Source: an uncultured Methanoregulaceae archaeon (lineage in GTDB: Archaea > Halobacteriota > Methanomicrobia > Methanomicrobiales > Methanospirillaceae). Taken from it: DNA of 64,000 bases. Below are positions 1-64,000 of this stretch, piece after piece; within the stretch, counting starts at the first letter, position 1, and every line of letters begins with the position of its first letter. The notes below the pieces were generated by a model that was given only the letters and a program-made list of their open reading frames with translations, did not search any database and had not been told where the DNA came from. Location: NCBI GenBank assembly GCA_963737635.1, contig CAVTTL010000001.1, positions 1,600,001-1,664,000 of the forward strand, given 5' to 3'. A program made the translations under genes and the position numbers.

Positions 1-1019
1 GAGAACCTACCATGCGGGACGACCTTGTCGCGCTCGTCAAAAAGGCAAAAGAAGTGGGATTCCCCCAGGTCCAGATCGCAACAAACGGCGTTAGACTAGC
101 AAATAACCTGACCCTTGCCCAAGAACTCAAGGACGCCGGTCTTTCGACAGTCTATCTCCACTTTGACGGTGTTACACCTGCAACCAATCCCTTTTTGAAG
201 ATTCACTTAAAAGCACTGGAAAACCTTGGCAAAGCCGGTCTTGGTGTGGTACTGGTGCCGACCATCATCAACGGCAGGAATAATAACGAAGTCGGCGAAA
301 TCCTGAAATTTGCCGCAGATCACATCTCGACGGTACGAGGCGTGAATTTCCAGCCGGTGGCATTTACCGGTGCAGCCAAGGATGAAGATATTGAAAAGGA
401 GCGCATTACGATCCCGGAGCTTCTTGAGGACATCGAGACACAGACCGGCGGCGTCCTGAAGAAGACCGATTTTTACCCGGTACCCTGTGTGCTTCCTTTT
501 TCGGATCTGGTTGAGGCTTACACCGGACGCCCTCAGGTGCGGTTCACCGCTCACCAGCACTGCGGTGCCGCGACCTATGTCTTTGTCACCAAGGAGGGTA
601 TGGTACCGGTGACCCGGATGGTAGATGTAGAGAGCCTCTTTGCGGCAATAGACCAGATGGCAAACAAACTCAAGAAGGGCGGGACTATCAACAAGTATGC
701 CACTCTTCTCGAAGGCGTAAAGGAGCTTCATGCCTCGTTCAAGAAAGGCGATAAGGGGAGCACGGCGGAGTTCTGGAAATTGATCGGAAAAACGCTTATC
801 AGCCAGAACTTCGACGCCTTACGGGAATTCCACTGGAACGCGCTTTTCATCGGAACAATGCATTTCATGGACAAGTATAATTACGATATTGAGCGTGTCC
901 AGAGGTGCTGCATTCATTACGCGACACCGGATGGCAGACTAATTCCGTTCTGTACCTACAACAGCGGTCCGGTCTACCGCGAGCAGGTCTGGAAAAAATA
1001 TGCAGAAGAGCACCAGTAA
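1..1019 (+). CDS. tes: Radical SAM protein, tetraether lipid synthase (Tes/MJ0619-like); 5' end lies outside the window
   Basis: Frame opens with EPTMR (end of GGEPT); has VQIATNG, YLHFDG, RGVNFQPV and the C-terminal RCCIHYATPDGRLIPFCTYN typical of this family. Confidence 0.75.
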   Translation, partial: EPTMRDDLVALVKKAKEVGFPQVQIATNGVRLANNLTLAQELKDAGLSTVYLHFDGVTPATNPFLKIHLKALENLGKAGLGVVLVPTIINGRNNNEVGEILKFAADHISTVRGVNFQPVAFTGAAKDEDIEKERITIPELLEDIETQTGGVLKKTDFYPVPCVLPFSDLVEAYTGRPQVRFTAHQHCGAATYVFVTKEGMVPVTRMVDVESLFAAIDQMANKLKKGGTINKYATLLEGVKELHASFKKGDKGSTAEFWKLIGKTLISQNFDALREFHWNALFIGTMHFMDKYNYDIERVQRCCIHYATPDGRLIPFCTYNSGPVYREQVWKKYAEEHQ

Positions 1020-1090
1020 TTTTTTTAAGGGTATTTTGACCTGCTGGGTCCGGGGCGGATCACTTCCGCCATCATAAAAGAATGCGATTC

Positions 1091-2025
1091 TCACAAAAAT
1101 GGCAATTCCATACCTGATGCCTGCCGCATCGCGATCGATGCAATTGCCAGATCCTGGATGGCAAGACCGGTCGAATCAAAGACTGTGATTTCGTCGGGGC
1201 TTTCGCGTTTTCGTTTGCCGATCACCACTTCCCCCAGGGTGCCGGCAATCATCCACGGCTGGTAGATTCCCTTGCTGATCGGGACATTTATCTCTCCCGA
1301 ATGGAACGCCTGCGCCGGGTCATCGACAAAAACCCGGGCCCGGTGCAGGATTGCTGGATCGAGTTCCTGTTTCCCGGGGGCATCGGCGCCAATGGCATTG
1401 ATATGGGTGCCCGGGTGAATCCATTCGCTTTTGACGATCGGGATCCGGGACGGCGTCGTGGTGACAAGAACATCACAGTCGCAGACGTTTTCGAGAGACT
1501 GGCTCTCTGCTGAAAGGGGGGTAAGACGTGCGGCAAATGCCTCGGCATGTGTCTGGTTCCGGTCCCATACCCGGACGCCTGAAATGGACACTTCGTGTGC
1601 GGTAGCCCGCACCTGCGCCTCTGCCTGCCGGCCGGTGCCGACAACCCCGAGCACGCACTCTTTTTTGGGTGCCAGATATTTTGCCGCAATTGCCCCGGCT
1701 GCCCCGGTCCGCATATCCGTCAGACGGGTCGCGTTAAGGATAGCCATGGGCATCCCGGTCGCCACATCAAGAATAATAGTGAGCGCCATTACCGTCGGAA
1801 GCCCGACTTTTGGGTTATCCGGGTGGACGTTGACGATCTTTACCCCAGCCATACCGAGCGAGGGAAGGTACCCGGCATTGTCCGGAAATCCCCGGCGGGC
1901 AGGGTAATATAGACTTTCGGCGGCATCTGCACAAGTCCTTTCCCGTGATCGGCAAATGCAGCTTCGATAACCCGGTTGACATCACCGATGTTGAGATCCC
2001 GATCCGGATCAGGGAAATATCGCAT
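1091..2025 (-). CDS. ala: Alanine dehydrogenase, ornithine cyclodeaminase/mu-crystallin family; frameshift near 1865
   Basis: N-terminal ORF (VQMPPKVY..GDFRTMP) joins the ORF with GVKIVNVHP, TDMRTGAAG, GTGRQA and FDSTGLAIQD. Confidence 0.8.
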
Positions 2026-2165
2026 ACAGGATTGATTTACCTGTTCGGATTTAGCGTTTTGCCCCGGAAGAGAAAGCCCGGAAAGGCATTTACTACGATG
2101 ATTTTAAAACGGCGGGGCAGATTCTTATTCGCCCGAGCACGTGAAATAAAAAAGCATTCGCCACT

Positions 2166-2447
2166 TCAGGCGTATTCCATTTCCTTGAGGGTTTTTTCTG
2201 CCAGATCTTTCATCCGTGCCGAAATCCGGGACGACGAGGTATAATCGATCTCTTTCATCGCGTTTGCGATCTCGTTACCGAGCACGAAGATGGCATATTT
2301 ATGCTCAAGTTTGCTCTTATGCATCTGGGACGGGGTAATCTTCAAGGCACCATACTGGGAAAACTTGAGATCAGGATTGGCCTCTTCAAAATAGTCCTTG
2401 ACCTCGTAAAGGATTTTATGCAGGCTGATAAGCTCCTCCTTGTGCAA
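2166..2447 (-). CDS. UPF0058 family protein
   Basis: HKEELISLH...HKSKLEHKYAIFVLG pattern; TTG start after a GGAG-type RBS. Confidence 0.7.
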   Translation of the reverse strand: MHKEELISLHKILYEVKDYFEEANPDLKFSQYGALKITPSQMHKSKLEHKYAIFVLGNEIANAMKEIDYTSSSRISARMKDLAEKTLKEMEYA

Positions 2448-2510
2448 AAGTACCACTCCAGAGTGTAACATGTGCACACCCTGCATAAATAAATTTGTGA
2501 GGCCTTACCT

Positions 2511-3740
2511 TTACGAGCTCATTTTCATTAATCGGATGTTTAACGGCCTTTTTATAATTCCTTTGAAATCTTTAGCGGCAACATATTCGAGCCCTTTCCA
2601 GACCAGCCGGTCGAGCAGTTTCTGGTCGACGGTACGATCGACAACGACACCGGCGGCTGGCTCGTCCAGCGTCTCCACCGCTTTTTCAATCTCTTCGGAC
2701 CGGATCTCCCGGATTACCCCCATGTCCTCATTCAGGAACCGGGCGACACTTTTGCCTTTTACGTCCTCCATATGATCGCGGATGGTAACCGGGGCTTTTA
2801 GCGTGCTCTCTTTTTGCTTCTTCTGTCCGGTCCCGCCCCTGCCCATATCGCCGCGCTCATCTGACCCTTGGCGTGATGGTCTGGCGAGATCTGCCGGAAG
2901 TTCAGCGGTATCCTCAAAATACTGATCGCGGACGTATTCGACCGGGACCTTGTTGCGCAGCGTTTTTATAACCTCTTTTTTGGTCATGTCCTCTACGCTC
3001 TTTCCCCGTGGGGAAAATGCAACGTAATCGATGTCTGCCACCTGGAGCAGTTCCCGGAGGATCAGTTCTCCCCCCCGGTCGCCATCGAAAAATGCGGTCG
3101 TGGTCTTCTTCTCCGTGAGCTCAACGATCGATTTGGGGATATTGGTACCTTCTACTGCTACGGCGTTCTTGATGCCGTACCTGAGAAGGTTAATGACATC
3201 CGCCCGGCCTTCGACAATGATGATTGCATCCGATTCAAGGACATTAGGGCCTGCCGGCATTTTCTCGTCACCAATCGTCCCGATCTTCTCGACCCGTATG
3301 GTCTGGCGGACATCGTCGAGCAGCTCATCGCTGTCAATGGTGCCGTCATCGAAGCGCTCGATGAGGATTTCCTTGGCACGCTCGACGATCTTCTTTCTCT
3401 TGCTGACCCGGATGTCCTCGACCATGTTCACGGTTACATGAGCCACACAGGGTCCTACGCGGTCGATAGTCTCAAGCGATGCTGCAAGAATAGCCGTCTC
3501 TGCCCGGTCAAGGGAGGTGGAGATCAGGATCTCTCCACTCGTCTCGCCTTTCTTGCTGGTTATCTGGACATCGATCCTGCCGACACGTCCCGTCCTCTGG
3601 AGATCCCGCAGGTCAAGGTCTTCGCCGAGTAACCCTTCAGTCTGCCCGAATATGGCACCGACTACGTCAGGTTTCTCGACCACCCCCTCTGCAGTGAGGC
3701 TGATGTGAATAAGGTACTTGGTAGTATCCGGTGAATACAC
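2511..3740 (-). CDS. dnaG: Archaeal DnaG-like primase (TOPRIM domain)
   Basis: [28 protein letters not shown] and DGDRGG motifs. Confidence 0.95.
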
Positions 3741-3900
3741 GTAAACGCACCCCCATGTATCATGCGATAGATGAAATGCCTGATCATAGGTATAACATAT
3801 ATATATTACGTGGAATTACTTAAAGTGTAGCTTCGGAGACTTCTGATAACCCTTTAAAAGACTGCCTGTCTTTCCCGGGCATCTGGCTTTACATCAGCGA

Positions 3901-4221
3901 TTATTTCCTGTCTTTTTCTGATAGAATTTGGATAAGCTGAGCCTTTGTGACACCCACGATCTTCACCCTTTTCTGGGAGGAGGTAAGCCCGGAGACCAGA
4001 GAAACCTCAGAGACCGGCAACCCTATTATCGAGCTGATGAGTTCAATAACCGCTTTATTTGCTTTCCCGTCTATGGCAGGGGCAGTGACGCGGCATCCGA
4101 TCGCTTTTCTCCATTCGTTATACCCGGCAGGAAAGAGATCGCGTTTTGCACCGGGGGAAACCTCGATGGAAAGAAGAGTACCGTTACGATCGTCGAGAAG
4201 TGCACCTGCCATCGTAGACAT
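3901..4221 (-). CDS. DUF167/YggU family protein
   Basis: VSPGAK..RVTAPAIDGKANKAVIE..LVSGLTSSQK. Confidence 0.85.
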   Translation of the reverse strand: MSTMAGALLDDRNGTLLSIEVSPGAKRDLFPAGYNEWRKAIGCRVTAPAIDGKANKAVIELISSIIGLPVSEVSLVSGLTSSQKRVKIVGVTKAQLIQILSEKDRK

Positions 4222-4241
4222 AATGCCTCTTTTTGTAAAGG

Positions 4242-4460
4242 AAGTGTCGCCCGGCTTAAACGCACACGGATCATGAGTGGCTGCTGCCGTTCTTCACCGG
4301 TGGATAAAACCCTCGGCCGGGCGATGCCTGTCGCGCACCCGGGTTGTCCCATGGATCATTTCCAGGCGCTTGCCAATCGATCACCCGGGGACCTATGGGC
4401 GCGCTGTATCGGCACCCTTTCTTATCTGTCGTTCAAGGGTCTTTAGCGTTTCGTGCGGGA
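4242..4460 (-). ncRNA. Putative archaeal box H/ACA pseudouridylation guide RNA with 2-3 hairpins
   Basis: Minus-strand tandem hairpins, each followed by ACA (4405-4407, 4329-4331, 4245-4247) and containing K-turn-like UGA(N)1-2GA / AUGA pairs. Confidence 0.65.
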
Positions 4461-4490
4461 CGGAGAACCTGTTCACTAATCCGGTGCCCC

Positions 4491-5753
4491 TCATGGGTGC
4501 GGAACATATCCTTTTCCGGCAAACCAGACCGGAGGCACCCGGGAAAATTCCCCGTCCTGGTACACAACAGTGCCACCCCGGATAACCGTTGTGGGGAAAA
4601 CCGCGCGGTATCCTTCAAACGGCGTCCAGCCGCACTTGCTGTGGAGCAGTTCCGGCTCCACGGTTACCTCATCATGTGGGTACAGCGCAAAATCCGCCCG
4701 GTCACCGGGCGCAAAACCTGACGGCGGAATACCGATGAGATTCGCCGGGGCGGTTGCGGTTTTATGGATCAGATCGGCGAGGGTGATCTTCTTGTCAAGA
4801 ACTTCGGCCATAAGCAGGGGGATCATGGTCTCTACCCCCGGAACTCCTGCGGGTGCCTGGGGGAACGGGAGTCCTTTTTCCGCCTTTGTGTGGGGCGCAT
4901 GATCGGATGCGATGATATCAATACGGTCCCAGTGCGTCCAGAGTTTTTTTCTTTCTCGCTCGCTCCTGACCGGGGGATTCACCTTGCACCGGGGATCATC
5001 GTCCCGGATCTTTTCGCGGGAGAGGAAGAGATGATGGGGCGTTACTTCTACGGTTCCTTGTACAGCCTCGAGAGCCGCGGCGGTGCTCATGTGACAGAAA
5101 TGAACCCGGCACCCGTCAGGATTACCTGCCTGTACGGCGATCACCGCCTCCCTTTCGCGGTCCGGTGACCGCAGGGCATCGTGAGCGGCAAGACCCGTGT
5201 CCTCTCCAGAGGTGATCCCTTCGGCATGAATCGTGGCAAGGCCCCCAAGAGCCCGGATGCACCCGAGTGCCCGGGAGAGTGCTGCGCTATCCAATGCCTC
5301 GCCGTAACTCGAAGGGGCACAAAAGATCTCGCCAAAAGCCATTGCCCCGCTCGCCCACATCGCTTCTATCGGCGTATCCGGGGTCACGCCACTGTTTATC
5401 GCGAAACTGCAGAGGGAATGCTCCTGTGCTTCACGGACCCGGGCCGAAAATGCGTCAGGAGTGGTGAGTGGCGGGACCGTGTTGGGTTGGTCAACGACGA
5501 CAGTCACCCCCCCGGCAAGAGCGCTTTTGCTCCCGGTCTTCCAGTCCTCTTTTGCCGACTGGCTCCTGCCTCTCATATGGACGTGAACATCGACGGCTGC
5601 AGGGAGGACAAAAAGGCCGGTGCAGTTTATTCTCAGGTCGGCCGGTGACCCTGTACCGGTATGGATGACGCGGCCGTCCCGGATCGTGATATCTGCACTG
5701 CGTCCTTCTGTGAGCTGGACATTTGCGAGAACGAGGTCAGGACGACGCTGCAT
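4491..5753 (-). CDS. pyrC: Dihydroorotase (amidohydrolase family)
   Basis: DVHVHMR, GGVT..DQPNT.PP, KVNPPVR and ASDHAPH motifs. Confidence 0.85.
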   Translation of the reverse strand: MQRRPDLVLANVQLTEGRSADITIRDGRVIHTGTGSPADLRINCTGLFVLPAAVDVHVHMRGRSQSAKEDWKTGSKSALAGGVTVVVDQPNTVPPLTTPDAFSARVREAQEHSLCSFAINSGVTPDTPIEAMWASGAMAFGEIFCAPSSYGEALDSAALSRALGCIRALGGLATIHAEGITSGEDTGLAAHDALRSPDREREAVIAVQAGNPDGCRVHFCHMSTAAALEAVQGTVEVTPHHLFLSREKIRDDDPRCKVNPPVRSERERKKLWTHWDRIDIIASDHAPHTKAEKGLPFPQAPAGVPGVETMIPLLMAEVLDKKITLADLIHKTATAPANLIGIPPSGFAPGDRADFALYPHDEVTVEPELLHSKCGWTPFEGYRAVFPTTVIRGGTVVYQDGEFSRVPPVWFAGKGYVPHP

Positions 5754-5936
5754 GCAGATATGATCGGCACCGGATCATATAGTCATGCTGTTTTTTTGCG
5801 AAAGACCGGCTGGCACACCATTGTACATACAATGTTTTTTCTGCTGCGTCCGGGAATACTATTCTAGTGCGCTGGAAAAACAGGGACGCTCTGATATCGA
5901 AATGAGTGCAGTGGACTCAGCGCCACGGGGGAGATT

Positions 5937-6680
5937 ATGGATAAGATCATCAAAATCGCTCTGGGACTCTTCATCATCATTCTGGTATTATTCGTTGCCT
6001 TTGTTTCCTATTTCTCGTATGTGGACACGGCATACCGGAATTCGCTTACCGGGACCTATCAGTATACCTGTACCATTTCGACTGACGACCTGCTGTCAAA
6101 TGTAACCCTTTTCTTACCGGTTCCCGCAAATTCTGGTGGGAACTCACCGGTGGTTGCCCAGATCAGCAGCCAGGAGATTTCCGGGGTTCCTGCAGATTGG
6201 AACCTGACGCTGTATGGTACTGGTAAGGCGACGCTTCTGAAAGTTTCTGCCAGAAAGATCGGGCAGCCTGCCATCAACGGGAGCACACAGACGACCGTTA
6301 TCACGCTCGGCGTGAATGTGTCAGCACCCGCCTATATCGACACGGGTTCGCCGGTTGAACATGCGGCCATATTCCGCCCGGTCCAGGGGCTTCATGCGGT
6401 CTCCTGTCCATCCGGTGATATACAACCCGGTAGCACACCGGTATGTTACCAGTATACCACCAGCACTTATGCCGATTATACTGCTCCAGCTTCTGCAACC
6501 GTGAGCATCAGTGCGAGCATCTCCGGGACAAATGCATGGACGATCTTTAAACCGGAATCCAACGAGTACCAGAACCAGATCACTATGCTGACGCTGCATG
6601 GCGGCTACCATGGATGGGTGACTACTCTTGGCTGGATTGAATCCGGCATCGGCTCGTACGATATGCCCTCAGTATCATAA
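5937..6680 (+). CDS. Hypothetical membrane-anchored or secreted protein
   Basis: 247-aa ORF with an N-terminal hydrophobic helix; S/T-rich. Confidence 0.7.
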   Translation: MDKIIKIALGLFIIILVLFVAFVSYFSYVDTAYRNSLTGTYQYTCTISTDDLLSNVTLFLPVPANSGGNSPVVAQISSQEISGVPADWNLTLYGTGKATLLKVSARKIGQPAINGSTQTTVITLGVNVSAPAYIDTGSPVEHAAIFRPVQGLHAVSCPSGDIQPGSTPVCYQYTTSTYADYTAPASATVSISASISGTNAWTIFKPESNEYQNQITMLTLHGGYHGWVTTLGWIESGIGSYDMPSVS

Positions 6681-6749
6681 TTTTTTCGCTACACCGGTAA
6701 TTCTTGAGACACGTCAATATGTTGTTTGAAAGGGGTATTTCTGATTCGC

Positions 6750-6992
6750 ATGGATAAAAATTCTGATTCTCGAACCGGTGGAAAACGCCGGGGCGATATA
6801 TCCCCCGGCTGCATTGTCGATATAATCCTCAAGGAAGACCAGCGTACAGGAAAAGTGACACGAGGTACCGTGAAGGATATCCTGACAAATTCCGCAGTAC
6901 ATCCCCACGGTATCAAGGTCCGGCTCCGGGACGGACGCGTAGGACGCGTTGCCCGCATCCTTGGCACTGAGTCATCAGGAGATGGGGAATAA
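6750..6992 (+). CDS. YwbE (DUF2196) family protein
   Basis: DIILKEDQRTGKVTRG.VKDILTNS..HPHGIKVRL..GRVGRV. Confidence 0.85.
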   Translation: MDKNSDSRTGGKRRGDISPGCIVDIILKEDQRTGKVTRGTVKDILTNSAVHPHGIKVRLRDGRVGRVARILGTESSGDGE

Positions 6993-7101
6993 GAACTGCC
7001 CATTGCAAAATATCGCGAAAACAGGGGCTATGCGAAGGATGAGAGCTTGCCGGTAGTTCCCGGCTTGAAAAGTATGAGGTAATGACGTTGCAGGAAAACG
7101 A

Positions 7102-10019
7102 ATGCGTACGCGATTAACGATTGCACTTATTGCACTCGTCGCGTTGGTGCTTGTCGCAGTACTGCCTCTCAAATTGTGGTGGGTAAATGCTTGATACGGT
7201 AACGTCGCGTTGGTGCTTGTCGCAGTACTGCCGGTATCGGCAACTTACTACGATATCAACAACACGATCAATCAGGGCGCAGTAGTGTATATTGGAGAAC
7301 AGCAACTGAATGTTACCAATGCCATGGGTCCGATATACACCCATGGTGATACCGCCATTGGCTGGTGGTCACCGGCCGCAGTCGTAGGCACTACGGCACC
7401 GACGGTCTCTATTCCGTTGAGTTCCATCACCAACAGTTCGTACTATATCTCCTCGGCTTCTTTTGGCGCCTATACTGGACCTTGGTACGGCGTTACTTCT
7501 ACTAGCGTAGGCGACACCGTTACTGGTGCAGTCTTCAACGTCCAGGATCCGAGCGTCAGTGTTGATGTATGGGATGAAACCACCGCAACCGCCGTAACCG
7601 GCGGCACTGCTATCCAGGGTGACAACCTTACCTTCCGTATCAACACGAACCTGCAGAGTGCACTCGACCCGACCAAGCGTAGTCAGGATGTTATTCCTGG
7701 CGCCGCCCAAATCGGTAACATAGATATCAAGGTACACAGTACCTACCGGAAACACGTATACTTCGCTGTTTAACACCACCTTAGCAAATGGAGCTTCAAA
7801 TACCGCGAGCATTACCTCGCAGAATGTGAGCTCAGCACTGTGGTTCTGGGGTACAGTTGGCGGAGCAGTTCCAGTTACCTCCGGCGCGGGCTTTAACATC
7901 AACTATGTATGGAATTCCGCCGCAACCGATTCAAGCGGTCAGCTGGCCTACCCAGCTGGTGTGTACACTGTTGTCGCCCAGTCCAGACTTAACGGGATGT
8001 ACGATAACTACCTGAACGGTGGCGCAACCTATACCGGTAAGACGGTAAGCCAGCCCGCAACAGTTACCCTATCGTCCAACACGGTCGCGATCTCGGCCAA
8101 CGTCAACTCCGTTGTCCGCAGCAAGGCGTTCTCAGTTACGATCACGGGCAAGCCCTATGGTATCTACCACCTGTGGATCAAGGGAACCAGCACCATGAAT
8201 GGTAACTACGACAACCAGCCGCCGTACATCACCGCGAACCAGGCAAACGTCGTATTTGACCCGATCAACACGACCAGCATTCCCGCGGCTAACAACCCGT
8301 ACAACCCGGTCGCCGACAACGGTGCCTACGTAACCCAGTACGGTGTCTCTATCTGGAACGACGTTGCCCACGGCAATGATATTGGATCATTCCAAAACCC
8401 AGCAACGGCCTCCGGTGTCGACGCAACTGCAATCGGCAACGGTACGTTTGAATACGCCAACGTGTCTCTCGACCAGACCGGTACGAGAACGGTTCAGTGG
8501 TCGACGACCAACTGGACAAAGGCTCAGCAGTACACCATCCGTGTCGAGCAGGACTTCGGAACCTCCGCGAACCACAACTACAAGTATGATGAGGTTAACG
8601 TGCAGGTCCAGAAGGGTGCAGTCACTATCGTTGCCGCCGGCTCACAGAGCTACTACCTCGGCGAAGAGGTACAGTTCTCCGGTACCAACACCGAATCCCA
8701 GACCACCTACCTGTTCATCGTTGGTCCCAACCTGGCCACCAATGGTGCCCAAATCGGGATGAACGCTCCAGCACAGTATCCAGTTACCAACAACAATCCA
8801 GGCACGTTCCAGCAGGTTAACGTCCTCGGTGACAACACCTGGTCATGGGAGTGGGGTACCAGTAACGTCGCTCTCGACGCAGGTACCTATACTGTCTATG
8901 CTGTCAGCGAACCCAACGATGCGAATAACTTAGCTAATGTGGCATACGGCACGGTCTCGATCATCCTTAAGGCACCGTTCGTCAGCGCAACCGCTTCCCC
9001 GTCCACTATCGCCCAGGGTGACGACTTATACATTACCGGCACAGCAGAAGGGAATCCATCGCAGGGCGTCCAGGTCTGGATCTTCGGTAAAAACTTTGCA
9101 TCGGTCAACCGGCAGTCCGTGGCATCAGATGGATCGTTCTCGTACGAAATAGAAGGAGCAGTCACTTCGGACCTGAGCTAACGGCCAGTACTTCGTCGTC
9201 GTCCAGCACCCCATGGAGAACGGTGTGTTCGATGTTCAGGCAGTTCCGCCACCGCAGAACGCAGACACCGGCCAGACCTCGGTTGTCTACACCGACAACC
9301 CCATCAGCCCGGGACAATTCCCGAGCGCAGACTCTGACGGTGATATGGAACTGCACAACTGTACCACAGACTTCGCCCTTTTCGGTCCTGGCGCCCTGCA
9401 GGGACCCAACGCTGCACAGGCACTGGTACAGGCGCTCAGTAGCGCGAATGTTGACGATACCTACACCACGCTCCCGTTCCGGGTAGAGACGCCGTACATC
9501 ACCATCAACCCGATCGGCGACCACCGGGTTGGCGACACGTTCACCATCACCGGCGAGACAAACCTTGCGGTAGATGACAACGTCCTCTTTACGATCTATT
9601 CATCGTCATTCGTGCCGACCGACACGAACAAGACCGAGGATGACGAATTCAGCGGTGCATCCGGCACGGTGGCAGTTACCCCGGGTTCCCATAGACTGAA
9701 CCAGGTCTCGTTCGATGTCGATGCATCCACGTTCGAGCCGGACGAGTATCTCGTAACCGCCAAAGCAGTGGATGACCCCACCACAAACGGGACGGCACTG
9801 TTCAATATTCTCGAAGCAAACGCCACGGCTGCACCGATAACGTCCCCGGTACCATCTGTCCCGGCCGGCACCGATCCGGTCGCTGCACTGCCTGGTACGA
9901 TGGTGCCAGTCACCACGGCCATCCCTTCCCCGACACAGCCGGGGTTTGGCGGGGTTGTGGCGGTTGGTGCGATAGGGATCTGCGGTATGGTAGGTGTGGA
10001 CCGGAAGAAAAGGATATAA
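7102..10019 (+). pseudogene. Large S-layer/surface glycoprotein (MEMAR_RS02690/DUF3821-like, PGF-CTERM); interrupted by an insertion with an in-frame TGA and two frameshifts
   Basis: Signal peptide from ATG 7102; NTINQGAVVYIGEQQLN; many N-x-S/T sequons; C-terminal TQPGF + TM + basic tail; split over ORFs at 7210, 7826 and 9213. Confidence 0.75.
7137..7232 (+). repeat. Perfect 30-bp direct repeat flanking a 36-bp unique insert
   Basis: cgtcgcgttggtgcttgtcgcagtactgcc at 7137-7166 and 7203-7232. Confidence 0.95.
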
Positions 10020-10159
10020 ATTTTCGGGAGTTAAGGTTCTCACTTTATGATGTTCAAGAGCCGGTTGAAGTTCAGACGGATTCCTTGCTACATACGTTCA
10101 ACAAGCCACCTCTATGACCGATAGACAGAGGTGCGTTATAAAAAAAAGGTCAGAAAAAA

Positions 10160-10373
10160 TCAGAAATCGTCTTCTTTCAGGTCTGCGACCACAATACAGT
10201 GATGGATCACCCCAACGGTGAGATCATCATGCAGCGGGGACCGCAAGATGCTCCGGGTTTCCTTCTTTTTTCATGATCACATGACTGCCGGTTTTGGTCT
10301 TTCTCAAGACGATCCAGCCCTTACGGCGGAGAACCTTGATCATCTCCAGCCCGGAGATTACGGGATGTTTCAT
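10160..10373 (-). CDS. hicA: HicA family toxin; frameshift near 10235
   Basis: MKHPVISGLEMIKVLRRKGW..GSHVIMKK..LAVP/LHDDL; overlaps the hicB stop as ATGA. Confidence 0.75.
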
Positions 10374-10582
10374 GCGACAACCTGAATCTCCTTAACGTGC
10401 TGGAGGGATTTTGCGGCCTCCTGGGTTCTGACTTCAAGGTATTCGGGGATCAGCTCTTTCATACTCTGGAGAGCCTCCTCCTCCGTGTTCCCCTGAGCCA
10501 TGCAGCCCGGCATCCCCGGGACAAAGACGGAGAACCTCCCATCGTCTTCCCGGACTACCTGCACCGTGATTTTCATTACCAT
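10370..10582 (-). CDS. hicB: HicB family antitoxin
   Basis: EDDGRFSVFVPGMPGCMAQGNTEEEAL. Confidence 0.85.
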   Translation of the reverse strand: MVMKITVQVVREDDGRFSVFVPGMPGCMAQGNTEEEALQSMKELIPEYLEVRTQEAAKSLQHVKEIQVVA

Positions 10583-10683
10583 GCGTTTACACCTGCCTGT
10601 TTATCTGTTTTATGCAAAGGGATCTCCGCCAGCCGCTTCCCACGGCAGCGGGAACGCAGAGCACGACACCCCGGACGACTCAG

Positions 10684-10765
10684 GCCGGGATTTAGCGGGG
10701 TTGTGGCGGTTGGTGCGATAGGGATCTGCAGTATGGTAGGTGTGGACCGGAAGAGGGGGCAGTAA
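10684..10765 (+). repeat. Duplicated 3' end (PGF-CTERM) of the S-layer gene
   Basis: 10684-10754 is nearly identical to 9938-10008. Confidence 0.9.
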
Positions 10766-10963
10766 TTTTTCAGACTTGGGGGTCTCGGCAGTTATACGAA
10801 CCGGATGATGTCCCGGAACCAGAAAGCCCAACCGGGTTTTCGAATGTTATTTTGCGTTTACCGTTGATCACCCATTCTTGTTGATTATATTAAATCAACC
10901 GCCGCCGCAAACGGATCCCTATGTGGCAAAATAATTTATATTACTATAGCCTTTTTAAAAAAC

Positions 10964-11284
10964 ATGTATCAGATATCCCCACGTGATTTTTCTGAATTAA
11001 ATAAGGCCTTTAGCAACGAGATTGAGAAGGTTTTATTAAAATTTGTTCACGATGGAAAAATGAAAGTAATTCCCGATGAAAAACCATCAAAATCCCTTGC
11101 CGGCGGTGGGAAACAGAAAAGAGGAAGGCCGCGCACGATCAAAACTGACGAAAAAATCGAACAGAAAGAGAAGAGGCCCCGGGGCAGACCACGCAAAATC
11201 AAAACTAATGAGATAAAACCTGCCGATGGTCCCAAACGCAAGCGCGGAAGGCCAAAAAAAGTAGTAACGCCGGAAACTGAATAA
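10964..11284 (+). CDS. Small basic protein with three AT-hook (RGRP) motifs
   Basis: KRGRPR, RPRGRPRK, KRGRPKK. Confidence 0.75.
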   Translation: MYQISPRDFSELNKAFSNEIEKVLLKFVHDGKMKVIPDEKPSKSLAGGGKQKRGRPRTIKTDEKIEQKEKRPRGRPRKIKTNEIKPADGPKRKRGRPKKVVTPETE

Positions 11285-11386
11285 ATCTCTCTTTTTCGTC
11301 GGTTCATGTGACGATGATCATTTTTTCATGAATGGGTATTTTGTTTAATCCTGTTTGGTAAGCCCATCAAAGAGAATCTGGCCGTT

Positions 11387-11499
11387 GTCAAGGATATCCT
11401 GACCAATGCCCTGACACATCCCCACAGTGTCTGGGTCCGGCTCATGGACACGGGGGACGAGTGGCCCGCATTATTGGGACCGAGTCCTCCGGGCACTGA
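11387..11499 (+). pseudogene. Degenerate copy of the ywbE 3' half
   Basis: Encodes VKDILTNA..HPH..VRL / GRVARIIGTESSG, matching 6870-6992. Confidence 0.8.
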
Positions 11500-11890
11500 T
11501 ACCCCGAATTAACCGGCATGATTCCCGTATTAATGGAGACTGAAACGAGGCAGAATCTGGAAATGCGGCGTGAAAACCCTGAAAGTACCCTGAATTTCTG
11601 AGCGCCATAACGGGTGAATGAATTGCACTCCGGATTCACCTGAGATCAGAGATGGGATGGCGCTTCGCCTTTTCGAAAACACTGCCCTCACGGTGGCAGA
11701 GACGAAATAAACCGGGACCAGGCGGTCTTTGTTCATCACAGAGCTATAAAAGCACCGCGAATCTGTGCGGTCGGGTAAAAAAAGCGGTTGGCGTGGCCAC
11801 TTCCGACCTGTTCCCGGACAATTTCCCGGCACGTTTGGAGAATCTTTTTTAGCCTCCGGGGTCAACATCTGTGAGTACCTAAAAATGTTA

Positions 11891-11940
11891 CCGATATTTA
11901 CACATATTTGCAGATATTACCCGATATTAACCAATATGAG
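11891..11940 (+). promoter_or_regulatory. Five tandem 10-bp units (consensus cc/aGATATT) upstream of the Fic gene
   Basis: ccgatattta cacatatttg cagatattac ccgatattaa ccaatatgag. Confidence 0.5.
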
Positions 11941-11952
11941 GTCAGGTGCAGG

Positions 11953-13284
11953 ATGAAAAAACCTCAGAGGCCGCCGGTTTTTAGCACATCGTGGCCGCCC
12001 TATCATGAGAGCTATAATGACCTTACCTCCCGGGTGAACCAGCAAAATGAAGAAGCGCAGGAAATACGCAGGCTGATCCGGAAATGCAACGAGCAGGCGT
12101 ATATCCACTGGGACGACCTCCGGCGAAAGAAACTCCCGTACGATCCCATCACGTTCTGGTACGTGATACGCACCATCCGCGGCGCAAAGTACCGCGAACT
12201 CAGGATTGGTAGTGAGATTTTCCTCTTCTCTACCCCGGAAAAATTCCAGAAACCGCTCCATCTCATCGACAAGGCATCTCCCGCATCGTTCGATTGGCTT
12301 TTCGGGGAATTCCCAAGCGAGAAAAACAAGAAACAATGCCTCATCAACTCCCTGATGGAAGAGGCCATTGCTTCCAGCCAGCTCGAAGGAGCGGCGACAC
12401 CCCGGCCTGAGGCAAAGAAGATCCTGCGGGAAGGCAGGAAGCCGAAGGATACGTCTGAGCGGATGATCGTCAACACCTACCGTACGATCCTCCGTCTCAA
12501 GGAGCTGCGGGACCAGCCGTTGTCCCGCGAACTCATCCGTGAGATCCACCACGGGATCACAAAGGGGACGCTGGAGAGCGAGGACGACGGGACAGACTTC
12601 CGCACCTGCAATGATATCGTCGTTGGCACGGCTGACCCGACGGAGATCTATGACTTCCCCCCGGATTGTGCACAGATCCCGGCAATGATCGATGACCTCA
12701 TCACCTTCGCGAATGAAGATGACGAGTTCATCCACCCGGTCGTTAAAGCGATTATCCTTCACTTCCTCATCGGGTACATCCACCCGTTCAGTGACGGCAA
12801 TGGCAGGACGGCCCGGGCGCTCTTCTCCTGGTTCTGTCTCAAACACCACTACGATCTGCTGGAGTATCTCCCGCTCTCGCGGCACGTTGTCCATGCTCCG
12901 GCCCAGTACCTACGGGCATACCAGCTGACCGGGACCGACAGCAACGACATGACCTATTTCATCGATTTCCATATCCCTGTCATCAGCCGGGCGCTGGAAG
13001 ACCTCAGACAGTACCTTATCCGCAGGAACGAGGAAGAAGCAGAATCCCTGGGTCTTGTTGAGCAGATTCCTGCACTCTCCTTCAGGCAGGCGGACATTCT
13101 CCGGGCATTCATCCGGCACCCGACACGGCCCTATACGACCAGTGAGATTGCCGGTACGTACAAAGTCTCGTTACCTACCGCACGAACCGATCTTCTTTTC
13201 CTGTGGGAGATGGGGAAGCTGAAGAAATACCAGGATGGGAAACGGCAGGTTTTCGTGGTTAAAAACGATTTCTCCAGCACCTGA
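11953..13284 (+). CDS. Fic family protein with C-terminal wHTH
   Basis: HPFSDGNGRTAR catalytic motif; ASSQLEG inhibitory-type motif; TARTDL helix. Confidence 0.9.
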   Translation: MKKPQRPPVFSTSWPPYHESYNDLTSRVNQQNEEAQEIRRLIRKCNEQAYIHWDDLRRKKLPYDPITFWYVIRTIRGAKYRELRIGSEIFLFSTPEKFQKPLHLIDKASPASFDWLFGEFPSEKNKKQCLINSLMEEAIASSQLEGAATPRPEAKKILREGRKPKDTSERMIVNTYRTILRLKELRDQPLSRELIREIHHGITKGTLESEDDGTDFRTCNDIVVGTADPTEIYDFPPDCAQIPAMIDDLITFANEDDEFIHPVVKAIILHFLIGYIHPFSDGNGRTARALFSWFCLKHHYDLLEYLPLSRHVVHAPAQYLRAYQLTGTDSNDMTYFIDFHIPVISRALEDLRQYLIRRNEEEAESLGLVEQIPALSFRQADILRAFIRHPTRPYTTSEIAGTYKVSLPTARTDLLFLWEMGKLKKYQDGKRQVFVVKNDFSST

Positions 13285-13314
13285 GTGTTAATCAGAGAGA
13301 GGGATGCCCCTGCG

Positions 13315-13388
13315 TTGAAGAGATTGGCGTACTGGAATCACGGAAAATCGGACGCGAGAACGTGTTCATTCATCCCGCTCTCCTGAAG
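13315..13388 (+). pseudogene. Remnant of the 3' end of the second Fic gene
   Basis: Near-identical to 24159-24232. Confidence 0.85.
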
Positions 13389-13389
13389 T

Positions 13390-13468
13390 GGTTCTGATAC
13401 GTTGGCGTTTGACAGGGTGTTTTTAGCGAGGTGAAAAATCAGCGATCAACCGTTAACGTATCAGGATC
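13390..13468 (+). repeat. ~78-bp imperfect palindromic element, copy A
   Basis: GGTTCTGATACGTTGGCG...CGTTAACGTATCAGGA; also at 21183, 45487 and (degenerate) 41334. Confidence 0.9.
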
Positions 13469-13560
13469 CATCTGCGGGACGTTTATATATTCGACATTAA
13501 AGTGTTCCGAGATGTCATTTCCGTTAAGTCCCGTTGATGCACCAGCACCACCGGAGTGCA

Positions 13561-14115
13561 TTATGGATGTTTCAGTGTCGGGTTCAGCTCAGACGCATTT
13601 GCGTATGCCGCATTGGCCTCTGCACTTCTTCCCAGCGCCTCCAGGGCATTTGCTTCATTGTAATATGCGATGGAACGCAGAGTGGGCAGGTTCCCGGGAG
13701 TGTTGATCGCCACATTTGCTGCGGCAATCGCCTCATCATAGCGGCCCAGTTCCACGAGGATCCCCGCCCGGTTGGCTTGAATAATGGGTATGAGAGAACT
13801 GACGTTATCTGCAAGTGCCGCATCGGCAGCGTTCAGTGCATCCTGATAATCCCCGGCGTTTGCCAGATCGACGCTCTCGGTGTACAGTGCACCGGCCGAA
13901 TGGAAGGATGCTGATGTACCTGTCGAGTTTGACGTTGGAATTCGTGTTGGTGTTGAGGTCTGAAGCACTGTCGTACAAACGATCTGTGGTGGAGGTGATG
14001 ATATTACCGTAGTTACCTGAGGGATAACGTTCGCAGATCCCGTGCGCGTACATCCAGCGGCACATAGTACCCCAATGCAGATAATGAGGAGGAGGAAGAC
14101 TACACGCCCCTGCAT
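13561..14115 (-). CDS. TPR-repeat lipoprotein-like protein
   Basis: Signal peptide with AAGC; TPR patterns NRAGILVELGRYDEA and NEANALEALGRSAEA. Confidence 0.8.
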   Translation of the reverse strand: MQGRVVFLLLIICIGVLCAAGCTRTGSANVIPQVTTVISSPPPQIVCTTVLQTSTPTRIPTSNSTGTSASFHSAGALYTESVDLANAGDYQDALNAADAALADNVSSLIPIIQANRAGILVELGRYDEAIAAANVAINTPGNLPTLRSIAYYNEANALEALGRSAEANAAYANASELNPTLKHP

Positions 14116-14272
14116 ATCTGCCTAATTATATCAGGATACGATATTATTTTCGATATTGTTTTCTAGGTTTTGCTGGATAAGGTTCTGTTAACTTGTTGAG
14201 GGATCGCATATTTTTTCAGAGGTGAGAAAGTTGATGATCCCAGTCCAAGTTACCAGAGCCATGTCAGCCAGT

Positions 14273-14455
14273 CTATCCAAGTATCTTTCCGATATCCGGA
14301 ATAAAAAACGTGACAACACCGGTAATCAGCACTACCACTCCTGCAATGGTAAAAAATAGACTCATCACAAAATATGCCGGTGCCCGGAAAATTACCCATC
14401 CTATACACACTAACGCCAGACCGACGACGATTGCTACCTGTCTCTTACAGACCAT
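14273..14455 (-). CDS. Small two-TM hypothetical protein
   Basis: 60-aa ORF with two hydrophobic stretches. Confidence 0.5.
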   Translation of the reverse strand: MVCKRQVAIVVGLALVCIGWVIFRAPAYFVMSLFFTIAGVVVLITGVVTFFIPDIGKILG

Positions 14456-14615
14456 AACTACGTGCGCCCCCTTCTTTAGAAAGGTCTAAGCGATGTGCTA
14501 GTATTAATATAAGCATACATTGATGCAACCGGGCAATTGCATTATTGCCAGGACTGCCAAAAAAATTCGAAAAATGAAAGAGAAGCGGCTAAAAAAAATT
14601 CCTATCGGAGAATAG

Positions 14616-15719
14616 TTACTCCCAGAATCCCTGGGAGGGAATACAGTCACCCGTAGGTGTACTATCAAACTCCTTCTCGAATCCCTTGTACCGGTAGTAG
14701 ACTATAGAAACCAGCCAGGAGAGCACGAAAAGGGCCACGATCCCAAAGCCTAAAGTCTCGAAGTCGAGAGCGTTCAACCCGTCCCAGAAGGACCCGGTCC
14801 AGTTGAATTCCGTAGAAAGAACCTGAATGAGTTCGATGCCACCGATGACGAATGCCACCATAACCGACATGATGGTGATTGTCAGGTTATAGTATACCTT
14901 GCGTATAGGGTGCTGGAAAGCCCAGCCATAGGCCAGACGCATACTTATACCGTCTGTTGAATCGGTAATAATCATACCACACGCAAAAGCAAACGGCAGG
15001 GTAAGAATCGCCCATAACGGTACATTGGACGCAACACCAGCACCAACGCTGACACCGATAAGCATAGTCTCGGTTGCTGTGTCAAAGCCCAGACCAAACA
15101 AGAATCCCACGACAAACATCTGGTAGGGTTTTTCAATTACCTTGAAGAGCCAGCCGAAGTGAGTGTTCATGAACCCCTTTTTGCTCAGCTCGCAGTCAAG
15201 ATCGGCCTGGCTGATCGTGCCATTCTTCAGGCCCTTGAAGATCTTATAGGTATCCATGACAATGATGACGTTGATAAATCCAATGATGAATAGGAATACT
15301 CCCGAGATTAGGGTACTGAGAGCATCAGTGCCAGTCTCAATAGCAGTGCCCAAGATGGCCTTTGCAGCGAAAACCAATGCAAGGACCATGAGGGCCACTA
15401 CCACCGAATGACCGATGGAGAACCACGTGCCCACCGTTATCGGGCGTTTGCCCTCCTGCAGCAACTTACGGGTGGTATTGTCGATGGCAGCAATGTGATC
15501 AGCGTCAACGCCATGGCGGAGACCAAGAACAAAGGACATGACCCCAAACCCTCCTAAAACGAGATAGATCTGTCCTATATAGGATGTCAGAATGAATGCA
15601 ATCACACTGAGAACCGTGAGGGTGACATAGAGCGCAAATATAGTGAGTTTTTCTTTTCGGTTCAGACTAATTATAGAATGATAAAAGCTTTGCTTTTTCT
15701 TGGCAATGTCTTCAACCAT
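14616..15719 (-). CDS. High-affinity Ni/Co permease, NiCoT (HoxN/NixA) family
   Basis: RHGVDADHI, FSIGHS and FGLGFDTATE signatures. Confidence 0.92.
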   Translation of the reverse strand: MVEDIAKKKQSFYHSIISLNRKEKLTIFALYVTLTVLSVIAFILTSYIGQIYLVLGGFGVMSFVLGLRHGVDADHIAAIDNTTRKLLQEGKRPITVGTWFSIGHSVVVALMVLALVFAAKAILGTAIETGTDALSTLISGVFLFIIGFINVIIVMDTYKIFKGLKNGTISQADLDCELSKKGFMNTHFGWLFKVIEKPYQMFVVGFLFGLGFDTATETMLIGVSVGAGVASNVPLWAILTLPFAFACGMIITDSTDGISMRLAYGWAFQHPIRKVYYNLTITIMSVMVAFVIGGIELIQVLSTEFNWTGSFWDGLNALDFETLGFGIVALFVLSWLVSIVYYRYKGFEKEFDSTPTGDCIPSQGFWE

Positions 15720-16070
15720 TTTTACTCAATCAATTTTACTTGATAAAAGTAAATAAAACCTTCTATTAAAACGGTAACTCATTCTTCGTGTCGATAATTT
15801 TAGAACATTTTGATAAAGAAACTTTTCAGGCATTGCGTCGGGACTTATATCGGCTCACAGGAGTAAAACCGGGAAAACTAAAGAACACAGAACCGTGGGG
15901 AAAATCTGGCGGGGCAGCCAGATATACAAAATACTCCGGGAAAAATAAACCGGTATGAGGATACTCCGAAAGAATAATCAGCTCCCGGTCGTCACTCTTT
16001 TTCCTGGTACATAAGACGCCGGAGCTGATGCAGACTGACTCAGGATACAAAGGGACCCCTACCCTTCCTT

Positions 16071-16850
16071 ATGCGGAGCAAGGGCGATGTCTCGCGCTTC
16101 CAGATTCTTGTAGAGATTGCCGAACGCCAGCCGGCTGTACGCCAGCTGGAGATTGCCGACAAGATTGGCATGACACCGCAGGCAGTCTCTGAATATATCC
16201 GCGATCTGGTTGACGAGGGTATGGTAGCCGTGAGCGGCCGGAGCAATTATGCGGTCACCAAGACCGGGATGGCATGGGTCATGGAGAATGCAGCTACCCT
16301 GGAATTATATGTCCGGCATATCCGGCGCGATATCATCAAGCATGTCTCGGTATGGACTGCAATTGCTGCCGATGACATGAATAAGGGGGATATCGCCGGT
16401 CTTTATATGAAGGACGGATATCTCTATGCGGGGAAGAACCCGACGTCGGCGACAGCAACGGTCTATGCGGATGCAAAGAAGAACGATGACGTGGGAATTT
16501 TCGATGTGAATGGGATAATCGAACATCAAGAGGGGGTTATCCACGTCTGCATAGTGCCCCGGATCCAGCGCGGGGGTTCAAAAAATGTCAGGAAGGATAA
16601 ACTCAAAAAGATCGTTGGAATGGCCGGGTTAACCGCGGCTGTCGGGGTCGAAGCATCAGTTGCACTGAAATCCATTGGCAGGACCCCCGATCTTTTTTTT
16701 GGATCGGCCGAAGGTGTCATCGATGCCGCATACCACGGAATCACCTGTGCGATTGTTATCGTTGACGAAGAGTCCCCGAATTTTGTCAAGAGACTGGAGA
16801 ACACCCCGCTTGAGCACAAGATCCACAATTTGATCATATCCGAAGATTAA
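16071..16850 (+). CDS. Winged-helix transcriptional regulator (archaeal COG1497-like)
   Basis: QLEIADKIGMTPQAVSEYIRDL HTH; divergent from the NiCoT gene. Confidence 0.75.
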   Translation: MRSKGDVSRFQILVEIAERQPAVRQLEIADKIGMTPQAVSEYIRDLVDEGMVAVSGRSNYAVTKTGMAWVMENAATLELYVRHIRRDIIKHVSVWTAIAADDMNKGDIAGLYMKDGYLYAGKNPTSATATVYADAKKNDDVGIFDVNGIIEHQEGVIHVCIVPRIQRGGSKNVRKDKLKKIVGMAGLTAAVGVEASVALKSIGRTPDLFFGSAEGVIDAAYHGITCAIVIVDEESPNFVKRLENTPLEHKIHNLIISED

Positions 16851-16985
16851 TGATCATCGTATAGTGACGAATGGTTCTGTCGGCTCTGTTAACTTGTTAG
16901 GGGACTATCAACTTTCCAATTCCTGATAACATATCCAATCCCTCACTAATGTAACAGAACCCAGGTCCCGTTATGTGACCCTGAA

Positions 16986-17012
16986 CCTTTGACCTGGCTT
17001 GGCTACCCTCGC
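16986..17012 (-). repeat. 27-nt 5' fragment of tRNA-Leu(GAG)
   Basis: Identical to 22920-22946. Confidence 0.8.
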
Positions 17013-17168
17013 CCTTACTTTTCTCACCGGGATATAGCCTACAAACCTTGATCAAGACCCTCAACCCTCCTAAAACCAGCGCGCTATTTCTCATAGAAGG
17101 TATCATTCCTCCTGCACATCAAAGATGAGATACGTGGCATTAATTACTGACGCGAATCGTCCTCGCTT

Positions 17169-18374
17169 TTACGTCTGCTTGAACATCTGCTTTGCCATAG
17201 CCACCCTCTCCTCAAAGCCGGGTCCTTCAAGTTCTTGCACAACGGATTCGAGCACTACCGGTATGTCGATGTGCTGGGGGCATTTTTCAGCACACTGCCC
17301 GCACTGGACGCACAGGGATGCAAACTCCGGCGTCCCGAGTGCGACAGCGCCGCCCAGCCGTGCAGCGTACATGAATTTTTCCCCATCGGGGTTGTCAGCC
17401 AGGGTCAGGTTGTTGTAGTGCTCGAAGCACAGCGGGATGTTGACTCCGGACGGGCAGGGCATACAGTATTGGCAGCCGGTACAGCCGACTTTCATCAGCT
17501 CGCGATATTTCTTCTCTACCCTTTTCACCAGCTGCAGTTCGGCTTTTGTCAGGGAACCCGGGTACGCCTCACCGGCTACCCGTAGGTTCTCCTCAATTTG
17601 TGTCTCCTCATTCATGCCGGAGAGGACAACCGTAACCTCCGGATGGTCCCAGATCCAGCGGAGCGCCCATTCTGCAGCGGTTCTCTTTTTCGGAGATTCG
17701 TCCCAGATCTTTTGCACCGCTGCAGGCACGGTCCTTGTCAGGTTCCCTCCCCGGAGGGGCTCCATGATGACGACGCCAAGACCTTTTGAGGCGGCATATT
17801 CCAGGCCGGCCGTACCTGCCTGGTTCTTCTCGTCTAAGTAGTTGTACTGGATCTGGCAGAAGTCCCAGTCATAGGCGTCCACGATCCGGCTGAAATCTGT
17901 TGCTGCACCGTGGAAGGAGAACCCGGTGTTCCTGATGCGACCGTCGGCTTTGGCTTTGGTGAGGAACTCGGTCACACCCAGATTCTTCACGGTATCCCAC
18001 AGTTCACCGACGAGCGCATGGACAAGGTAATAGTCAATGTGATCGGTCTGGAGCTTCTCCAGCTGGGCATTGAGGAACGTATCCATATCCTCACGCTTTT
18101 CGATAAGCCAGGAAGGGAGTTTTGTTGCGAGTTTTACTTTTTCGCGGTACCCGTCGGCAAGGGCACGGCCCACGAACGGCTCGCTCGCGCCCATGTGATA
18201 GGGCCAGGCGGTATCAACATAGTTTACGCCATGGTCGATTGCGTAACGTACCTGCTTCTTTGCCCGTTCTTCATCGATCGAGCCATCCTCTTTGACGGGG
18301 AGACGCATACACCCGAATCCCAGGATGGAAAGTTCGTCTCTGTTCTTTGGCATTTTCCTGTATAACATGGTCAT
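17169..18374 (-). CDS. Aldo/keto reductase with C-terminal 4Fe-4S domain (COG1453-like)
   Basis: LGFGCMRLP, DTAWPYH, CTGCQYCMPCP and CVQCGQCAEKCPQ. Confidence 0.9.
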   Translation of the reverse strand: MTMLYRKMPKNRDELSILGFGCMRLPVKEDGSIDEERAKKQVRYAIDHGVNYVDTAWPYHMGASEPFVGRALADGYREKVKLATKLPSWLIEKREDMDTFLNAQLEKLQTDHIDYYLVHALVGELWDTVKNLGVTEFLTKAKADGRIRNTGFSFHGAATDFSRIVDAYDWDFCQIQYNYLDEKNQAGTAGLEYAASKGLGVVIMEPLRGGNLTRTVPAAVQKIWDESPKKRTAAEWALRWIWDHPEVTVVLSGMNEETQIEENLRVAGEAYPGSLTKAELQLVKRVEKKYRELMKVGCTGCQYCMPCPSGVNIPLCFEHYNNLTLADNPDGEKFMYAARLGGAVALGTPEFASLCVQCGQCAEKCPQHIDIPVVLESVVQELEGPGFEERVAMAKQMFKQT

Positions 18375-18387
18375 TCACCTTTTTCGT

Positions 18388-18957
18388 TCAACCCGATTTG
18401 TTATTTTTTCCGACTATTCCGATGTCCTTCAGCCATCCGGCTACCTGATCATGTGCATTTTTAACATCGCCGCCCCGGATGGCAAGACCTTCAAGGACGG
18501 TTGATTGTGGGCATGTTTTTCTGATATCCGTAACAGTCCGACCCAAGCCGCTTCCCTCGTGCGTGCAGAACGGGATGATCGTTTTTCCAGAAAGATCATA
18601 TTCTTCCAGAAACGTAAACACCGGCATCGGCATTGTTCCCCACCAGTTGGGGTAACCGAGGAACACACCATCATGCGACGCCATGGTTTCCACATGGCCG
18701 GTAAGCTTCGGCCTGGCACTAGTGCGAAGTTCCTCTTTTGCGACATCGGTGGTTTCTGTATACTCTTTGGGATATGCCTTCACCGGTTCGATGTGAAACA
18801 GATCACCACCGGTCATTTCCTGGAGCATCTTTGCGACGACTTCAGTGTTGCCGACCGGGAGGTTTACGATATTCCCGCCGACATAATTGTTTCCTGCACG
18901 CGAAAAATACGCGATCAGGCATTTTGCATTATTTACGTTCATTTTCCCCCTTTTCAT
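18388..18957 (-). CDS. Flavodoxin
   Basis: YFSRAG..GNTE, LGYPNWWG and FCTHEGSG. Confidence 0.9.
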   Translation of the reverse strand: MKRGKMNVNNAKCLIAYFSRAGNNYVGGNIVNLPVGNTEVVAKMLQEMTGGDLFHIEPVKAYPKEYTETTDVAKEELRTSARPKLTGHVETMASHDGVFLGYPNWWGTMPMPVFTFLEEYDLSGKTIIPFCTHEGSGLGRTVTDIRKTCPQSTVLEGLAIRGGDVKNAHDQVAGWLKDIGIVGKNNKSG

Positions 18958-18976
18958 TCAACGGTGGTTTAATCCA

Positions 18977-19406
18977 TTAATCGATTCTCCGATATTCTTC
19001 ATCCGTTACGGGTTCCAGCCATTCCGCGTCCCCTTTTTGCGAATTAGGCATTATCGCAATATGAGTAAACCAGTTATCCGGCGCAGCACCATGCCAGTGT
19101 TTCACCTTGGGAGGAACTGCTACAACATCACCTTTTCGAATAACCTGCACTGGCTTACCCTCTTCCTGGGAATATCCTTTGCCGTTCGTGACTAACAGGA
19201 TCTGCCCGCCGGGATGTTTGTGCCAGTTGTTTCGTGCACCTGGGTTCAAACGTTACATTGCCAATGGGACAATGGAACGTGCTGTCATCCTTGACCAGCA
19301 TACCCAACCAAGCGGTTCCGATGAAATGCTCATTTGCGATCTGCTCTCCAGCAATCTTCGTCCCTTTGGGAAAGATTGCATCTTCAGGTAGTTTTTTTGC
19401 GGCCAT
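18977..19406 (-). CDS. Cupin domain protein; frameshift near 19245
   Basis: NVTFE/PGARNNWHKHPGGQIL..HWHGA. Confidence 0.8.
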
Positions 19407-19417
19407 ACTGTCCTCCT

Positions 19418-20054
19418 TTAATCCCGGATAAAGTTCGTGAAAACGGTTTCTTCCCGCACCGGGAGCTGTACACCGGCCTTAATACCTGCTTCCTTGCACT
19501 TCAGGAAGAACACCATGTTCCTTGCAAGGATGCGCATGGTCTGCAGGCCTTCTTTGTCCTTCTCCACATCTTCCGGCTTTACCCCGTGAACCATGTTCCA
19601 GTACCGGGACGAGACAACGGGCATCTCCGAGATGGTGAAATACTTGTTGAGCTGGTCAAAGGTGGCAGTCGTCCCTGCCCTCCGTGCGGACACCACTGCG
19701 GCTGCCGGTTTCAGGTAGAACACCTGCCGGCCTGCCAGCATGTTGGTATAAAAGGCGCGGTCCATGAAGGAGGTCATTGCACCGGATGCTGCGGCGATAA
19801 TGTACCGGAGACCCGAAGATGAATCCGTCAGCACCCTCCGCAAGATCGAGGAACTCGTTGACTGTGTCGTCAAACATGCAGCGCCTGTTCTTGGCACATG
19901 ACTTGCAGGCAGTACAGCCGGCAAGCGGCTTTATGCCGATCCAGAAAATTTCCGTTTCGATACCCTCTTTCTTCAGGGTTTTTGCAACTTCAGAAAGAGC
20001 AGTCCATGTGCAGCCCTTCTTATGTGGGCTTCCGTTTACGAGTAATACTTTCAT
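19418..20054 (-). CDS. Iron-sulfur flavoprotein / NADPH-dependent FMN reductase family; frameshift near 19800
   Basis: NGSPHKKG, CTACKSC..C, GSPVHY and SARRAG. Confidence 0.8.
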
Positions 20055-20056
20055 TT

Positions 20057-20509
20057 TTACACTCCTTTAACTTCTGAAACCTGAACGTCACCCTGCATAG
20101 TGCGGGGCAGTACGATTAACACTATTACTATCACAAGTGCGAAGGCAAGCATCACTGTACCGGCGGTGAGCGATGCCAGAGTGAAAAGTGCAATCCCGAT
20201 AACAAACATACGGCGGCGGCCAAGAATGTCCCCGGACCGTGCACCAAGAAGGAGCAAACCCCCAAACGTGAGCAGATAGGCATTCTGCACCCAGGAGAGT
20301 CCGGTATCTGTAAAGCCAAGAGTTGTGTGCATCTCCGGTAAGGCGGTAATGACGATGGCTATGTCGAGGACGATCATCAGATAGCCGGCAAGGATAAGCG
20401 CGAGAACCACATTGGGATGAGAACGGTTTTTGACCTCGGTAGCCGGGATAGCTGATGCTGTCTCCATCGATCTCTTCCACGTCACAAACCGTGCTGCACC
20501 ATCTTTCAT
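20057..20509 (-). pseudogene. Internally truncated DHA2 (EmrB/QacA) MFS transporter
   Basis: LDIAIVITALP, WVQNAYLL.FGG and GDILGRRR, but only 150 aa. Confidence 0.7.
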
Positions 20510-20630
20510 TGATTTCTTCCTTCACGTGATTCAGACAGTATCGTCCGTGTTACTATAGTATATATCAAGAATGTATGACATAAATAGTGGGTACAAACAA
20601 AGATGTGACATACTTACAGGTTTGATACTA

Positions 20631-20984
20631 ATGGAAACCACGCCGAAAAAATACAAATACAGCTGGCCCATTGAGGCAACCCTGGATGTGATCGGGGGTA
20701 AATGGAAACCGCTGGTCATCTACACGCTTAAGGACGGGACGCTGCGGTTCAACCAGATCGTCGACAAGGTCCAGCCAAGGATCACCCAGAGGATGCTGAC
20801 AAAAGAACTTCGTGAACTTGAACGAGATGGTCTCGTTATTAGAAAAGTTTACGCCCAGGTACCGCCGAAAGTGGAATATTCACTCACGGAAACAGGATTG
20901 TCCCTCATCCCTATTCTTGACGAGCTCTGTGACTGGGGATCCAAACATATGGGGGACGATATTGAGTTCAAGTGTGAAGAATAA
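20631..20984 (+). CDS. HxlR family transcriptional regulator
   Basis: [25 protein letters not shown] and PPKVEYSLT. Confidence 0.92.
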
Positions 20985-21030
20985 AGAATATAGATGGGAG
21001 CGTACCCGGTGCCGGACCGAGTGAACAAGC

Positions 21031-21180
21031 CGGACGCGAGAACGTGTTTATTCATCCCGCTCTCCTGAAGGTACTTTCCGAGCCGTGAATATGTCGAAAA
21101 TGGTTGTTTTTTTCGACACGTTTTGGTGATGTGTCGATCCGTTCGACATATTTTCCGTGCTCGCGATCAGCTGTTTTTGA
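21031..21180 (+). repeat. Copy of the second Fic gene's 3' end plus downstream TGTCGA/TCGACA hairpins
   Basis: Near-identical to 24193-24344. Confidence 0.9.
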
Positions 21181-21182
21181 GA

Positions 21183-21259
21183 GTCTGATACGTTGGCGGT
21201 TGACAGGGTGTTTTTAGCGAGGTGAAAAATCAGCGATCAACCGTTAACGTATCAGGACC
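21183..21259 (+). repeat. Palindromic element, copy B
   Basis: Near-identical to 13390-13468. Confidence 0.9.
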
Positions 21260-21440
21260 GGCACGCGTATGAAGATCCTCTTTGATGAGGAGTGCCACCA
21301 GTTCATTGATTGAATTTTGTTCCATATGGTTCATTTTTGAACCAATCCACACTAAGGACTGTGGTTTGGAGAGTCCAGAAACAGAAAACGTGCGAGGGAT
21401 GGAAGCGTACCCAAGAACTCCTACGAGATCAGGCCCTCAA
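21260..21440. repeat. 181-bp direct repeat of the MNT 5' end plus the 3' half of tRNA-Leu(GAG) (att-like)
   Basis: Matches 22732-22912; identity stops exactly at the edge of the anticodon loop. Confidence 0.9.
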
Positions 21441-21515
21441 TATTCTAAAATATAGCGCACTCGTTGTTTTGGCAGAATTGGATACGATCTCAATACGAGA
21501 GGCAGTACAGATTTT

Positions 21516-21743
21516 TCAAACTGCGACTGTTTCGACACGGACACGGCTGATAATAACCTCATCTTCTACCGGTATCTCTTCATGATCTTCCTTCAAACAG
21601 GAGAGGTGAAGTCCGATTGCCTCTTTGGTATTCGCGATCGTCTCTTCCACGGTCTCACCCTGCGAGAAACATCCCGGGAGAGCCGGAACTTCGGCCCAGA
21701 ATCCGCCCTCTTCTGCCTTATGGATCAGGATTGTATATTCCAT
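21516..21743 (-). CDS. hicB: HicB family antitoxin; no adjacent hicA seen
   Basis: EEGGFWAEVPALPGCFSQGETVEE. Confidence 0.85.
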   Translation of the reverse strand: MEYTILIHKAEEGGFWAEVPALPGCFSQGETVEETIANTKEAIGLHLSCLKEDHEEIPVEDEVIISRVRVETVAV

Positions 21744-21806
21744 ATAAACCTCTTACCATAATTGTTCAAATTCCTTGTCGGAAAATCCTGCCTTCTTTAT
21801 CAATGA

Positions 21807-22277
21807 TCAGATCAGGTTTTGGAATTTTTTCCGGAATTTCTCCGTTTTCTCCGTTGTCAGCCGGTCAATGACATCAAGGACTTCGGCATTGAACGATTCA
21901 GCCGTTTGAATAAGTGCAACCACATCGTCGCGGACCGGTGTAGAGGTAACATAATACTGTTTGTCAATCCTCTCAGTCTTTGCATATTCCAGATCGGTAT
22001 TGTTAATGGCGAAAACCTCCTGAAGCAGGATTATTGCAGCGGTATGATTCTCGCATTTGATTCCCGTGGCGAAGAAAAGCGCCAGGACAGCGTAGTACAT
22101 GCTGTAATAGGCCATTGACACAGACTGCTCGAAAAGATCGTTCTCAAGCAGCAGTCTCGCTGATATAAAATGACTTTCAGACTTCCTCAGGTAGGCAATT
22201 TTCATTTCTTCGCTGGGAGCAACCAACTGGAGAATGCCCTCCTTATGCAGTTTCTTTAAAAAACCCGTTCTTGTCAA
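21807..22277 (-). CDS. HEPN domain protein
   Basis: AYYSMYYAVLAL..ENH..ERIDKQY; overlaps the MNT gene. Confidence 0.8.
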   Translation of the reverse strand: MTRTGFLKKLHKEGILQLVAPSEEMKIAYLRKSESHFISARLLLENDLFEQSVSMAYYSMYYAVLALFFATGIKCENHTAAIILLQEVFAINNTDLEYAKTERIDKQYYVTSTPVRDDVVALIQTAESFNAEVLDVIDRLTTEKTEKFRKKFQNLI

Positions 22278-22806
22278 AGTACACCTCAACGCCCCTGATG
22301 ATAACATGGTCTTTCATTATTTCCCGGATGAGCAGGTCTCTTGTGTCAAACACCCCGATCTTCACACTCAGTGACGAGTGCTTCTGCTCAAGTTGTCTCT
22401 TCTTTTGTGAATCAGATGTTTCGATGTAGATATCGATATCACTTCCCTTTGTTGCAAGGCCTTTTGCGTAGCTTCCATACAGGATGGCAAGAGGGACCTC
22501 CGGCATGTCTTGGATAGCCTGAAAAACTCCCCGCAAAACCGGGTATGTGCTCACGATTGAGGACAGTTTATAGATTTCAGCAATCATTGCAGCATTCCTC
22601 CCCTCAATCGTTCTCTTGAGAGTAAAAACTTTGTTTTTCCCTTCAAAACGGAAATCAACGATGTTGTTTTCCGTGAGATCGCGGAGTTTTCGCAGGACCG
22701 TGGCATGATTGCTCCTGAGCTTATCGGCAATGGCACGCGTATGAAGATCCTCTTTGATGAGGAGTGCCACGATTTCATTGATTAAATTTTGTTCCATATG
22801 GTTCAT
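22243..22806 (-). CDS. HTH + minimal nucleotidyltransferase (MNT) antitoxin
   Basis: N-terminal HTH; LYGSYAKG..SDIDIYI. Confidence 0.85.
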   Translation of the reverse strand: MNHMEQNLINEIVALLIKEDLHTRAIADKLRSNHATVLRKLRDLTENNIVDFRFEGKNKVFTLKRTIEGRNAAMIAEIYKLSSIVSTYPVLRGVFQAIQDMPEVPLAILYGSYAKGLATKGSDIDIYIETSDSQKKRQLEQKHSSLSVKIGVFDTRDLLIREIMKDHVIIRGVEVYFDKNGFFKETA

Positions 22807-22862
22807 TTTTGAACCAATCTACAATAAAGATTGTGGTTTGGAGAGTCCAGAAACAGAAAACG

Positions 22863-22946
22863 TGCGAAGGATGGAAGCGTACCCAAGAACTCCTACGAGA
22901 TCAGGCCCTCAACCTAACGCCTTTGACCTGGCTTGGCTACCCTCGC
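22863..22946 (-). tRNA. tRNA-Leu(GAG), probably a pseudo-tRNA with degenerate T arm
   Basis: GCGAGGG acceptor, D arm GCCAAGCCAGGTCAAAGGC, anticodon loop TTGAGGG, long variable arm; T loop reads TACGCTT instead of TTCRANT. Confidence 0.7.
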
Positions 22947-23158
22947 CCATTACTTTCATCTTTCCTACGCCGTGAGATACAGAGTACAAACCTTATTCAA
23001 AACTCTCAGACCATAACGAGATTCTGCGCTGGGCTCTCGGGAAGATAAGAATTCTGGGGAATACTATAATTTTGCCCAAACACAATGTGTTATTGAAACA
23101 AGCAGTGCCGGGTCTCACCGACTGTGGGGATCCAAAACGAGTATTGGCGGAGCAGCTT

Positions 23159-24250
23159 ATGGCATTTGATCGACGCGTACCCTACAACGACCTTCCGCCT
23201 CTTCCTCCAGCCATCGATTTGGAATCAAAAACAATACTCAAAAAATGCGTCAGCGCCCACCGGGCTCTTGCGTCACTAAAATATGCCGGGAACCTGATTC
23301 CCAATCAGGCTATTCTCATCAATGCCATTCCCTTGCAGGAAGCGAAAGCAAGTTCCGAGATCGAGAATATTGTGACAACAGGTGATCAGCTTTACCAAGC
23401 CTCGGTATTGCCCGGGACCGTAATCGATCCGCAGACAAAAGAGGTTCTTCGCTACCGAACGGCCCTCCGCCGAGGCTATGACCGTCTAAAGACGCGATCC
23501 ATCTCAATGAGTCTGCTCCGGGAAGTTTGTGAAGCCCTCCTCGGCCACGAAGTGCAGTACCGCTCATCATCCGGGACGCAGATAACGAACAAGACGATAG
23601 GCGAAGTCGTTTACACACCCCCGGATGGTGACGAGATCCTGCGGGAAAAACTGGATCAATTGGAGAACTTCATTCACCTTCGCGATGAAAATCTGCTCGA
23701 TCCGCTTGTCCGTCTGGCTCTCATCCATTACCAATTCGAAGCTATCCACCCATTCGAGGACGGCAATGGCAGGACAGGACGGATCCTCAACATCCTTTAT
23801 CTTGTCGAACAAGGACTTCTCGATATTCCCGTCCTATATCTCAGCCGGTACATCATCAACCACAAGGGCGATTATTACACGTTGTTGCGGGCCGTCACGG
23901 AGGAGCAGGAATGGGATGCGTGGGTACAATTCATGCTTTCGGCAGTTGAGGAGACGTCGGCGGGAACATCAAAGCGCGTCCTTGCAATCCGCAAACTCCT
24001 TGACGAAACGACGGCCCTCTGCCGCGAAAATCTTCCTCGCCAGATCTATTCCCGGGAGCTTGTCGAGATGATCTTCGTCCAGCCCTATAGTAAAATCTCA
24101 TACGTGGTAGATGCGGGGATCGCCAAACGGCAGACTGCCGCCGAATATCTGCAAAAGCTTGAAGAGATTGGCGTACTGGAATCGCGGAAAGTCGGACGCG
24201 AGAAAGTGTTTATTCATCCCGCTCTCTTGAAGTTACTTTCCGAGCCGTGA
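23159..24250 (+). CDS. Fic family adenylyltransferase (SoFic-like)
   Basis: PYNDLPPLPP, EAKASSEIENI and HPFEDGNGRTGR. Confidence 0.92.
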   Translation: MAFDRRVPYNDLPPLPPAIDLESKTILKKCVSAHRALASLKYAGNLIPNQAILINAIPLQEAKASSEIENIVTTGDQLYQASVLPGTVIDPQTKEVLRYRTALRRGYDRLKTRSISMSLLREVCEALLGHEVQYRSSSGTQITNKTIGEVVYTPPDGDEILREKLDQLENFIHLRDENLLDPLVRLALIHYQFEAIHPFEDGNGRTGRILNILYLVEQGLLDIPVLYLSRYIINHKGDYYTLLRAVTEEQEWDAWVQFMLSAVEETSAGTSKRVLAIRKLLDETTALCRENLPRQIYSRELVEMIFVQPYSKISYVVDAGIAKRQTAAEYLQKLEEIGVLESRKVGREKVFIHPALLKLLSEP

Positions 24251-24402
24251 ATATATGTCGAAAATGTTTGTTTTTTTCGACACGTTTTGGTGATATGTCG
24301 ATCCGTTCGACATATTGTCCGTGCTCGCGATCAGCTGTTTTTGATACTACGGATAAACCGGTTCAGGAAAAAGGGCTCTATTAAGTCCAATAAACGGAAA
24401 AA

Positions 24403-24485
24403 TGCGAGGGATGGGAGTTGAACCCATGAATCCCTGCGGAACTGGATCTTAAGTCCAGCCGAGTTGGCCACTTTCGTACCCTCGC
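24403..24485 (-). tRNA. tRNA-Leu(TAA)
   Basis: Cloverleaf GCGAGGG..CTGGA-CTTAAGA-TCCAG, long variable arm, ATGGG-TTCAACT-CCCAT, CCCTCGC-A. Confidence 0.92.
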
Positions 24486-24609
24486 GCTCTATAGTATTTC
24501 GTGTGTACCATAAAAAGAATCGTGGCCTGAGAATCACGGATCTGCACAACCCATTCCCTACAAGTACCACGCCTTTTATGCATTGCCGGTACCATACTGT
24601 ATCCGACAG

Positions 24610-25614
24610 ATGACCTCCTTTACCTGTACAGGCTGGGTCGAACGGGACGGTACCCGGCTTTCCTTAGCAGAGGTTGAGAAGATCCTAAAAGCAGACCCGG
24701 AGCAGATCCGCACGTTCGGTGGCGAGTTTGCCCTCTCGTTTGACGGTTGCCACGCCCGGGACCATTTTGGCATCATCCCGGGCCTGGGCCCCAAAGGTGC
24801 ACTTGTCTGCAACGGACAGGTCAAGTTTTCCATCGAACCAGACCCGGCACCCTGCACTCTGGAAGAATCCATAATCAAATCAGTCCGGCTCAGGAGCGAC
24901 GAAGGTGTAACCGCACTCTCAGGTGGAGTGGACTCAAGCCTTGTCGCCGCGCTGGCAGGAAGGGAATGCGTGGCCGTTGGTCTTTCAGGTTCGCATGATC
25001 TCGAACGAGTTAAGCACGCAGCAAAACTCCTCGGCCTTTCCTGCACCGAAGTGGAGATAACCCCGGATGAGATCGAAGCCGCGCTTCCCAGAGTCATTGC
25101 TGCGATCCCGAAAAAAGACCCGGTCAACACAAGTATTGCCGTAACCATGTATTTCGTCGCGCAGTGGGCAGGAGAGCACGGGTACCAGCGCATCCTTGCC
25201 GGTCAGGGAGCGGACGAGCTCTTCGGCGGGTATGCCCGGTACCTCTCCACCCCAACGCTGGAAGAGGATCTTGCCCGGGACGTTGCCGGGCTGGAACAGC
25301 AGGCAGACCGGGACCAGGCGGTCGCTGCGCTTCATGGCACGTACCTCTCCATGCCCTACCTGGACATCCGGGTTATGCGCGCTGCATGTGCGATCCCGGC
25401 CCATGAGAAGGTCTGTAACGGGCAAAGAAAAATCCCGCTCCGGGTCATTGCAGAGCGCCATATCCCGCCAGAACTGGCAGGATACAAGAAAAAAGCCATG
25501 CAGTACGGAAGCGGGGTCTGGGTAACACTAAAAAAGATTGCCCGTAAAAATGGTTATAAAACGTCCGTGCAAGATTACATAGACCACATCGGACGGGTGC
25601 ACCATGATCACTGA
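24610..25614 (+). CDS. Asparagine synthase C-terminal domain protein
   Basis: ALSGGVDSS, GQGADELFGGY and KKAMQYGSG. Confidence 0.85.
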   Translation: MTSFTCTGWVERDGTRLSLAEVEKILKADPEQIRTFGGEFALSFDGCHARDHFGIIPGLGPKGALVCNGQVKFSIEPDPAPCTLEESIIKSVRLRSDEGVTALSGGVDSSLVAALAGRECVAVGLSGSHDLERVKHAAKLLGLSCTEVEITPDEIEAALPRVIAAIPKKDPVNTSIAVTMYFVAQWAGEHGYQRILAGQGADELFGGYARYLSTPTLEEDLARDVAGLEQQADRDQAVAALHGTYLSMPYLDIRVMRAACAIPAHEKVCNGQRKIPLRVIAERHIPPELAGYKKKAMQYGSGVWVTLKKIARKNGYKTSVQDYIDHIGRVHHDH

Positions 25615-25873
25615 AAAAGACGTGGAACATATCGGGGAACTTGCGGATATCGGCATCGATACAACAGAACTGGCCACCTTTACCGGCCAGTTCAATGCCA
25701 TCGTGGAATATTTTGACGTACTCGACCGGGTAAAGGGCGATACAGCGGTCACACGAGATCTCTATAATATCCTCAGGGAGGACGAAGTCGAACCCTCGCT
25801 TTCGCAGGAAGAGGTGACCCGGAATGCCGGTGCACAGGAAGACGGGTATATCAAGGCACCCCGGGTGATGTAG
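25604..25873 (+). CDS. gatC: Asp/Glu-tRNA amidotransferase subunit C
   Basis: NILREDEV..YIKAPRV; directly precedes gatA. Confidence 0.92.
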   Translation: MITEKDVEHIGELADIGIDTTELATFTGQFNAIVEYFDVLDRVKGDTAVTRDLYNILREDEVEPSLSQEEVTRNAGAQEDGYIKAPRVM

Positions 25874-27177
25874 TGGCAACGCACACGATCCATTTCGAGC
25901 CAGACGACCGGTACAACGCATTCCTCACTACCTGTGCCACCCCCACCCACGGCGAGGGAAAACTGGCCGGGATCGCCATAGCGGTCAAGGACAATATCTC
26001 AACAAAAGACATCGAGACCACCTGCGCCTCGAAGATCCTCAAAGGCTATATCCCCCCGTACGATGCCCATGCGGTCAGCCTCATCAAAAATGCCGGCGCA
26101 GCAATCGCCGGAAAGACCAACATGGACGAGTTCGGGATGGGGACGAGCACCGAGAACTCGGCATTTGGTCCCACCCTCAACCCCCGCGATACGAACCGGG
26201 TGCCCGGGGGATCCTCAGGAGGGAGCGCGGCGGCGGTAGCATCAGGTATGGTGCGGATGGCCCTTGGTACCGATACCGGGGGCTCGATCCGGTGTCCGGC
26301 TGCGTTCTGCGGGATTGTCGGGCTCAAGCCCACGTACGGGAGAGTCTCCCGGTACGGACTCATAGCCTATGCAAATTCGCTCGAAACGATCGGGCCCATG
26401 GCACAGAACGTCACCGATGTCTCGCTCCTGATGTCAGTGATCGCCGGGCACGACAAAAGAGATACCACGTCCTATGACCGACCCTACAGCCACACCCCGT
26501 CCGCAGATATCAAGGGCCTGCGTATTGGTATCCCCAAGGAATATTTCGGAGAAGGTGTCGACCCTGAGGTCGCAGCCATCGTCCGGCGAGCAATAGGAAA
26601 GCTCGAAGAGCTCGGCGCGGTCACCGTTCCCTGCAGTATCCCCTCGATGGCATACGCACTCGCTGCCTATTACGTAATCTGCACCAGCGAGGCCAGTTCC
26701 AACCTCGCCCGGTTCGACGGTGTACGGTACGGCCCTGCGGTCGACACCAAAAAGTCGTGGCATGCGGCATACCAGGATGCACGGAAACAGGGCTTCGGGC
26801 CTGAAGTCAGGCGCCGGATCATGCTTGGGACATTCGCGCTCTCGTCCGGGTATTACGGTAAGTATTATGCGAAGGCGCAGATTGCCCGGGAAAATGTCAG
26901 GAAGGACTTTGCCCGTCTCCTGAACGAGGTCGATGTGCTCTGCGGCCCGACGATGCCCACCATCGCGTTTAAACTCGGAGAGAAGAGCGTGCCGCTCTCC
27001 ATGTACCTCTCCGATATCCTCACGGTGCCGGTGAACCTTGCCGGTATCCCGGCCATCTCGGTGCCCTGCGGGAAGGTGCAGGGGATGCCGGTCGGGCTCC
27101 AGATCATGGGCAGGCCGTTCGAGGATGAGCGGGTCGTCGACGTCGCGTATGCCTACGAGCAGGCGGTGAACCCATGA
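25873..27177 (+). CDS. gatA: Asp/Glu-tRNA amidotransferase subunit A
   Basis: [21 protein letters not shown] and SSNLARFDG. Confidence 0.96.
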
Positions 27178-28626
27178 TCGACGCAGATGTCATCGTCGGC
27201 CTCGAAGTCCACTGCCAGCTCGACACAAAGAGCAAGCTCTTCTGCGGCTGTTCCACCGATTACCGGGACGACGGGCCCAACACCCACGTCTGCCCGGTCT
27301 GCCTCGGGCTGCCTGGGACGATGCCGGCGCTCAACAAACGCGCGATCGAATACGCGATGAAGGTGGCAAAAGCGCTCAACTGCACGGTCGTGCCGGAGTC
27401 TGAATTTGCGCGGAAGAACTACTTCTATCCCGATCTGGACAAGGCCTACCAGATCACCCAGTACGACAAGCCGCTTGCCGAAGGCGGCTATGTCGAGATC
27501 GAAGGGGACGACGGCAAAGAGCGCAGGATCCAGCTCACCCGGATTCACGTGGAGGAAGACCCGGGCCGCCTCGTCCATAGGGGAAATGCCGAGCGTGGCC
27601 GGTATTCCCTGGTCGATTACAACCGTGCCGGCGTTCCGCTCATCGAGATCGTCTCGGAGCCGGAGATGCGATCGCCAAAAGAGGCGAGGAAGTTCCTGAA
27701 CAAGCTCCGGGCCACCCTCGAATATCTCGGCGTCTTTGATTCGGATAAAGAAGGATCGTTGCGGGTCGATGCCAACATCTCGCTCCGGGGCAGCAACCGC
27801 GTGGAGATCAAGAACATCACGTCGTATAAAGGCGTCGAGAAGGCACTTACCTTTGAGGTTACCCGGCAGAAAAACCACATACGGCGCGGCCTTGTCGTCG
27901 AACGGGAGACCCGGCACTATCTCGAGGCCCGGGGCATCACCCAGTCGGCCCGATCGAAAAGAGCTGGAGAACGATTACCGGTACTTCCCGGAGCCGGATC
28001 TCCGGCCCCTCCGGGTCCAGTCCTGGCTCAAGGATATCGCGCTCCCCGAACTGCCCGACGCCCGGCGCGAGCGTTTTGTTGCCCAGTACAGCTGTTCGCT
28101 GAACCATGCGCGGACGCTCACCGGCGAGCTGAAGATGGCGAACTTCTTTGAAGGGGTGGTCTCGGGGAACCAGGGACCGTGCACTTTGGCCGCGACCTGG
28201 ATCGCCGATACGCTCACCGGCGAACTCAATTACCGGGACATGGGGATCGACGCGGTTGATCCCGCACGGTTCGGTGAACTATTGATTCTCCTCCAGAAGG
28301 GGACCATTACGGACAAAAGCGGTATTGAAGTCCTCCGGGTCATGCTCGATGAGCAACACAAAGGAGAAACGGTTGAGACACCTGAGGCAATCGTTGCCCG
28401 GTTAAATCTCGCAAAGACGGCCGGCGACGACGGTGCCATTCGTGCAGCCATTACGGAAGTAATTACGGAAAACCCAAAGGCGGTCGAGGACTATAGGGCC
28501 GGAAAGAGCGGGGCCATCAATTTCCTGGTTGGCCAGGTCATGAAAAAGACCCGGGGCCGTGCCGATCCCGGCGAGCTCAACCGGCTCATGATAGCGGCTC
28601 TGGAGAAATGCGGAGCAGTGATCTGA
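27174..28626 (+). CDS. gatB: Asp/Glu-tRNA amidotransferase subunit B; frameshift near 27958
   Basis: [28 protein letters not shown] and GQVMKKTRG. Confidence 0.93.
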
Positions 28627-28627
28627 C

Positions 28628-31455
28628 GTGCACCTGATCGTCGCGGAAAAGAACATCTCGGCGCACCGGATCGCCCAGATCCTCGCCGAAGGTCACAAAG
28701 TCGTGGAGAAGAAAGACGCCGGGGTCTCGACGTATAGTTTCGGCGACACAACCACGGTGGGTCTCCGCGGCCATGTCGTTGAGGTTGACTTTGAACCCGG
28801 TTACGAGAACTGGCGTTCCGAGAAGTATACCCCAAGGAGCCTGATCGATGCAAAGACGATCAAGGTGCCAACCGAGAAGAGGATCGTGTCCCTTCTCCAG
28901 AAACTCTCTCGTCACGCCGATCTTGTCACCATTGCAACCGATTTCGATACCGAAGGAGAACTGATCGGGAAAGAGGCATACGAGCTGGTCCGGGCGGTCA
29001 ACAAGAATGTGAAGGTTGACCGGGCGCGGTTCTCTGCTATCACGCCGCAGGAAATACGGATGGCATTTTCCCATACGACTGATCTTGATTTCGCGCTTGC
29101 CGCGGCAGGCGAAGCACGGCAGTCGATCGATCTGATGTGGGGGGCATCGCTGACCCGGTTTATCTCCCTTGCTGCGCGCCGGGGTGGCAATAATATCCTC
29201 TCGGTGGGCCGGGTGCAGAGCCCCACGCTCTCCATGATCGTCGATCGCGAAAAAGAGATCGAGAAGTTTGTCCCGGAGACGTACTGGCAGCTGGGCCTGC
29301 TGACCGAAAAGGCCGGCGAGCAGATCGAAGCCCGGCACACGAATGGCAGGTTTAAGGAGCAGGCAGCCGCAGAACGTGCCCGCGACCATACAAAAGAGCC
29401 GCTCGTCGTGACCGAGGTCAGGGAAGGAACCAAGCAGGACCGGTCCCCCTCGCCGTTTGACACGACAACTTATATCGTTGCAGCGGCCCGGCTTGGTTTT
29501 TCTGCCGCGAATGCGATGCGGATTGCTGAAGACCTGTACATGAACGGGTACATCTCGTACCCGAGGACAGACAATACCGTCTACCCCGCGTCGCTTGACT
29601 TGAACGGCGTGCTTGCCACGATCAGGAATTCGCCGTTTAAAAAAGACGTGGAATGGATCATCACCAATCGGAGGAAAGAACCGACCCGGGGCAAGAAGTC
29701 TTCCACCGATCACCCGCCGATCCATCCCACCGGAGTTGCGACCCGGGAAGGGATCGGGGACGATGCGTTCCGGATCTACGAACTGGTACTCCGGCGCTTC
29801 CTCGCGACCCTTGCCCCGGACGCGTTCTGGCAGACCCTGAAAGTGAACTTTGATGCCGGCGGCGAGACCTATACCACGACCGGCGGGCGGCTGGTCGAAC
29901 CGGGCTGGCATGCGGTCTACCCGTTCTCGGAAGCAAAGGAGACCATCCTCCCGACGTTTGTCACCGGTGAGAACCTGCCGATACGAAAAGTCAGCCTCGA
30001 TGAAAAAGAGACCATGCCCCCGGCCCGGTACACCCAGAGCAAGCTCATCCAGAGAATGGAGGAACTCGGGCTTGGCACCAAGAGCACGAGGCACGAAGTG
30101 ATCGCAAAACTGGTCTCCCGCAAGTACGTCGAAGGAAACCCGATGCGCCCGACTCTTGTGGGCCGCGTGGTGACCGAATCGCTCGAGCATAATGCCGATA
30201 CGATCACCAAACCCGGCATGACCCAGACGATCGAAGAGCACATGCAGCAGATAAAAGAGAGCAAGCGTACCCGCGACGACGTGATTGCAGAATCGCGCGG
30301 TATGCTGCATGCGGCGTTCGAGCAACTCGAGGCAAACGAGAAAGTCATCGGGGATGACATCCGGGAACGCACTGCAGAAGAGCCGAATCTCGGCCGGTGC
30401 CCGGCCTGCGGGGGAATGCTTGCGATCAAGCACCTGCGGGGTTCGACCCAGTTTATCGGCTGTTCCCGGTATCCTGAATGCACCTTTAATATCGGGCTTC
30501 CGGTCACCCAGTGGGGCTGGGCCGTACGGACCGACGATATCTGCGACAAACACCACCTCCATTTCGTGCGTCTCGTGCGAAAGGGCGCCAGGCCGTGGGA
30601 TATCGGCTGTCCGCTCTGCCACCATATCAGCTCGAACGCAGAATCGCTCACCGAGATCCCCTCCATGGATGAGACACTGCTCGAAAAAGCCCGGGCCCAT
30701 CATATCTACACGGTCGCCGAGATCGCCCGTCGCGATCCTGAATCGCTGGCAACCGTGCTTGGCCTGACCCTGGAAAAAACGCAGAAACTCAAAAATGAGG
30801 CGGGTGCCGTGCTCGAAAAACTGCGCCGGCGTTCAGAGTGCCGCAAGTTCATGAGAAACCACCTGATCCCGCGAAAAGGGCGCAGTTACGCGAAGATCAT
30901 GAGCGCCTTAAAGGAGTCCGGGGTAACCGATCTGGCAAGCCTCGCGAAAGCGAGCGCCTCCACGCTTGAAAAGGCCGGCATCGGCGAGAACGAGGCCCGC
31001 GATGTTCTCACCGAGGCCCGGATCACCTACCACAGCCAGGTCTTAAAAGAGATCGGCATTCCCGCGGTAAGCCTGAAAAAGTACATCGCAGCGGGCGTTA
31101 CCAGCCCGGAAGATTTTGTATCAGCCGGTCCGGAAAACTGAGTAAATTGACGGGCATGAGCGCCGGCACCGTGAACCGGCACCTGGCTCTGGTGTGCGAA
31201 TACCTGCACCGGCCAGTTCCGGTAACCGTGCCGAAAAAACGACTGGAAAAGGGGCGAAAAGAATTGCTCTCGATCAGGGGTATGACCGGGACCACAGCCG
31301 ATACATTCGCCGGAGCCGGGGTCATTAACGGCGAGAGCCTGCTTGCCGCAGATGCGCATAGTCTTTCGAGCGCCACCGGGATCGATGAAGAGAAGATCCG
31401 GACGTTCCAGGTTCTCCTGCGAAAAAAGCAGGAGAATGCCATTATACAAATCTGA
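28628..31455 (+). CDS. topA: DNA topoisomerase IA with Zn ribbon and C-terminal HhH-like repeats; frameshift near 31135
   Basis: ATDFDTEGE, SVGRVQSP, ISYPRTD and LGTKSTR. Confidence 0.93.
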
Positions 31456-31458
31456 CAA

Positions 31459-31824
31459 TCACTTCAGGACCAGTTCGATAGCGACCCTGAGGTCGTTATC
31501 GTCGAACGGTTTGATGATAAACCCGTCAGGCTTGGTTTCCCGCGCCCGTTCCAGGGTCGGACCGTCGGAGTGGGAGGTAACGTAGATCACCGGGATACCA
31601 AACCTCTTCTTAATCATCTTCGCGGCTTCGATACCGTCGATATCTCCTTTGAGGTTGATATCCATTAAGACGACATCCGGCTTGGTCTTTTCCACCAGCT
31701 CCACGGCATCAGCGCCGGTTACCGCCCGCCCGCAGACCCGGTATCCCAGGTTGTGTAACCGCCAGTCGGCGATCTTTGCTATAATATCGTCGTCCTCTAC
31801 CAGAAGAACCGCTTTGTCGGTCAT
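31459..31824 (-). CDS. Single-domain response regulator
   Basis: LLVEDD, LMDINL and IIKPF. Confidence 0.9.
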   Translation of the reverse strand: MTDKAVLLVEDDDIIAKIADWRLHNLGYRVCGRAVTGADAVELVEKTKPDVVLMDINLKGDIDGIEAAKMIKKRFGIPVIYVTSHSDGPTLERARETKPDGFIIKPFDDNDLRVAIELVLK

Positions 31825-31986
31825 AGCACTGCCTTAATAATATGTACATGTATATCCGGGTCATGAACCTATGGTTATCCCTCCGGTCACGGGTCATCGG
31901 TACCCACAGAAACCGGGCATCTTTTCTGGCGGTGGTAAACGCCCGGAGCGCTGGTTTATGGGGGATAAACGACATATGATGATGAC

Positions 31987-32673
31987 ATGAAGTGGAAAGA
32001 CTGGGTACACGTGACCAAACTCGATCCTGACAAACAACTCAGGCCCGGTGACATCGACGCCATTGCGACAAGCGGTACCGATGCCCTTATGCTCTCGGGT
32101 ACCCTGAACGTGACCAAAGAGAACCTGCTGTGCCTCCAGAAGCAGATCGCCATGTATGATCTTCCGCTGGTGATGGAGCCTGCAGGCCCCGAGGCCGTGC
32201 TCTTCGACGGTATAGAATATGTCTTTGTGCCAAGCGTGATGAACACCACCGACGTGCAGTGGATTGTCGGCAAACACCGGTTCTGGGTCCAGCAGCAGGA
32301 CGGCAGCATACCGTGGGACGTCGTGGTCCCGGAGGCGTATATTGTCCTCAACCCCGACTCTTCGGTAGGCCGGGTGACAAAAGCCCTCTGCGATCTTACC
32401 CCTGCCGAGGTTGCTGCGTATACCGCGGTCGCCGACCGGTACTTCCATTTCCCGATCGTGTATATCGAATATTCGGGGACGTATGGCGATCCCGCCGTGC
32501 TAAAAGCTGCATCCGAGGCTGTCGACTGCTCGATCCTCTATTATGGCGGGGGGATCAATTCGGCAGAAAAGGCGGCTGAGATGGGGAAGTATGCCGATAC
32601 GATCGTGGTAGGAAACGCGGTGTACGACCAGGGCGCTGCCGTTCTCAAAGCGACGGTGGACGCCGTCCAGTAA
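31987..32673 (+). CDS. Geranylgeranylglyceryl phosphate synthase (PcrB-type)
   Basis: [28 protein letters not shown] and VVGN. Confidence 0.9.
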
Positions 32674-32681
32674 CGTTTTTT

Positions 32682-33463
32682 ATGCCCGAGATCGACATCG
32701 TGCTCGTGGCCCCTCTCTACGAAGGAAACGTAGGGTTTGCCGCCCGGGTGATGAAGAATTTCGGGTTTACCCGGATGGTGCTTGTCGACCCCTGCACGCT
32801 TGGGGAAGAGGCCAAAGGCAGGGCCTCCCATGCGCAGGACGTTTTAAAACATGCCGAGATCTGCACCATCGAGGATGTATTTTCCCGGAGCAGCATCGTG
32901 GTCGCCACGACCGGGCAGGTGAGCAAATCGGTCTGTACGCCGATGCGGATGCCGTTTTATTCGCCTCGCGAGCTGCGCGAGCGCATCGGCACGCTGGAGG
33001 GAAGAGTGTCGATCCTTTTTGGCCGGGAGAACTGGGGGCTCAATAACGACGAAGTGAAACGCAGCGATATGATCTGTACCATCCCGACCGCGCCGGATTA
33101 CCCGATCATGAACCTCTCCCATGCAGTCGGCATTGTCTGCTACGAGCTGCAAACCTTCCCCCCGCCGAGTACCGGCTCGCTTCTCCCTCTGAATTGGGAC
33201 ACCTGTACCGGCACCTTGACCGGTTCCTGGACTCCGTGCACCACCCGCCGTTCAAGCGCGAGAACACGATGATCATGATCCGCCGTATTCTCGGGAGGGC
33301 CGGCCTGACGACCCGGGAGGCAAGCACGGTCCACGGCCTGCTGCGCCGGACCGAGTGGCATGTCGATCCCGATGCGCTTGACCGGGAAAAAGAGGCGCAG
33401 CGGAAGCACAAGAACCAGCACCACGAGCTGGATCACCCGGATTCTGATACCGGGGAACTATAG
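32682..33463 (+). CDS. trmJ: TrmJ/TrmH family RNA methyltransferase; frameshift near 33150
   Basis: GNVGFAARVMKNFG, FGRENWGL and MNLSHAV. Confidence 0.85.
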
Positions 33464-33559
33464 GTAGGTTAAAACCGGTTTCTTGTTGTATTGCAAACGG
33501 TGAAACTCTTTTTGGAAAATTCCGGTGTTTATATAGCCATCCGCGAATATCTGGCATTC

Positions 33560-33946
33560 ATGCCAAACATTGCGTATTTCGAAATCCCTGCAAACGACGT
33601 TGAGCGCGCAAAACACTTCTACCATTCACTGCTTGGATGGAAGATCGAACCGACCAGGAACCCTATGGATCCGGCGATGAAAGAATCGATGCAGTACCAG
33701 GATATCGTCACCGGGAAAGAGGAGAAGGGCACGCTCACGATGGGCGGGTTGTACAAACGGCAGATGTCTGAGAATATCATCAATTACGTACTGGTCGACG
33801 ACGTAGACAAGGTACTTACCAAGGTAGAAAAACTCGGCGGTATGGTGATCGTTCCCAAAAAAGAGATCAAGACGGTCGGGGATGTTGCCATTATCCTGGA
33901 CACTGAGGGAAATGCTATCGGTCTCTGGAAAGCTGCAGCAATGTAA
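33560..33946 (+). CDS. VOC/glyoxalase family protein
   Basis: YFEIPANDVERAK.FY and DTEGNAIGLW. Confidence 0.88.
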   Translation: MPNIAYFEIPANDVERAKHFYHSLLGWKIEPTRNPMDPAMKESMQYQDIVTGKEEKGTLTMGGLYKRQMSENIINYVLVDDVDKVLTKVEKLGGMVIVPKKEIKTVGDVAIILDTEGNAIGLWKAAAM

Positions 33947-34067
33947 CGTGAAAAAATTCAAAAAACCAATTAAAAATTCATTAAACCTGTTTAATTGCCA
34001 TTTTTTTAAAAGAGGAATGTTTATTTACTATAAGTAGAACCTATTAATCAGGAGTGGGGCGATAACC

Positions 34068-34949
34068 CTGGTAAATCAAGAACAGGTTGATAATATCCTT
34101 AATGGGACATCCGGTGACGATTCCGGGGCCAAGCTCAAGAGCCTGGAGCAGGAAGTCGACCTTATAAAAACATCCATCAAGCGGCTCCTGATGGATCTCC
34201 GGGAACGGATGAATGGTCTCGAAAATTCGTTTTCCCTGGCCGGTTCAGGCATGGCAGGGGACCCGGCATTCAACGCGGCGGATATCGAAGAAGCCCGAAG
34301 ATCTGCACTGGAAGCGAAGGAAGCGGCTCTTGATGCGAAGGAATCGCAGATGGAGGCAATGAATGCAAAAGCGGATGCGGAAACCCGGACTGACGCTCTC
34401 AACGATCAGCCCGAACCTGAAGCCCTTCCTGTCGACGAAAATAAGAAAGTCATTGACGAGCAGATGCTTGCACGGCTGAAATCCCAGATTGCCAGTGCAC
34501 AAGCGGCGGGATCCTTGTCAAACAGTCATGCAGCCGAGAAACTAAGGCTCCATAAGGTCTACCACCTCTACGGATGGACCCACGAATCGGTCAGGAAATT
34601 CGGTCACGACCGGCTGGAGATTATGCTCGAATCCTACCGGACGATGGGTTATATATCCCAATCATCTGTTGACGAAATACGGGTGATAGCGCGTCTGATG
34701 CCGGGGAACCTCGGTGAAGAAAACGAACTGGGTCCTGACGAATTCGTATCGGTACTGTATGCCCTCAACCGGATACTGGCGCCAAACGATGTTTCCCTTG
34801 ACCGCGATATGATCGAGGTCATGATGGAGCATCGCCAGAAGAAGACCGATCGTAACGATCTCCCCGATTTCTCTTTTGGCGAGATACAAAAGTCATCGCA
34901 GGGTAAATCGAAAGCCGATGAATGGATGAACCCCCTGGATAGGATATGA
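34068..34949 (+). CDS. Archaellum FlaD/E-like protein; start uncertain
   Basis: N-terminal coiled coil; W..KFG....LESYRTMGYIS pattern; upstream of flaH. Confidence 0.55.
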   Translation: MVNQEQVDNILNGTSGDDSGAKLKSLEQEVDLIKTSIKRLLMDLRERMNGLENSFSLAGSGMAGDPAFNAADIEEARRSALEAKEAALDAKESQMEAMNAKADAETRTDALNDQPEPEALPVDENKKVIDEQMLARLKSQIASAQAAGSLSNSHAAEKLRLHKVYHLYGWTHESVRKFGHDRLEIMLESYRTMGYISQSSVDEIRVIARLMPGNLGEENELGPDEFVSVLYALNRILAPNDVSLDRDMIEVMMEHRQKKTDRNDLPDFSFGEIQKSSQGKSKADEWMNPLDRI

Positions 34950-34997
34950 TCTATGGTTGCCGTGAGCTGTAACGTATAGATCCGGCAGGTGGTTCAC

Positions 34998-35729
34998 ATG
35001 GCAATGATGAGTGATCTGATGGGAGGCGAGGACAAGGATATCCTCTCCACCGGTAACAGCGAACTTGACAAGAAAATAGCAGACGGTCTTCCGCTGGGGT
35101 CGTTGACCCTTATCGAGGGGGAGAACGATACCGGCAAAAGCGTGCTCACCCAGCAGATCATCTGGGGGGCCATGAAACAGGGTATGTCTGTTGACCTGTT
35201 TACCACGGAAAACACCAGCAAGAGTTTTCTCAAGCAGATGGAGTCTATGAGCCTTGACATCTCGGATTATTTTGCCTGGGGCTATCTCAAGGTCTTCCCC
35301 CTTCATGTCGTCGGTTTTGAATGGAAAAAGGAGGAGATGGAAGGTATCCTGGCAAAGCTGATTCACCATATCCGGAACAGCAAATCCCAGGTTGCTATTA
35401 TCGACTCACTGACACTTTTTACGGAATATGCAGAGTCCGACTCCATTCTGACGTTCTTCACGAACTGCAAATCCCTTGTGGATAACGGTAAAACGGTCCT
35501 CGTTACCCTCCACACGTATGCCTTTGAGGAAGATACGCTTATCCGGATCCGGTCCATCTGCGATGCCCATCTCAACATGAAAAAATCCCTTGTCGGTGAC
35601 AAATATCTGATGGTCATGGAAGTGGTAAAAGTCCGTGGCGCCCGGAAGACGACCGGAAACCTCGTCAGCTTCGAAGTCCATCCGGGCTACGGTATGAAGA
35701 TCATTCCGATGAGTTTTGCGCGGATCTGA
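34998..35729 (+). CDS. flaH: Archaellum KaiC-like ATPase FlaH/ArlH
   Basis: STGNSELD, EGENDTGKS, IIDSLT and FEVHPGYGMKIIP. Confidence 0.85.
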   Translation: MAMMSDLMGGEDKDILSTGNSELDKKIADGLPLGSLTLIEGENDTGKSVLTQQIIWGAMKQGMSVDLFTTENTSKSFLKQMESMSLDISDYFAWGYLKVFPLHVVGFEWKKEEMEGILAKLIHHIRNSKSQVAIIDSLTLFTEYAESDSILTFFTNCKSLVDNGKTVLVTLHTYAFEEDTLIRIRSICDAHLNMKKSLVGDKYLMVMEVVKVRGARKTTGNLVSFEVHPGYGMKIIPMSFARI

Positions 35730-35818
35730 ACAGCTCTCCCTTCCTTTTTCCAGTAATCTTCTCAAAACCCGGGGCTGGTCAATCCCGACAAAACGGGCGG
35801 AAGCACGATGTGGTCCTC

Positions 35819-36629
35819 TTACTTGAGATCGTCTAAGATATTCTGATACGCATTAGCCTGGGCCATCGAGGCACTCATAATTTTAGCCGTAATGGGCACG
35901 GTGAGGGCAGGATTGATCAGCATCGCCCGGTCATAACACTGGATCGCTTCTTTGTAACTGTCCGTATCCTGGATTGAATTGCCTGACTGGTCAGAACCGG
36001 AAGAGGAATAGTTGCCAAGGTTCTGGGCCTGATCCTTAAGGTTCTGCAGCTGGGCCATGGAAGAGAGCATCAACGTGTCTCCTTTCATGACCAGCGTATT
36101 TGCATCATTGGGGTTTTGTGCCAATACCTGATCGTAGTATGTCACCGCGTCACTGTAGTCTCCCTGGCTGGTGAGGATTAGGCCCTTTCTCTGGAGGGCG
36201 ACAGTGTCGTTATTATTGGCGGCAAGAACCGTATCAAAAACCTGGTTAGCTGCGTCGGTCTGCCCGTTTCGGATATCGGTATCCCCTATTCTTTTCAGGA
36301 TATCCGGATCATTGGGGACATCTGCATTTGCCCGTTCATACCAGTACAGTGATAATCCGGACTGGTTCGATGAGGTAAGTACATCCCCGATTGCCACACT
36401 TGCTTTGGCGTCATACCGGCTGAAATTCGTGACCGGATCGGATGCACGGTCATACCAGGTACCGGTACCACGTCGGTTGACCGATGATGGGGAGCACATC
36501 GCTGATCGTCGCATCACCCTGAACATCACGAGGTACGGCATGAGCGATCGGATCATAGACGAAAGGAAGAATAAACCAGCCAATGAAAAGAACGAGAGCG
36601 ATAAGAACGAGAATCCACTTGATCTGCAT
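35819..36629 (-). CDS. Membrane-anchored TPR protein; probable frameshift near 36465
   Basis: MQIKWILV.. signal anchor in an alternate frame; TPR repeats downstream. Confidence 0.7.
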
Positions 36630-36764
36630 ATCCTAAAACGTCTCTTCATCCGGGCTAAAATATGCTTTGACTCATTGGTTTGTCAAACATATGTCAATTG
36701 TCTACAAGGTTATTTACTAAAACTTTTTTACTTATATTGTCCAATATGCAATGGGTGTTAACTT

Positions 36765-37286
36765 ATGGGTCTGAACAACATCGACACCAAACAGGTAGTG
36801 GATTATAAAAAGGAGATCCAGAAAAAGCCGGCTGATGCACAATTCACGGCAAAGATCGAGGGAGACTGGCTCTTTGAGGAAGGGGGACCTCAGTTCCGGT
36901 CTGTCGTCAAAGTCAAGGATGGCACCTACGCTATGGAAGCAAGCCACCCGAACTTCGCCGGCCCCGGTGTACGCCCCGGGCCGATGGCGTTTGGGCTCTT
37001 CTGGTTTGCTGCCTGTTACTCGAGCACCTTTGTTACTGAAGCCGCACTGCGCAACATCCGGCTCACTTCGGTCAAGACCCGGGTCGAGGCGGATCTCGAT
37101 TACACCGCCCAGTTTGATCTCGGTAAGACTCCCCTTGTCAACGAGTTCCGGGTCTTCCTCGACGTTCAAGGCGACCTGACCGATGCGCAGGCGCAAGACC
37201 TCAAGGAGTATTCCCTGGGGCATTGCATGGGCATGTTCACCATCCGGAATGCAGTCAGGCTCAAAGCAGAAGTCAGGAAAAGGTAA
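36765..37286 (+). CDS. OsmC/Ohr family protein
   Basis: PGP..AACYSSTF and a second Cys in HCMG. Confidence 0.75.
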   Translation: MGLNNIDTKQVVDYKKEIQKKPADAQFTAKIEGDWLFEEGGPQFRSVVKVKDGTYAMEASHPNFAGPGVRPGPMAFGLFWFAACYSSTFVTEAALRNIRLTSVKTRVEADLDYTAQFDLGKTPLVNEFRVFLDVQGDLTDAQAQDLKEYSLGHCMGMFTIRNAVRLKAEVRKR

Positions 37287-37314
37287 CGATAGTAGATAAG
37301 GTGGGTTTCAAATT

Positions 37315-38595
37315 ATGTCAGATTACACAACAATGTGGGAGTCACTGGGTCTTGATCTGAAGAACCATGACGCACTTCTCGCGGTTCTCGGAAAAACCTA
37401 TACGGACGTCTTCCTCTCACAAAAGAACCGCCCCGAGGGGATGAAGTACTTCGATTTTGTCATGAGCGAAGTCCATGGACTCCGTATCAAGGAGATTATG
37501 GATGCCAAAGAACAGGGACGCGTGGTGATCGGTTCGTACTGCGTTTTTGTCCCGGAAGAGCTGGTCCTTGCGGTTGACGGTGTAGCGGTCGGCTTATGCG
37601 CCGGCGCAGAGTTCAATTTCGAAGGCGCCGAAACGCTTCTACCAAGGAACACCTGCTCGCTTATCAAATCCGCTTTCGGGTTCAAGCTCGGGAAAGTATG
37701 CCCCTACCTGGAGTCCTGCAACGTTGTCGTGGGAGAGAATACCTGCGACGGTAAGAAAAAAGCCTATGAGATACTGGGTCCGCTCGTCAATGACCTGTAC
37801 ATCATGGATCTCCCCCAGACAAAATCCGGTATGGGGAAAGCCTTACTCAAGGAGGAATACCGCAAGTTCATCGCCAAACTGGAAGAAGTAAGCGGAAAGA
37901 AGATAACTGTTGCATCGCTGAAAAAGGCGGTTGAACTTGTCAATGCAAAACGAAAGGCAGTCAAGAGACTTGCTGCGCTTCGCGCTGCCGATCCGGCGCC
38001 GATATCGGGACTTGACTCCCTGCTGGTAAACCAGGTCTTTTTCCATGACGACCCGGTGCGGTTTACCGACTCGGTCAACAAACTCTGTGACGAGCTGGAG
38101 CTCCGGGTGAAAAACCACACCGGCGTGTTTCCTAAGGGCACAACCCGTGTCGTGGTTTCAGGATGCCCCATGGCCGTCCCGAACTGGAAACTGCCTCTGC
38201 TTATCGAAACAAGCAATGCGGTGATCGTCGGCGAGGAGTCATGCGTGGGAGAACGGGGCACCCGGTGGCTGACGGAAGTAAAGGGGAATACGGTGGAAGA
38301 ACTTCTTGATGCCATCACTGACCGGTATTTCAATATCGACTGCGCCGTATTTACGCCGAACCCGTCACGGGTCGACTACGTAAAAGAGATGACCAAAAAA
38401 CTCCACGCACAGGGGGTCATCCACTACAGCCTGCAGTTCTGCCAGCCCTATATCATGGAGAGCGGTCCGGTGGAAAAGGAGCTGGAAACGTCAGGGATAC
38501 CGACCCTGCGCCTGGAAACCGATTACAGCCAGGAAGATGCCGGGCAGCTCAAGACAAGGATTGAAGCATTCGTCGAGCGCCTGAAGAAAAAATGA
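37315..38595 (+). CDS. Double-cubane cluster protein (2-hydroxyacyl-CoA dehydratase-like, DCCP)
   Basis: YCVFVPEE, LCAG, CSLIKS, TCDGKKK, ESCVG, FCQPY and ETDYS..TRIEAF. Confidence 0.88.
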   Translation: MSDYTTMWESLGLDLKNHDALLAVLGKTYTDVFLSQKNRPEGMKYFDFVMSEVHGLRIKEIMDAKEQGRVVIGSYCVFVPEELVLAVDGVAVGLCAGAEFNFEGAETLLPRNTCSLIKSAFGFKLGKVCPYLESCNVVVGENTCDGKKKAYEILGPLVNDLYIMDLPQTKSGMGKALLKEEYRKFIAKLEEVSGKKITVASLKKAVELVNAKRKAVKRLAALRAADPAPISGLDSLLVNQVFFHDDPVRFTDSVNKLCDELELRVKNHTGVFPKGTTRVVVSGCPMAVPNWKLPLLIETSNAVIVGEESCVGERGTRWLTEVKGNTVEELLDAITDRYFNIDCAVFTPNPSRVDYVKEMTKKLHAQGVIHYSLQFCQPYIMESGPVEKELETSGIPTLRLETDYSQEDAGQLKTRIEAFVERLKKK

Positions 38596-39344
38596 GATAC
38601 GCCGGTATTGACCTCGGATCGCGTACGATCAAGCTTGCCGTGCTGGAAAACGGCAACCTCGTTTTTTCCCGCAAGGTTGTTACCTCTCACGATCCCCTTC
38701 TGACGGCGCGGGACCTTATGGCAGGCGCGGCGTTTGACCGCATCACCGCGACCGGCTACGGGCGGCACCTGATCAAAGGGCATCTTACCTGTCCGGTGAT
38801 CAGCGAGATATCGGCCTTTGTCCTTGGCGCCCGTTTTTTTTCGACTGACTGCGATGCCATTCTCGATATCGGCGGCCAAGACACCAAGGCAATTTCCCTG
38901 GACGACCACGGCAATTTATGCAAATTCGAGATGAACGACCGGTGTGCCGCAGGGACCGGCCGGTTTCTTGAGGTCATGGCGACCGTGCTCGGTTTTACGC
39001 TGGAAGAATTCTCGGCGGCGGCTCTCTCTGCCAAACGAGCAGAAAAGATCAACAGTATGTGCACCGTGTTTGCGGAATCTGAGATTGTCTCTCTCATTTC
39101 CCAAGGGGCGGACCGGAATGACGTTGCGCTCGGTATCCACAAAGCCATTGTAAGCCGTTCAGCGGGGCTCCTCAAACGGGTTGCACCAACGGGAAAGATA
39201 TTTTTTGCCGGTGGTGTTGCGTTGAACGACTGCGTGAGATGTCTTCTCGAAAAAGAGATGGGTATGCCGGTTTTTGTACCGCCCGATCCGCAAATGGTCG
39301 GTGCGATTGGCGCCGCGTTGAGCGCATCAGAAGACAAACGGTAG
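38592..39344 (+). CDS. ATP-dependent activase (BadF/BcrAD/DCCP-R family)
   Basis: GIDLGS, ATGYGR, DIGGQDTK, NDRCAAGTG and CTVFAESE. Confidence 0.92.
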   Translation: MRYAGIDLGSRTIKLAVLENGNLVFSRKVVTSHDPLLTARDLMAGAAFDRITATGYGRHLIKGHLTCPVISEISAFVLGARFFSTDCDAILDIGGQDTKAISLDDHGNLCKFEMNDRCAAGTGRFLEVMATVLGFTLEEFSAAALSAKRAEKINSMCTVFAESEIVSLISQGADRNDVALGIHKAIVSRSAGLLKRVAPTGKIFFAGGVALNDCVRCLLEKEMGMPVFVPPDPQMVGAIGAALSASEDKR

Positions 39345-39388
39345 TTGAACAAATGAGAAACAAATAAAATTTTTTTTAGAAAACAGGC

Positions 39389-39679
39389 TCAATAATATCC
39401 GTATTTTTTATGAGCCTGTTCAATCGAAAGAATTTCTTGGACAATTACTCGTTTTTCTTCTTTATCGATATCATAGTACACCGTGTAACTTCGGGAAATG
39501 TGAAGACGGTAGATAACAACACCCCCCTTTAAAACCATTTTTTCCTTATCCCCACGTGTCCCCGGATAAGGCTCCTGTTCCAGTCTATCCAGTGCGGTTT
39601 TGATGATCCGACGTGTTTTGTCTGGCAGACGGTTTATATCGTCAGATAGTCCCTGCCAGAGGATCAGTTTAAAGGTCAA
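39389..39679 (-). CDS. RelE/ParE family toxin
   Basis: LEQEPYPG..YRLHISRSYTVYYDID; overlaps the antitoxin stop. Confidence 0.75.
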   Translation of the reverse strand: MTFKLILWQGLSDDINRLPDKTRRIIKTALDRLEQEPYPGTRGDKEKMVLKGGVVIYRLHISRSYTVYYDIDKEEKRVIVQEILSIEQAHKKYGYY

Positions 39680-39882
39680 TCCTTAATCTCCGAAAGAGGG
39701 ACATATTCGTCAGCCTTGCGGCTGTGCCACATCTTAACATCTTCTTCAAGTCGCCTCTTTTTACGCTCCTCGATCATATCTGCGAGGAGCTCCGCATAGG
39801 TCTGACCTGCCGATCGCATCTCTGAAAGCTCCTTCCACACCGGTTCAGTAACCGGTATCCGCTTTACCGCTTGCATGATCAT
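39676..39882 (-). CDS. Cognate antitoxin (RHH-like)
   Basis: KRIPVT..GQTYAELL..EYVPLSEI. Confidence 0.7.
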   Translation of the reverse strand: MIMQAVKRIPVTEPVWKELSEMRSAGQTYAELLADMIEERKKRRLEEDVKMWHSRKADEYVPLSEIKD

Positions 39883-39952
39883 ATTGTAAGTGCTGTAAAT
39901 ATGAATAATTAATGGTCTGTTTGTACCTGCGCCTGCTTAATAGCCTTCAGCC

Positions 39953-41194
39953 TTAAAAGAACAATACTCTCTGGTGGTTCGCAACAATACCTGTTGGTGG
40001 GTAGAAGAGAAGGTTTCCGAGATCTGCAATACCGATGGGGATGACACCGGTCAGTTTCGGATTTTTACGTATGTTCCTCGCGGCAAGGGATGGGGTGAAT
40101 GCGAAAAACTGGAGGTTTTCGCTGCCTGATGCAGCGTCTATGGCTGCCTGCAGGTTGAACCATTCCGGCGTGTTGTTGCCCGTCTGCACCCCGGAAAGGA
40201 CATACACGCCGTCTTCAATGAAGATAACGCGGGTCTGGATCTCCTTTGCTGCACACGCGATGGCAAATGCAAGGGCGCCGGACGTATATTCCGATCCATA
40301 CGGGTGCCGGGTGACAAGAATAGTCACCGGAGGGACACGCCACTTCTCATCAAAACCAAGCGTAGGCCGTATAGTCTCTTTTTTCACGGAGATAATGGCA
40401 CAATTCTCAGAAAGGATGATATGGTTGCTCCGGAACTGTGATGCAATATCCTTTAATTCCCGGATCTTCACCGGCCTGATAGTACACGCCGGAACAAGTC
40501 CCCCTTTCCCGTCGCTGGCGCAGTATCCCCGTTTTGCTGCGCACCGGGCACTGGCGGTAATCTGGCCGTGAAGGCCCCGTTTTCCTGCTTTGTCCTCAAG
40601 GTTTTTCAGTTCATCGCCGATATTTTCTGCATCCAGTGGGTTCTGGCCCTGGTGCCCGATATGGATCCCGTCAAGGTAACAGTAGAGATCCCACGAGGTG
40701 TGGGATTCAAGCGCTGCATCCAGGCAATGAAGCAGGATTTCAGATGAACGGTTCATATACGGGGAGGCCATATGGAGATACCCGATGGTGCTTGGGATCG
40801 GCTGTTCATGCTGGCGGGCATATTTCATGACGTCTTTCCAGAATGACGGCTTCCCGTTGAGTGCGAGACTGTTATGGGTGATCACCAGGTCGGGATTTTT
40901 CATCTTCAGGCGTTCGGCCGTAATGCCCCGGAGCGCGAGTTCTTCCTGATCGCAGACAATTTTTATCGAAGGCAGGGAAAGGAAATTTTCCCATATTTCG
41001 ATCATCTGCGGGTTCTGGAGACTATACAAGGCGTCACCAGTCAGAAAAAAGACAAATGCCGCGTCGCGTTCCTTGCTGGTATGGAGGAAACTCTGGGGGT
41101 TAAGGTTTAAAAAATAAAATTTCAGCAGTTCTTCTAGCCAGCCAAGCCGCTCCGGGGTAAGAGAGTCCCTCAAAAGAAAAAAATGTGCGGTCAT
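39953..41194 (-). CDS. Triple DsrE/DsrF-like domain protein
   Basis: FFLTGDALY..LRG; YLDGIH..RCAAKRG; PYGSE..FIEDGVY..SLAAR. Confidence 0.7.
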   Translation of the reverse strand: MTAHFFLLRDSLTPERLGWLEELLKFYFLNLNPQSFLHTSKERDAAFVFFLTGDALYSLQNPQMIEIWENFLSLPSIKIVCDQEELALRGITAERLKMKNPDLVITHNSLALNGKPSFWKDVMKYARQHEQPIPSTIGYLHMASPYMNRSSEILLHCLDAALESHTSWDLYCYLDGIHIGHQGQNPLDAENIGDELKNLEDKAGKRGLHGQITASARCAAKRGYCASDGKGGLVPACTIRPVKIRELKDIASQFRSNHIILSENCAIISVKKETIRPTLGFDEKWRVPPVTILVTRHPYGSEYTSGALAFAIACAAKEIQTRVIFIEDGVYVLSGVQTGNNTPEWFNLQAAIDAASGSENLQFFAFTPSLAARNIRKNPKLTGVIPIGIADLGNLLFYPPTGIVANHQRVLFF

Positions 41195-41333
41195 GCAGGG
41201 ATACTGATGATTTGACTATATCGGCATATATCTATTATGATATCCCGACCATTTTTATTGATCATTCTCAGTATTACTGGGTAATTTGGCCGAAATTTCT
41301 CTTACCTCCTTTCCCAACCTCCATAGTCACTGA

Positions 41334-41431
41334 GGTTCTGATATATTTGTGATTGAGGGGGGGATTTTTTTGGAGAAGAAAAATCAGAGAGTAACCGTCA
41401 ATGTACCAGCATCTGCCAATGTATCAGAACC
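41334..41431 (+). repeat. Palindromic element, degenerate copy D
   Basis: GGTTCTGATATATT..GAAAAATCAG..AACCGTCAATGTA..AATGTATCAGAACC. Confidence 0.6.
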
Positions 41432-41565
41432 CCTCTGCCGTACCAAAAACAGAATATTTATTTTCTCTGAACTGAACCATTACATCATCTGAACAGGCGG
41501 AATCTTTACGCGGACATCGTCCTGCGTGTCAATCCAGAACTCCCGTGTCCGGAATCAGGCGATCC

Positions 41566-43221
41566 ATGCGGAAAAAACCTGCAACATCAGTGGAAAGGTC
41601 AAAAAAAAATCAATGTTCGCGGTCAGAAGCCGACAATCAGTTCAGGTTTGCGAATACCTACAACCGCAGTCTTCTGGAGGCGAGCCTTGACCCTCTTGTC
41701 ACCATCAGCCCGGAAGGAACAATAAACGATGTAAATGAAGCTGCTGTGAGAGCAACCGGTTTTTCCCGGAAGGAACTCATTGGCACCGATTTTTCGGATT
41801 ATTTCACCGAGCCTGAGAAAGCAAAAGTGGGGTACGAGACGGTATTCCGGGACGGGTCAGTAACCGATTACGAACTCCAGATCCGACACCGGAACGGTAC
41901 CCTTACCCACGTTCTCTACAATGCATCAGTCTTCAAAGACAATGCCGGAAACATTGCCGGTGTCTTTGCGGCTGCCCGTGATATTACCGAACGCAAGAAA
42001 GCAGAAGAAGAGATCAAGCGGGCGAGCACATACAACCGAAGCCTTCTCGAAGCAAGTCTTGACCCTCTCGTCACCATCAGCCCGAATGGAACGATCAGCG
42101 ATGTAAATGAAGCGGCTGTGAGAGCAACCGGTTTTTCCCGGAAGGAACTCATCGGCACCGATTTTTCGAATTATTTCACCGAGCCTGAGAAAGCAAAGGC
42201 AGGGTACGAGACGGTATTCCGAGATGGCTCCGTAACCGACTACAGCCTTGAGATCCGGCACCGGAACGGGAAGATAACCCCCGTTTTGTACAATGCCACC
42301 GTCTACCGGGATGCACAGGGAAAGGTCACCGGAGTCTTTGCCGCCGCACGGGACATCACTGAGCGGAAACGCGCTGAAGACGCCCTGCTGAAAGCCTATA
42401 ACGAGCTGGACGACCGTGTCAAAGAGCGGACCATCGAACTGCAGGAAGCCAATGCCAGCCTTGAAAAGGAGATCGCGGAACGCAAGGCAACCGCTGATGA
42501 ACTCAGAAAGAAGAGCAAGGAACTCGAACGGTCAAACCTCGAACTCCAGCAGTTTGCCTATATCGCCTCCCACGATTTGCAGGAACCCTTAAGGGCGATC
42601 TCAGGCTTCACCGAGTTGCTGGAGAAGCGATATAAAGGCCAGATCGATGAACGGGCCGACAAGTACATTAAATTCATCGTCGACGGGACCAGGCAGATGA
42701 ACCAGGTCATCCATGACCTGCTGGCGTACTCACGAGTACAGACCAAAGCTCATGAGTTTGAATTCATCGACGTGAACCAGTCCCTTAAACAGGCACTGCT
42801 CAACCTCCAGACATCGATACGGGATGAAAATGCAGTCATCAGGACAGATACCCTCCCGAGCGTTTACGCCGACGGTATCCAGATCACCCAGCTTTTCCAG
42901 AACCTGATCGGCAATGCCCTCAAATTCCAGAAGCCAGGCAATCAGCCGGAGATCAGCATATCCGTGCACAAGTCCGGCGATATGTGGAAATTCTCGGTGA
43001 CGGACAACGGAATCGGTATCGACCCCCAGTATTCCGAACGGATCTTCAAAATCTTCCAGCGCCTGCATGCAAAAGGTGAGTACGAGGGGACCGGCATCGG
43101 ACTTGCAATCTGCAAGAGAATCGTCGAACGACACGGGGGAGAGATCATGGTCCGGTCAAAACCGGGCGCAGGTTCGACCTTCTCCTTTACCCTGCCTTCC
43201 AGAAAGGAGGAAAAACCATGA
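41566..43221 (+). CDS. PAS-PAS sensor histidine kinase
   Basis: Two near-identical PAS domains; [19 protein letters not shown] and GTGIGL. Confidence 0.93.
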
Positions 43222-43685
43222 ATGGATCAAGCGTATCATCGAATTTACTCCGCCCGGTAGAGATTCTGCTGGTCGAAGACAGCCCTGCTGATGTCGCATT
43301 GACGCAGGAGGCCCTGATGGACAGCAAACTGAAAAACAACCTGCACGTGGTGAGCGACGGCGAAGCCGCAATGACGTTCCTCAGGCGCTCCGGCACCTAT
43401 GCATCGGCACCACGACCGGATCTCATCCTTCTTGATCTCAACCTCCCCAAAAAGAACGGCCGGGAGGTACTCGCAGAGCTCAAGTCGGATCCCTCCCTTC
43501 GGCTCATCCCGGTCGTTATTATGACCGTATCACAGGATGAGCAGGACATCTTAGAATCGTACAAACTCAATGCGAACTGCTACATACGGAAACCGGTGAA
43601 CTTCGAAGAATTTATCCAGATTGTGAAATCTATCGAGCATTTCTGGTTCTCTATCGTAACCCTTCCACCCGCTCCAGGTACTTGA
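43218..43685 (+). CDS. Response regulator (Rcp1-like)
   Basis: [17 protein letters not shown] and YIRKP. Confidence 0.92.
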
Positions 43686-43690
43686 GAACG

Positions 43691-45466
43691 ATGAAGATTC
43701 TGACCATCGAAGATAACCTTGCTGATGTTGAGATCCTCCGAGAGCTCCTGATCGACACTCATGTTTCATCGTGCGAACTGGTAAGCGCGCGAACCTTGGC
43801 TGAGGGCATGTCGCTTTTTGCCGGTGGAGATATTGACTTCGTTATTCTCGATCTTGGGTTGCCGGATAGCCAGGGAATCGATACCCTCCGTTCGGTCCGG
43901 ACCCGATTTCCCTTCCTGCCCATCGTAGTCCTCACCGGATTCGACGACGATGAGACCGGGATACTCGCTGTCCGTGAAGGAGCACAGGATTACCTCGTGA
44001 AGGGGCAGATTACCAGTCCCTCGCTCATGCGCTCCATCCGGTATGCACATGAGCGGAAGCGGACCGAGCAGGAACTCGTCCGGAAGAATAACGATCTCGA
44101 TATGATGAACGAGGAACTCCGGCAGAATCTCGACGAACTTACGAAAAAAGAACAGGAACTGCGGGAGAGCGAGGGCCAGTTGAAAAAAGGGAACGAAAAA
44201 CTTGCACTTCTTGCCGAATCTGCACAGGTTCTCCTCACAAGCGGAACGCCAGAACACATAGTCCAGACCATAAGCGAAAAGATCATGCAATACCTGGATT
44301 GCCAGGTGTTTTTCAACTACATCATCGAGGAAGGAAAAAAGAACATGCAGCTGAATGCCTATGCCGGAATCCCTGAGGCAACCGCACGGGAGATCCGGAG
44401 ACTCGATTTTGGCATCGCTGTATGCGGATGTGTGGCAAGGGACGAGGTACCTATCATCGCCGAAGATATCTCCCACACACCGGATGTACGTACCGATCTT
44501 GTCCATTCGTTTGGTATTACTGCCTATGCATGCCATCCGCTCATCTATCAGGGCCGCACTATCGGGACACTCTCCTTTGGTACATCCACCCGGCCGCGAT
44601 TTTCAGAAGAAGATATTGAGTTTATACGGGCAATCACCGATCTTGTTGCCACCGCCATGGCGCGAAAAAAAGTAGAACGGGAATTAATCCGGAAAAATGA
44701 AGATCTCAGCGCCGCCTATGAAAAAATCGCCTCAACGGGAGAGGAACTCCGGCAGAACGTTGAAGAACTCAGCCTCCGCGAGCGGGAACTGATCAAAAGC
44801 GAAGCTGATCTTAAGGAAGCCCTTTCAGAAAAAGAGGTTCTCCTATCCGAGATCCATCACCGGGTCAAGAACAACCTGACCGCGTTTATCTCGTTACTCA
44901 GCCTTGAAGGGTCCTATGAGGATTCTGAAGGAGGAAGGGCACTCCGGGAGGATCTCCAGAACCGGGCCCGGAGCATGGCTCTAATCCACGAGACCCTGTA
45001 CCGGACCGGGAAATTCTCTGAAGTGAATATGGAGGCCTACCTTACCCCCCTCGTCGGCCAGATTGCCGCCTCGTATACGAAAGATTCGAAAGTCCTGACG
45101 ATCGTTGATGCCCGAAGTATGGTTCTTGATCTCTCCCGGGCCACCACAGCAGGCCTGATCGTCAATGAACTGGTGACAAACTCGTTCAAATACGCATTCC
45201 CTCCGGAGTTCGATTGTATGGCGGTACGGGGTGGGCCTCCTACAATCCGGGTCTCATTTTCTCATAATGATGGGATTGACGTATTGTCTGTTGCTGATAA
45301 CGGACATGGATTACCTTTGGGATTCGATCCCTTTGCAACACAATCGCTCGGTCTCAAGCTGGTGAACTTCCTCGCCCGGCACCAGCTCCGGGCGGATATC
45401 GATATCCGGGAGGATAGAGGCACTGAGTTTATCTTCCGGCTGAAAAATGACGAAGGTAACGCGTGA
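43691..45466 (+). CDS. Hybrid REC-GAF-HisKA_2 histidine kinase
   Basis: LDLGLPDSQG, GAF VCGCVA, EIHHRVKNN and SLGLKLV. Confidence 0.9.
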   Translation: MKILTIEDNLADVEILRELLIDTHVSSCELVSARTLAEGMSLFAGGDIDFVILDLGLPDSQGIDTLRSVRTRFPFLPIVVLTGFDDDETGILAVREGAQDYLVKGQITSPSLMRSIRYAHERKRTEQELVRKNNDLDMMNEELRQNLDELTKKEQELRESEGQLKKGNEKLALLAESAQVLLTSGTPEHIVQTISEKIMQYLDCQVFFNYIIEEGKKNMQLNAYAGIPEATAREIRRLDFGIAVCGCVARDEVPIIAEDISHTPDVRTDLVHSFGITAYACHPLIYQGRTIGTLSFGTSTRPRFSEEDIEFIRAITDLVATAMARKKVERELIRKNEDLSAAYEKIASTGEELRQNVEELSLRERELIKSEADLKEALSEKEVLLSEIHHRVKNNLTAFISLLSLEGSYEDSEGGRALREDLQNRARSMALIHETLYRTGKFSEVNMEAYLTPLVGQIAASYTKDSKVLTIVDARSMVLDLSRATTAGLIVNELVTNSFKYAFPPEFDCMAVRGGPPTIRVSFSHNDGIDVLSVADNGHGLPLGFDPFATQSLGLKLVNFLARHQLRADIDIREDRGTEFIFRLKNDEGNA

Positions 45467-45486
45467 CCGAGGAAATAATTCAGATT

Positions 45487-45565
45487 GGTTCTGATACGTT
45501 GGCGGTTGATTTGTCTTTTTTGCCGAGGTAAAAGATCAGCGATCAACTGCGAACGTATCGGGACC
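45487..45565 (+). repeat. Palindromic element, copy C
   Basis: GGTTCTGATACGTTGGCGGTTGAT..ATCAACTGCGAACGTATCGGGACC. Confidence 0.88.
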
Positions 45566-45636
45566 CCGCCGGTGAATAATCATCCCCTCTCAGGTATCGC
45601 TTCTCTTTAGGAGGATATTCCTGGTGTGGAGGGAGG

Positions 45637-46503
45637 TTAAGCATGCGTGTTTTTATCGACCAGTTCCCCAAAATCTATTGCCGTAGCACCTGATGTGCAC
45701 TCTTTCCCGTGGATCCGCACCACTTCGAGCATTTTCTTAAGCATAGCGGGATAGATAGCGCCCACAATCTCGAAGACTGGTTTTCCACCGCAAAAAATGT
45801 TGAATGTCGGTGTCTGCCTGATCCCGTAACGCTCGACAATCGGCATGTTTGTGAGCACATTGAGATGACCGAATAGTATCGTTTCATGAAAATCTCTGGC
45901 GTAGTTCACCACATAGGGCTCAATCTGTCGGCAGAAGGGACACGAGGGGGAATAGAACATAACTGCGACAGGCTTCGTTTGTTTTTCAACGATTTCCTCC
46001 CACGTGGCGTCCGTCAGTTCAACCAGAAGATCCTTCTCTTGCGGGATGTCCGGACTCTCCTGCTTTAACGGCTCTGTCATCATCGGTTCCGGGGCATTTC
46101 CGAATGTCGCATCGATCCACCGGGTGATCTCGTCCCTCACACGACGGAAACCGGCCCAGATTTCCTCATCTGTCCCGGTGAATGCAGCAGGATCTGAAAA
46201 ACCCTGGTGGATCTCTTCTTTTGCCCCCGGGAAAAAAGGGCATGCGGCCTTCGCGGAATCGCAGACCGTGACAACAATATCAATATCGGTGCCGTAGAAC
46301 TCATCGATGAGTTTCGATCGTTGCCCGGAGATATCGATCCCGATCTCTTTCATCACCGCAATTGCCTTCGGATGGACCTGACCTTTTTCTGTCCCACCAC
46401 TGAATACATCGTACCGGTCACCATACTTCGCCTTCATATACCCCTCCGCCATCTGGGAACGGATGGCATTATGGGTGCAGATAAACAGGATCTTCTTTTT
46501 CAT
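45637..46503 (-). CDS. arsC: Arsenate reductase (LMW-PTP type) fused to thioredoxin
   Basis: CTHNAIRSQMAE, VTVCD..ACPFFP; C-terminal Trx domain with CPFC. Confidence 0.85.
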   Translation of the reverse strand: MKKKILFICTHNAIRSQMAEGYMKAKYGDRYDVFSGGTEKGQVHPKAIAVMKEIGIDISGQRSKLIDEFYGTDIDIVVTVCDSAKAACPFFPGAKEEIHQGFSDPAAFTGTDEEIWAGFRRVRDEITRWIDATFGNAPEPMMTEPLKQESPDIPQEKDLLVELTDATWEEIVEKQTKPVAVMFYSPSCPFCRQIEPYVVNYARDFHETILFGHLNVLTNMPIVERYGIRQTPTFNIFCGGKPVFEIVGAIYPAMLKKMLEVVRIHGKECTSGATAIDFGELVDKNTHA

Positions 46504-46521
46504 AATGGGACAATCTCCTCC

Positions 46522-47600
46522 TCATCGCAGAGATGGGCTGCATGCATTATCACTGTTTCCACTATACCATTTCGTTTTCAGCCACAACGCAACGTTCACG
46601 AGCCCGATAAGCACTGGTACTTCCACGAGCGGCCCGATCACTGTCGCAAATGCTGCCGGGGATGCGATACCAAAGACCGCGATAGCAACTGCGATCGCGA
46701 GCTCGAAATTATTAGAAGCGGCTGTAAACGAAAGCGTAGCTGACTTCTGATAATCGACACCGAGACGGTGGGCCATCCAGAAACTTGCAAAGAACATAAT
46801 CACGAAGTAACAGAGAAGCGGGATCGCAACCCGCACAACGTCGAATGGTACGTTGATGATATACCCACCCTTGAGGGAGAACATCACAATGATCGTAAAG
46901 AGCAGGGCAATGAGCGTGATAGGGGAAATCTTCGGGATAAAAACCTGTTCGTACCACGCCTTTGATTTCAACCTGAGAAGGGCGTATCGGGTGATCATGC
47001 CGGCGAGGAACGGGAAGCCGAGGTAAACAAAGACGCTTTCGGCAATCTGGACTATTGTTATAGAAACTGCCGAACCAGCCCCGATGCCTAGAATTGGCGG
47101 CAGAAACGTGATGAAGAACCATGCGTAGACCGAGTAGAAGAAAACCTGAAAGATCGAGTTCAGGCCCACAATCGCGGCGCAGTATTCACAGTCTCCAAGT
47201 GCGAGATCGTTCCAGACAATTACCATCGCGATGCACCGGGCAATACCGACCATAATCAGGCCGTACATGAGAAATGGCTGATCGCGGAGGAAGATGACGG
47301 CAAGGATAAACATCAACACTGGCCCGACGACCCAGTTCTGGACGAGCGAGAGTCCAAGAACCTTTGTGTCCCGGAATACTGTGTGCAGTTCCTCGTACCG
47401 CACTTTTGCCAGTGGCGGGTACATCATCAGGATCAGGCCGATAGCGATCGGTATCGACGTGGTCCCAACCGAAAGGCCGGTGATAAGGACCGGTACCCGG
47501 GGGAGAAATAGCCGATGGCAATCCCCACTGCCATGGCAAGGAAGATCCACAGCGTTAAGTATCGGTCGATTACAGAAAGGCGTTTGACTGGTTTATCCAT
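46522..47600 (-). CDS. acr3: ACR3 family arsenite efflux transporter; frameshift near 47500
   Basis: [39 protein letters not shown] and GPLVEVP. Confidence 0.92.
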
Positions 47601-47609
47601 CGGCACCAC

Positions 47610-48053
47610 TCAAAGGATTTTTTCCAGAATATCCGCGGCATCCCGTACAAGTTCCGGACATTTCGTTACAAACAATTTCTTAGCGCGTGCCTGTGCAAAT
47701 TCTTCCGGGTTACTCAAGTTATACCCAAGCAGCTCCGAACAGTTAATCGAGCCGTTCTTCCGGGTAAATTCCTGGATAAATTGCTGCACGAGCGCGTAGG
47801 TTTTATCCCGGGCAGCATTGTCTTTTGGTGTCACTTTGCCGTATTTGAGCCCGATGACCATAATCGCCCCGGAGACCGCACCGCAGATATTTCCTGATCG
47901 CGAGACCCCGGCACCAAATCCGCAGGATATCTTGTAGGCCGTAGTCTTGTCCAGACCCAGTTCTTCAGCGAAACTGCTCAGTACTGCCGACGAACAGGAA
48001 AACCCACTGATAAATGAGGCATATGCCGCATCTGCTTTTGAGATTGCAGTCAT
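47610..48053 (-). CDS. C-GCAxxG-C-C family putative redox protein
   Basis: GFSCSSAV, FGAG, ICGAVSG, INCSELLG and KCP. Confidence 0.85.
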   Translation of the reverse strand: MTAISKADAAYASFISGFSCSSAVLSSFAEELGLDKTTAYKISCGFGAGVSRSGNICGAVSGAIMVIGLKYGKVTPKDNAARDKTYALVQQFIQEFTRKNGSINCSELLGYNLSNPEEFAQARAKKLFVTKCPELVRDAADILEKIL

Positions 48054-48409
48054 TTTCGATCGCACTCTTGGTTATCTGACCCGCACGAACACGGGTCTTC
48101 TTTGGTCTGACCGCAGCAGGAATGCTCCGGGCCCCCGCAGCTGCACTCGCCGCTGTCCATATCTTTTCCCCGGAGTGCCGCGTTTATCATGGCCCAGGCG
48201 CACCCCACACCGCTCTGGACTTCGATTGCCTGCACCGGGCAGTTGAGCGCACATGCACCGCACTCCATGCATCCTGATGACCGGGCGAGTTCGGCCCGGT
48301 GTTCCCCTTCGACAAATACACCGTGGGGGCAGACCTGCGTGCAGCGCCGGCAATTGATACACCGTTCCGGGAAATACCGGAGCGTGTTCCCGGTATAGGC
48401 GTCAAACAT
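48050..48409 (-). CDS. hgcB: Mercury methylation ferredoxin HgcB
   Basis: Two CxxCxxCxxxC motifs; CMECGAC signature; SGVGCA; Cys-rich tail with CC. Confidence 0.95.
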   Translation of the reverse strand: MFDAYTGNTLRYFPERCINCRRCTQVCPHGVFVEGEHRAELARSSGCMECGACALNCPVQAIEVQSGVGCAWAMINAALRGKDMDSGECSCGGPEHSCCGQTKEDPCSCGSDNQECDRK

Positions 48410-49401
48410 CAGGCCACCCCCATAAGACGGAGGACACCCAGCATAATCCCAAGGACGGTCCCGGCCCCGGCCATCAGCACCATCACCGGCACGTACCGGA
48501 AGATCTCCTTTTTCACGCCAGTCCGGGAGGTGAACGTGGTCGAGCCCGTAAAGTTAAGGGCGAGGTATGCCGTTACGGCTGGCATAACGAGAAGCGGTAC
48601 AAGAACAGCGATGACCTGTCCGATGCCGGACACTCCGGGGGCGAGCGCAAAGAATGCTGCAAAGGGGATTGCGACGATTAAACCGAGGATGATGCCTTTT
48701 GTGGAAAAATCCCGGGTCGGGATACCAGGCAGCAGGGCCGGGAAGAGAACGGTCCCCGCGAGGACTGCGGTGATCGCAGCAAGCGCGGCCACCGGCCCGG
48801 CAAGGACGTACAGCGCCACTGCCGCTACCATCGTGGGCAGGAGAACATGAACCAGTTCCACGGGTGCAAGAACAAGCCGGTCGGTAAGCGCAAACCTGAC
48901 GGTCCGCATCTCCCGCGTTGCTGTGTGCGCAACAAGATAAGCCGGGAGGTCCCTGGCCCGGACCGGGCCGTACTCGACCGAGAACCCGGACCGGTGTAAT
49001 ACCTCGTGTGCAGCGACACCTGGCGCCCCGAGCTGGGGAAGGATGATCCTGCGGTGCGAGACAATGCCGGAGAGCCCGGTCACTTCAATCCGCCGGACCA
49101 GTTCATCGGTTCCGAAGGTACCTTTGCCCGCAGCGCACCAGACGTTGATTCCTTTGGTATCCAGCACGAGGATATACGCTTCGACGCTGGTAAGTGCTGA
49201 ACGGAGCGCATCAAAGCTCAGCGTGTAATTCGCTGACGCGAAGACCGGTGAATCTGCTGTCGGGTTACCAAGCCGGTACAAGCCCGGGGTGACGATATGG
49301 CCTGTACGGTTGATTCCCCACCGGGCAAGAAAATGATCCCACCGGTTTTCGAAGGTGATAACATCAGTGGTGGTACGGATGACTGATTCCTGTTCTGCCA
49401 T
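48409..49401 (-). CDS. hgcA: Mercury methylation corrinoid protein HgcA
   Basis: Cap-helix motif GINVWCAAGKGTFG, NYTLSFD, C-terminal TM helices and FTGSTTFTS. Confidence 0.97.
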   Translation of the reverse strand: MAEQESVIRTTTDVITFENRWDHFLARWGINRTGHIVTPGLYRLGNPTADSPVFASANYTLSFDALRSALTSVEAYILVLDTKGINVWCAAGKGTFGTDELVRRIEVTGLSGIVSHRRIILPQLGAPGVAAHEVLHRSGFSVEYGPVRARDLPAYLVAHTATREMRTVRFALTDRLVLAPVELVHVLLPTMVAAVALYVLAGPVAALAAITAVLAGTVLFPALLPGIPTRDFSTKGIILGLIVAIPFAAFFALAPGVSGIGQVIAVLVPLLVMPAVTAYLALNFTGSTTFTSRTGVKKEIFRYVPVMVLMAGAGTVLGIMLGVLRLMGVA

Positions 49402-49414
49402 GGTATTTCCTATC

Positions 49415-49486
49415 ATTTCAAATTTTGTTGAAATATCTGGGCCGGTGAAACGTATATACGTTGGCATTTCATATTATTTTGAAATG
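49415..49486. promoter_or_regulatory. Two ATTTCA-N8-TGAAAT palindromes (putative ArsR operators) flanking a TATA-containing palindrome
   Basis: 49415-49434 and 49465-49486; AACGTATATACGTT at 49449-49462. Confidence 0.65.
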
Positions 49487-49869
49487 AAACTATCTGATCG
49501 TTCCTGTTGCGGCTTGAAAAGTCCCGGAACCAAAAAAAAGCAGCCCCGAAACCCGATGTCGGCCTTGATGCCATCGATCGTCTGGGAGGTGTTGACGTTC
49601 TTTCCCGGCAGATTCCAGAAGAAAAGGATCTTGTTGAGCAGGCTAAAAGATACCATGCCCTTTCCGATCCCCTCCGGCTCACGATCCTTTATCTCCTCAA
49701 CGACCAGTCCCTCTGTGTCTGTGTCATCAACCGGTTCATGCGGATCGCCGATTCAAAACTTTCGTATCATCTTTCCGTTCTCAAGGAAGGCGGGCTTATC
49801 GAAGGGGAGTGCCGGGGGAACTGGATCTACTATTCACTGACAGATACGGGTCGGCAATATATCCGGTAG
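49484..49869 (+). CDS. arsR: ArsR/SmtB family regulator; probable frameshift in the A-run near 49535
   Basis: ALSDPLRL.IL, LCVC, SKLSYHL..L and IYYSL; N-terminal SCCG in the upstream frame. Confidence 0.85.
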
Positions 49870-49952
49870 GAATGACCTGAAAAACGCGGAAAGGTATTTT
49901 TCCGGAATATTTTCGATACGAGGATTAAGAATCGTTGTTACGCTGCCGCTTG

Positions 49953-50522
49953 TTACTCGGAACTGATACCCATCTGCTCGCGGACTTCATCGATGTGGAG
50001 AACCATGTCGAATGCAGGACCGGTCAGGCAGTATCCCTGGCGATCAATAGCATATACCGGGAATTTTACCAGTTCCGGGGGCACCGGCTGTGAGGTCAGT
50101 TTCTTGAAATTGATAAGATCCCGCATGTTGAGCCCGATTTTATCGCAGATCTCCTTGAGTTCTGCAATCCAGCGCTTGAGATCCCGTACATCGGCCCCAT
50201 CCCATTTGAAGATCTGGTAAATTTTCATATAGGCATCCCGCTCGAGGATGATATGGGTGGAGGTCTTATCGGATTTGAGATAAAAGTCAAGAAACGTACG
50301 TACGTCCTTTAAAATCTGTGCATTTTCGTACGCTACTGCTCTGCATTCCTTGATTGATTCACTGAGGTCGCCGGCGTCTTTGGTCTCTCCCAGTTTTGCA
50401 ATCTCAAGGGAAAGCTCTTTGAGATTTTCCTCAACGTCCTTGAGTTCATTTATCATATCTTCGAATTTCTGGTTAAGCTCCACGCCGAAAAAAGCCTCCA
50501 TGTATTCGGAATGCTTCACCAT
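49953..50522 (-). CDS. Hypothetical coiled-coil protein
   Basis: Long charged helical ORF with no recognised motif. Confidence 0.65.
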   Translation of the reverse strand: MVKHSEYMEAFFGVELNQKFEDMINELKDVEENLKELSLEIAKLGETKDAGDLSESIKECRAVAYENAQILKDVRTFLDFYLKSDKTSTHIILERDAYMKIYQIFKWDGADVRDLKRWIAELKEICDKIGLNMRDLINFKKLTSQPVPPELVKFPVYAIDRQGYCLTGPAFDMVLHIDEVREQMGISSE

Positions 50523-50624
50523 GGTACATACTTCGTCACGGAGTGTAATAATCATTTGTACTTTACCTGTTTTGGGCACAGTAGTAACCTCTATCCGTTG
50601 CTGCGTCGTAGCACTAGTTCAGTT

Positions 50625-51501
50625 ATGCCACAGAGAAGAGCTCAGATCGATCAGTCACTCTACACCAAGGGCGGGATTATCACGGAATGTGATCCTGACT
50701 TCTGTATCGTCCGGCTCCGCATGCCGGCCGGTATGATCACCCCTGCCCAGATGCAGGGGCTTGGGGAGATTGCCCATCGTTACGGGGTAAAAGATCTCCA
50801 TCTTACCACCCGGCAGACGGTGGAGTTACCTCACGTGGATCCGCGGATGCTCGAGGAGCTGGTAAAGGACCTGGAAAAGAATGGTACACCCTTGGGCGCT
50901 GAACGCGAGGAAGTCGTCAACGTAACCGCGTGCCTGGGGACGAGGCATTGCAAATTCGGCATCATCGACAGTGTGGGTCTGGCCCAGGAGATCGACAAAC
51001 GTTTTTTCGGCAGGGAACTGCCGGTAAAAGTGAGAATTGCCATTTCGTCCTGTCCTAACGGCTGCGAGAGCGAGCGCCTCAACGAGATCGGTATTACCGG
51101 CACGCGGCGCCCGGTCCGGGATCCCGGCCTCTGTACCGGCTGTGGAACCTGTACCCATTACTGCCGGGAGAAGGCAATCGAAGTCACCGATGGTATCGTT
51201 GTTCTCCACAAGGATCTCTGCATGGAATGCGGTTTCTGCATCCTTCCCTGCCCGTTCAAGTCTGATATCTGCCGAAGATCCGGAGTACCGGATAACCTTA
51301 GGCGGTCGCCGGGGCAGGCACCCGAAAGTTGGGCGTTATCTGATCACGGTTAAGACACAGGATGATGCGATCCGGGTCGTGGACAGGATTATCTATTGGA
51401 TCTACCGCCAGGCATCGAGTGGGGCGATGCTTCCCGAGCAGCTCGACGATCTTGAGTTTGACGAGTTCAAGAAGACCATTTCGAAAATGCTTGAAGGGTA
51501 A
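50625..51501 (+). CDS. Sulfite/nitrite reductase-like (Dsr-LP) protein with 4Fe-4S domain; frameshift near 51262
   Basis: HLTTRQ, ACLG...C, SSCPNGC, two ferredoxin motifs and LGGRRGR.P. Confidence 0.85.
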
Positions 51502-51602
51502 ATACCGTCTCTCTTTTTGCAGATCCGGCATACCTTTATCTTCCTGTGGGCAAAACGGTCGGCAACCACAACTAACCCGGTTGTGCGTGGAGTTTGTGTG
51601 CA

Positions 51603-51830
51603 ATGAGTATTGTCTGGGACAGATTTGTTTCGAACGGGATCCGGGAACTGGGGTACGATATCGAGAGTAAGCAGCTGATTGTGGTCTTACCGGGTGGGGT
51701 AAGAAGGTATTATGCGCCGGTACTCTATGAGGTATACAGTGCCATCCGGCATGCAACATTCCCTGAGCGGCTGTACCGGGAGACCATCGAAGGGAAGGTC
51801 CCCCGCATAGAAGTGGCAGGATACCAGTAA
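51603..51830 (+). CDS. KTSC domain protein
   Basis: SNGIRELGYD..L.V..GG.Y..V..EVY pattern. Confidence 0.65.
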   Translation: MSIVWDRFVSNGIRELGYDIESKQLIVVLPGGVRRYYAPVLYEVYSAIRHATFPERLYRETIEGKVPRIEVAGYQ

Positions 51831-51949
51831 GGCAGGAACGATAGCCCCTGGCACCGCCCGTATTAACTATAGCAATAGTGAACGAAGGCGGGTAACGGGA
51901 TCGAATGCACTTCAATCATGAGAAAAAAGGGATGCAGATAACTGCTACT

Positions 51950-52216
51950 TTAGTAGCTGATCGTCCGCATAGCGGTAAGGGTGTCGGGGACAACCTTCCG
52001 GTAGTATGACTTGGGGTACCCGCAGGTCGGGCATCTCCAGTCGGCCGGGAGGGCGGAGAAGTCCGTGCCGGCCTTGATCGGCTGGGCTGCCATGACCTTG
52101 CCCTCATACTCTTCCAGTCTGTCCGTGTTGACCAGAATCGTGTTGTTGAATGCCTTTGTCTCTCCGACTGCCGGGTCATAGATATGACCGCACATCATGC
52201 ACCTGTATTTGTCCAT
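51950..52216 (-). CDS. Rubredoxin with internal insertion
   Basis: CMMCGHIYDP...GTDFSALPADWRCPTCG. Confidence 0.88.
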   Translation of the reverse strand: MDKYRCMMCGHIYDPAVGETKAFNNTILVNTDRLEEYEGKVMAAQPIKAGTDFSALPADWRCPTCGYPKSYYRKVVPDTLTAMRTISY

Positions 52217-52419
52217 TGGAACAGCCTCGAAATGATATATTTCTATATAGGAATTTACGCCTTATTAGCATTATTGTATTTGATCCCTTTTTTAAATGGT
52301 ACCCGGGGAGAGTGGCGCAAGGCTCGGCTCGAAAAAAAAGGCGCAAACAAAGCCATTAAGGCACGCCGGTAAGAGGTATGTAGGCAGGCGGTTGCTGCAA
52401 TTTCGTGAGGTGGCTGATC

Positions 52420-52803
52420 GTGCGTATTCTTAAGTCGGTGCAATCGAAGGTCTGCGTGGATGGTTCGCTGATGAAAGAGTACCAGCTTGACGAACCACTG
52501 ACATCAGACTTCCTTGTTTTTCTTGAAGGTTTTGGAACCGTGCGATCCTTTTCACACCTGCGGCGCCCGTACTTCTCGTTTGAGAAAGACCGGTTCATCT
52601 CGATTAAGGGTTTTGTGGGAGACGCAAACGTCGAAGTCAGGTACAGGAAAGAGTTTGCCGATCTCACTGCCGACTTTTTCCACCTTCTCCTGTATTATTA
52701 CCGGGAGGGTCCGGCAGGCCTCGCAACACTGTCAGGGATCGCAACATCTATCAGCGCGAAGATGGATGCCCGTCGGGGTGTATCAAAGGCTTCCTGTGAT
52801 TAA
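52420..52803 (+). CDS. Hypothetical protein
   Basis: GAGGTG RBS before a GTG start; 127-aa ORF. Confidence 0.6.
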   Translation: MRILKSVQSKVCVDGSLMKEYQLDEPLTSDFLVFLEGFGTVRSFSHLRRPYFSFEKDRFISIKGFVGDANVEVRYRKEFADLTADFFHLLLYYYREGPAGLATLSGIATSISAKMDARRGVSKASCD

Positions 52804-52942
52804 CGCGGGTTCTGTCACGTCGTCACCAGGCCCGGAGTACTTCCCCAAACATAACGTTTATATTACAAAATGTAATATATACTTTACATATTGTGCGGGA
52901 GCTTTTCCTGCACCAAAAACCTATCCACAGGAGATGATATCC

Positions 52943-53650
52943 ATGAAATTACCAAACATAAGTTTCCGATCAGCCGCATTCATTGTAATCGGCGTAATGA
53001 TGATCGGCCTCCTCTTGAGCCCGGTGAGCGCGGCTTCCGGGTTCTTCTCGTTCGGCAACACGACCAGCAATCCTTCCGTTGACCATCACCACGCGTTCAA
53101 CAGCACGCAGATGACGGCACAGGTCCAGGGATTCCTTACGAACCTTTCAGCGCAGGGAGTGGATGTAAGCACGGCACAGGCTGACCTCTCCTCAGGCAAT
53201 ATGACCGCCGTTTTCCAGTGGCTTATGGCCTATCACCAGGCCAACCCGGGCTCCGCGATGATTGGCGCCCACCAGCATGCGTTCAACAGTACCATGATGA
53301 CCACCCGGCTTCAGTCGGCAGTCACAAAACTTGGCCAGAATGGCGTTGACGTGAGCCAGGTACAGGCAGATCTTTCATCAGGGAACCTGACCGCAACAAT
53401 GCAGTGGATGGCAGCCTACCACAAGGCACATCCGTCCCAGAAAGGCAACACGACTGCCATGCAGGGCTTCAACAGCACCCAAAGGAACCAGAATGGTGGG
53501 ATGCGCCATGCGGGTTTCGGTAACACAACTGCTTGGCATGGTTTCAACGGTACCCAAAGGAACCAGAATGGTAGGATACACCAGGCAGGTTCCGGTAACC
53601 AGTCTGCATGGAACAAATGGTTCGTGGCCACCCCTACGCAGGGTTCCTGA
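52943..53650 (+). CDS. Secreted protein with internal repeats
   Basis: Signal peptide ending PVSA; two HAFNST..GVDVS..QADLSSGN..W.AYH repeats and two GFN.TQRNQNG repeats. Confidence 0.75.
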   Translation: MKLPNISFRSAAFIVIGVMMIGLLLSPVSAASGFFSFGNTTSNPSVDHHHAFNSTQMTAQVQGFLTNLSAQGVDVSTAQADLSSGNMTAVFQWLMAYHQANPGSAMIGAHQHAFNSTMMTTRLQSAVTKLGQNGVDVSQVQADLSSGNLTATMQWMAAYHKAHPSQKGNTTAMQGFNSTQRNQNGGMRHAGFGNTTAWHGFNGTQRNQNGRIHQAGSGNQSAWNKWFVATPTQGS

Positions 53651-53894
53651 ACACATATCGTTCGACGTTAAAGGCATAAGAGATCGGGTTTACCCACTAC
53701 AACGTGTGAATGTGGGGTCGGCAGGTTCCGGGTAAACTGCCGGCTCTGAACTATTTTTTAGACTGGATGGTTCCTGATGCATCTTTGAGACTCTCTACAT
53801 ATTAGAAATTTTTCCTGTCGGTCTAACAGAGAGAACAGGGATCAAACGAGGTGCTTATAGAGTTACATTGTTAATATTCACACAGGAAACGGAA

Positions 53895-54110
53895 ATGCAG
53901 CCTTTCACGATCATTGTTGAAAAACACCCCGACGGATTTGTCGCTTATCCTGTTGGGATGAAAGGAGTGGTCGTGGGTGAAGGAAACACGTACAATGAAG
54001 CGATAGCGGATGTAACTTCCGCAATCCGATTCCATATTGAAACATTCGGCAAGGATGCTTTTTCTGATGACGATGTCATCGAGACGCAACTTGCCGAGGT
54101 TGCATTGTAA
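53895..54110 (+). CDS. hicB: HicB family antitoxin
   Basis: VEKHPDGFVAYP..VVGEGNTYNEA. Confidence 0.8.
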   Translation: MQPFTIIVEKHPDGFVAYPVGMKGVVVGEGNTYNEAIADVTSAIRFHIETFGKDAFSDDDVIETQLAEVAL

Positions 54111-54347
54111 ATGAAGCTCTCCCATGATGCACCAAAACAAAGAGTAATCAAAACATTTCTGGCATTGGGATTCCGGTTGGTCCGGGTCGGGAACCATATA
54201 GCGATGGAACGGGACGATCCCGACGGCACAAAGACGCCGCTTACTATGCCGAACCATGAGACAATAAAAGGCTCAACTCTGCGGACTATCTGTATCCAGC
54301 CCGGTATTTCCCGCGATGCATTTCTGATCGAGTACGAAAAAAAGTAA
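54111..54347 (+). CDS. hicA: HicA family toxin
   Basis: LGFRLVRVGNHI..LTMPNH..IKGSTL. Confidence 0.82.
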   Translation: MKLSHDAPKQRVIKTFLALGFRLVRVGNHIAMERDDPDGTKTPLTMPNHETIKGSTLRTICIQPGISRDAFLIEYEKK

Positions 54348-54390
54348 TGAAATACTGCCCCGTTTTGCAGACGGGTGATGGAAGATCAGA

Positions 54391-54468
54391 TGATCGCCGC
54401 TCTGGCGGGCTGCTCGTCCGGCGCTGGTGGATCCGCAAACAGAACCCGGCCTTGTTCCGGGAATACGA
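54391..54468 (+). repeat. 78-bp direct repeat, left copy
   Basis: Matches 55271-55348 with 2 mismatches. Confidence 0.92.
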
Positions 54469-54629
54469 TTAATTCTTTTTTTCGGTTTGTCACCCGGCCG
54501 CATTCGGGAGCCGGATCCAGGTGAATTGCAGGAACTTCTAAAAAAATAAGAGGATGCGGTCCGGCAAACAAAAACCATATACATCCCGGGATCCCATCAT
54601 TCTTCAACTCAAAAGAGCGGGATATCAGG

Positions 54630-54920
54630 ATGAAACGATCGGAACTGGTGCAGCAAAAACGGGGGGAGATCGCGGAGATTGCACGCCGCCATGGTGTGAC
54701 CAGTATCCGCCTTTTCGGTTCCGCTGCACGCGGAGATGACAGGCCGGACAGCGATATCGATTTTCTCATCGAGGCCGGACCTGTTCATTCCCCCTGGTTC
54801 CCGGGAGGTCTCGTTTCCGATCTGGAGGAACTCTTAGGCTGCCGGGTGGATGTTGTGGAGACCACAAGTATTTCCATGAACCTTCGCCAGCGGATCCTCC
54901 AGGAGTCAATTCCGTTATGA
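54630..54920 (+). CDS. MNT nucleotidyltransferase antitoxin
   Basis: LFGSAARGD..SDIDFL and LLGCRVDV. Confidence 0.9.
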   Translation: MKRSELVQQKRGEIAEIARRHGVTSIRLFGSAARGDDRPDSDIDFLIEAGPVHSPWFPGGLVSDLEELLGCRVDVVETTSISMNLRQRILQESIPL

Positions 54921-55258
54921 AGGATGACCGGGTCTACTTGGAGTTTATTCTGGAATCGCTTGGCGAGATCCGTGAATATACCCGGCAGGGTTCAGTTGCA
55001 TTTCTCGATGACCGGAGAACACAGCTTGCCGTACTCCGGCTGCTTCAGGTTATGGCAGAATCAACCCAGCGCCTCTCTCCGGAAATCTGCGAATCCTGTC
55101 CGGAAATCCCGTGGAAAAATATTGCCGGCCTCCGGAATGTTCTTGTCCATGCGTACATGAATATCGATCCGCACCGTATCTGGGAGATCGTTGAACACGA
55201 TATCCCTCCCTTTGAGGAACAGATCCGGCTACTGGCCGCCCGGAAAAAGAAAGAGTAG
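54917..55258 (+). CDS. HepT/DUF86 HEPN ribonuclease toxin
   Basis: IPWKNIAGLRNVLVHAY (RX4HXY motif). Confidence 0.9.
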   Translation: MKDDRVYLEFILESLGEIREYTRQGSVAFLDDRRTQLAVLRLLQVMAESTQRLSPEICESCPEIPWKNIAGLRNVLVHAYMNIDPHRIWEIVEHDIPPFEEQIRLLAARKKKE

Positions 55259-55270
55259 TGAAGATCGCCC

Positions 55271-55348
55271 TGATCGCCGCTCTGGCGGGCTGCTCGTCCG
55301 GCGCTGGTGGATCTGCAAACAGAACCCGGCCTCGTTCCGGGAATACGA
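55271..55348 (+). repeat. 78-bp direct repeat, right copy
   Basis: Matches 54391-54468. Confidence 0.92.
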
Positions 55349-55405
55349 CTGAGAGAATAACCCGTCAGAACGTACTATCAAAAATTCTCAAATTAAAAAA
55401 AAAGA

Positions 55406-56209
55406 TTATTTTTTCATGAAAAGCTTGCCGTATACAGTCTCGCCCTTCTTCTTGGGGTGGCGCTCGCCGAGGTCCCCGATATATTCGTCAAACTTTGCCT
55501 TGGTGCCGTCGACGTCGAGGTCGACCTCGCCGACCTTCTTGTAGCCGGGCATCATGACATTGATCGAGCCGAATACATAGATCTCGCCTTTCACGAGCTG
55601 CCCACCGACGCGGCGGTTTGCGTTGCCCTTGAGGATGATCTTGCCCCCTTCCATGTGGGTACCGAGGTGGATATCGACATTGCCTTCGATGATCATCGGT
55701 ACCGCCGGTCATGAAGCTTAGCGACATCAGAACCAGCGTTTCCTTTCACACGGAGGACGCCACCTGACATCCCTCGCCAGTCGCCACGGTATGCGGCGCC
55801 GAGATAGTTGCCGGCGTTGCCTTCAATAGTAAATTCCCCGCCTTTCAGGGCAAGACCGCAGAACGAGTGGACGTTTCCCTTGACGAGGAGCTTGCCTCCG
55901 CTCATCCAGCTGCCGGTGTACATATCGCAGTCGGAGTTGACTACCATCTCACCGGCGGTCATTTTGGCGCCGATGTACTTCATCTTGGAGCAGTCGCCGT
56001 TCACGACGATCTTTGTATCGGCTGCCGTTGCCCCGGCGTCGCCTGCAATCGTAAAGTAATCCCCCAGGGTGGACATCTCCTTGCCCTGGTATGCCGGGAG
56101 TTTTGCGATCTGGTCAGCAGTCTTGCCCGGCTAAGGTGTCGGGATTCAGGCTCTCGCATTCAAGATAGAGCTCCGGCACTTTCTTTACAGTCAGTGTAAT
56201 CGTGTCCAT
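55406..56209 (-). CDS. fwdC: Formylmethanofuran dehydrogenase subunit C; several frameshifts
   Basis: GAAYRGDWRGMSGG and GxxMxxG beta-helix repeats. Confidence 0.9.
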
Positions 56210-56220
56210 TCCTTTTCACC

Positions 56221-57927
56221 TCACTGAACCGCATCCACGGTAAGAATATGCTGGTGCGGTGCATAACTTTCGGGAACGGGGTAGTTGTTCTCGTTGAGAC
56301 TGTAGTATTTGAGGAACTTTTCCCGTATATCGTGCATGACCTGCTTGTTCTCATTGACCTTGGCATCCACCCAGAAGGTGTGCTTGTTGCCCATGTCAAC
56401 GATCTTGCCTTCTTCAACACAGATCTTCCCGTCCTTGAAGAGATACGCCACGTTTGCAAACGCTTTCTCAATTTCAGGGCCGGTAGAGGGGAACGCGTCC
56501 GGGTCGATGTTGTAGATCGCAATATCTGCATTCATTCCGGGTGCAAGGCCACCGTAGTCCTTGGAAAGGCCGAGTGCTCGTGCCGGGCCGGCGCGGGTCA
56601 TCTGGGACAGCTCGTAGAGCGTGATTTCACGGTCGATGTTTGCGAGGTTTGTTGCACTGATGACCTTATCGGCTTTTTTGAACGAGTTGAGCAGATCGTC
56701 ACGGACCTTCTTGGACATCAGCCAAGAGTAGACACGCGGGTAGCGGGTGAACGGTCCTGCGTTCGGGTGATCTGTGGTGATGAAGCAGCGCATCGGGTCT
56801 TTTGCATAGAGTGGAATTTCAAGCCCGACTGCCCACTGGGAGCAGAATACCGGGTTGCTAGGATCGTAGATGAATGGCACAACGCCCGCCCCGGTCTCCA
56901 GTTCAACATCAACATTGAACCACTTGAGGTGGTTGATGCTATGGAGGTGGTGCTCAAACGGACCATCCGCAGTCATCGTGGTGGTCTCGTCAAGCGTCAC
57001 GTTACCGGTATCTATGGTGAGGTTCTTCTGCTTGTTGACGTAGTCCATGACTTCCTTTGCACCGGACTCGAAGTCACCCCAGTTCGTTCCTTTATATGAG
57101 TGGAACTGGAGGTGGGTGGAGTGCAGAACCTGCTCGCGCCCGAACTTGTTCGTGGTCTTCATCCCTTCTGCGAGAGCCAATGATTCGATCGTGGTCTTAT
57201 AGTTGCCAGGGTTACCGAGGTCGTTCTGGTGGAGGTGCATCGAATGGGGCAGGCCAAGATACTCGTTAGCCGCTATCAGGCCCTTGATGATCTCCGCCGG
57301 GGTGATATCGAAGTACGGGACCGGGTCGTGGATGGTGAGACAGTTGAGTCCCCATGCCCAGGCTTCTGTGCCGCCGGGGTTAACCACCTTGACACCATAC
57401 CCTTTGGTCTGGCGCAGAATCCATGCAATATATGCCGCCGTGTTCTCGATCTCCTGGTTCTTCAGGTATTCGAGGATAAACCAGTTGTTCCCGAAGACGG
57501 GAAGGGCTGCTTCATCGATGATCGGCGTGTCGTGGATCTCCTCGTGCACGTGGCGGGCGTACATGGGGGGCATCGCTGCTTCCATGACAAAGGTGAACCC
57601 CATCCGTGCGTATGCGTAACCGGTCTTGAAGACCGTCGGAATAGACTTGCCGCCTTCAATACGAGTAATCCCGGGAACCTTGTGGGAGTCGAAATGCTTG
57701 TCTTCAGGGCGGTACCAGCGTCCGGCATTAACCTTTGGGCCTGCCACGTGAGAGTGGATATCGAGAGCCCCGGCCATGACCGTCTTGCCTTTGGCATCGA
57801 TTACCTTTGCTGAAGACCCGACTTTATCAACGATCTTCCCGTCCTTGACGGAGATATCCTTCTTGTCTCCTTTGATGCCCTGCACCGCGTCAAAGACGTG
57901 TCCGTTCTTGATAATATATTCTGACAT
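56221..57927 (-). CDS. fwdA: Formylmethanofuran dehydrogenase subunit A
   Basis: DIHSHVAG, VNPGG, TADGP and TTDHPN. Confidence 0.96.
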   Translation of the reverse strand: MSEYIIKNGHVFDAVQGIKGDKKDISVKDGKIVDKVGSSAKVIDAKGKTVMAGALDIHSHVAGPKVNAGRWYRPEDKHFDSHKVPGITRIEGGKSIPTVFKTGYAYARMGFTFVMEAAMPPMYARHVHEEIHDTPIIDEAALPVFGNNWFILEYLKNQEIENTAAYIAWILRQTKGYGVKVVNPGGTEAWAWGLNCLTIHDPVPYFDITPAEIIKGLIAANEYLGLPHSMHLHQNDLGNPGNYKTTIESLALAEGMKTTNKFGREQVLHSTHLQFHSYKGTNWGDFESGAKEVMDYVNKQKNLTIDTGNVTLDETTTMTADGPFEHHLHSINHLKWFNVDVELETGAGVVPFIYDPSNPVFCSQWAVGLEIPLYAKDPMRCFITTDHPNAGPFTRYPRVYSWLMSKKVRDDLLNSFKKADKVISATNLANIDREITLYELSQMTRAGPARALGLSKDYGGLAPGMNADIAIYNIDPDAFPSTGPEIEKAFANVAYLFKDGKICVEEGKIVDMGNKHTFWVDAKVNENKQVMHDIREKFLKYYSLNENNYPVPESYAPHQHILTVDAVQ

Positions 57928-59253
57928 TTACGCTCCTCCTTGGGCAAGGAGTTCATCAACACGGTGGTTGATCTTGGTCAGGAGTTCCTCGTCGGTCAAC
58001 ACGCCTTCCGGTGGGTCCACTACTTTGCGTGTCTCGATAGGGACGTTGTCCATACGATAGGCACAACCTCCTGTCTCCACGCCCACCATAGCGACCGGGA
58101 TGTGGATATCGGAGATCTCGGTCGTGCAGTTAATGTGCGGGTCTACGGTGACAGTCGGCTTCTTGGAACTGCTGATCATCGCATCGACCGGGAAGTGTGC
58201 ACCGGGGTCAGTCGCGATGTAGAAACAGGCTTCGACCTCGTTCCGGTTGAGGAGATCGACCGAGGTCGTCTCTCCGGTCTGGTGCCGGGCCTGATCCCTC
58301 CGTGAGAGGTCCACCGCGTAGGGGAACCCGTACTGCCAGCCGAGAACCTGGCCGGAACCAGTAACGTTCCAGTGACCCCTCATGGCCATGATCGCGCATT
58401 TCGTGAAGTCGTTCAGGTCACGGGTCAGGTTGATCGCGATATCGATATTGTGGTTCCTGCCCATCGTGTGGGTAAGGCCCATACCAAAGAAGATGATCAC
58501 GAACCGGCCCTGTTTGAGATCTTCTGCGATCTCGTAGATCTTTTCTTTTGGGACGCCGCCGACCGTGTCGGGGAGCGTTTCACCGCGGGCTGCGGTCCTG
58601 AGCGCATTGAGCAGTTCATAGTCATAGCCCTGCTGGATCTGGATGAACTCGTCGGCAACCTTTGCAGTATCGGTGTACCGGCAATCAACGCAATAGATCT
58701 TCCGGCCCTTGTGCCCCTTGACGGTAAAAAAACCACGTGGGAAGATCGAGTACCGTGACATATGACGGGGGTGGGCGTGTGCCGGGTTGCATCCCCAGAA
58801 GATAACACGATCCGCACGGTTCTTGACCTCACCAAGGGTACACGTCGGGACACCGACATCCTCGATAGCGATCAGGGAAGAGCCGTGGCAGACCGTTGCA
58901 CAGTTATCGACAATAGCGCCGACTTTTTCTGCAATTTCGTGGCCGATGCTCATGGCCTGGCAGCTGGTGGATGCCCAGCCGTACATGAGCGTCTTTCGAG
59001 ACTTCACCAGCATATGTGCAGTCCAGTCGATCGCCTCATCGTAGGTGATCTCCTTATAGGTTCCGTCAGCCTGGCGCATCCGCGGGCGCTTGACCCGGCC
59101 CGGGAGCCGCTGGTGGTTGAACTTCTCGGCGCCGATAGCACACGCGTTCTTGACCCCGAGGATCGTCTTGTTGTCATCGGATACCGTAATGCGGACATCG
59201 TCGCACAGCGTCCCGCAGAACGGACAGATAACATCAGTTACTTCTTTTGGCAT
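57928..59253 (-). CDS. fwdB: Formylmethanofuran dehydrogenase subunit B (Cys form)
   Basis: CPFCGTLCDD, TVCHG, HAHPRHMSRY and MRGHWNV. Confidence 0.96.
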   Translation of the reverse strand: MPKEVTDVICPFCGTLCDDVRITVSDDNKTILGVKNACAIGAEKFNHQRLPGRVKRPRMRQADGTYKEITYDEAIDWTAHMLVKSRKTLMYGWASTSCQAMSIGHEIAEKVGAIVDNCATVCHGSSLIAIEDVGVPTCTLGEVKNRADRVIFWGCNPAHAHPRHMSRYSIFPRGFFTVKGHKGRKIYCVDCRYTDTAKVADEFIQIQQGYDYELLNALRTAARGETLPDTVGGVPKEKIYEIAEDLKQGRFVIIFFGMGLTHTMGRNHNIDIAINLTRDLNDFTKCAIMAMRGHWNVTGSGQVLGWQYGFPYAVDLSRRDQARHQTGETTSVDLLNRNEVEACFYIATDPGAHFPVDAMISSSKKPTVTVDPHINCTTEISDIHIPVAMVGVETGGCAYRMDNVPIETRKVVDPPEGVLTDEELLTKINHRVDELLAQGGA

Positions 59254-59259
59254 CCGTCA

Positions 59260-59670
59260 TCACTTCCTGATAAGTCCGCAGGCATCCTGCAGAATTTCTA
59301 TTGCTCCCATGATACGTTCGCTTGCGGCAATCTCTATATCGGCCGGGAATCCCTTGAAACAGGGCTCGCCCGTAGAGAATGTATATGCCGGTACAATACG
59401 GTTAGCCCATGGTCCCATCGGGATGTGGGCAAGGCCCGGGACCAGATCCTCGCGGGTCTCGACTGCCTTTAAAATGACGCTTCCAACCGAACTGGTGACC
59501 CGTACATTGGTGTTCTTCCACACCCCGAGTCTTTTGAAATCATCCGGGTGCAACTGGATAATGGTGCAGGCATCAAAGTACTTCTGGGAAGTCTTGCCCG
59601 CTTCCATGCCGACGCCCTGCTGGATCGTGCGGCAGGTGATAATATTAAGGGTAATCTTTTTCTCAACCAT
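59260..59670 (-). CDS. fwdD: Formylmethanofuran dehydrogenase subunit D
   Basis: RTIQQG, IPMGPWAN and TGEPCFKG. Confidence 0.92.
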   Translation of the reverse strand: MVEKKITLNIITCRTIQQGVGMEAGKTSQKYFDACTIIQLHPDDFKRLGVWKNTNVRVTSSVGSVILKAVETREDLVPGLAHIPMGPWANRIVPAYTFSTGEPCFKGFPADIEIAASERIMGAIEILQDACGLIRK

Positions 59671-59690
59671 AATATCTCTCACACGTACGG

Positions 59691-59954
59691 TCAGACGTTG
59701 ACCATCGACTCTCTCGTACCTTTGCCAGAGAGCTGTATCACATCATACGGGCATGCTTCCACGCATACGCCGCATCCTGCACACAATTCTTTCTTGAAAT
59801 CGATACTTACTGATATACCGTCTTGGACCTGGTAGATCTTCTCATTAGTTACCGGATCAAGGGTGTACAGTTCCAGTGCATCTACCGGGCATGCAGCGAC
59901 ACAATTTCCGCAGCCCGTACACCGGTTCACATTGACATGTACTGAAAATGCCAT
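59691..59954 (-). CDS. fwdG: 2x[4Fe-4S] ferredoxin subunit of the fwd operon (FwdG-like)
   Basis: CTGCGNCVAACP and CAGCGVCVEACP; first gene of the operon. Confidence 0.7.
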   Translation of the reverse strand: MAFSVHVNVNRCTGCGNCVAACPVDALELYTLDPVTNEKIYQVQDGISVSIDFKKELCAGCGVCVEACPYDVIQLSGKGTRESMVNV

Positions 59955-60330
59955 GCTTAATCACACACACAAAACAATTACGGGAATCAAATTCCTTAAT
60001 TCAAGAGTTATCTAGAAAGAGTAATTAAACATTGTTATGTCTGCAAACGGTCAAGCAGAACATTTTAACGATACATTAAAATTTTTTAGAGTGCTTAACT
60101 CACGACATATTTTCTCTCTCGATGTTGACCTACGATGTGAATGAATTTTGCATTTTCTGGCATTTTTTGACTTACTCCAGAATATTGTTTTCATTAAATA
60201 ATTATCATTTTTCCTTCTTGCAAACAAACAGACAAAAAAAGGGTCAACGCGCGAAAAAGCCTCTCTATGACAGCAAAGATCTCAATAGCTTCTGCACCCG
60301 GTGATCTGATGCAAAAAAGAGGAGAGAAGT

Positions 60331-61269
60331 TCACAGCCTGTACGTTGTTCCAACCGTATTGAGGATGCAGGTCCCCGGCATTGCCGAAATGAACCGGTTG
60401 ATCGCATCCCAGCCGGTACAATGCATAGGCACGATATAGGCCGGATCAATCTGTCTCATCGCCTCGATCGTCGGCGCGATGACCGGCGCAAAGAGTGGCC
60501 CGGTCAGGTGGAATCCGCCAAGAACCGCAAACACGCGATCGACACCGGTGATCTTCTGGGCATACCGGACGGTATTGATGATTCCGGCGTGAGCACAACC
60601 GCTGACAACCACCAGGCCCTTGTCTTTGATATTGATGACCAGCGCCTGATCGTCGAGGATTTTATCCGGGGTCCACTGGTTATCTATCCAGGCCTCCATA
60701 CCGGGGAACCCTTTCTCAAACGGCACGGTCCGTTCGATCTCACCGGTGACGAGTACGTGGCCGGATGCAAGAAGCGATGGCCCGGCATGCTCGCGGATGT
60801 CGGCCTTGTCCTGTTTTAAAGAGACCGCATCGAGCTTGGGGAGATTGACCGGCTCTTTACCCCGGCTGGTAAGTCTGCGGCTCAGGAATGCATCCGGGTG
60901 GACGATGAGCGGGACCTGGTGGCTGGCCACCTGGAGCAGCGATGGGAGTCCCCCGGTATGATCGAAATGACCATGACTCAAGACAACCGCCTCTGCTCGA
61001 CCGGGTTCAATACCCAGCTGCCGGGCGTTGTGGAGCATGCACCCGCACGAGAGACCTGTATCCAAAAGGATGTCATGTTCCTTCCCGTTTGAAAATAGTT
61101 TGAGGTAACAGGAAAAGCCATGTTCGGCCAGAAGGGGACGGTCCAGCGCGAACGGCGGTCGCAGGTCAACGGAGGTTTGTGGGGGAACGAAGATGTCGAT
61201 GTAATTGTCCACCAGTACCGTTATCTCAGCCCGGTCAGCTTCGTGAAGCTGGGGGGAATCGGTTTTCAT
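60331..61269 (-). CDS. MBL-fold metallo-hydrolase (COG1237-like)
   Basis: AEHGFS, SHGHFDHTGG, SGCAHAG, GGFHL and HCTG. Confidence 0.88.
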   Translation of the reverse strand: MKTDSPQLHEADRAEITVLVDNYIDIFVPPQTSVDLRPPFALDRPLLAEHGFSCYLKLFSNGKEHDILLDTGLSCGCMLHNARQLGIEPGRAEAVVLSHGHFDHTGGLPSLLQVASHQVPLIVHPDAFLSRRLTSRGKEPVNLPKLDAVSLKQDKADIREHAGPSLLASGHVLVTGEIERTVPFEKGFPGMEAWIDNQWTPDKILDDQALVINIKDKGLVVVSGCAHAGIINTVRYAQKITGVDRVFAVLGGFHLTGPLFAPVIAPTIEAMRQIDPAYIVPMHCTGWDAINRFISAMPGTCILNTVGTTYRL

Positions 61270-61315
61270 AGCAGCTAATCTTGTCTGGAACTGATTGAAT
61301 AGGTTTTCATCCGGC

Positions 61316-62536
61316 TTAGAAAAACAGAATCCGCGTTGGGCGACATCTGCCAGATTCATCCGGTGGATCAAACAGGAGTGTACTAAATGCCAGAAGATCA
61401 ATCTCCTTTATTGCGGCAAGCGTTCCGTGTTTCGATATCCCCCGCCGATGGAAGGGATCGGTCAGGGCATAAAAATGCAGGTTATCATTACCGGAAAGGT
61501 GAGAGATCAATTTGGGTAGTGTACCTGTTTCTGAATCTTGGGGAACCCTGTGTTCCCCGGTAAGGGCAAAGATCCCATCTTCAAGGAAAACGACCGTGGT
61601 CTGGATGCCCTGGTGGGCACAAGCGACAGCAAAAGCGACCCCGCCATAGGCATACTCAGTAGTGTAAGGGGTGTGAGTTATCAGGATGACAACCGAAGGG
61701 GTTTGAGGGGAAATCTGTTCCTTTTGTTCTGAAGGAGGACAGTGTATATAACCCGCATTCTCCGAAAGCAGAACCGGGGTATCTTTGCTATGGCGGATTA
61801 TAACGTCCAGGTCTTTGATATGCGCAGGTCTGACCACAAATAACGAACCGATAGTCCCAAGGCCGTCGTCCCATGATTCATATCCCCGTTTGCTGGCACA
61901 GTACCTGTTGACCATAACGGTACAGGGGAGGTTTTTCCCTGCCGCAGATTTCCCGAGCGTCTCGATGGCTGTTCCTCTATTTTCGGTCTCTCCGGGATTC
62001 TGGCCGATATGACTGATATGGCTGCCATCCAGATATGCGTACAAACTAACCCCGCAATCGAGATCCAGTGCGGCTGAAAGGAACCGGACCGCGTATCCCG
62101 CCGAAGGGAACATGTAGGGCGATGAGATCTGGAGCCAACCGATCCGCGGAGGAACCGGCCCGGGACCTTCGCGGATTTGGGAGATAACGGCTGCCCAGAA
62201 TGACGGGCTTTGACTGGATTCGCTTACCTGATCCGGAAAACTCTCCCGCAGGGGATCAAGGGAAATACCCCGGATATCCAATGCATCACGGTCGCAGATG
62301 AGCCTTACCTGAGGCAACGACAGCATTGACGACCATATATGCCGGGATTCGGCTTCGTTGAGGCTGTACAGGGCGTCCCCGGTAAGGAAAACCACAAAAT
62401 CCATAGATGTGGCGGATCCCTGATTACCGGAACCTTCGGCATGTGGTTTTTGGTAATGAAATTTGAGTACCTCTTCAATCCACGACAACCGTTCCTGCGT
62501 TACGACAGTACTTAAGAAAAGAACGTTCGCGGTCAT
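61316..62536 (-). CDS. Triple DsrE/DsrF-like domain protein, paralog of 39953-41194
   Basis: FLTGDALY, YLDG.HI, YCASKRGY and PY..E..FLEDG. Confidence 0.7.
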   Translation of the reverse strand: MTANVLFLSTVVTQERLSWIEEVLKFHYQKPHAEGSGNQGSATSMDFVVFLTGDALYSLNEAESRHIWSSMLSLPQVRLICDRDALDIRGISLDPLRESFPDQVSESSQSPSFWAAVISQIREGPGPVPPRIGWLQISSPYMFPSAGYAVRFLSAALDLDCGVSLYAYLDGSHISHIGQNPGETENRGTAIETLGKSAAGKNLPCTVMVNRYCASKRGYESWDDGLGTIGSLFVVRPAHIKDLDVIIRHSKDTPVLLSENAGYIHCPPSEQKEQISPQTPSVVILITHTPYTTEYAYGGVAFAVACAHQGIQTTVVFLEDGIFALTGEHRVPQDSETGTLPKLISHLSGNDNLHFYALTDPFHRRGISKHGTLAAIKEIDLLAFSTLLFDPPDESGRCRPTRILFF

Positions 62537-62838
62537 CTGCGGTCTGTCCTAGGTAATGTATGTAGATCAGGGATATTATCAATGTGACTTACGAATCCGG
62601 GCCGGTATTTACGGAAAAACGCCAAAAAAGAACTGAAGGTTTTGATAAGTTAACGATTGGTTGACATTGTTGCCGGTTGGTAAATTTACCCCTAACAAAT
62701 ATTTTTATTTTAAAAGCGTTCTTTATAGCATCAAAAAGAACGCACTAAAAGAGGATTGAGATTATGTGGCACTTGTCACATCAACGATCAATCTTATTGT
62801 AAGTCTTATATCTTTGATTATACATTTACCAAATTCAA

Positions 62839-63795
62839 TCAATTTGACTCTAACGAACAGCTCCCTGTTGCGGGTTCTTTGGATTTTATTGTAAAGTATA
62901 TACGATATTTATATCCAATTTTTGGCCGATAAATAACCCACTCCATCAGATTATCCTTCCAAATGGGCATAACCTTCTGGTTCTTATACATCATCTCGCT
63001 ACTCCACATTCTTTCATCGGAAAAATCTCTTACTTCAATATCAAGAATGTCACCCGTTGCATCTGGTCTAATTGGTGAGGTGATTATGTGCGTTTTTTTC
63101 AGTTCTCCTTCGAGTTTTGCACGGATTCTGAGCTTTTCTGTGACGGCATTTATCGTGACTTGCACCCAATCAATATCTCCTCTTAATGCAAATTCGAAAG
63201 CTTTTGCATGATATTTAATTCGGATGTCACGTGTTTCTTGCGGTGGCGCATGAACTGGAAATTTAACTTCGAATTGGTTATCTAACTTATCCTGATAATC
63301 TGGGGAAGTTCCGGCGTGATATTTAACATCCTCTATAGTGTAATTCATTTTTTTCCCATCTTTACAAAATTCTATACTTTCAAAAGTTGGGTTAGGTGTG
63401 ATTGGATCAAATGAATTGTTAAATTGATAGAGATTGTAGTTATGTTGCATATTATTCCGGATTACCCGAACTTCTTCCATAAGAGTTCCATTTTCTTGGG
63501 AATGCTCATCAAAATACAAATTTTTTTCAAAATTTAAGATTGTAATATCATGTGCTACACAATCATCAATTCTTAATTCGTCGAGCTCCTTAACAAATGT
63601 TCTAACATAGAGCAAGAACGTTAAAATCATAAAACCCAAAAGAAATGCAACAATATAGAGAATTTTTGTAGATAGATCAAGAGAATAAACACAACTTGTA
63701 AGTAATGATATTAGGGCAACTATAATGAGAACTAGTATGAAGATAAGATTCGTTTTGATGGTGGAATATAACCATTTCAATCTATGGGGGTACAA
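62839..63795 (-). CDS. AT-rich hypothetical protein with two N-terminal TM helices
   Basis: 318-aa ORF in DNA visibly more AT-rich than its neighbours. Confidence 0.6.
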   Translation of the reverse strand: MYPHRLKWLYSTIKTNLIFILVLIIVALISLLTSCVYSLDLSTKILYIVAFLLGFMILTFLLYVRTFVKELDELRIDDCVAHDITILNFEKNLYFDEHSQENGTLMEEVRVIRNNMQHNYNLYQFNNSFDPITPNPTFESIEFCKDGKKMNYTIEDVKYHAGTSPDYQDKLDNQFEVKFPVHAPPQETRDIRIKYHAKAFEFALRGDIDWVQVTINAVTEKLRIRAKLEGELKKTHIITSPIRPDATGDILDIEVRDFSDERMWSSEMMYKNQKVMPIWKDNLMEWVIYRPKIGYKYRIYFTIKSKEPATGSCSLESN

Positions 63796-64000
63796 AAAAG
63801 CACCTTACTTTGGAATCTAATTTTTACCCTTCTCTGGCATTGTAACATATCTCCACATACAGTATAGATATCTGCTAGAGATATAAAAAGTTGGTTAACG
63901 GGCGTATTTTTTACTTCTCCGCTCTTACCGTGCCCAAAATAGGGTCACAATGCCTTTTTACTCCGCGCTTTCTCATAATTTTACTTATGATACAACATAT

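Follow-up and report, generated by a model that had tools for sequence, protein, structure and literature searches.

The window analysed, a stretch of 64,000 nucleotides, belongs to the 2.46-Mb genome of a Methanoregula-like MAG and contains, at positions 7102..10019 of the forward strand, an S-layer glycoprotein gene provisionally assigned by profile matches to the MEMAR_RS02690 family, which carries a 66-bp insertion and two single-base extras. The gene lies in three pieces that cover model positions 14-809 of 819 in NF041431 with scores of 80.6, 483 and 237.8 bits; the cut-off of this model (600 bits) refers to the whole protein, and the pieces, which were scored separately, have a simple sum of 801 bits. 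DUF3821 was matched as well, and a PGF-CTERM-like tail is visible by eye in the protein, although none appears among the model matches listed. Omitting the 66 bp together with both extra bases yields a single frame of 950 amino acids. These extra bases, at 7742..7742 and 9175..9175 (+), cause the first and second frame changes, respectively, and both are missing from the contigs of four of four metagenome runs; the two frame breaks are probably assembly errors rather than additional lesions. The genome contains three full-length paralogs of the S-layer gene, all three of which are split in the assembly.

Direct comparison showed that the 30-nt sequence CGTCGCGTTGGTGCTTGTCGCAGTACTGCC is present twice within the region coding for the signal peptide, at 7137..7166 (+) and 7203..7232 (+), with 100 % identity and a start-to-start distance of 66 nt. 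The boundaries of the repeat are clear, as both the bases preceding the two copies (t and a) and the bases following them (t and g) differ. Between the copies lies a spacer-like insert of 36 nt (7167..7202, +; 39 % GC) that occurs once in the genome. The original prediction of an exact 30-bp duplication around a unique 36-bp insert was borne out, both lengths being exact, and its reading of the coding consequences also held: translation from the ATG at 7102 stops after 30 codons at an in-frame TGA carried by the insert (7192..7194, +), and an ordinary signal peptide is regained once the 66 bp are deleted in silico. The duplicated target contains a 10-bp palindrome, GCAGTACTGC. A tandem duplication was considered as the origin of the structure and rejected, with 30 of 66 positions repeated, about 7 of 36 insert positions matching the sequence one period downstream, and a full-period identity of 0.56 at the 66-nt period.

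The whole genome was scanned for exact direct repeats of at least 20 nt with a spacing of 30-150, with its two CRISPR arrays excluded, and for approximate repeats with at least 27 of 30 matches and a spacing of 60-73; these and the other genome-wide searches concern the assembled sequence, about 10 % of the genome being unassembled. The exact scan returned 14 local direct repeats, one of which, the S-layer site, has the 30/36 geometry, and the approximate scan returned two sites in total, the S-layer site and a 60-bp tandem duplication, so that the S-layer site stands alone with this geometry in the 2.46-Mb assembly. The structure is accordingly more than a chance arrangement, and the insertion represents a single event.

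The genome carries a type I-B CRISPR array (Array 1, G000:C1:678283-681463) approximately 0.93 Mb from the S-layer site, consisting of 48 exact 30-nt repeats and one degenerate repeat. Its spacers have a modal length of 36 nt (22 of 47), with 36 of 47 measuring 35-37 nt, and the modal unit, at 66 nt, is exactly as long as the insertion. The array was oriented by means of its degenerate terminal repeat, the location of the cas genes and the leader, and a 3' ATTGAAA-type motif. The four newest spacers are atypically short (34, 24, 27 and 30 nt), against 36 nt for the ectopic insert. Directly adjoining Array 1 are unbroken cas2, cas1b and cas4 genes with no internal stops, and cas8b1, cas7, cas5b and cas3 lie nearby; the cas1 matches the type I-B Cas1b model TIGR03641 with 415.5 bits (cut-off 304.1). 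The second array of the genome has 37-nt repeats, and therefore only Array 1 fits the insertion, its repeat length equalling the 30-nt duplication and its modal spacer the 36-nt insert. None of the Rfam CRISPR-DR families matched Array 1. An independent metagenome contig (L030) bears an array with a repeat identical to that of Array 1 and spacers centred on 35-38 nt, none of which matched the insert or the Array 1 spacers. A resident system with matching lengths, on which the original prediction had hinged, is thus present, with cas1, cas2, cas4 and a I-B array of 30-nt repeats and modal 36-nt spacers, and Cas1-Cas2 would be the putative agent of the insertion.

The duplicated target and its flanks do not resemble the repeat or leader of Array 1. 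The target 30-mer has 7/30 and 8/30 identities with the Array 1 repeat, where random positions of the genome average 7.4 and 40-64 % of them score as high; once 10 nt of leader are included, the identities are 11/40 and 10/40, the mean being 9.9. Resemblance to the repeat or to the leader-repeat junction was accordingly rejected, the identities being those of random sites. The proposal that the insertion had seeded a nascent array did not stand up for the same reason: Cas6 processing of the pseudo-repeat is unlikely because its match to the real repeat is at random level, the ectopic site holds one spacer only, and a functional nascent array at the S-layer site is not supported.

Searches for the source of the insert recovered no second copy within 8 mismatches in its own genome and, with up to 3 mismatches allowed, none in the 227 further genomes of the family. 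The k-mers that it has in common with the genome are at chance level, the longest being one 13-mer against 1.8 expected, and within 5 kb there is no common stretch longer than 10 nt. With no near copy and chance-level k-mer sharing, the assembled genome is not the template of the insert, which is foreign to it. Comparison with phages gave 8 chance matches (E of at least 1) and comparison with plasmids gave none, and the exact 36-mer was found 0 times in each of the viral, genome and metagenome contig collections, the public contig scans being exact-match searches that a diverged protospacer would escape. No target of the Array 1 spacers occurs in their own genome, so a PAM is not derivable from them. 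The search for a protospacer and PAM of the insert, which the original prediction had proposed, found neither in these collections.

The lack of a protospacer in the collections searched is among the points that agree with a CRISPR-independent origin, in which a staggered double-strand break or a replication or repair accident duplicated the 30 bp and took up 36 bp of filler DNA, or another integrase such as a stand-alone Cas1 was at work, and the correspondence with Array 1 is coincidental. The absence of similarity between the target and the repeat or leader also suits this account, as does the palindrome in the target, which might favour breakage, and the genome does encode a stand-alone Cas1 (G000:C1:1447755-1448687) with no cas2 or array nearby. 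However, casposon-type Cas1 enzymes generate duplications of approximately 14-15 bp, and filler DNA is usually copied from nearby sequence, a pattern not seen in this insert. Both lengths, 30 and the modal 36, would also have to equal those of the resident array by chance, and the other 13 of the 14 local repeats in the genome lack the 30/36 geometry. A CRISPR-independent origin is considered unlikely, though it is the best surviving of the competing explanations.

None of the 12 homologous 5' ends compared, 2 from paralogs and 10 from loci in other genomes, contains the 66 bp, and each of these 12 loci has the target 30-mer in a single copy. An insert-free allele also occurs in a natural population: in the public metagenome run X6, one contig passes directly from 7136 to 7203 and shows no other difference as far as 8003, and the depth of the bin 7135-7261 is fully accounted for by the two contigs of the insert-free form. 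The comparison of alleles among relatives that the original prediction had called for thus found the insert missing from the two paralogs, the ten foreign-genome loci and one natural population. The evidence from the runs consists of Logan contigs; word shares, depths and the ends of contigs indicate indirectly that the insertion allele is present in the short-read data of X1, X3 and X4. Of the 31-mers sampled from 6900-7500, for which an insert-free sample has a ceiling of approximately 0.88, X1 contains a share of 0.97 and X2 and X3 each 0.92, and X4, at 0.90, is borderline. The right-hand contigs of X3 and X4 begin exactly at 7203, which is expected because a k=31 graph branches at a 30-mer used twice.

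These data bear on the view that the 66 bp are an assembly artefact present in no real molecule, which is very improbable. In its favour, the assembly does contain single-base indel errors (7742 and 9175, compared with all four runs), the paralogs are all split, and no contig among those listed spans the insert (7140-7202). Errors of the indel type, however, do not give rise to 36 unrelated bases bordered by an exact 30-nt duplication; the word shares of X1, X2 and X3 exceed the insert-free ceiling; and the depth at 7135-7261 in X1, X3 and X4, but not X6, is greater than the contigs listed explain. The footprint of an IS element or MITE that inserted and was then excised, which the original prediction had named as a competing origin, would likewise leave a direct repeat around foreign sequence within a gene, but is the least credible account of all, as the ends of the insert lack inverted repeats, no further copy exists in the genome or the 227 family genomes, and the 30-nt duplication is much longer than is usual for IS elements, whose target duplications range from a few to approximately 15 bp.

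The structure is best explained as a recent and still polymorphic off-target integration by Cas1-Cas2 that knocked out one of the three S-layer paralogs, a reading from sequence comparison that we regard as probable. The ectopic acquisition postulated at the outset is supported by the match to the array and its cas genes, by the insert-free alleles and by the absence of inverted ends. Weighing against it are the random-level resemblance of the target to repeat and leader, the motif and positional features described for the Haloarcula hispanica and Pyrococcus furiosus systems, the lack of a protospacer or PAM in the collections searched, the shortness of the four newest Array 1 spacers and the restriction to one event. 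In the proposed mechanism, Cas1b-Cas2(-Cas4) of the Array 1 locus would have inserted a single processed 36-nt prespacer into the 5' end of the S-layer gene, outside any CRISPR, where both 3'-OH ends of that prespacer would have attacked opposite strands 30 bp apart, a separation equal to the distance that the complex normally measures over its 30-nt repeat. Repair of the gaps would then have copied the 30-bp target to give a target-spacer-target arrangement, and the outcome would be 22 extra codons, including a TGA, within the signal peptide. Identity between the two copies and the continued circulation of the insert-free allele point to a recent event.

Silencing of the gene is deduced from its reading frame: the interrupted paralog is most likely null because the 22 added codons, TGA included, sit inside the signal peptide. 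The suggestion that the gene encodes a virus receptor is pure speculation and is not supported. It is conceivable, but improbable, that in nature the type I-B Cas1-Cas2-Cas4 complex integrates into host genes by ruler only, independently of sequence, and that the insertion persists in several soil populations as loss of the paralog is advantageous, for example through removal of a virus attachment site. If this were true, CRISPR adaptation would protect the cell through a mutation of the host and not through a guide RNA.

As an off-target integration, the S-layer site would be a clear-cut instance from nature, found in an uncultured methanogen, and a rare natural example of CRISPR damaging its own genome, in that both lengths equal those of the resident array, an insert-free allele exists in another population and the gene is apparently knocked out. 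The length match, the insert-free allele and the gene knock-out would therefore document that CRISPR adaptation carries a real cost for the genome. The site also provides a search recipe, namely an insert as long as the resident spacers, flanked by a target duplication as long as the resident repeat, which could be used to gauge the frequency of such events across genomes.

The literature search, which left most subscription journals outside its reach, returned no report of off-target integration occurring naturally, be it in a methanogen or in an S-layer gene, and two of the reports retrieved (PMC10284694 and 10.1101/2022.05.19.492656) contained nothing relevant to off-target events outside arrays. 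In the portions of the literature that were accessible, off-target spacer integration is known mainly from E. coli over-producing Cas1-Cas2 and from in vitro work. The E. coli type I-E system integrates spacers off-target in the genome, giving rise to 'neo-CRISPR' loci (Nivala, Shipman & Church, Nat Microbiol 2018; via 10.1101/148544, PMC6698737, PMC7054753 and PMC9456107), and, as far as the available parts of these reports describe, shares with the S-layer site a spacer-sized insert, a repeat-length duplication, a non-CRISPR location and a resident Cas1-Cas2. The E. coli events followed over-production of Cas1-Cas2, whereas the S-layer case is natural; it is also archaeal and of type I-B with Cas4, has a 30/36 geometry that differs from the E. 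coli lengths, and, unlike the E. coli case, disrupts a coding gene at a target without leader-like or repeat-like features. For natural off-target cases, the accessible text of one report mentions only 'circumstantial evidence' from two other species (10.1101/148544). Ectopic acquisition of spacers within arrays is described in the available part of a report on Streptococcus thermophilus CRISPR1/3, and resembles the present case in that integration occurs away from the leader-proximal repeat (PMC7999890); those events use genuine in-array repeats, however, whereas the S-layer site is 0.93 Mb from the array and consists of unrelated coding sequence.

A biochemical parallel is found in the accessible sections of a report on purified Pyrococcus furiosus Cas1-Cas2, which carries out full-site integration outside CRISPR, the paired sites lying 30-31 bp apart (PMC6698737). 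That system is likewise archaeal, with 30-bp repeats, spacers of approximately 37 bp and an intrinsic spacing of 30-31 bp between the paired attacks that holds even where the DNA has no CRISPR, and the G/C border bases of the S-layer target match those reported for it (PMC6698737). The P. furiosus off-target sites and the repeat have several positional bases in common (PMC6698737). Our count over the 8 positions listed there gives 7 agreements for the Array 1 repeat and 1 or 2 for the ectopic target. The type I-B system of Haloarcula hispanica also generates a 30-bp duplication, and, in the part of the report available, this duplication is ruler-guided and, to be accurate, requires mid-repeat motifs (PMC4872114). 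These motifs are missing from both the Array 1 repeat and the ectopic target, and the 30-bp spacing was kept regardless, which suggests that a type I-B integrase is able to hold this spacing on a target without repeat motifs.

The S-layer glycoprotein gene on the plus strand (7102..10019, its frame starting at the ATG at 7102) contains an insertion of 66 bp. As the original prediction described, an exact 30-nt direct repeat, the pseudo-repeat, encloses 36 unique bases (left copy 7137-7166, insert 7167-7202, right copy 7203-7232, all on the plus strand; start-to-start distance 66). The bases flanking the two copies differ on each side, so the lengths of 30 and 36 are unambiguous. The insertion adds 22 in-frame codons and TGA at 7192-7194 stops translation after 30 codons; frame translation agreed with the prediction on this stop and on the ordinary signal peptide that the N-terminus forms once the 66 bp are removed. 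The 66 bp are an insertion. When the window was aligned to 12 homologous 5' ends, from the 2 paralogs and from 10 loci of other genomes, exactly these 66 columns were absent from all 12; the two paralogs hold the 30-mer once (29/30 match) with nothing inserted, and two further loci left out of that alignment, L015 and L016, also align straight across the junction.

The gene is present as three open pieces on the plus strand, at 7210-7773 (80.6 bits), 7826-9181 (483 bits) and 9213-10019 (237.8 bits), which match NCBIfam NF041431, the MEMAR_RS02690-family S-layer glycoprotein, and together span model positions 14-809 of 819. The N-terminal part of the product is DUF3821, and those relatives that bear a name are MAGs assigned to Methanoregula or Methanoregulaceae. 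Three full-length paralogs occur in the genome, at contig positions C1:1243483, C1:1607102 (the interrupted one) and C1:1790380. The first frame change falls at a single base, 7742, and the second at another, 9175; both bases are missing from the contigs of all four public metagenome runs compared (X1, X3, X4 and X6), and the other two paralogs are likewise split in the assembly (G000:C1:1243483-1246321 and 1790380-1793194), so the single-base breaks are probably assembly indels. Without 7742, 9175 and the 66 bp the gene reads through as a single frame of 950 aa with, by eye, a PGF-CTERM-like tail, and if the breaks are assembly indels the 66-bp insertion is read as its only real lesion. Many single-base indel errors are probable across the assembly, so apparent pseudogenes elsewhere in the genome deserve distrust. 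A T>C difference at 6738 is likewise present in all four runs.

A k-mer scan identified two CRISPR arrays in the genome. Array 1, the type I-B array about 0.93 Mb away (C1:678283-681463), has 48 exact 30-nt repeats and one degenerate copy at its low-coordinate end, and 47 spacers, of which 22 are 36 nt, 7 are 35 nt and 7 are 37 nt long. Its high-coordinate end is directly adjoined by cas2, cas1 and cas4, with cas8b1, cas7/Cst2, cas5b and cas3 beyond; at 415.5 bits the cas1 clears the 304.1 cut-off of the type I-B Cas1b model, and no internal stops are reported in the cas genes beside the array. The repeat of Array 2 (C1:1686847-1688518) is 37 nt long; this array has units of 70-75 nt and its own cas4-cas2-cas1-cas3. 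A stand-alone Cas1 of 310 aa (G000:C1:1447755-1448687, L022:6755-7687), scoring 172 bits on PF01867, lacks a nearby cas2 or array; its neighbors are two genes for AMP-binding ligases and two large proteins without a family match. Only Array 1 fits the insertion, since its repeat length (30), modal spacer (36) and modal unit (66 nt) equal the duplication, the insert and the whole insertion; the host thus has the cas1, cas2 and array of 30-bp repeats and ~36-bp spacers that the prediction called for. An independent metagenome contig (L030:9260-11167) carries an array with a repeat identical to that of Array 1 (29 copies), a similar leader end, and spacers of 34-42 nt (mode 36), none of them in common with Array 1. 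The four newest, leader-proximal spacers of Array 1 (G000:C1:681190-681463) are 34, 24, 27 and 30 nt long against a modal length of 36, one spacer unit occurs twice (C1:680794 and C1:680860), and the leader has an internal duplication of ~28 nt, which could reflect imprecise recent adaptation or mis-assembly of the array.

A scan of the whole genome (2.46 Mb) for exact local direct repeats of at least 20 nt at a spacing of 30-150 returned 14 outside the two arrays, no other of which has the 30/36 geometry, and a tolerant scan (at least 27/30 matches, spacing 60-73) returned only this site and one true 60-bp tandem duplication. The target-insert-target structure does not commonly arise by accident in this genome. 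Its likely origin is off-target integration through the type I-B adaptation module, the resemblance first proposed; this is supported by both lengths, Array 1, its cas genes and the homologs without the insertion. Cas1-Cas2 would have attacked the target in the S-layer gene in staggered fashion, inserting a spacer, and gap repair would then have duplicated the target, giving a repeat-length duplication around the spacer; the product is exactly what these steps yield. The target itself matches the Array 1 repeat at 7/30 positions in one orientation and 8/30 in the other (genome-wide mean 7.4), 47-64% of genome positions score as high, and the addition of 10 nt of leader gave no gain. A CRISPR-independent insertion, which would be compatible with such an ordinary target and would have both lengths coinciding by chance, is rather improbable. 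The further suggestion that a nascent array had been seeded did not hold up: a working one appears unlikely, as the pseudo-repeat bears no relation to the repeat of Array 1. At 7156-7165, inside the pseudo-repeat near its right border, lies a perfect 10-bp palindrome, GCAGTACTGC, which is a post hoc observation with a ~2% chance in any given 30-mer.

The insert has no second genomic copy within 8 mismatches, no match longer than 10 nt within 5 kb, no match in phages or plasmids, no exact 36-mer in three contig collections (exact-match scans) and no match with up to 3 mismatches in 227 family genomes; its k-mers are shared with the genome at chance level (one 13-mer, 1.8 expected; eight 12-mers, 7.3 expected). 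Canonical Array 1 spacers do not match the host genome either, so the lack of a match is uninformative rather than negative. The GC content of the insert, 0.39, is low yet inside the Array 1 spacer range (0.31-0.73, mean 0.55).

Words of 6900-7500 are present in 13 public runs from 6 studies, of which X1, X3, X4 and X6, drawn from four different studies, were compared contig by contig; one of the runs may be the assembly source, and the runs are not all independent. One X6 contig passes directly from 7136 to 7203 without the 66 bases; it has 27 letters left of the joint and matches the window exactly as far as 8003 except for the 7742 indel; the 30-mer and next base set it apart from both paralogs. 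The X6 depth of 4.6 in bin 7135-7261 is, by our arithmetic, wholly explained by this contig and its left neighbor, so X6 has this very locus in its uninterrupted form. The joint is absent among the contigs listed for X1, X3 and X4, where depth in this bin exceeds the listed contigs and right-hand contigs start at 7203 (X3, X4) or 7234 (X1, which varies at 7233); a k=31 graph is expected to break at 7203 when the 30-mer is used twice. The ceiling for an insert-free sample is ~0.88 of sampled words, because 66/571 words touch the insert; the shares held were 0.97 in X1, 0.92 in X2 and X3, 0.90 (borderline) in X4 and 0.73 in X6. By these word shares, contig ends and depths the insertion allele is indirectly backed by short-read data of more than one study and, with the X6 allele, the locus is polymorphic in nature. 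An artefact and a transposon footprint are, even together, very improbable. Tandem duplication is ruled out, since the insert shows no relation to the stretch one period downstream (~7/36 positions identical).

Within 7088-7113 the ribosome-binding motif is GCAGG in the interrupted paralog versus GGAGG in 12/12 homologs, and the protein begins MRT where homologs begin MTK; the X6 contig over 6951-7139 does not differ from the window, so neither change is linked to the insertion allele. Other repeats include one of 75-nt period (80% identity) at 53461-53610 (G000:C1:1653461) and, elsewhere in the genome, an almost exact 60-bp tandem duplication at G000:C1:653429-653548. An 88-nt direct repeat (89% identical; 9938-10025 and 10684-10771) represents the S-layer 3' end (PGF-CTERM-like tail and stop), with a minus-strand hicA/hicB toxin-antitoxin pair in the segment 10227-10582 between the copies. 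Downstream of the hicAB segment lies an ORF of 106 aa (10964-11284), rich in lysine and arginine and containing AT-hook motifs. In X1 and X3, loose contig ends at 10008 run on as the second copy does, so variants without the hicAB segment seem to exist.

Owing to the TGA within the signal peptide, the interrupted paralog is, from its reading frame, most likely null, and a restart at TTG 7210 would yield a protein that lacks the charged signal-peptide start. Two other paralogs remain, so the loss may be tolerated. The suggested part of the glycoprotein as a virus receptor is speculative.

Read as off-target integration, the event is a natural instance of a kind already known. Its interest is moderate and lies chiefly in being so clean a case from nature, and systematic surveys could be modelled on it. 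An archaeal Cas1-Cas2 whose system has 30-bp repeats is described as carrying out full-site integration in vitro at sites outside CRISPR, spaced an intrinsic 30-31 bp apart (PMC6698737), deep sequencing detected off-target genomic integrations in Escherichia coli (PMC7054753), and natural cases are, by one account, only circumstantial and from two other species (10.1101/148544). Eight positional features of Pyrococcus furiosus off-target sites, as listed in PMC6698737 (G1, T3, A6, T14, A18, A20, T24 and A29), are shared by the Array 1 repeat at 7 positions, whereas by our count the ectopic target has 1 or 2. The target border bases C...C (G...G on the other strand) agree with the rule of "G and/or C 30 bp apart" from the same paper, which is weak evidence. 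In the type I-B system of Haloarcula hispanica, accurate 30-bp duplication is reported to require mid-repeat motifs (PMC4872114); these are absent here, which counts against a simple transfer of the in vitro and E. coli results. If off-target integration is the true reading, this integrase held the 30-bp spacing without the mid-repeat motifs.

Follow-up and report, generated by a model that had tools for sequence, protein, structure and literature searches.

The palindromic element that recurs in the 64,000-nt stretch of Methanoregula DNA analysed here (the window) is probably a miniature, non-coding (MITE-like) derivative of the IS6/IS26-like DDE transposons of this genus. A puzzling structured palindrome thereby becomes a testable pair in a methanogen, composed of a transposase and its miniature substrate. 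Its two arms of about 24 nt would represent the terminal inverted repeats from the left and right of a transposon, that is, the sites that the transposase must recognise, and a loop of about 30 nt, specific to each family, would connect them. The long-hairpin appearance would then simply reflect two transposon ends placed face to face.

Four copies of the palindrome had been claimed in a preliminary description of the window, and all of them were recovered far above chance. Copies A (13390–13468; covariance model 85.2 bits, E 1e-18), B (21181–21259; 83.1 bits), and C (45487–45565; 86.8 bits, with the best fold of all) belong to family 1, and copy D (41334–41431; 61.4 bits) is degenerate, its 3ʹ arm being longer by about 19 bases; all four lie on the plus strand. 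Copy B starts with GAG instead of GGT, which explains why its start had been placed at 21183, shifted here to 21181. A repeat search of the window placed A, B, and C in one group, in which identity to A over 74 nt was 99% for B and 80% for C; B differed from A at one of 74 aligned bases. The common loop CGAGGT and the motif ATCAGCGATCAAC were both present in these three copies, as described earlier. The earlier set of four was incomplete, and the window holds three more elements: a degenerate fifth copy of family 1 (10844–10917, minus strand; found by nhmmer, E 6.7e-08, and alignment) and two members of a sister family, family 2. One of these (14181–14260, plus strand; covariance model 31.4 bits) has GGTTCTG...CAGAGCC ends and differing inner arms, and the other is located at 16882–16961 on the minus strand (27.9 bits). 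Family-2 copies were also found in the relatives G115, G077, and G044.

The termini of the short copies are exact (GG...CC). The copies occur in clusters between genes, and several coincide precisely with homology breakpoints. A covariance-model scan of this genome and its relatives, which had been suggested earlier, detected about 30 loci in the 2.46-Mb Methanoregula genome (24 with nhmmer). It also gave matches in 41 of the 100 genomes sampled within the genus and in none of 16 that represented other genera of the order. The elements are 74–99 bp long and non-coding, and the three short-element families of this genome have counterparts in three types of transposon end. Across 77 copies, conservation was about 1.4 bits up to the GG and CC ends and dropped to about zero directly beyond them, and the 12 nt on either flank carried no information, indicating no target preference. 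Although 86% of the contig is covered by ORFs, 27 of the 30 copies were outside called ORFs; 18 of the 30 had a neighbouring copy within 10 kb, compared to 6.4 on average for random placement. The clusters lie in accessory regions of mosaic make-up, which supports this part of the earlier interpretation. A CRISPR-like array was ruled out, as the copies are dispersed and occur on both strands. A TnpB-like gene at C1:31764 has no relation to the element.

In the genus as a whole, transposase and short element occur together. Among the 100 genomes, the transposase was found in 20, of which 18 also had the element and two had transposase fragments only; 23 genomes had the element alone, and 57 had neither. 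The 23 genomes with the element and no detectable transposase include the complete G020 and the element-rich G080.

Cargo-carrying DDE transposons of the same genome and genus have these arms as their terminal inverted repeats. When the whole genome was searched with the 23-nt arm, allowing up to five mismatches, 22 matches were obtained. Eighteen fell inside the 24 known copies, two marked the ends of a 5.2-kb element, one was an arm near a second transposase, and one was a nested partial arm. The 5.2-kb transposon (C1:1060413–1065642) encodes a 411-aa DDE transposase and is flanked on each side by CCTCTAGA, an 8-bp direct repeat. This protein matched Pfam DDE_Tnp_IS240 (6e-14), and its best NCBIfam match was transpos_IS6, at 114.7 bits over model positions 2–201 of 202, which is below the curated cut-off of 125. 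For three transposase copies, the DDE_Tnp_IS240 scores were 52.7, 57.2, and 48.2 bits (cut-off 27). The second transposon (425105–429100) is bounded by inverted repeats of about 55 bp and flanked by the 8-bp duplication GACTAACG. The full-length transposons are genuine mobile elements that duplicate 8 bp of their target; this duplication was perfect in both of those in this genome and in 9 of 12 candidate end pairs in relatives, and one more pair matched at 6/8 positions. The transposon ends read GGTTCTG(T/G/A)T(G/A)CG, and the arms of the short elements, which start with GGTTCTG(A/T/G)T(A/G)CG, match the ends of both own transposons and of the 12 candidates in relatives. Arm positions 8 and 10 covary across the arms (A-T 8, T-A 5 and A-T 8, G-C 5, respectively), and the transposon subfamilies differ at these same two positions. 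Such concerted changes on both arms, tracking the transposon subfamilies, argue for continued selection for transposase recognition.

MITE finders that require target duplications exist, and these would miss the present family. No target duplication was found in the 30 short copies of this genome (best 6/8 over 25 offsets), and none of 60 copies in relatives exceeded 4/8 (mean 1.9/8, compared to 2.35/8 in the control). The search for duplications of other lengths or offsets found none, and the longest words shared between the flanks of short copies equalled the control. The contrast between the full-length transposons, with a perfect duplication in 11 of 14, and the miniatures, with 0 of 90, poses a mechanistic puzzle for transposon biology. 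As the arms of relatives' copies are still 75% Watson–Crick paired, we estimated that simple decay should leave about 6/8 of a duplication. Replicative deletion or inversion was rejected, as the cross-copy 8-mer flank matches that it predicts were only at chance level (3 pairs, compared to a control mean of 1.66). Comparison with relatives, in which the species were 70–85% identical and the sites were breakpoints rather than simple insertions, gave no clean empty site. A possible repeat of 6–8 bp was seen at one copy (L129). Two other short repeats, AATAAT near copy C and a T-rich 9-mer at C1:1793223, appear to be chance matches in low-complexity sequence.

According to the available text of two sources, the ends of the IS6/IS26 family follow the consensus GGTTCTGTTGCAAA, in which G1, G2, and G7 are conserved, and are accompanied by 8-bp duplications (PMC6807381, PMC7986276). 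The parent transposons resemble classic IS6 elements in that their ends begin with GG, have G at position 7, and carry an 8-bp duplication. However, classic IS6 elements are about 0.8 kb long with one transposase of 213–254 aa, whereas the parents span 2.6–8.0 kb, carry cargo genes, and encode transposases of 393–411 aa with an N-terminal SWIM/zinc region; a motif of about 18 nt occurs twice at each transposon end. The family review, in its available part, names one cargo-carrying member only (PMC7986276). Two IS6/IS26-family MITEs are given from ISfinder in the accessible sections of the same sources, namely MITEBth2 of 227 bp and MITEHarch3 of 336 bp (PMC7986276, PMC6807381). As far as those sections describe them, they are, like the present element, non-coding and multi-copy, with GGTTCTG-type inverted repeats and a transposase encoded elsewhere. 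Unlike them, the present element is about 80 bp long, lacks target duplications (0 of 90), has parents of 2.6–8 kb with cargo, and occurs, within the range searched, only in Methanoregula and Methanoregulaceae. A literature search returned no description of the family; the available text of PMC13343696 and PMC11602168 does not mention it, and the supplementary MITE lists of PMC11602168 could contain it.

The earlier reading of the palindrome as a single-stranded fold was based on G-T wobbles within its long stem. The long-stem fold held for three copies, as the plus-strand folds of A (−33.8 kcal/mol, z −4.8), B (−34.2 kcal/mol, z −4.5), and C (−44.4 kcal/mol, z −6.3) were each reached by 0 of 200 shuffles, and it was weak for copy D (−30.6, z −1.9; reached by 9 of 200). 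The minus strands folded less well (−20.4 vs −33.8 for A, and −26.6 vs −44.4 for C). The plus strand was better folded in 16 of 17 own-genome copies, at a mean of −28.0 kcal/mol against −19.9 for the minus strand, and in 39 of the 60 copies from relatives (−30.6 vs −28.4, p 0.012, these copies not being independent). RNAalifold over all 24 copies yielded no structure because degenerate copies spoil the alignment fold, and a hand-drawn structure on 17 good copies was used in its place. The wobble argument stood in this genome, with 80 G-T against 26 A-C, and was not significant in the outer arms of the 60 copies from relatives, with orientation taken solely from the loop (106 G-T vs 91 A-C, p 0.32). 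The strand bias and wobbles of the own copies, the T-runs on both strands, and the location of A and C just downstream of convergent genes would suit a hairpin working for the host as a single strand (a transcript 3ʹ end, terminator, stabiliser, or small RNA), with the transposon-end origin being secondary. We regard such a role as very unlikely, given that the bias in pairing is not significant in relatives and that orientation and gene context are mixed among 24 copies (6 convergent, 5 divergent, and 13 tandem, of which 4 were sense and 9 antisense by crude ORF calls); these mixed contexts ruled out a simple terminator. Moreover, at the gathering score Rfam matched only tRNA-Leu in the window, and at a permissive threshold the best match of copy C had E 0.33 and 18 bits, with no family fitting. 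Among 17 listed sequencing runs, no RNA run contained the sequence. The analogy to attC or REP/HUH sites drawn in the preliminary description, in which an HUH or tyrosine recombinase would act on the element as a single-strand recombination site of attC, REP/RAYT, or IS200/IS605 type, is in our judgement extremely improbable. Integron attC sites are imperfect palindromes of similar size and can part single-gene units in one orientation, as same-orientation copies here sometimes do (TPR in the window, AhpC in G044, and TetR in G015), and REP/RAYT and IS200/IS605 palindromes are likewise dispersed and intergenic, without target duplications; the strand bias in this genome would also fit. However, no integron integrase lies nearby, no conserved core sites were seen by eye, and copies occur on both strands. 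The attC end motif is RYYYAAC...GTTRRRY, which by eye is unlike the IS6-type GGTTCTG...CAGAACC ends of the element. In line with the earlier statement that the window has no recombinase gene, no recombinase or transposase domain was found among its 69 scanned ORFs. The suggested co-occurrence with a tyrosine or HUH recombinase was not borne out: the only two tyrosine recombinases of the genome (C1:273900 and C1:1459787) are both far from the element clusters, and the Y1/HUH transposase (PF01797) had no match in this 90% complete genome, with controls matching in 6 of 14 genomes. The arms are DDE terminal inverted repeats, not subterminal hairpins, and the element thus matches a known kind of IS end, a result that the preliminary description had set against its own reading. 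No fit was obtained to an HUH transposase, an integron integrase, or an Rfam family, and the element is therefore MITE-like rather than an attC or REP site.

The gene context of the copies was as stated in the preliminary description. Genes for Fic, TPR, NiCoT, aldo-keto reductase, and flavodoxin are located between A and B, and two histidine kinases and a response regulator between D and C. Beyond C are arsC, acr3, a small ferredoxin gene, a CdhD-like gene, and arsR; following the earlier label, we take the ferredoxin to be hgcB and the CdhD-like gene to be hgcA. The claim that copies mark breaks in synteny or homology was supported for A, B, and C to within 0–3 bp. A remnant of the Fic 3ʹ end (13315–13389, plus strand; 93% identical to 24159–24233) stops at the first base of A, and the intact Fic gene runs on beyond this point. 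Copy B lies between two duplicated remnants, as had been noted: a truncated Fic 3ʹ end with downstream DNA (20997–21180, plus strand; matching 24159–24344) ends at B, and a truncated nucleotidyltransferase 5ʹ end with upstream DNA (21260–21440, plus strand; matching 22733–22912 at 94%) starts at B. At copy C, the homology to relatives' kinase genes stops on the left at 45476–45487, and that to the arsC flank of G080 begins on the right at 45568. At five junctions (left of A, and both sides of B and C), homology ends 0–3 bp from an element terminus. Copy D lies within an insertion of about 8.7 kb (41283–49960, edges placed from alignments), roughly 50 bp from its left edge; the insertion contains D, the two-component genes, C, and the putative arsC-acr3-hgcB-hgcA-arsR cluster. 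This insertion is absent at this place in G115 and G077, where the homologues of 39955–41245 and 49970–50890 are only 63–146 bp apart. In addition, a homology block with G077 ends at 16964, beside the family-2 element at 16882–16961, and a family-3 copy parts two blocks that are about 950 kb apart in G077.

Whether these junctions were made by the elements bears on another explanation, in which the copies are passive remnants, that is, old miniatures persisting where insertion was tolerated (intergenic sites and variable islands), with the breakpoints coming from unrelated events such as integrase insertion at tRNA genes or ordinary homologous recombination. The arms would have been kept and the flanks randomised through time and selection, with no special chemistry. 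This explanation is possible but rather unlikely. The A–B region is rich in other marks of rearrangement (tRNA-Leu at 24403–24485, tRNA-like halves, and the Fic and nucleotidyltransferase duplicates), not every copy is at a detectable block edge, and the element-rich regions are mosaics of 0.3–2 kb blocks even where no element is at the block edge. The right edge of the 8.7-kb insertion is without an element, and the element is kept without a transposase in 23 genomes. Contigs of other metagenomes (four soil-metagenome runs from three studies), which cannot reveal rare variants, bridged D–C unchanged, with no polymorphism and no excision joint at the element ends. However, passive persistence accounts poorly for the five junctions at which homology ends 0–3 bp from the element termini and for the concerted changes of both arms that follow the transposon subfamilies, and zero duplications despite well-kept arms are hard to obtain through decay alone.

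Under the favoured reading as transposon-derived miniatures, the transposase would act on the short copies in trans. We infer how the short copies spread and that they may cause the breakpoints: their flanks would be exchanged through IS6/IS26-type cointegrate formation or conservative end joining, or through recombination between copies. Such exchange would leave no target duplication and would place copies at module junctions, for example, those of the two-component and ars-hgcAB insertion. A further step, which we consider unlikely and propose by analogy, is that the miniatures are working recombination anchors, whose exact ends may be joined to new DNA without target duplication by the IS6-like transposase, in the manner of the conservative mode of IS26, shuffling single genes and small modules of Methanoregula between copies. 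If so, the shuffled modules would include the ars-hgcAB mercury-methylation cluster and defence genes, and the element would be an archaeal miniature counterpart of the IS26 system that builds bacterial resistance regions. Like IS26 pseudo-compound transposons and translocatable units, as presented in the available part of the review, the elements here have GG..G7 ends and parents with 8-bp duplications (PMC7986276). In the behaviour that this part describes, IS26 copies also often lack duplications and adjoin truncated genes, and direct repeats bracket accessory modules (PMC7986276). Unlike IS26, the bracketing units here are gene-less miniatures in an archaeon, known from sequence alone, and the transposase has the extra N-terminal region, with the repeated motif at each transposon end. 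Parts of Methanoregula genomes are mosaics of small modules parted by such elements; one of these mosaics is the ars-hgcAB insertion, which bears on the movement of mercury-methylation genes. Some copies flank housekeeping-type genes, such as those for thymidylate kinase and NAD synthase.

All four palindromic copies reported in a preliminary description of the window were present on the plus strand: A (13390-13468), B (21181-21259), D (41334-41431) and C (45487-45565). Their gene neighbourhoods were as described, and Pfam agreed. Repeat analysis showed 1 difference in 74 aligned bases between A and B, and 80% identity between C and A. The plus-strand folds of A, B and C (-33.8, -34.2 and -44.4 kcal/mol) were each equalled by 0 of 200 shuffles, while that of D was weak (z -1.9; equalled by 9 of 200), and the minus-strand folds were much poorer. 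The window also held a fifth, degenerate copy at 10844-10917 (-) and two sister-family elements, one at 14181-14260 (+) and one at 16882-16961 (-).

In the four-contig, 2.46-Mb assembly of this genome (G000), iterated nhmmer found 24 element loci on both strands. A covariance model, the check proposed earlier, was built from 17 good copies and gave 40 matches, the palindrome being counted on both strands; these condensed to about 30 loci, enlarging the four copies to a family. The copies occupy intergenic DNA: 27 of 30 lie outside called ORFs, on a contig with 86% ORF coverage. They are also clustered: 18 of 30 had another copy within 10 kb (random mean 6.4), and 23 of 30 fell in the final third of the contig.

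When G000 was searched with a single arm (up to 5 mismatches), only four sites were found besides the known copies. Two of these, inverted and 5.2 kb apart, bound a transposon (contig 1, 1060413-1065642, L040) with the 8-bp direct repeat CCTCTAGA on its flanks. It encodes a 411-aa DDE transposase, which matched DDE_Tnp_IS240 with SWIM and rve_3 in Pfam and, as its best NCBIfam match, transpos_IS6 over the full model length (114.7 bits versus a cut-off of 125). G000 carries four full-length copies and two fragments of this transposase, and a second transposon (425105-429100, L155) has inverted repeats of about 55 bp and the duplication GACTAACG. From relatives, 15 loci around transposase genes were fetched and 12 candidate ends were paired, delimiting transposons of 2.6-8.0 kb; nine pairs had perfect 8-bp duplications, one matched at 6/8 and two had none. 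The transposon ends read GGTTCTG(T/G/A)T(G/A)CG. The IS6/IS26 end consensus is given as GGTTCTGTTGCAAA, with G1, G2 and G7 conserved (Harmer and Hall, PMC6807381), and the account of the family by Varani et al. (PMC7986276) gives 8-bp duplications and lists two MITEs. The three short families of G000 match up with three transposon end types. That the element represents miniature IS6-like transposon ends is well supported.

Across the alignment of 17 copies, pairing holds in 81% of cells, versus 36-44% with the partner slid, and both sides change in concert at arm positions 8 and 10. Because transposon subfamilies differ at these same positions, the covariation tracks transposase specificity and is no evidence for an RNA; no Rfam family fits the element. 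The earlier argument from G-T wobbles for a single-stranded fold held in G000, where G-T and A-C pairs numbered 80 and 26, but not significantly in the outer arms of 60 relatives' copies oriented by the loop only (106 versus 91, p 0.32). The plus strand folded better than the minus strand in 16 of the 17 G000 copies and in 39 of the 60 from relatives. The single-strand signal is real in G000 and weak across the family.

At E values up to 1e-6, the model was positive in 41 of 100 sampled Methanoregula genomes and in none of 16 genomes from other genera of the order. Of these 100 genomes, which are not independent where related and include many incomplete assemblies, 20 carried the transposase; 18 had both, 2 transposase fragments only, 23 the element only and 57 neither. 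Scanning one genome per species for the pattern yielded 40 loci, 27 of them in Methanoregula, Methanoregulaceae or Methanomicrobiales records; all 14 loci above 40 bits by the model were among these 27. A Bathyarchaeota record (L077/L085) has a weak match (31.9 bits) with two paired arms about 600 bp apart, a hint that the element has relatives in a further archaeal phylum.

The copies had been proposed to act as breakpoints for module capture, and their positions bore this out in part. A starts where homology to an intact Fic gene ends, and B has truncated duplicates on both sides, from loci 1.5-3 kb away; repeat analysis upheld the truncation of the Fic and nucleotidyltransferase copies that adjoin A and B. 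In the relatives G115 and G077, homologues of 39955-41245 and 49970-50890 are only 63-146 bp apart, indicating that about 8.7 kb (41283-49960) is an insertion in G000, comprising D, two-component genes, C and arsC-acr3-hgcB-hgcA-arsR. The left edge of this insertion falls about 50 bp before D, and no element was found at its right edge. Relatives' kinase-gene homology ends at the first base of C, and homology to the arsC flank in G080 begins 3 bp past the last base of C; in G080 the opposite side is occupied by another gene. In G044 and G115, arsC is followed by an element, an AhpC gene and an element; the same gene in G000 adjoins a decayed transposon end (91% identity versus 84% for arsC). 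Elsewhere, regions rich in elements form mosaics of 0.3-2 kb blocks with dispersed homologues in relatives; an element marks the edge of some blocks (e.g., a copy of family 3, the third short family) but not of others, and housekeeping-type genes are also flanked by elements.

Several further features were observed around these sites. Two diverged Fic genes (11908-13389 and 23072-24250) are 93% identical over their last 75 nt, and a third copy of the Fic 3' end lies at 20997-21180. A tRNA-like sequence at 22857-22950 (-), uncalled by ARAGORN and Rfam, has stretches of 85-98% identity many times in relatives; together with partial copies of its halves at 21372-21440 and 16986-17023, it suggests old integration sites by tRNA-Leu (24403-24485). 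The first histidine kinase gene contains, at 41627-42298, two 300-nt direct repeats (83% identical), probably duplicated PAS domains. The ars-hgc genes are located elsewhere in the genomes of G115 and G077. The AhpC/TSA gene (G000:C1:2349790-2350387; L045 2430-3023) abuts the same transposon end in G000, G044, G115 (two places) and G077, with 84-91% identity across genomes (84% in G077) versus 84% for the neighbouring arsC block. Locus L030 (G015:C83:31048-34127) has a thymidylate kinase gene followed by element, TetR gene, element and a second TetR gene, the gene and its element being duplicated in tandem.

The short copies have exact termini, no target preference in a search for one, and no target duplication in 30 own or 60 relatives' copies. 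The traces that replicative deletion or inversion would leave between copies occurred at chance level. In contigs of other soil metagenomes, the flanks of D and of C were the same, and none of the excision junctions sought was seen. For the spread of the copies and any causing of the breakpoints, the candidate accounts are IS26-like end joining or copy-copy recombination, either of which would exchange the flanks, and passive survival in variable DNA. The earlier analogy to integron attC or REP/HUH sites is disfavoured. A search for Y1 transposases, positive in 6 of 14 control genomes, gave none in G000, and the only two tyrosine recombinases of G000 are both distant, none lying in the window, in line with the recombinase-free window first described. 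A terminator or 3'-UTR role could be a secondary function where the neighbouring genes converge, as at C; as a full account it fails for copies between divergent genes and for the mixed orientations.

Literature searches returned no description of this element family in the texts they reached. MITEs of the IS6 type are known, though rare, and the listed ones exceed this element in length; it differs from them in its size and total absence of duplications, and its parents are unusual in carrying cargo and being stacked end to end. The cargo comprises a radical SAM gene and a SocA/Panacea gene in C1:1060413-1065642, and a GmrSD-like nuclease domain gene and a RiboL-PSP HEPN gene in 425105-429100; both sets resemble defence or toxin-antitoxin modules. 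A motif of about 18 nt occurs twice in each end of these two transposons. In L171 (G081:C1:2141000-2160000), full-length transposons lie end to end at 4654-14586 with exactly 8 bp between ends, and the same stacking occurs in L167, L168, L170 and L173. In G081, one 8-mer is common to three consecutive junctions, as if each newcomer had inserted into the 8 bp beside a resident end.
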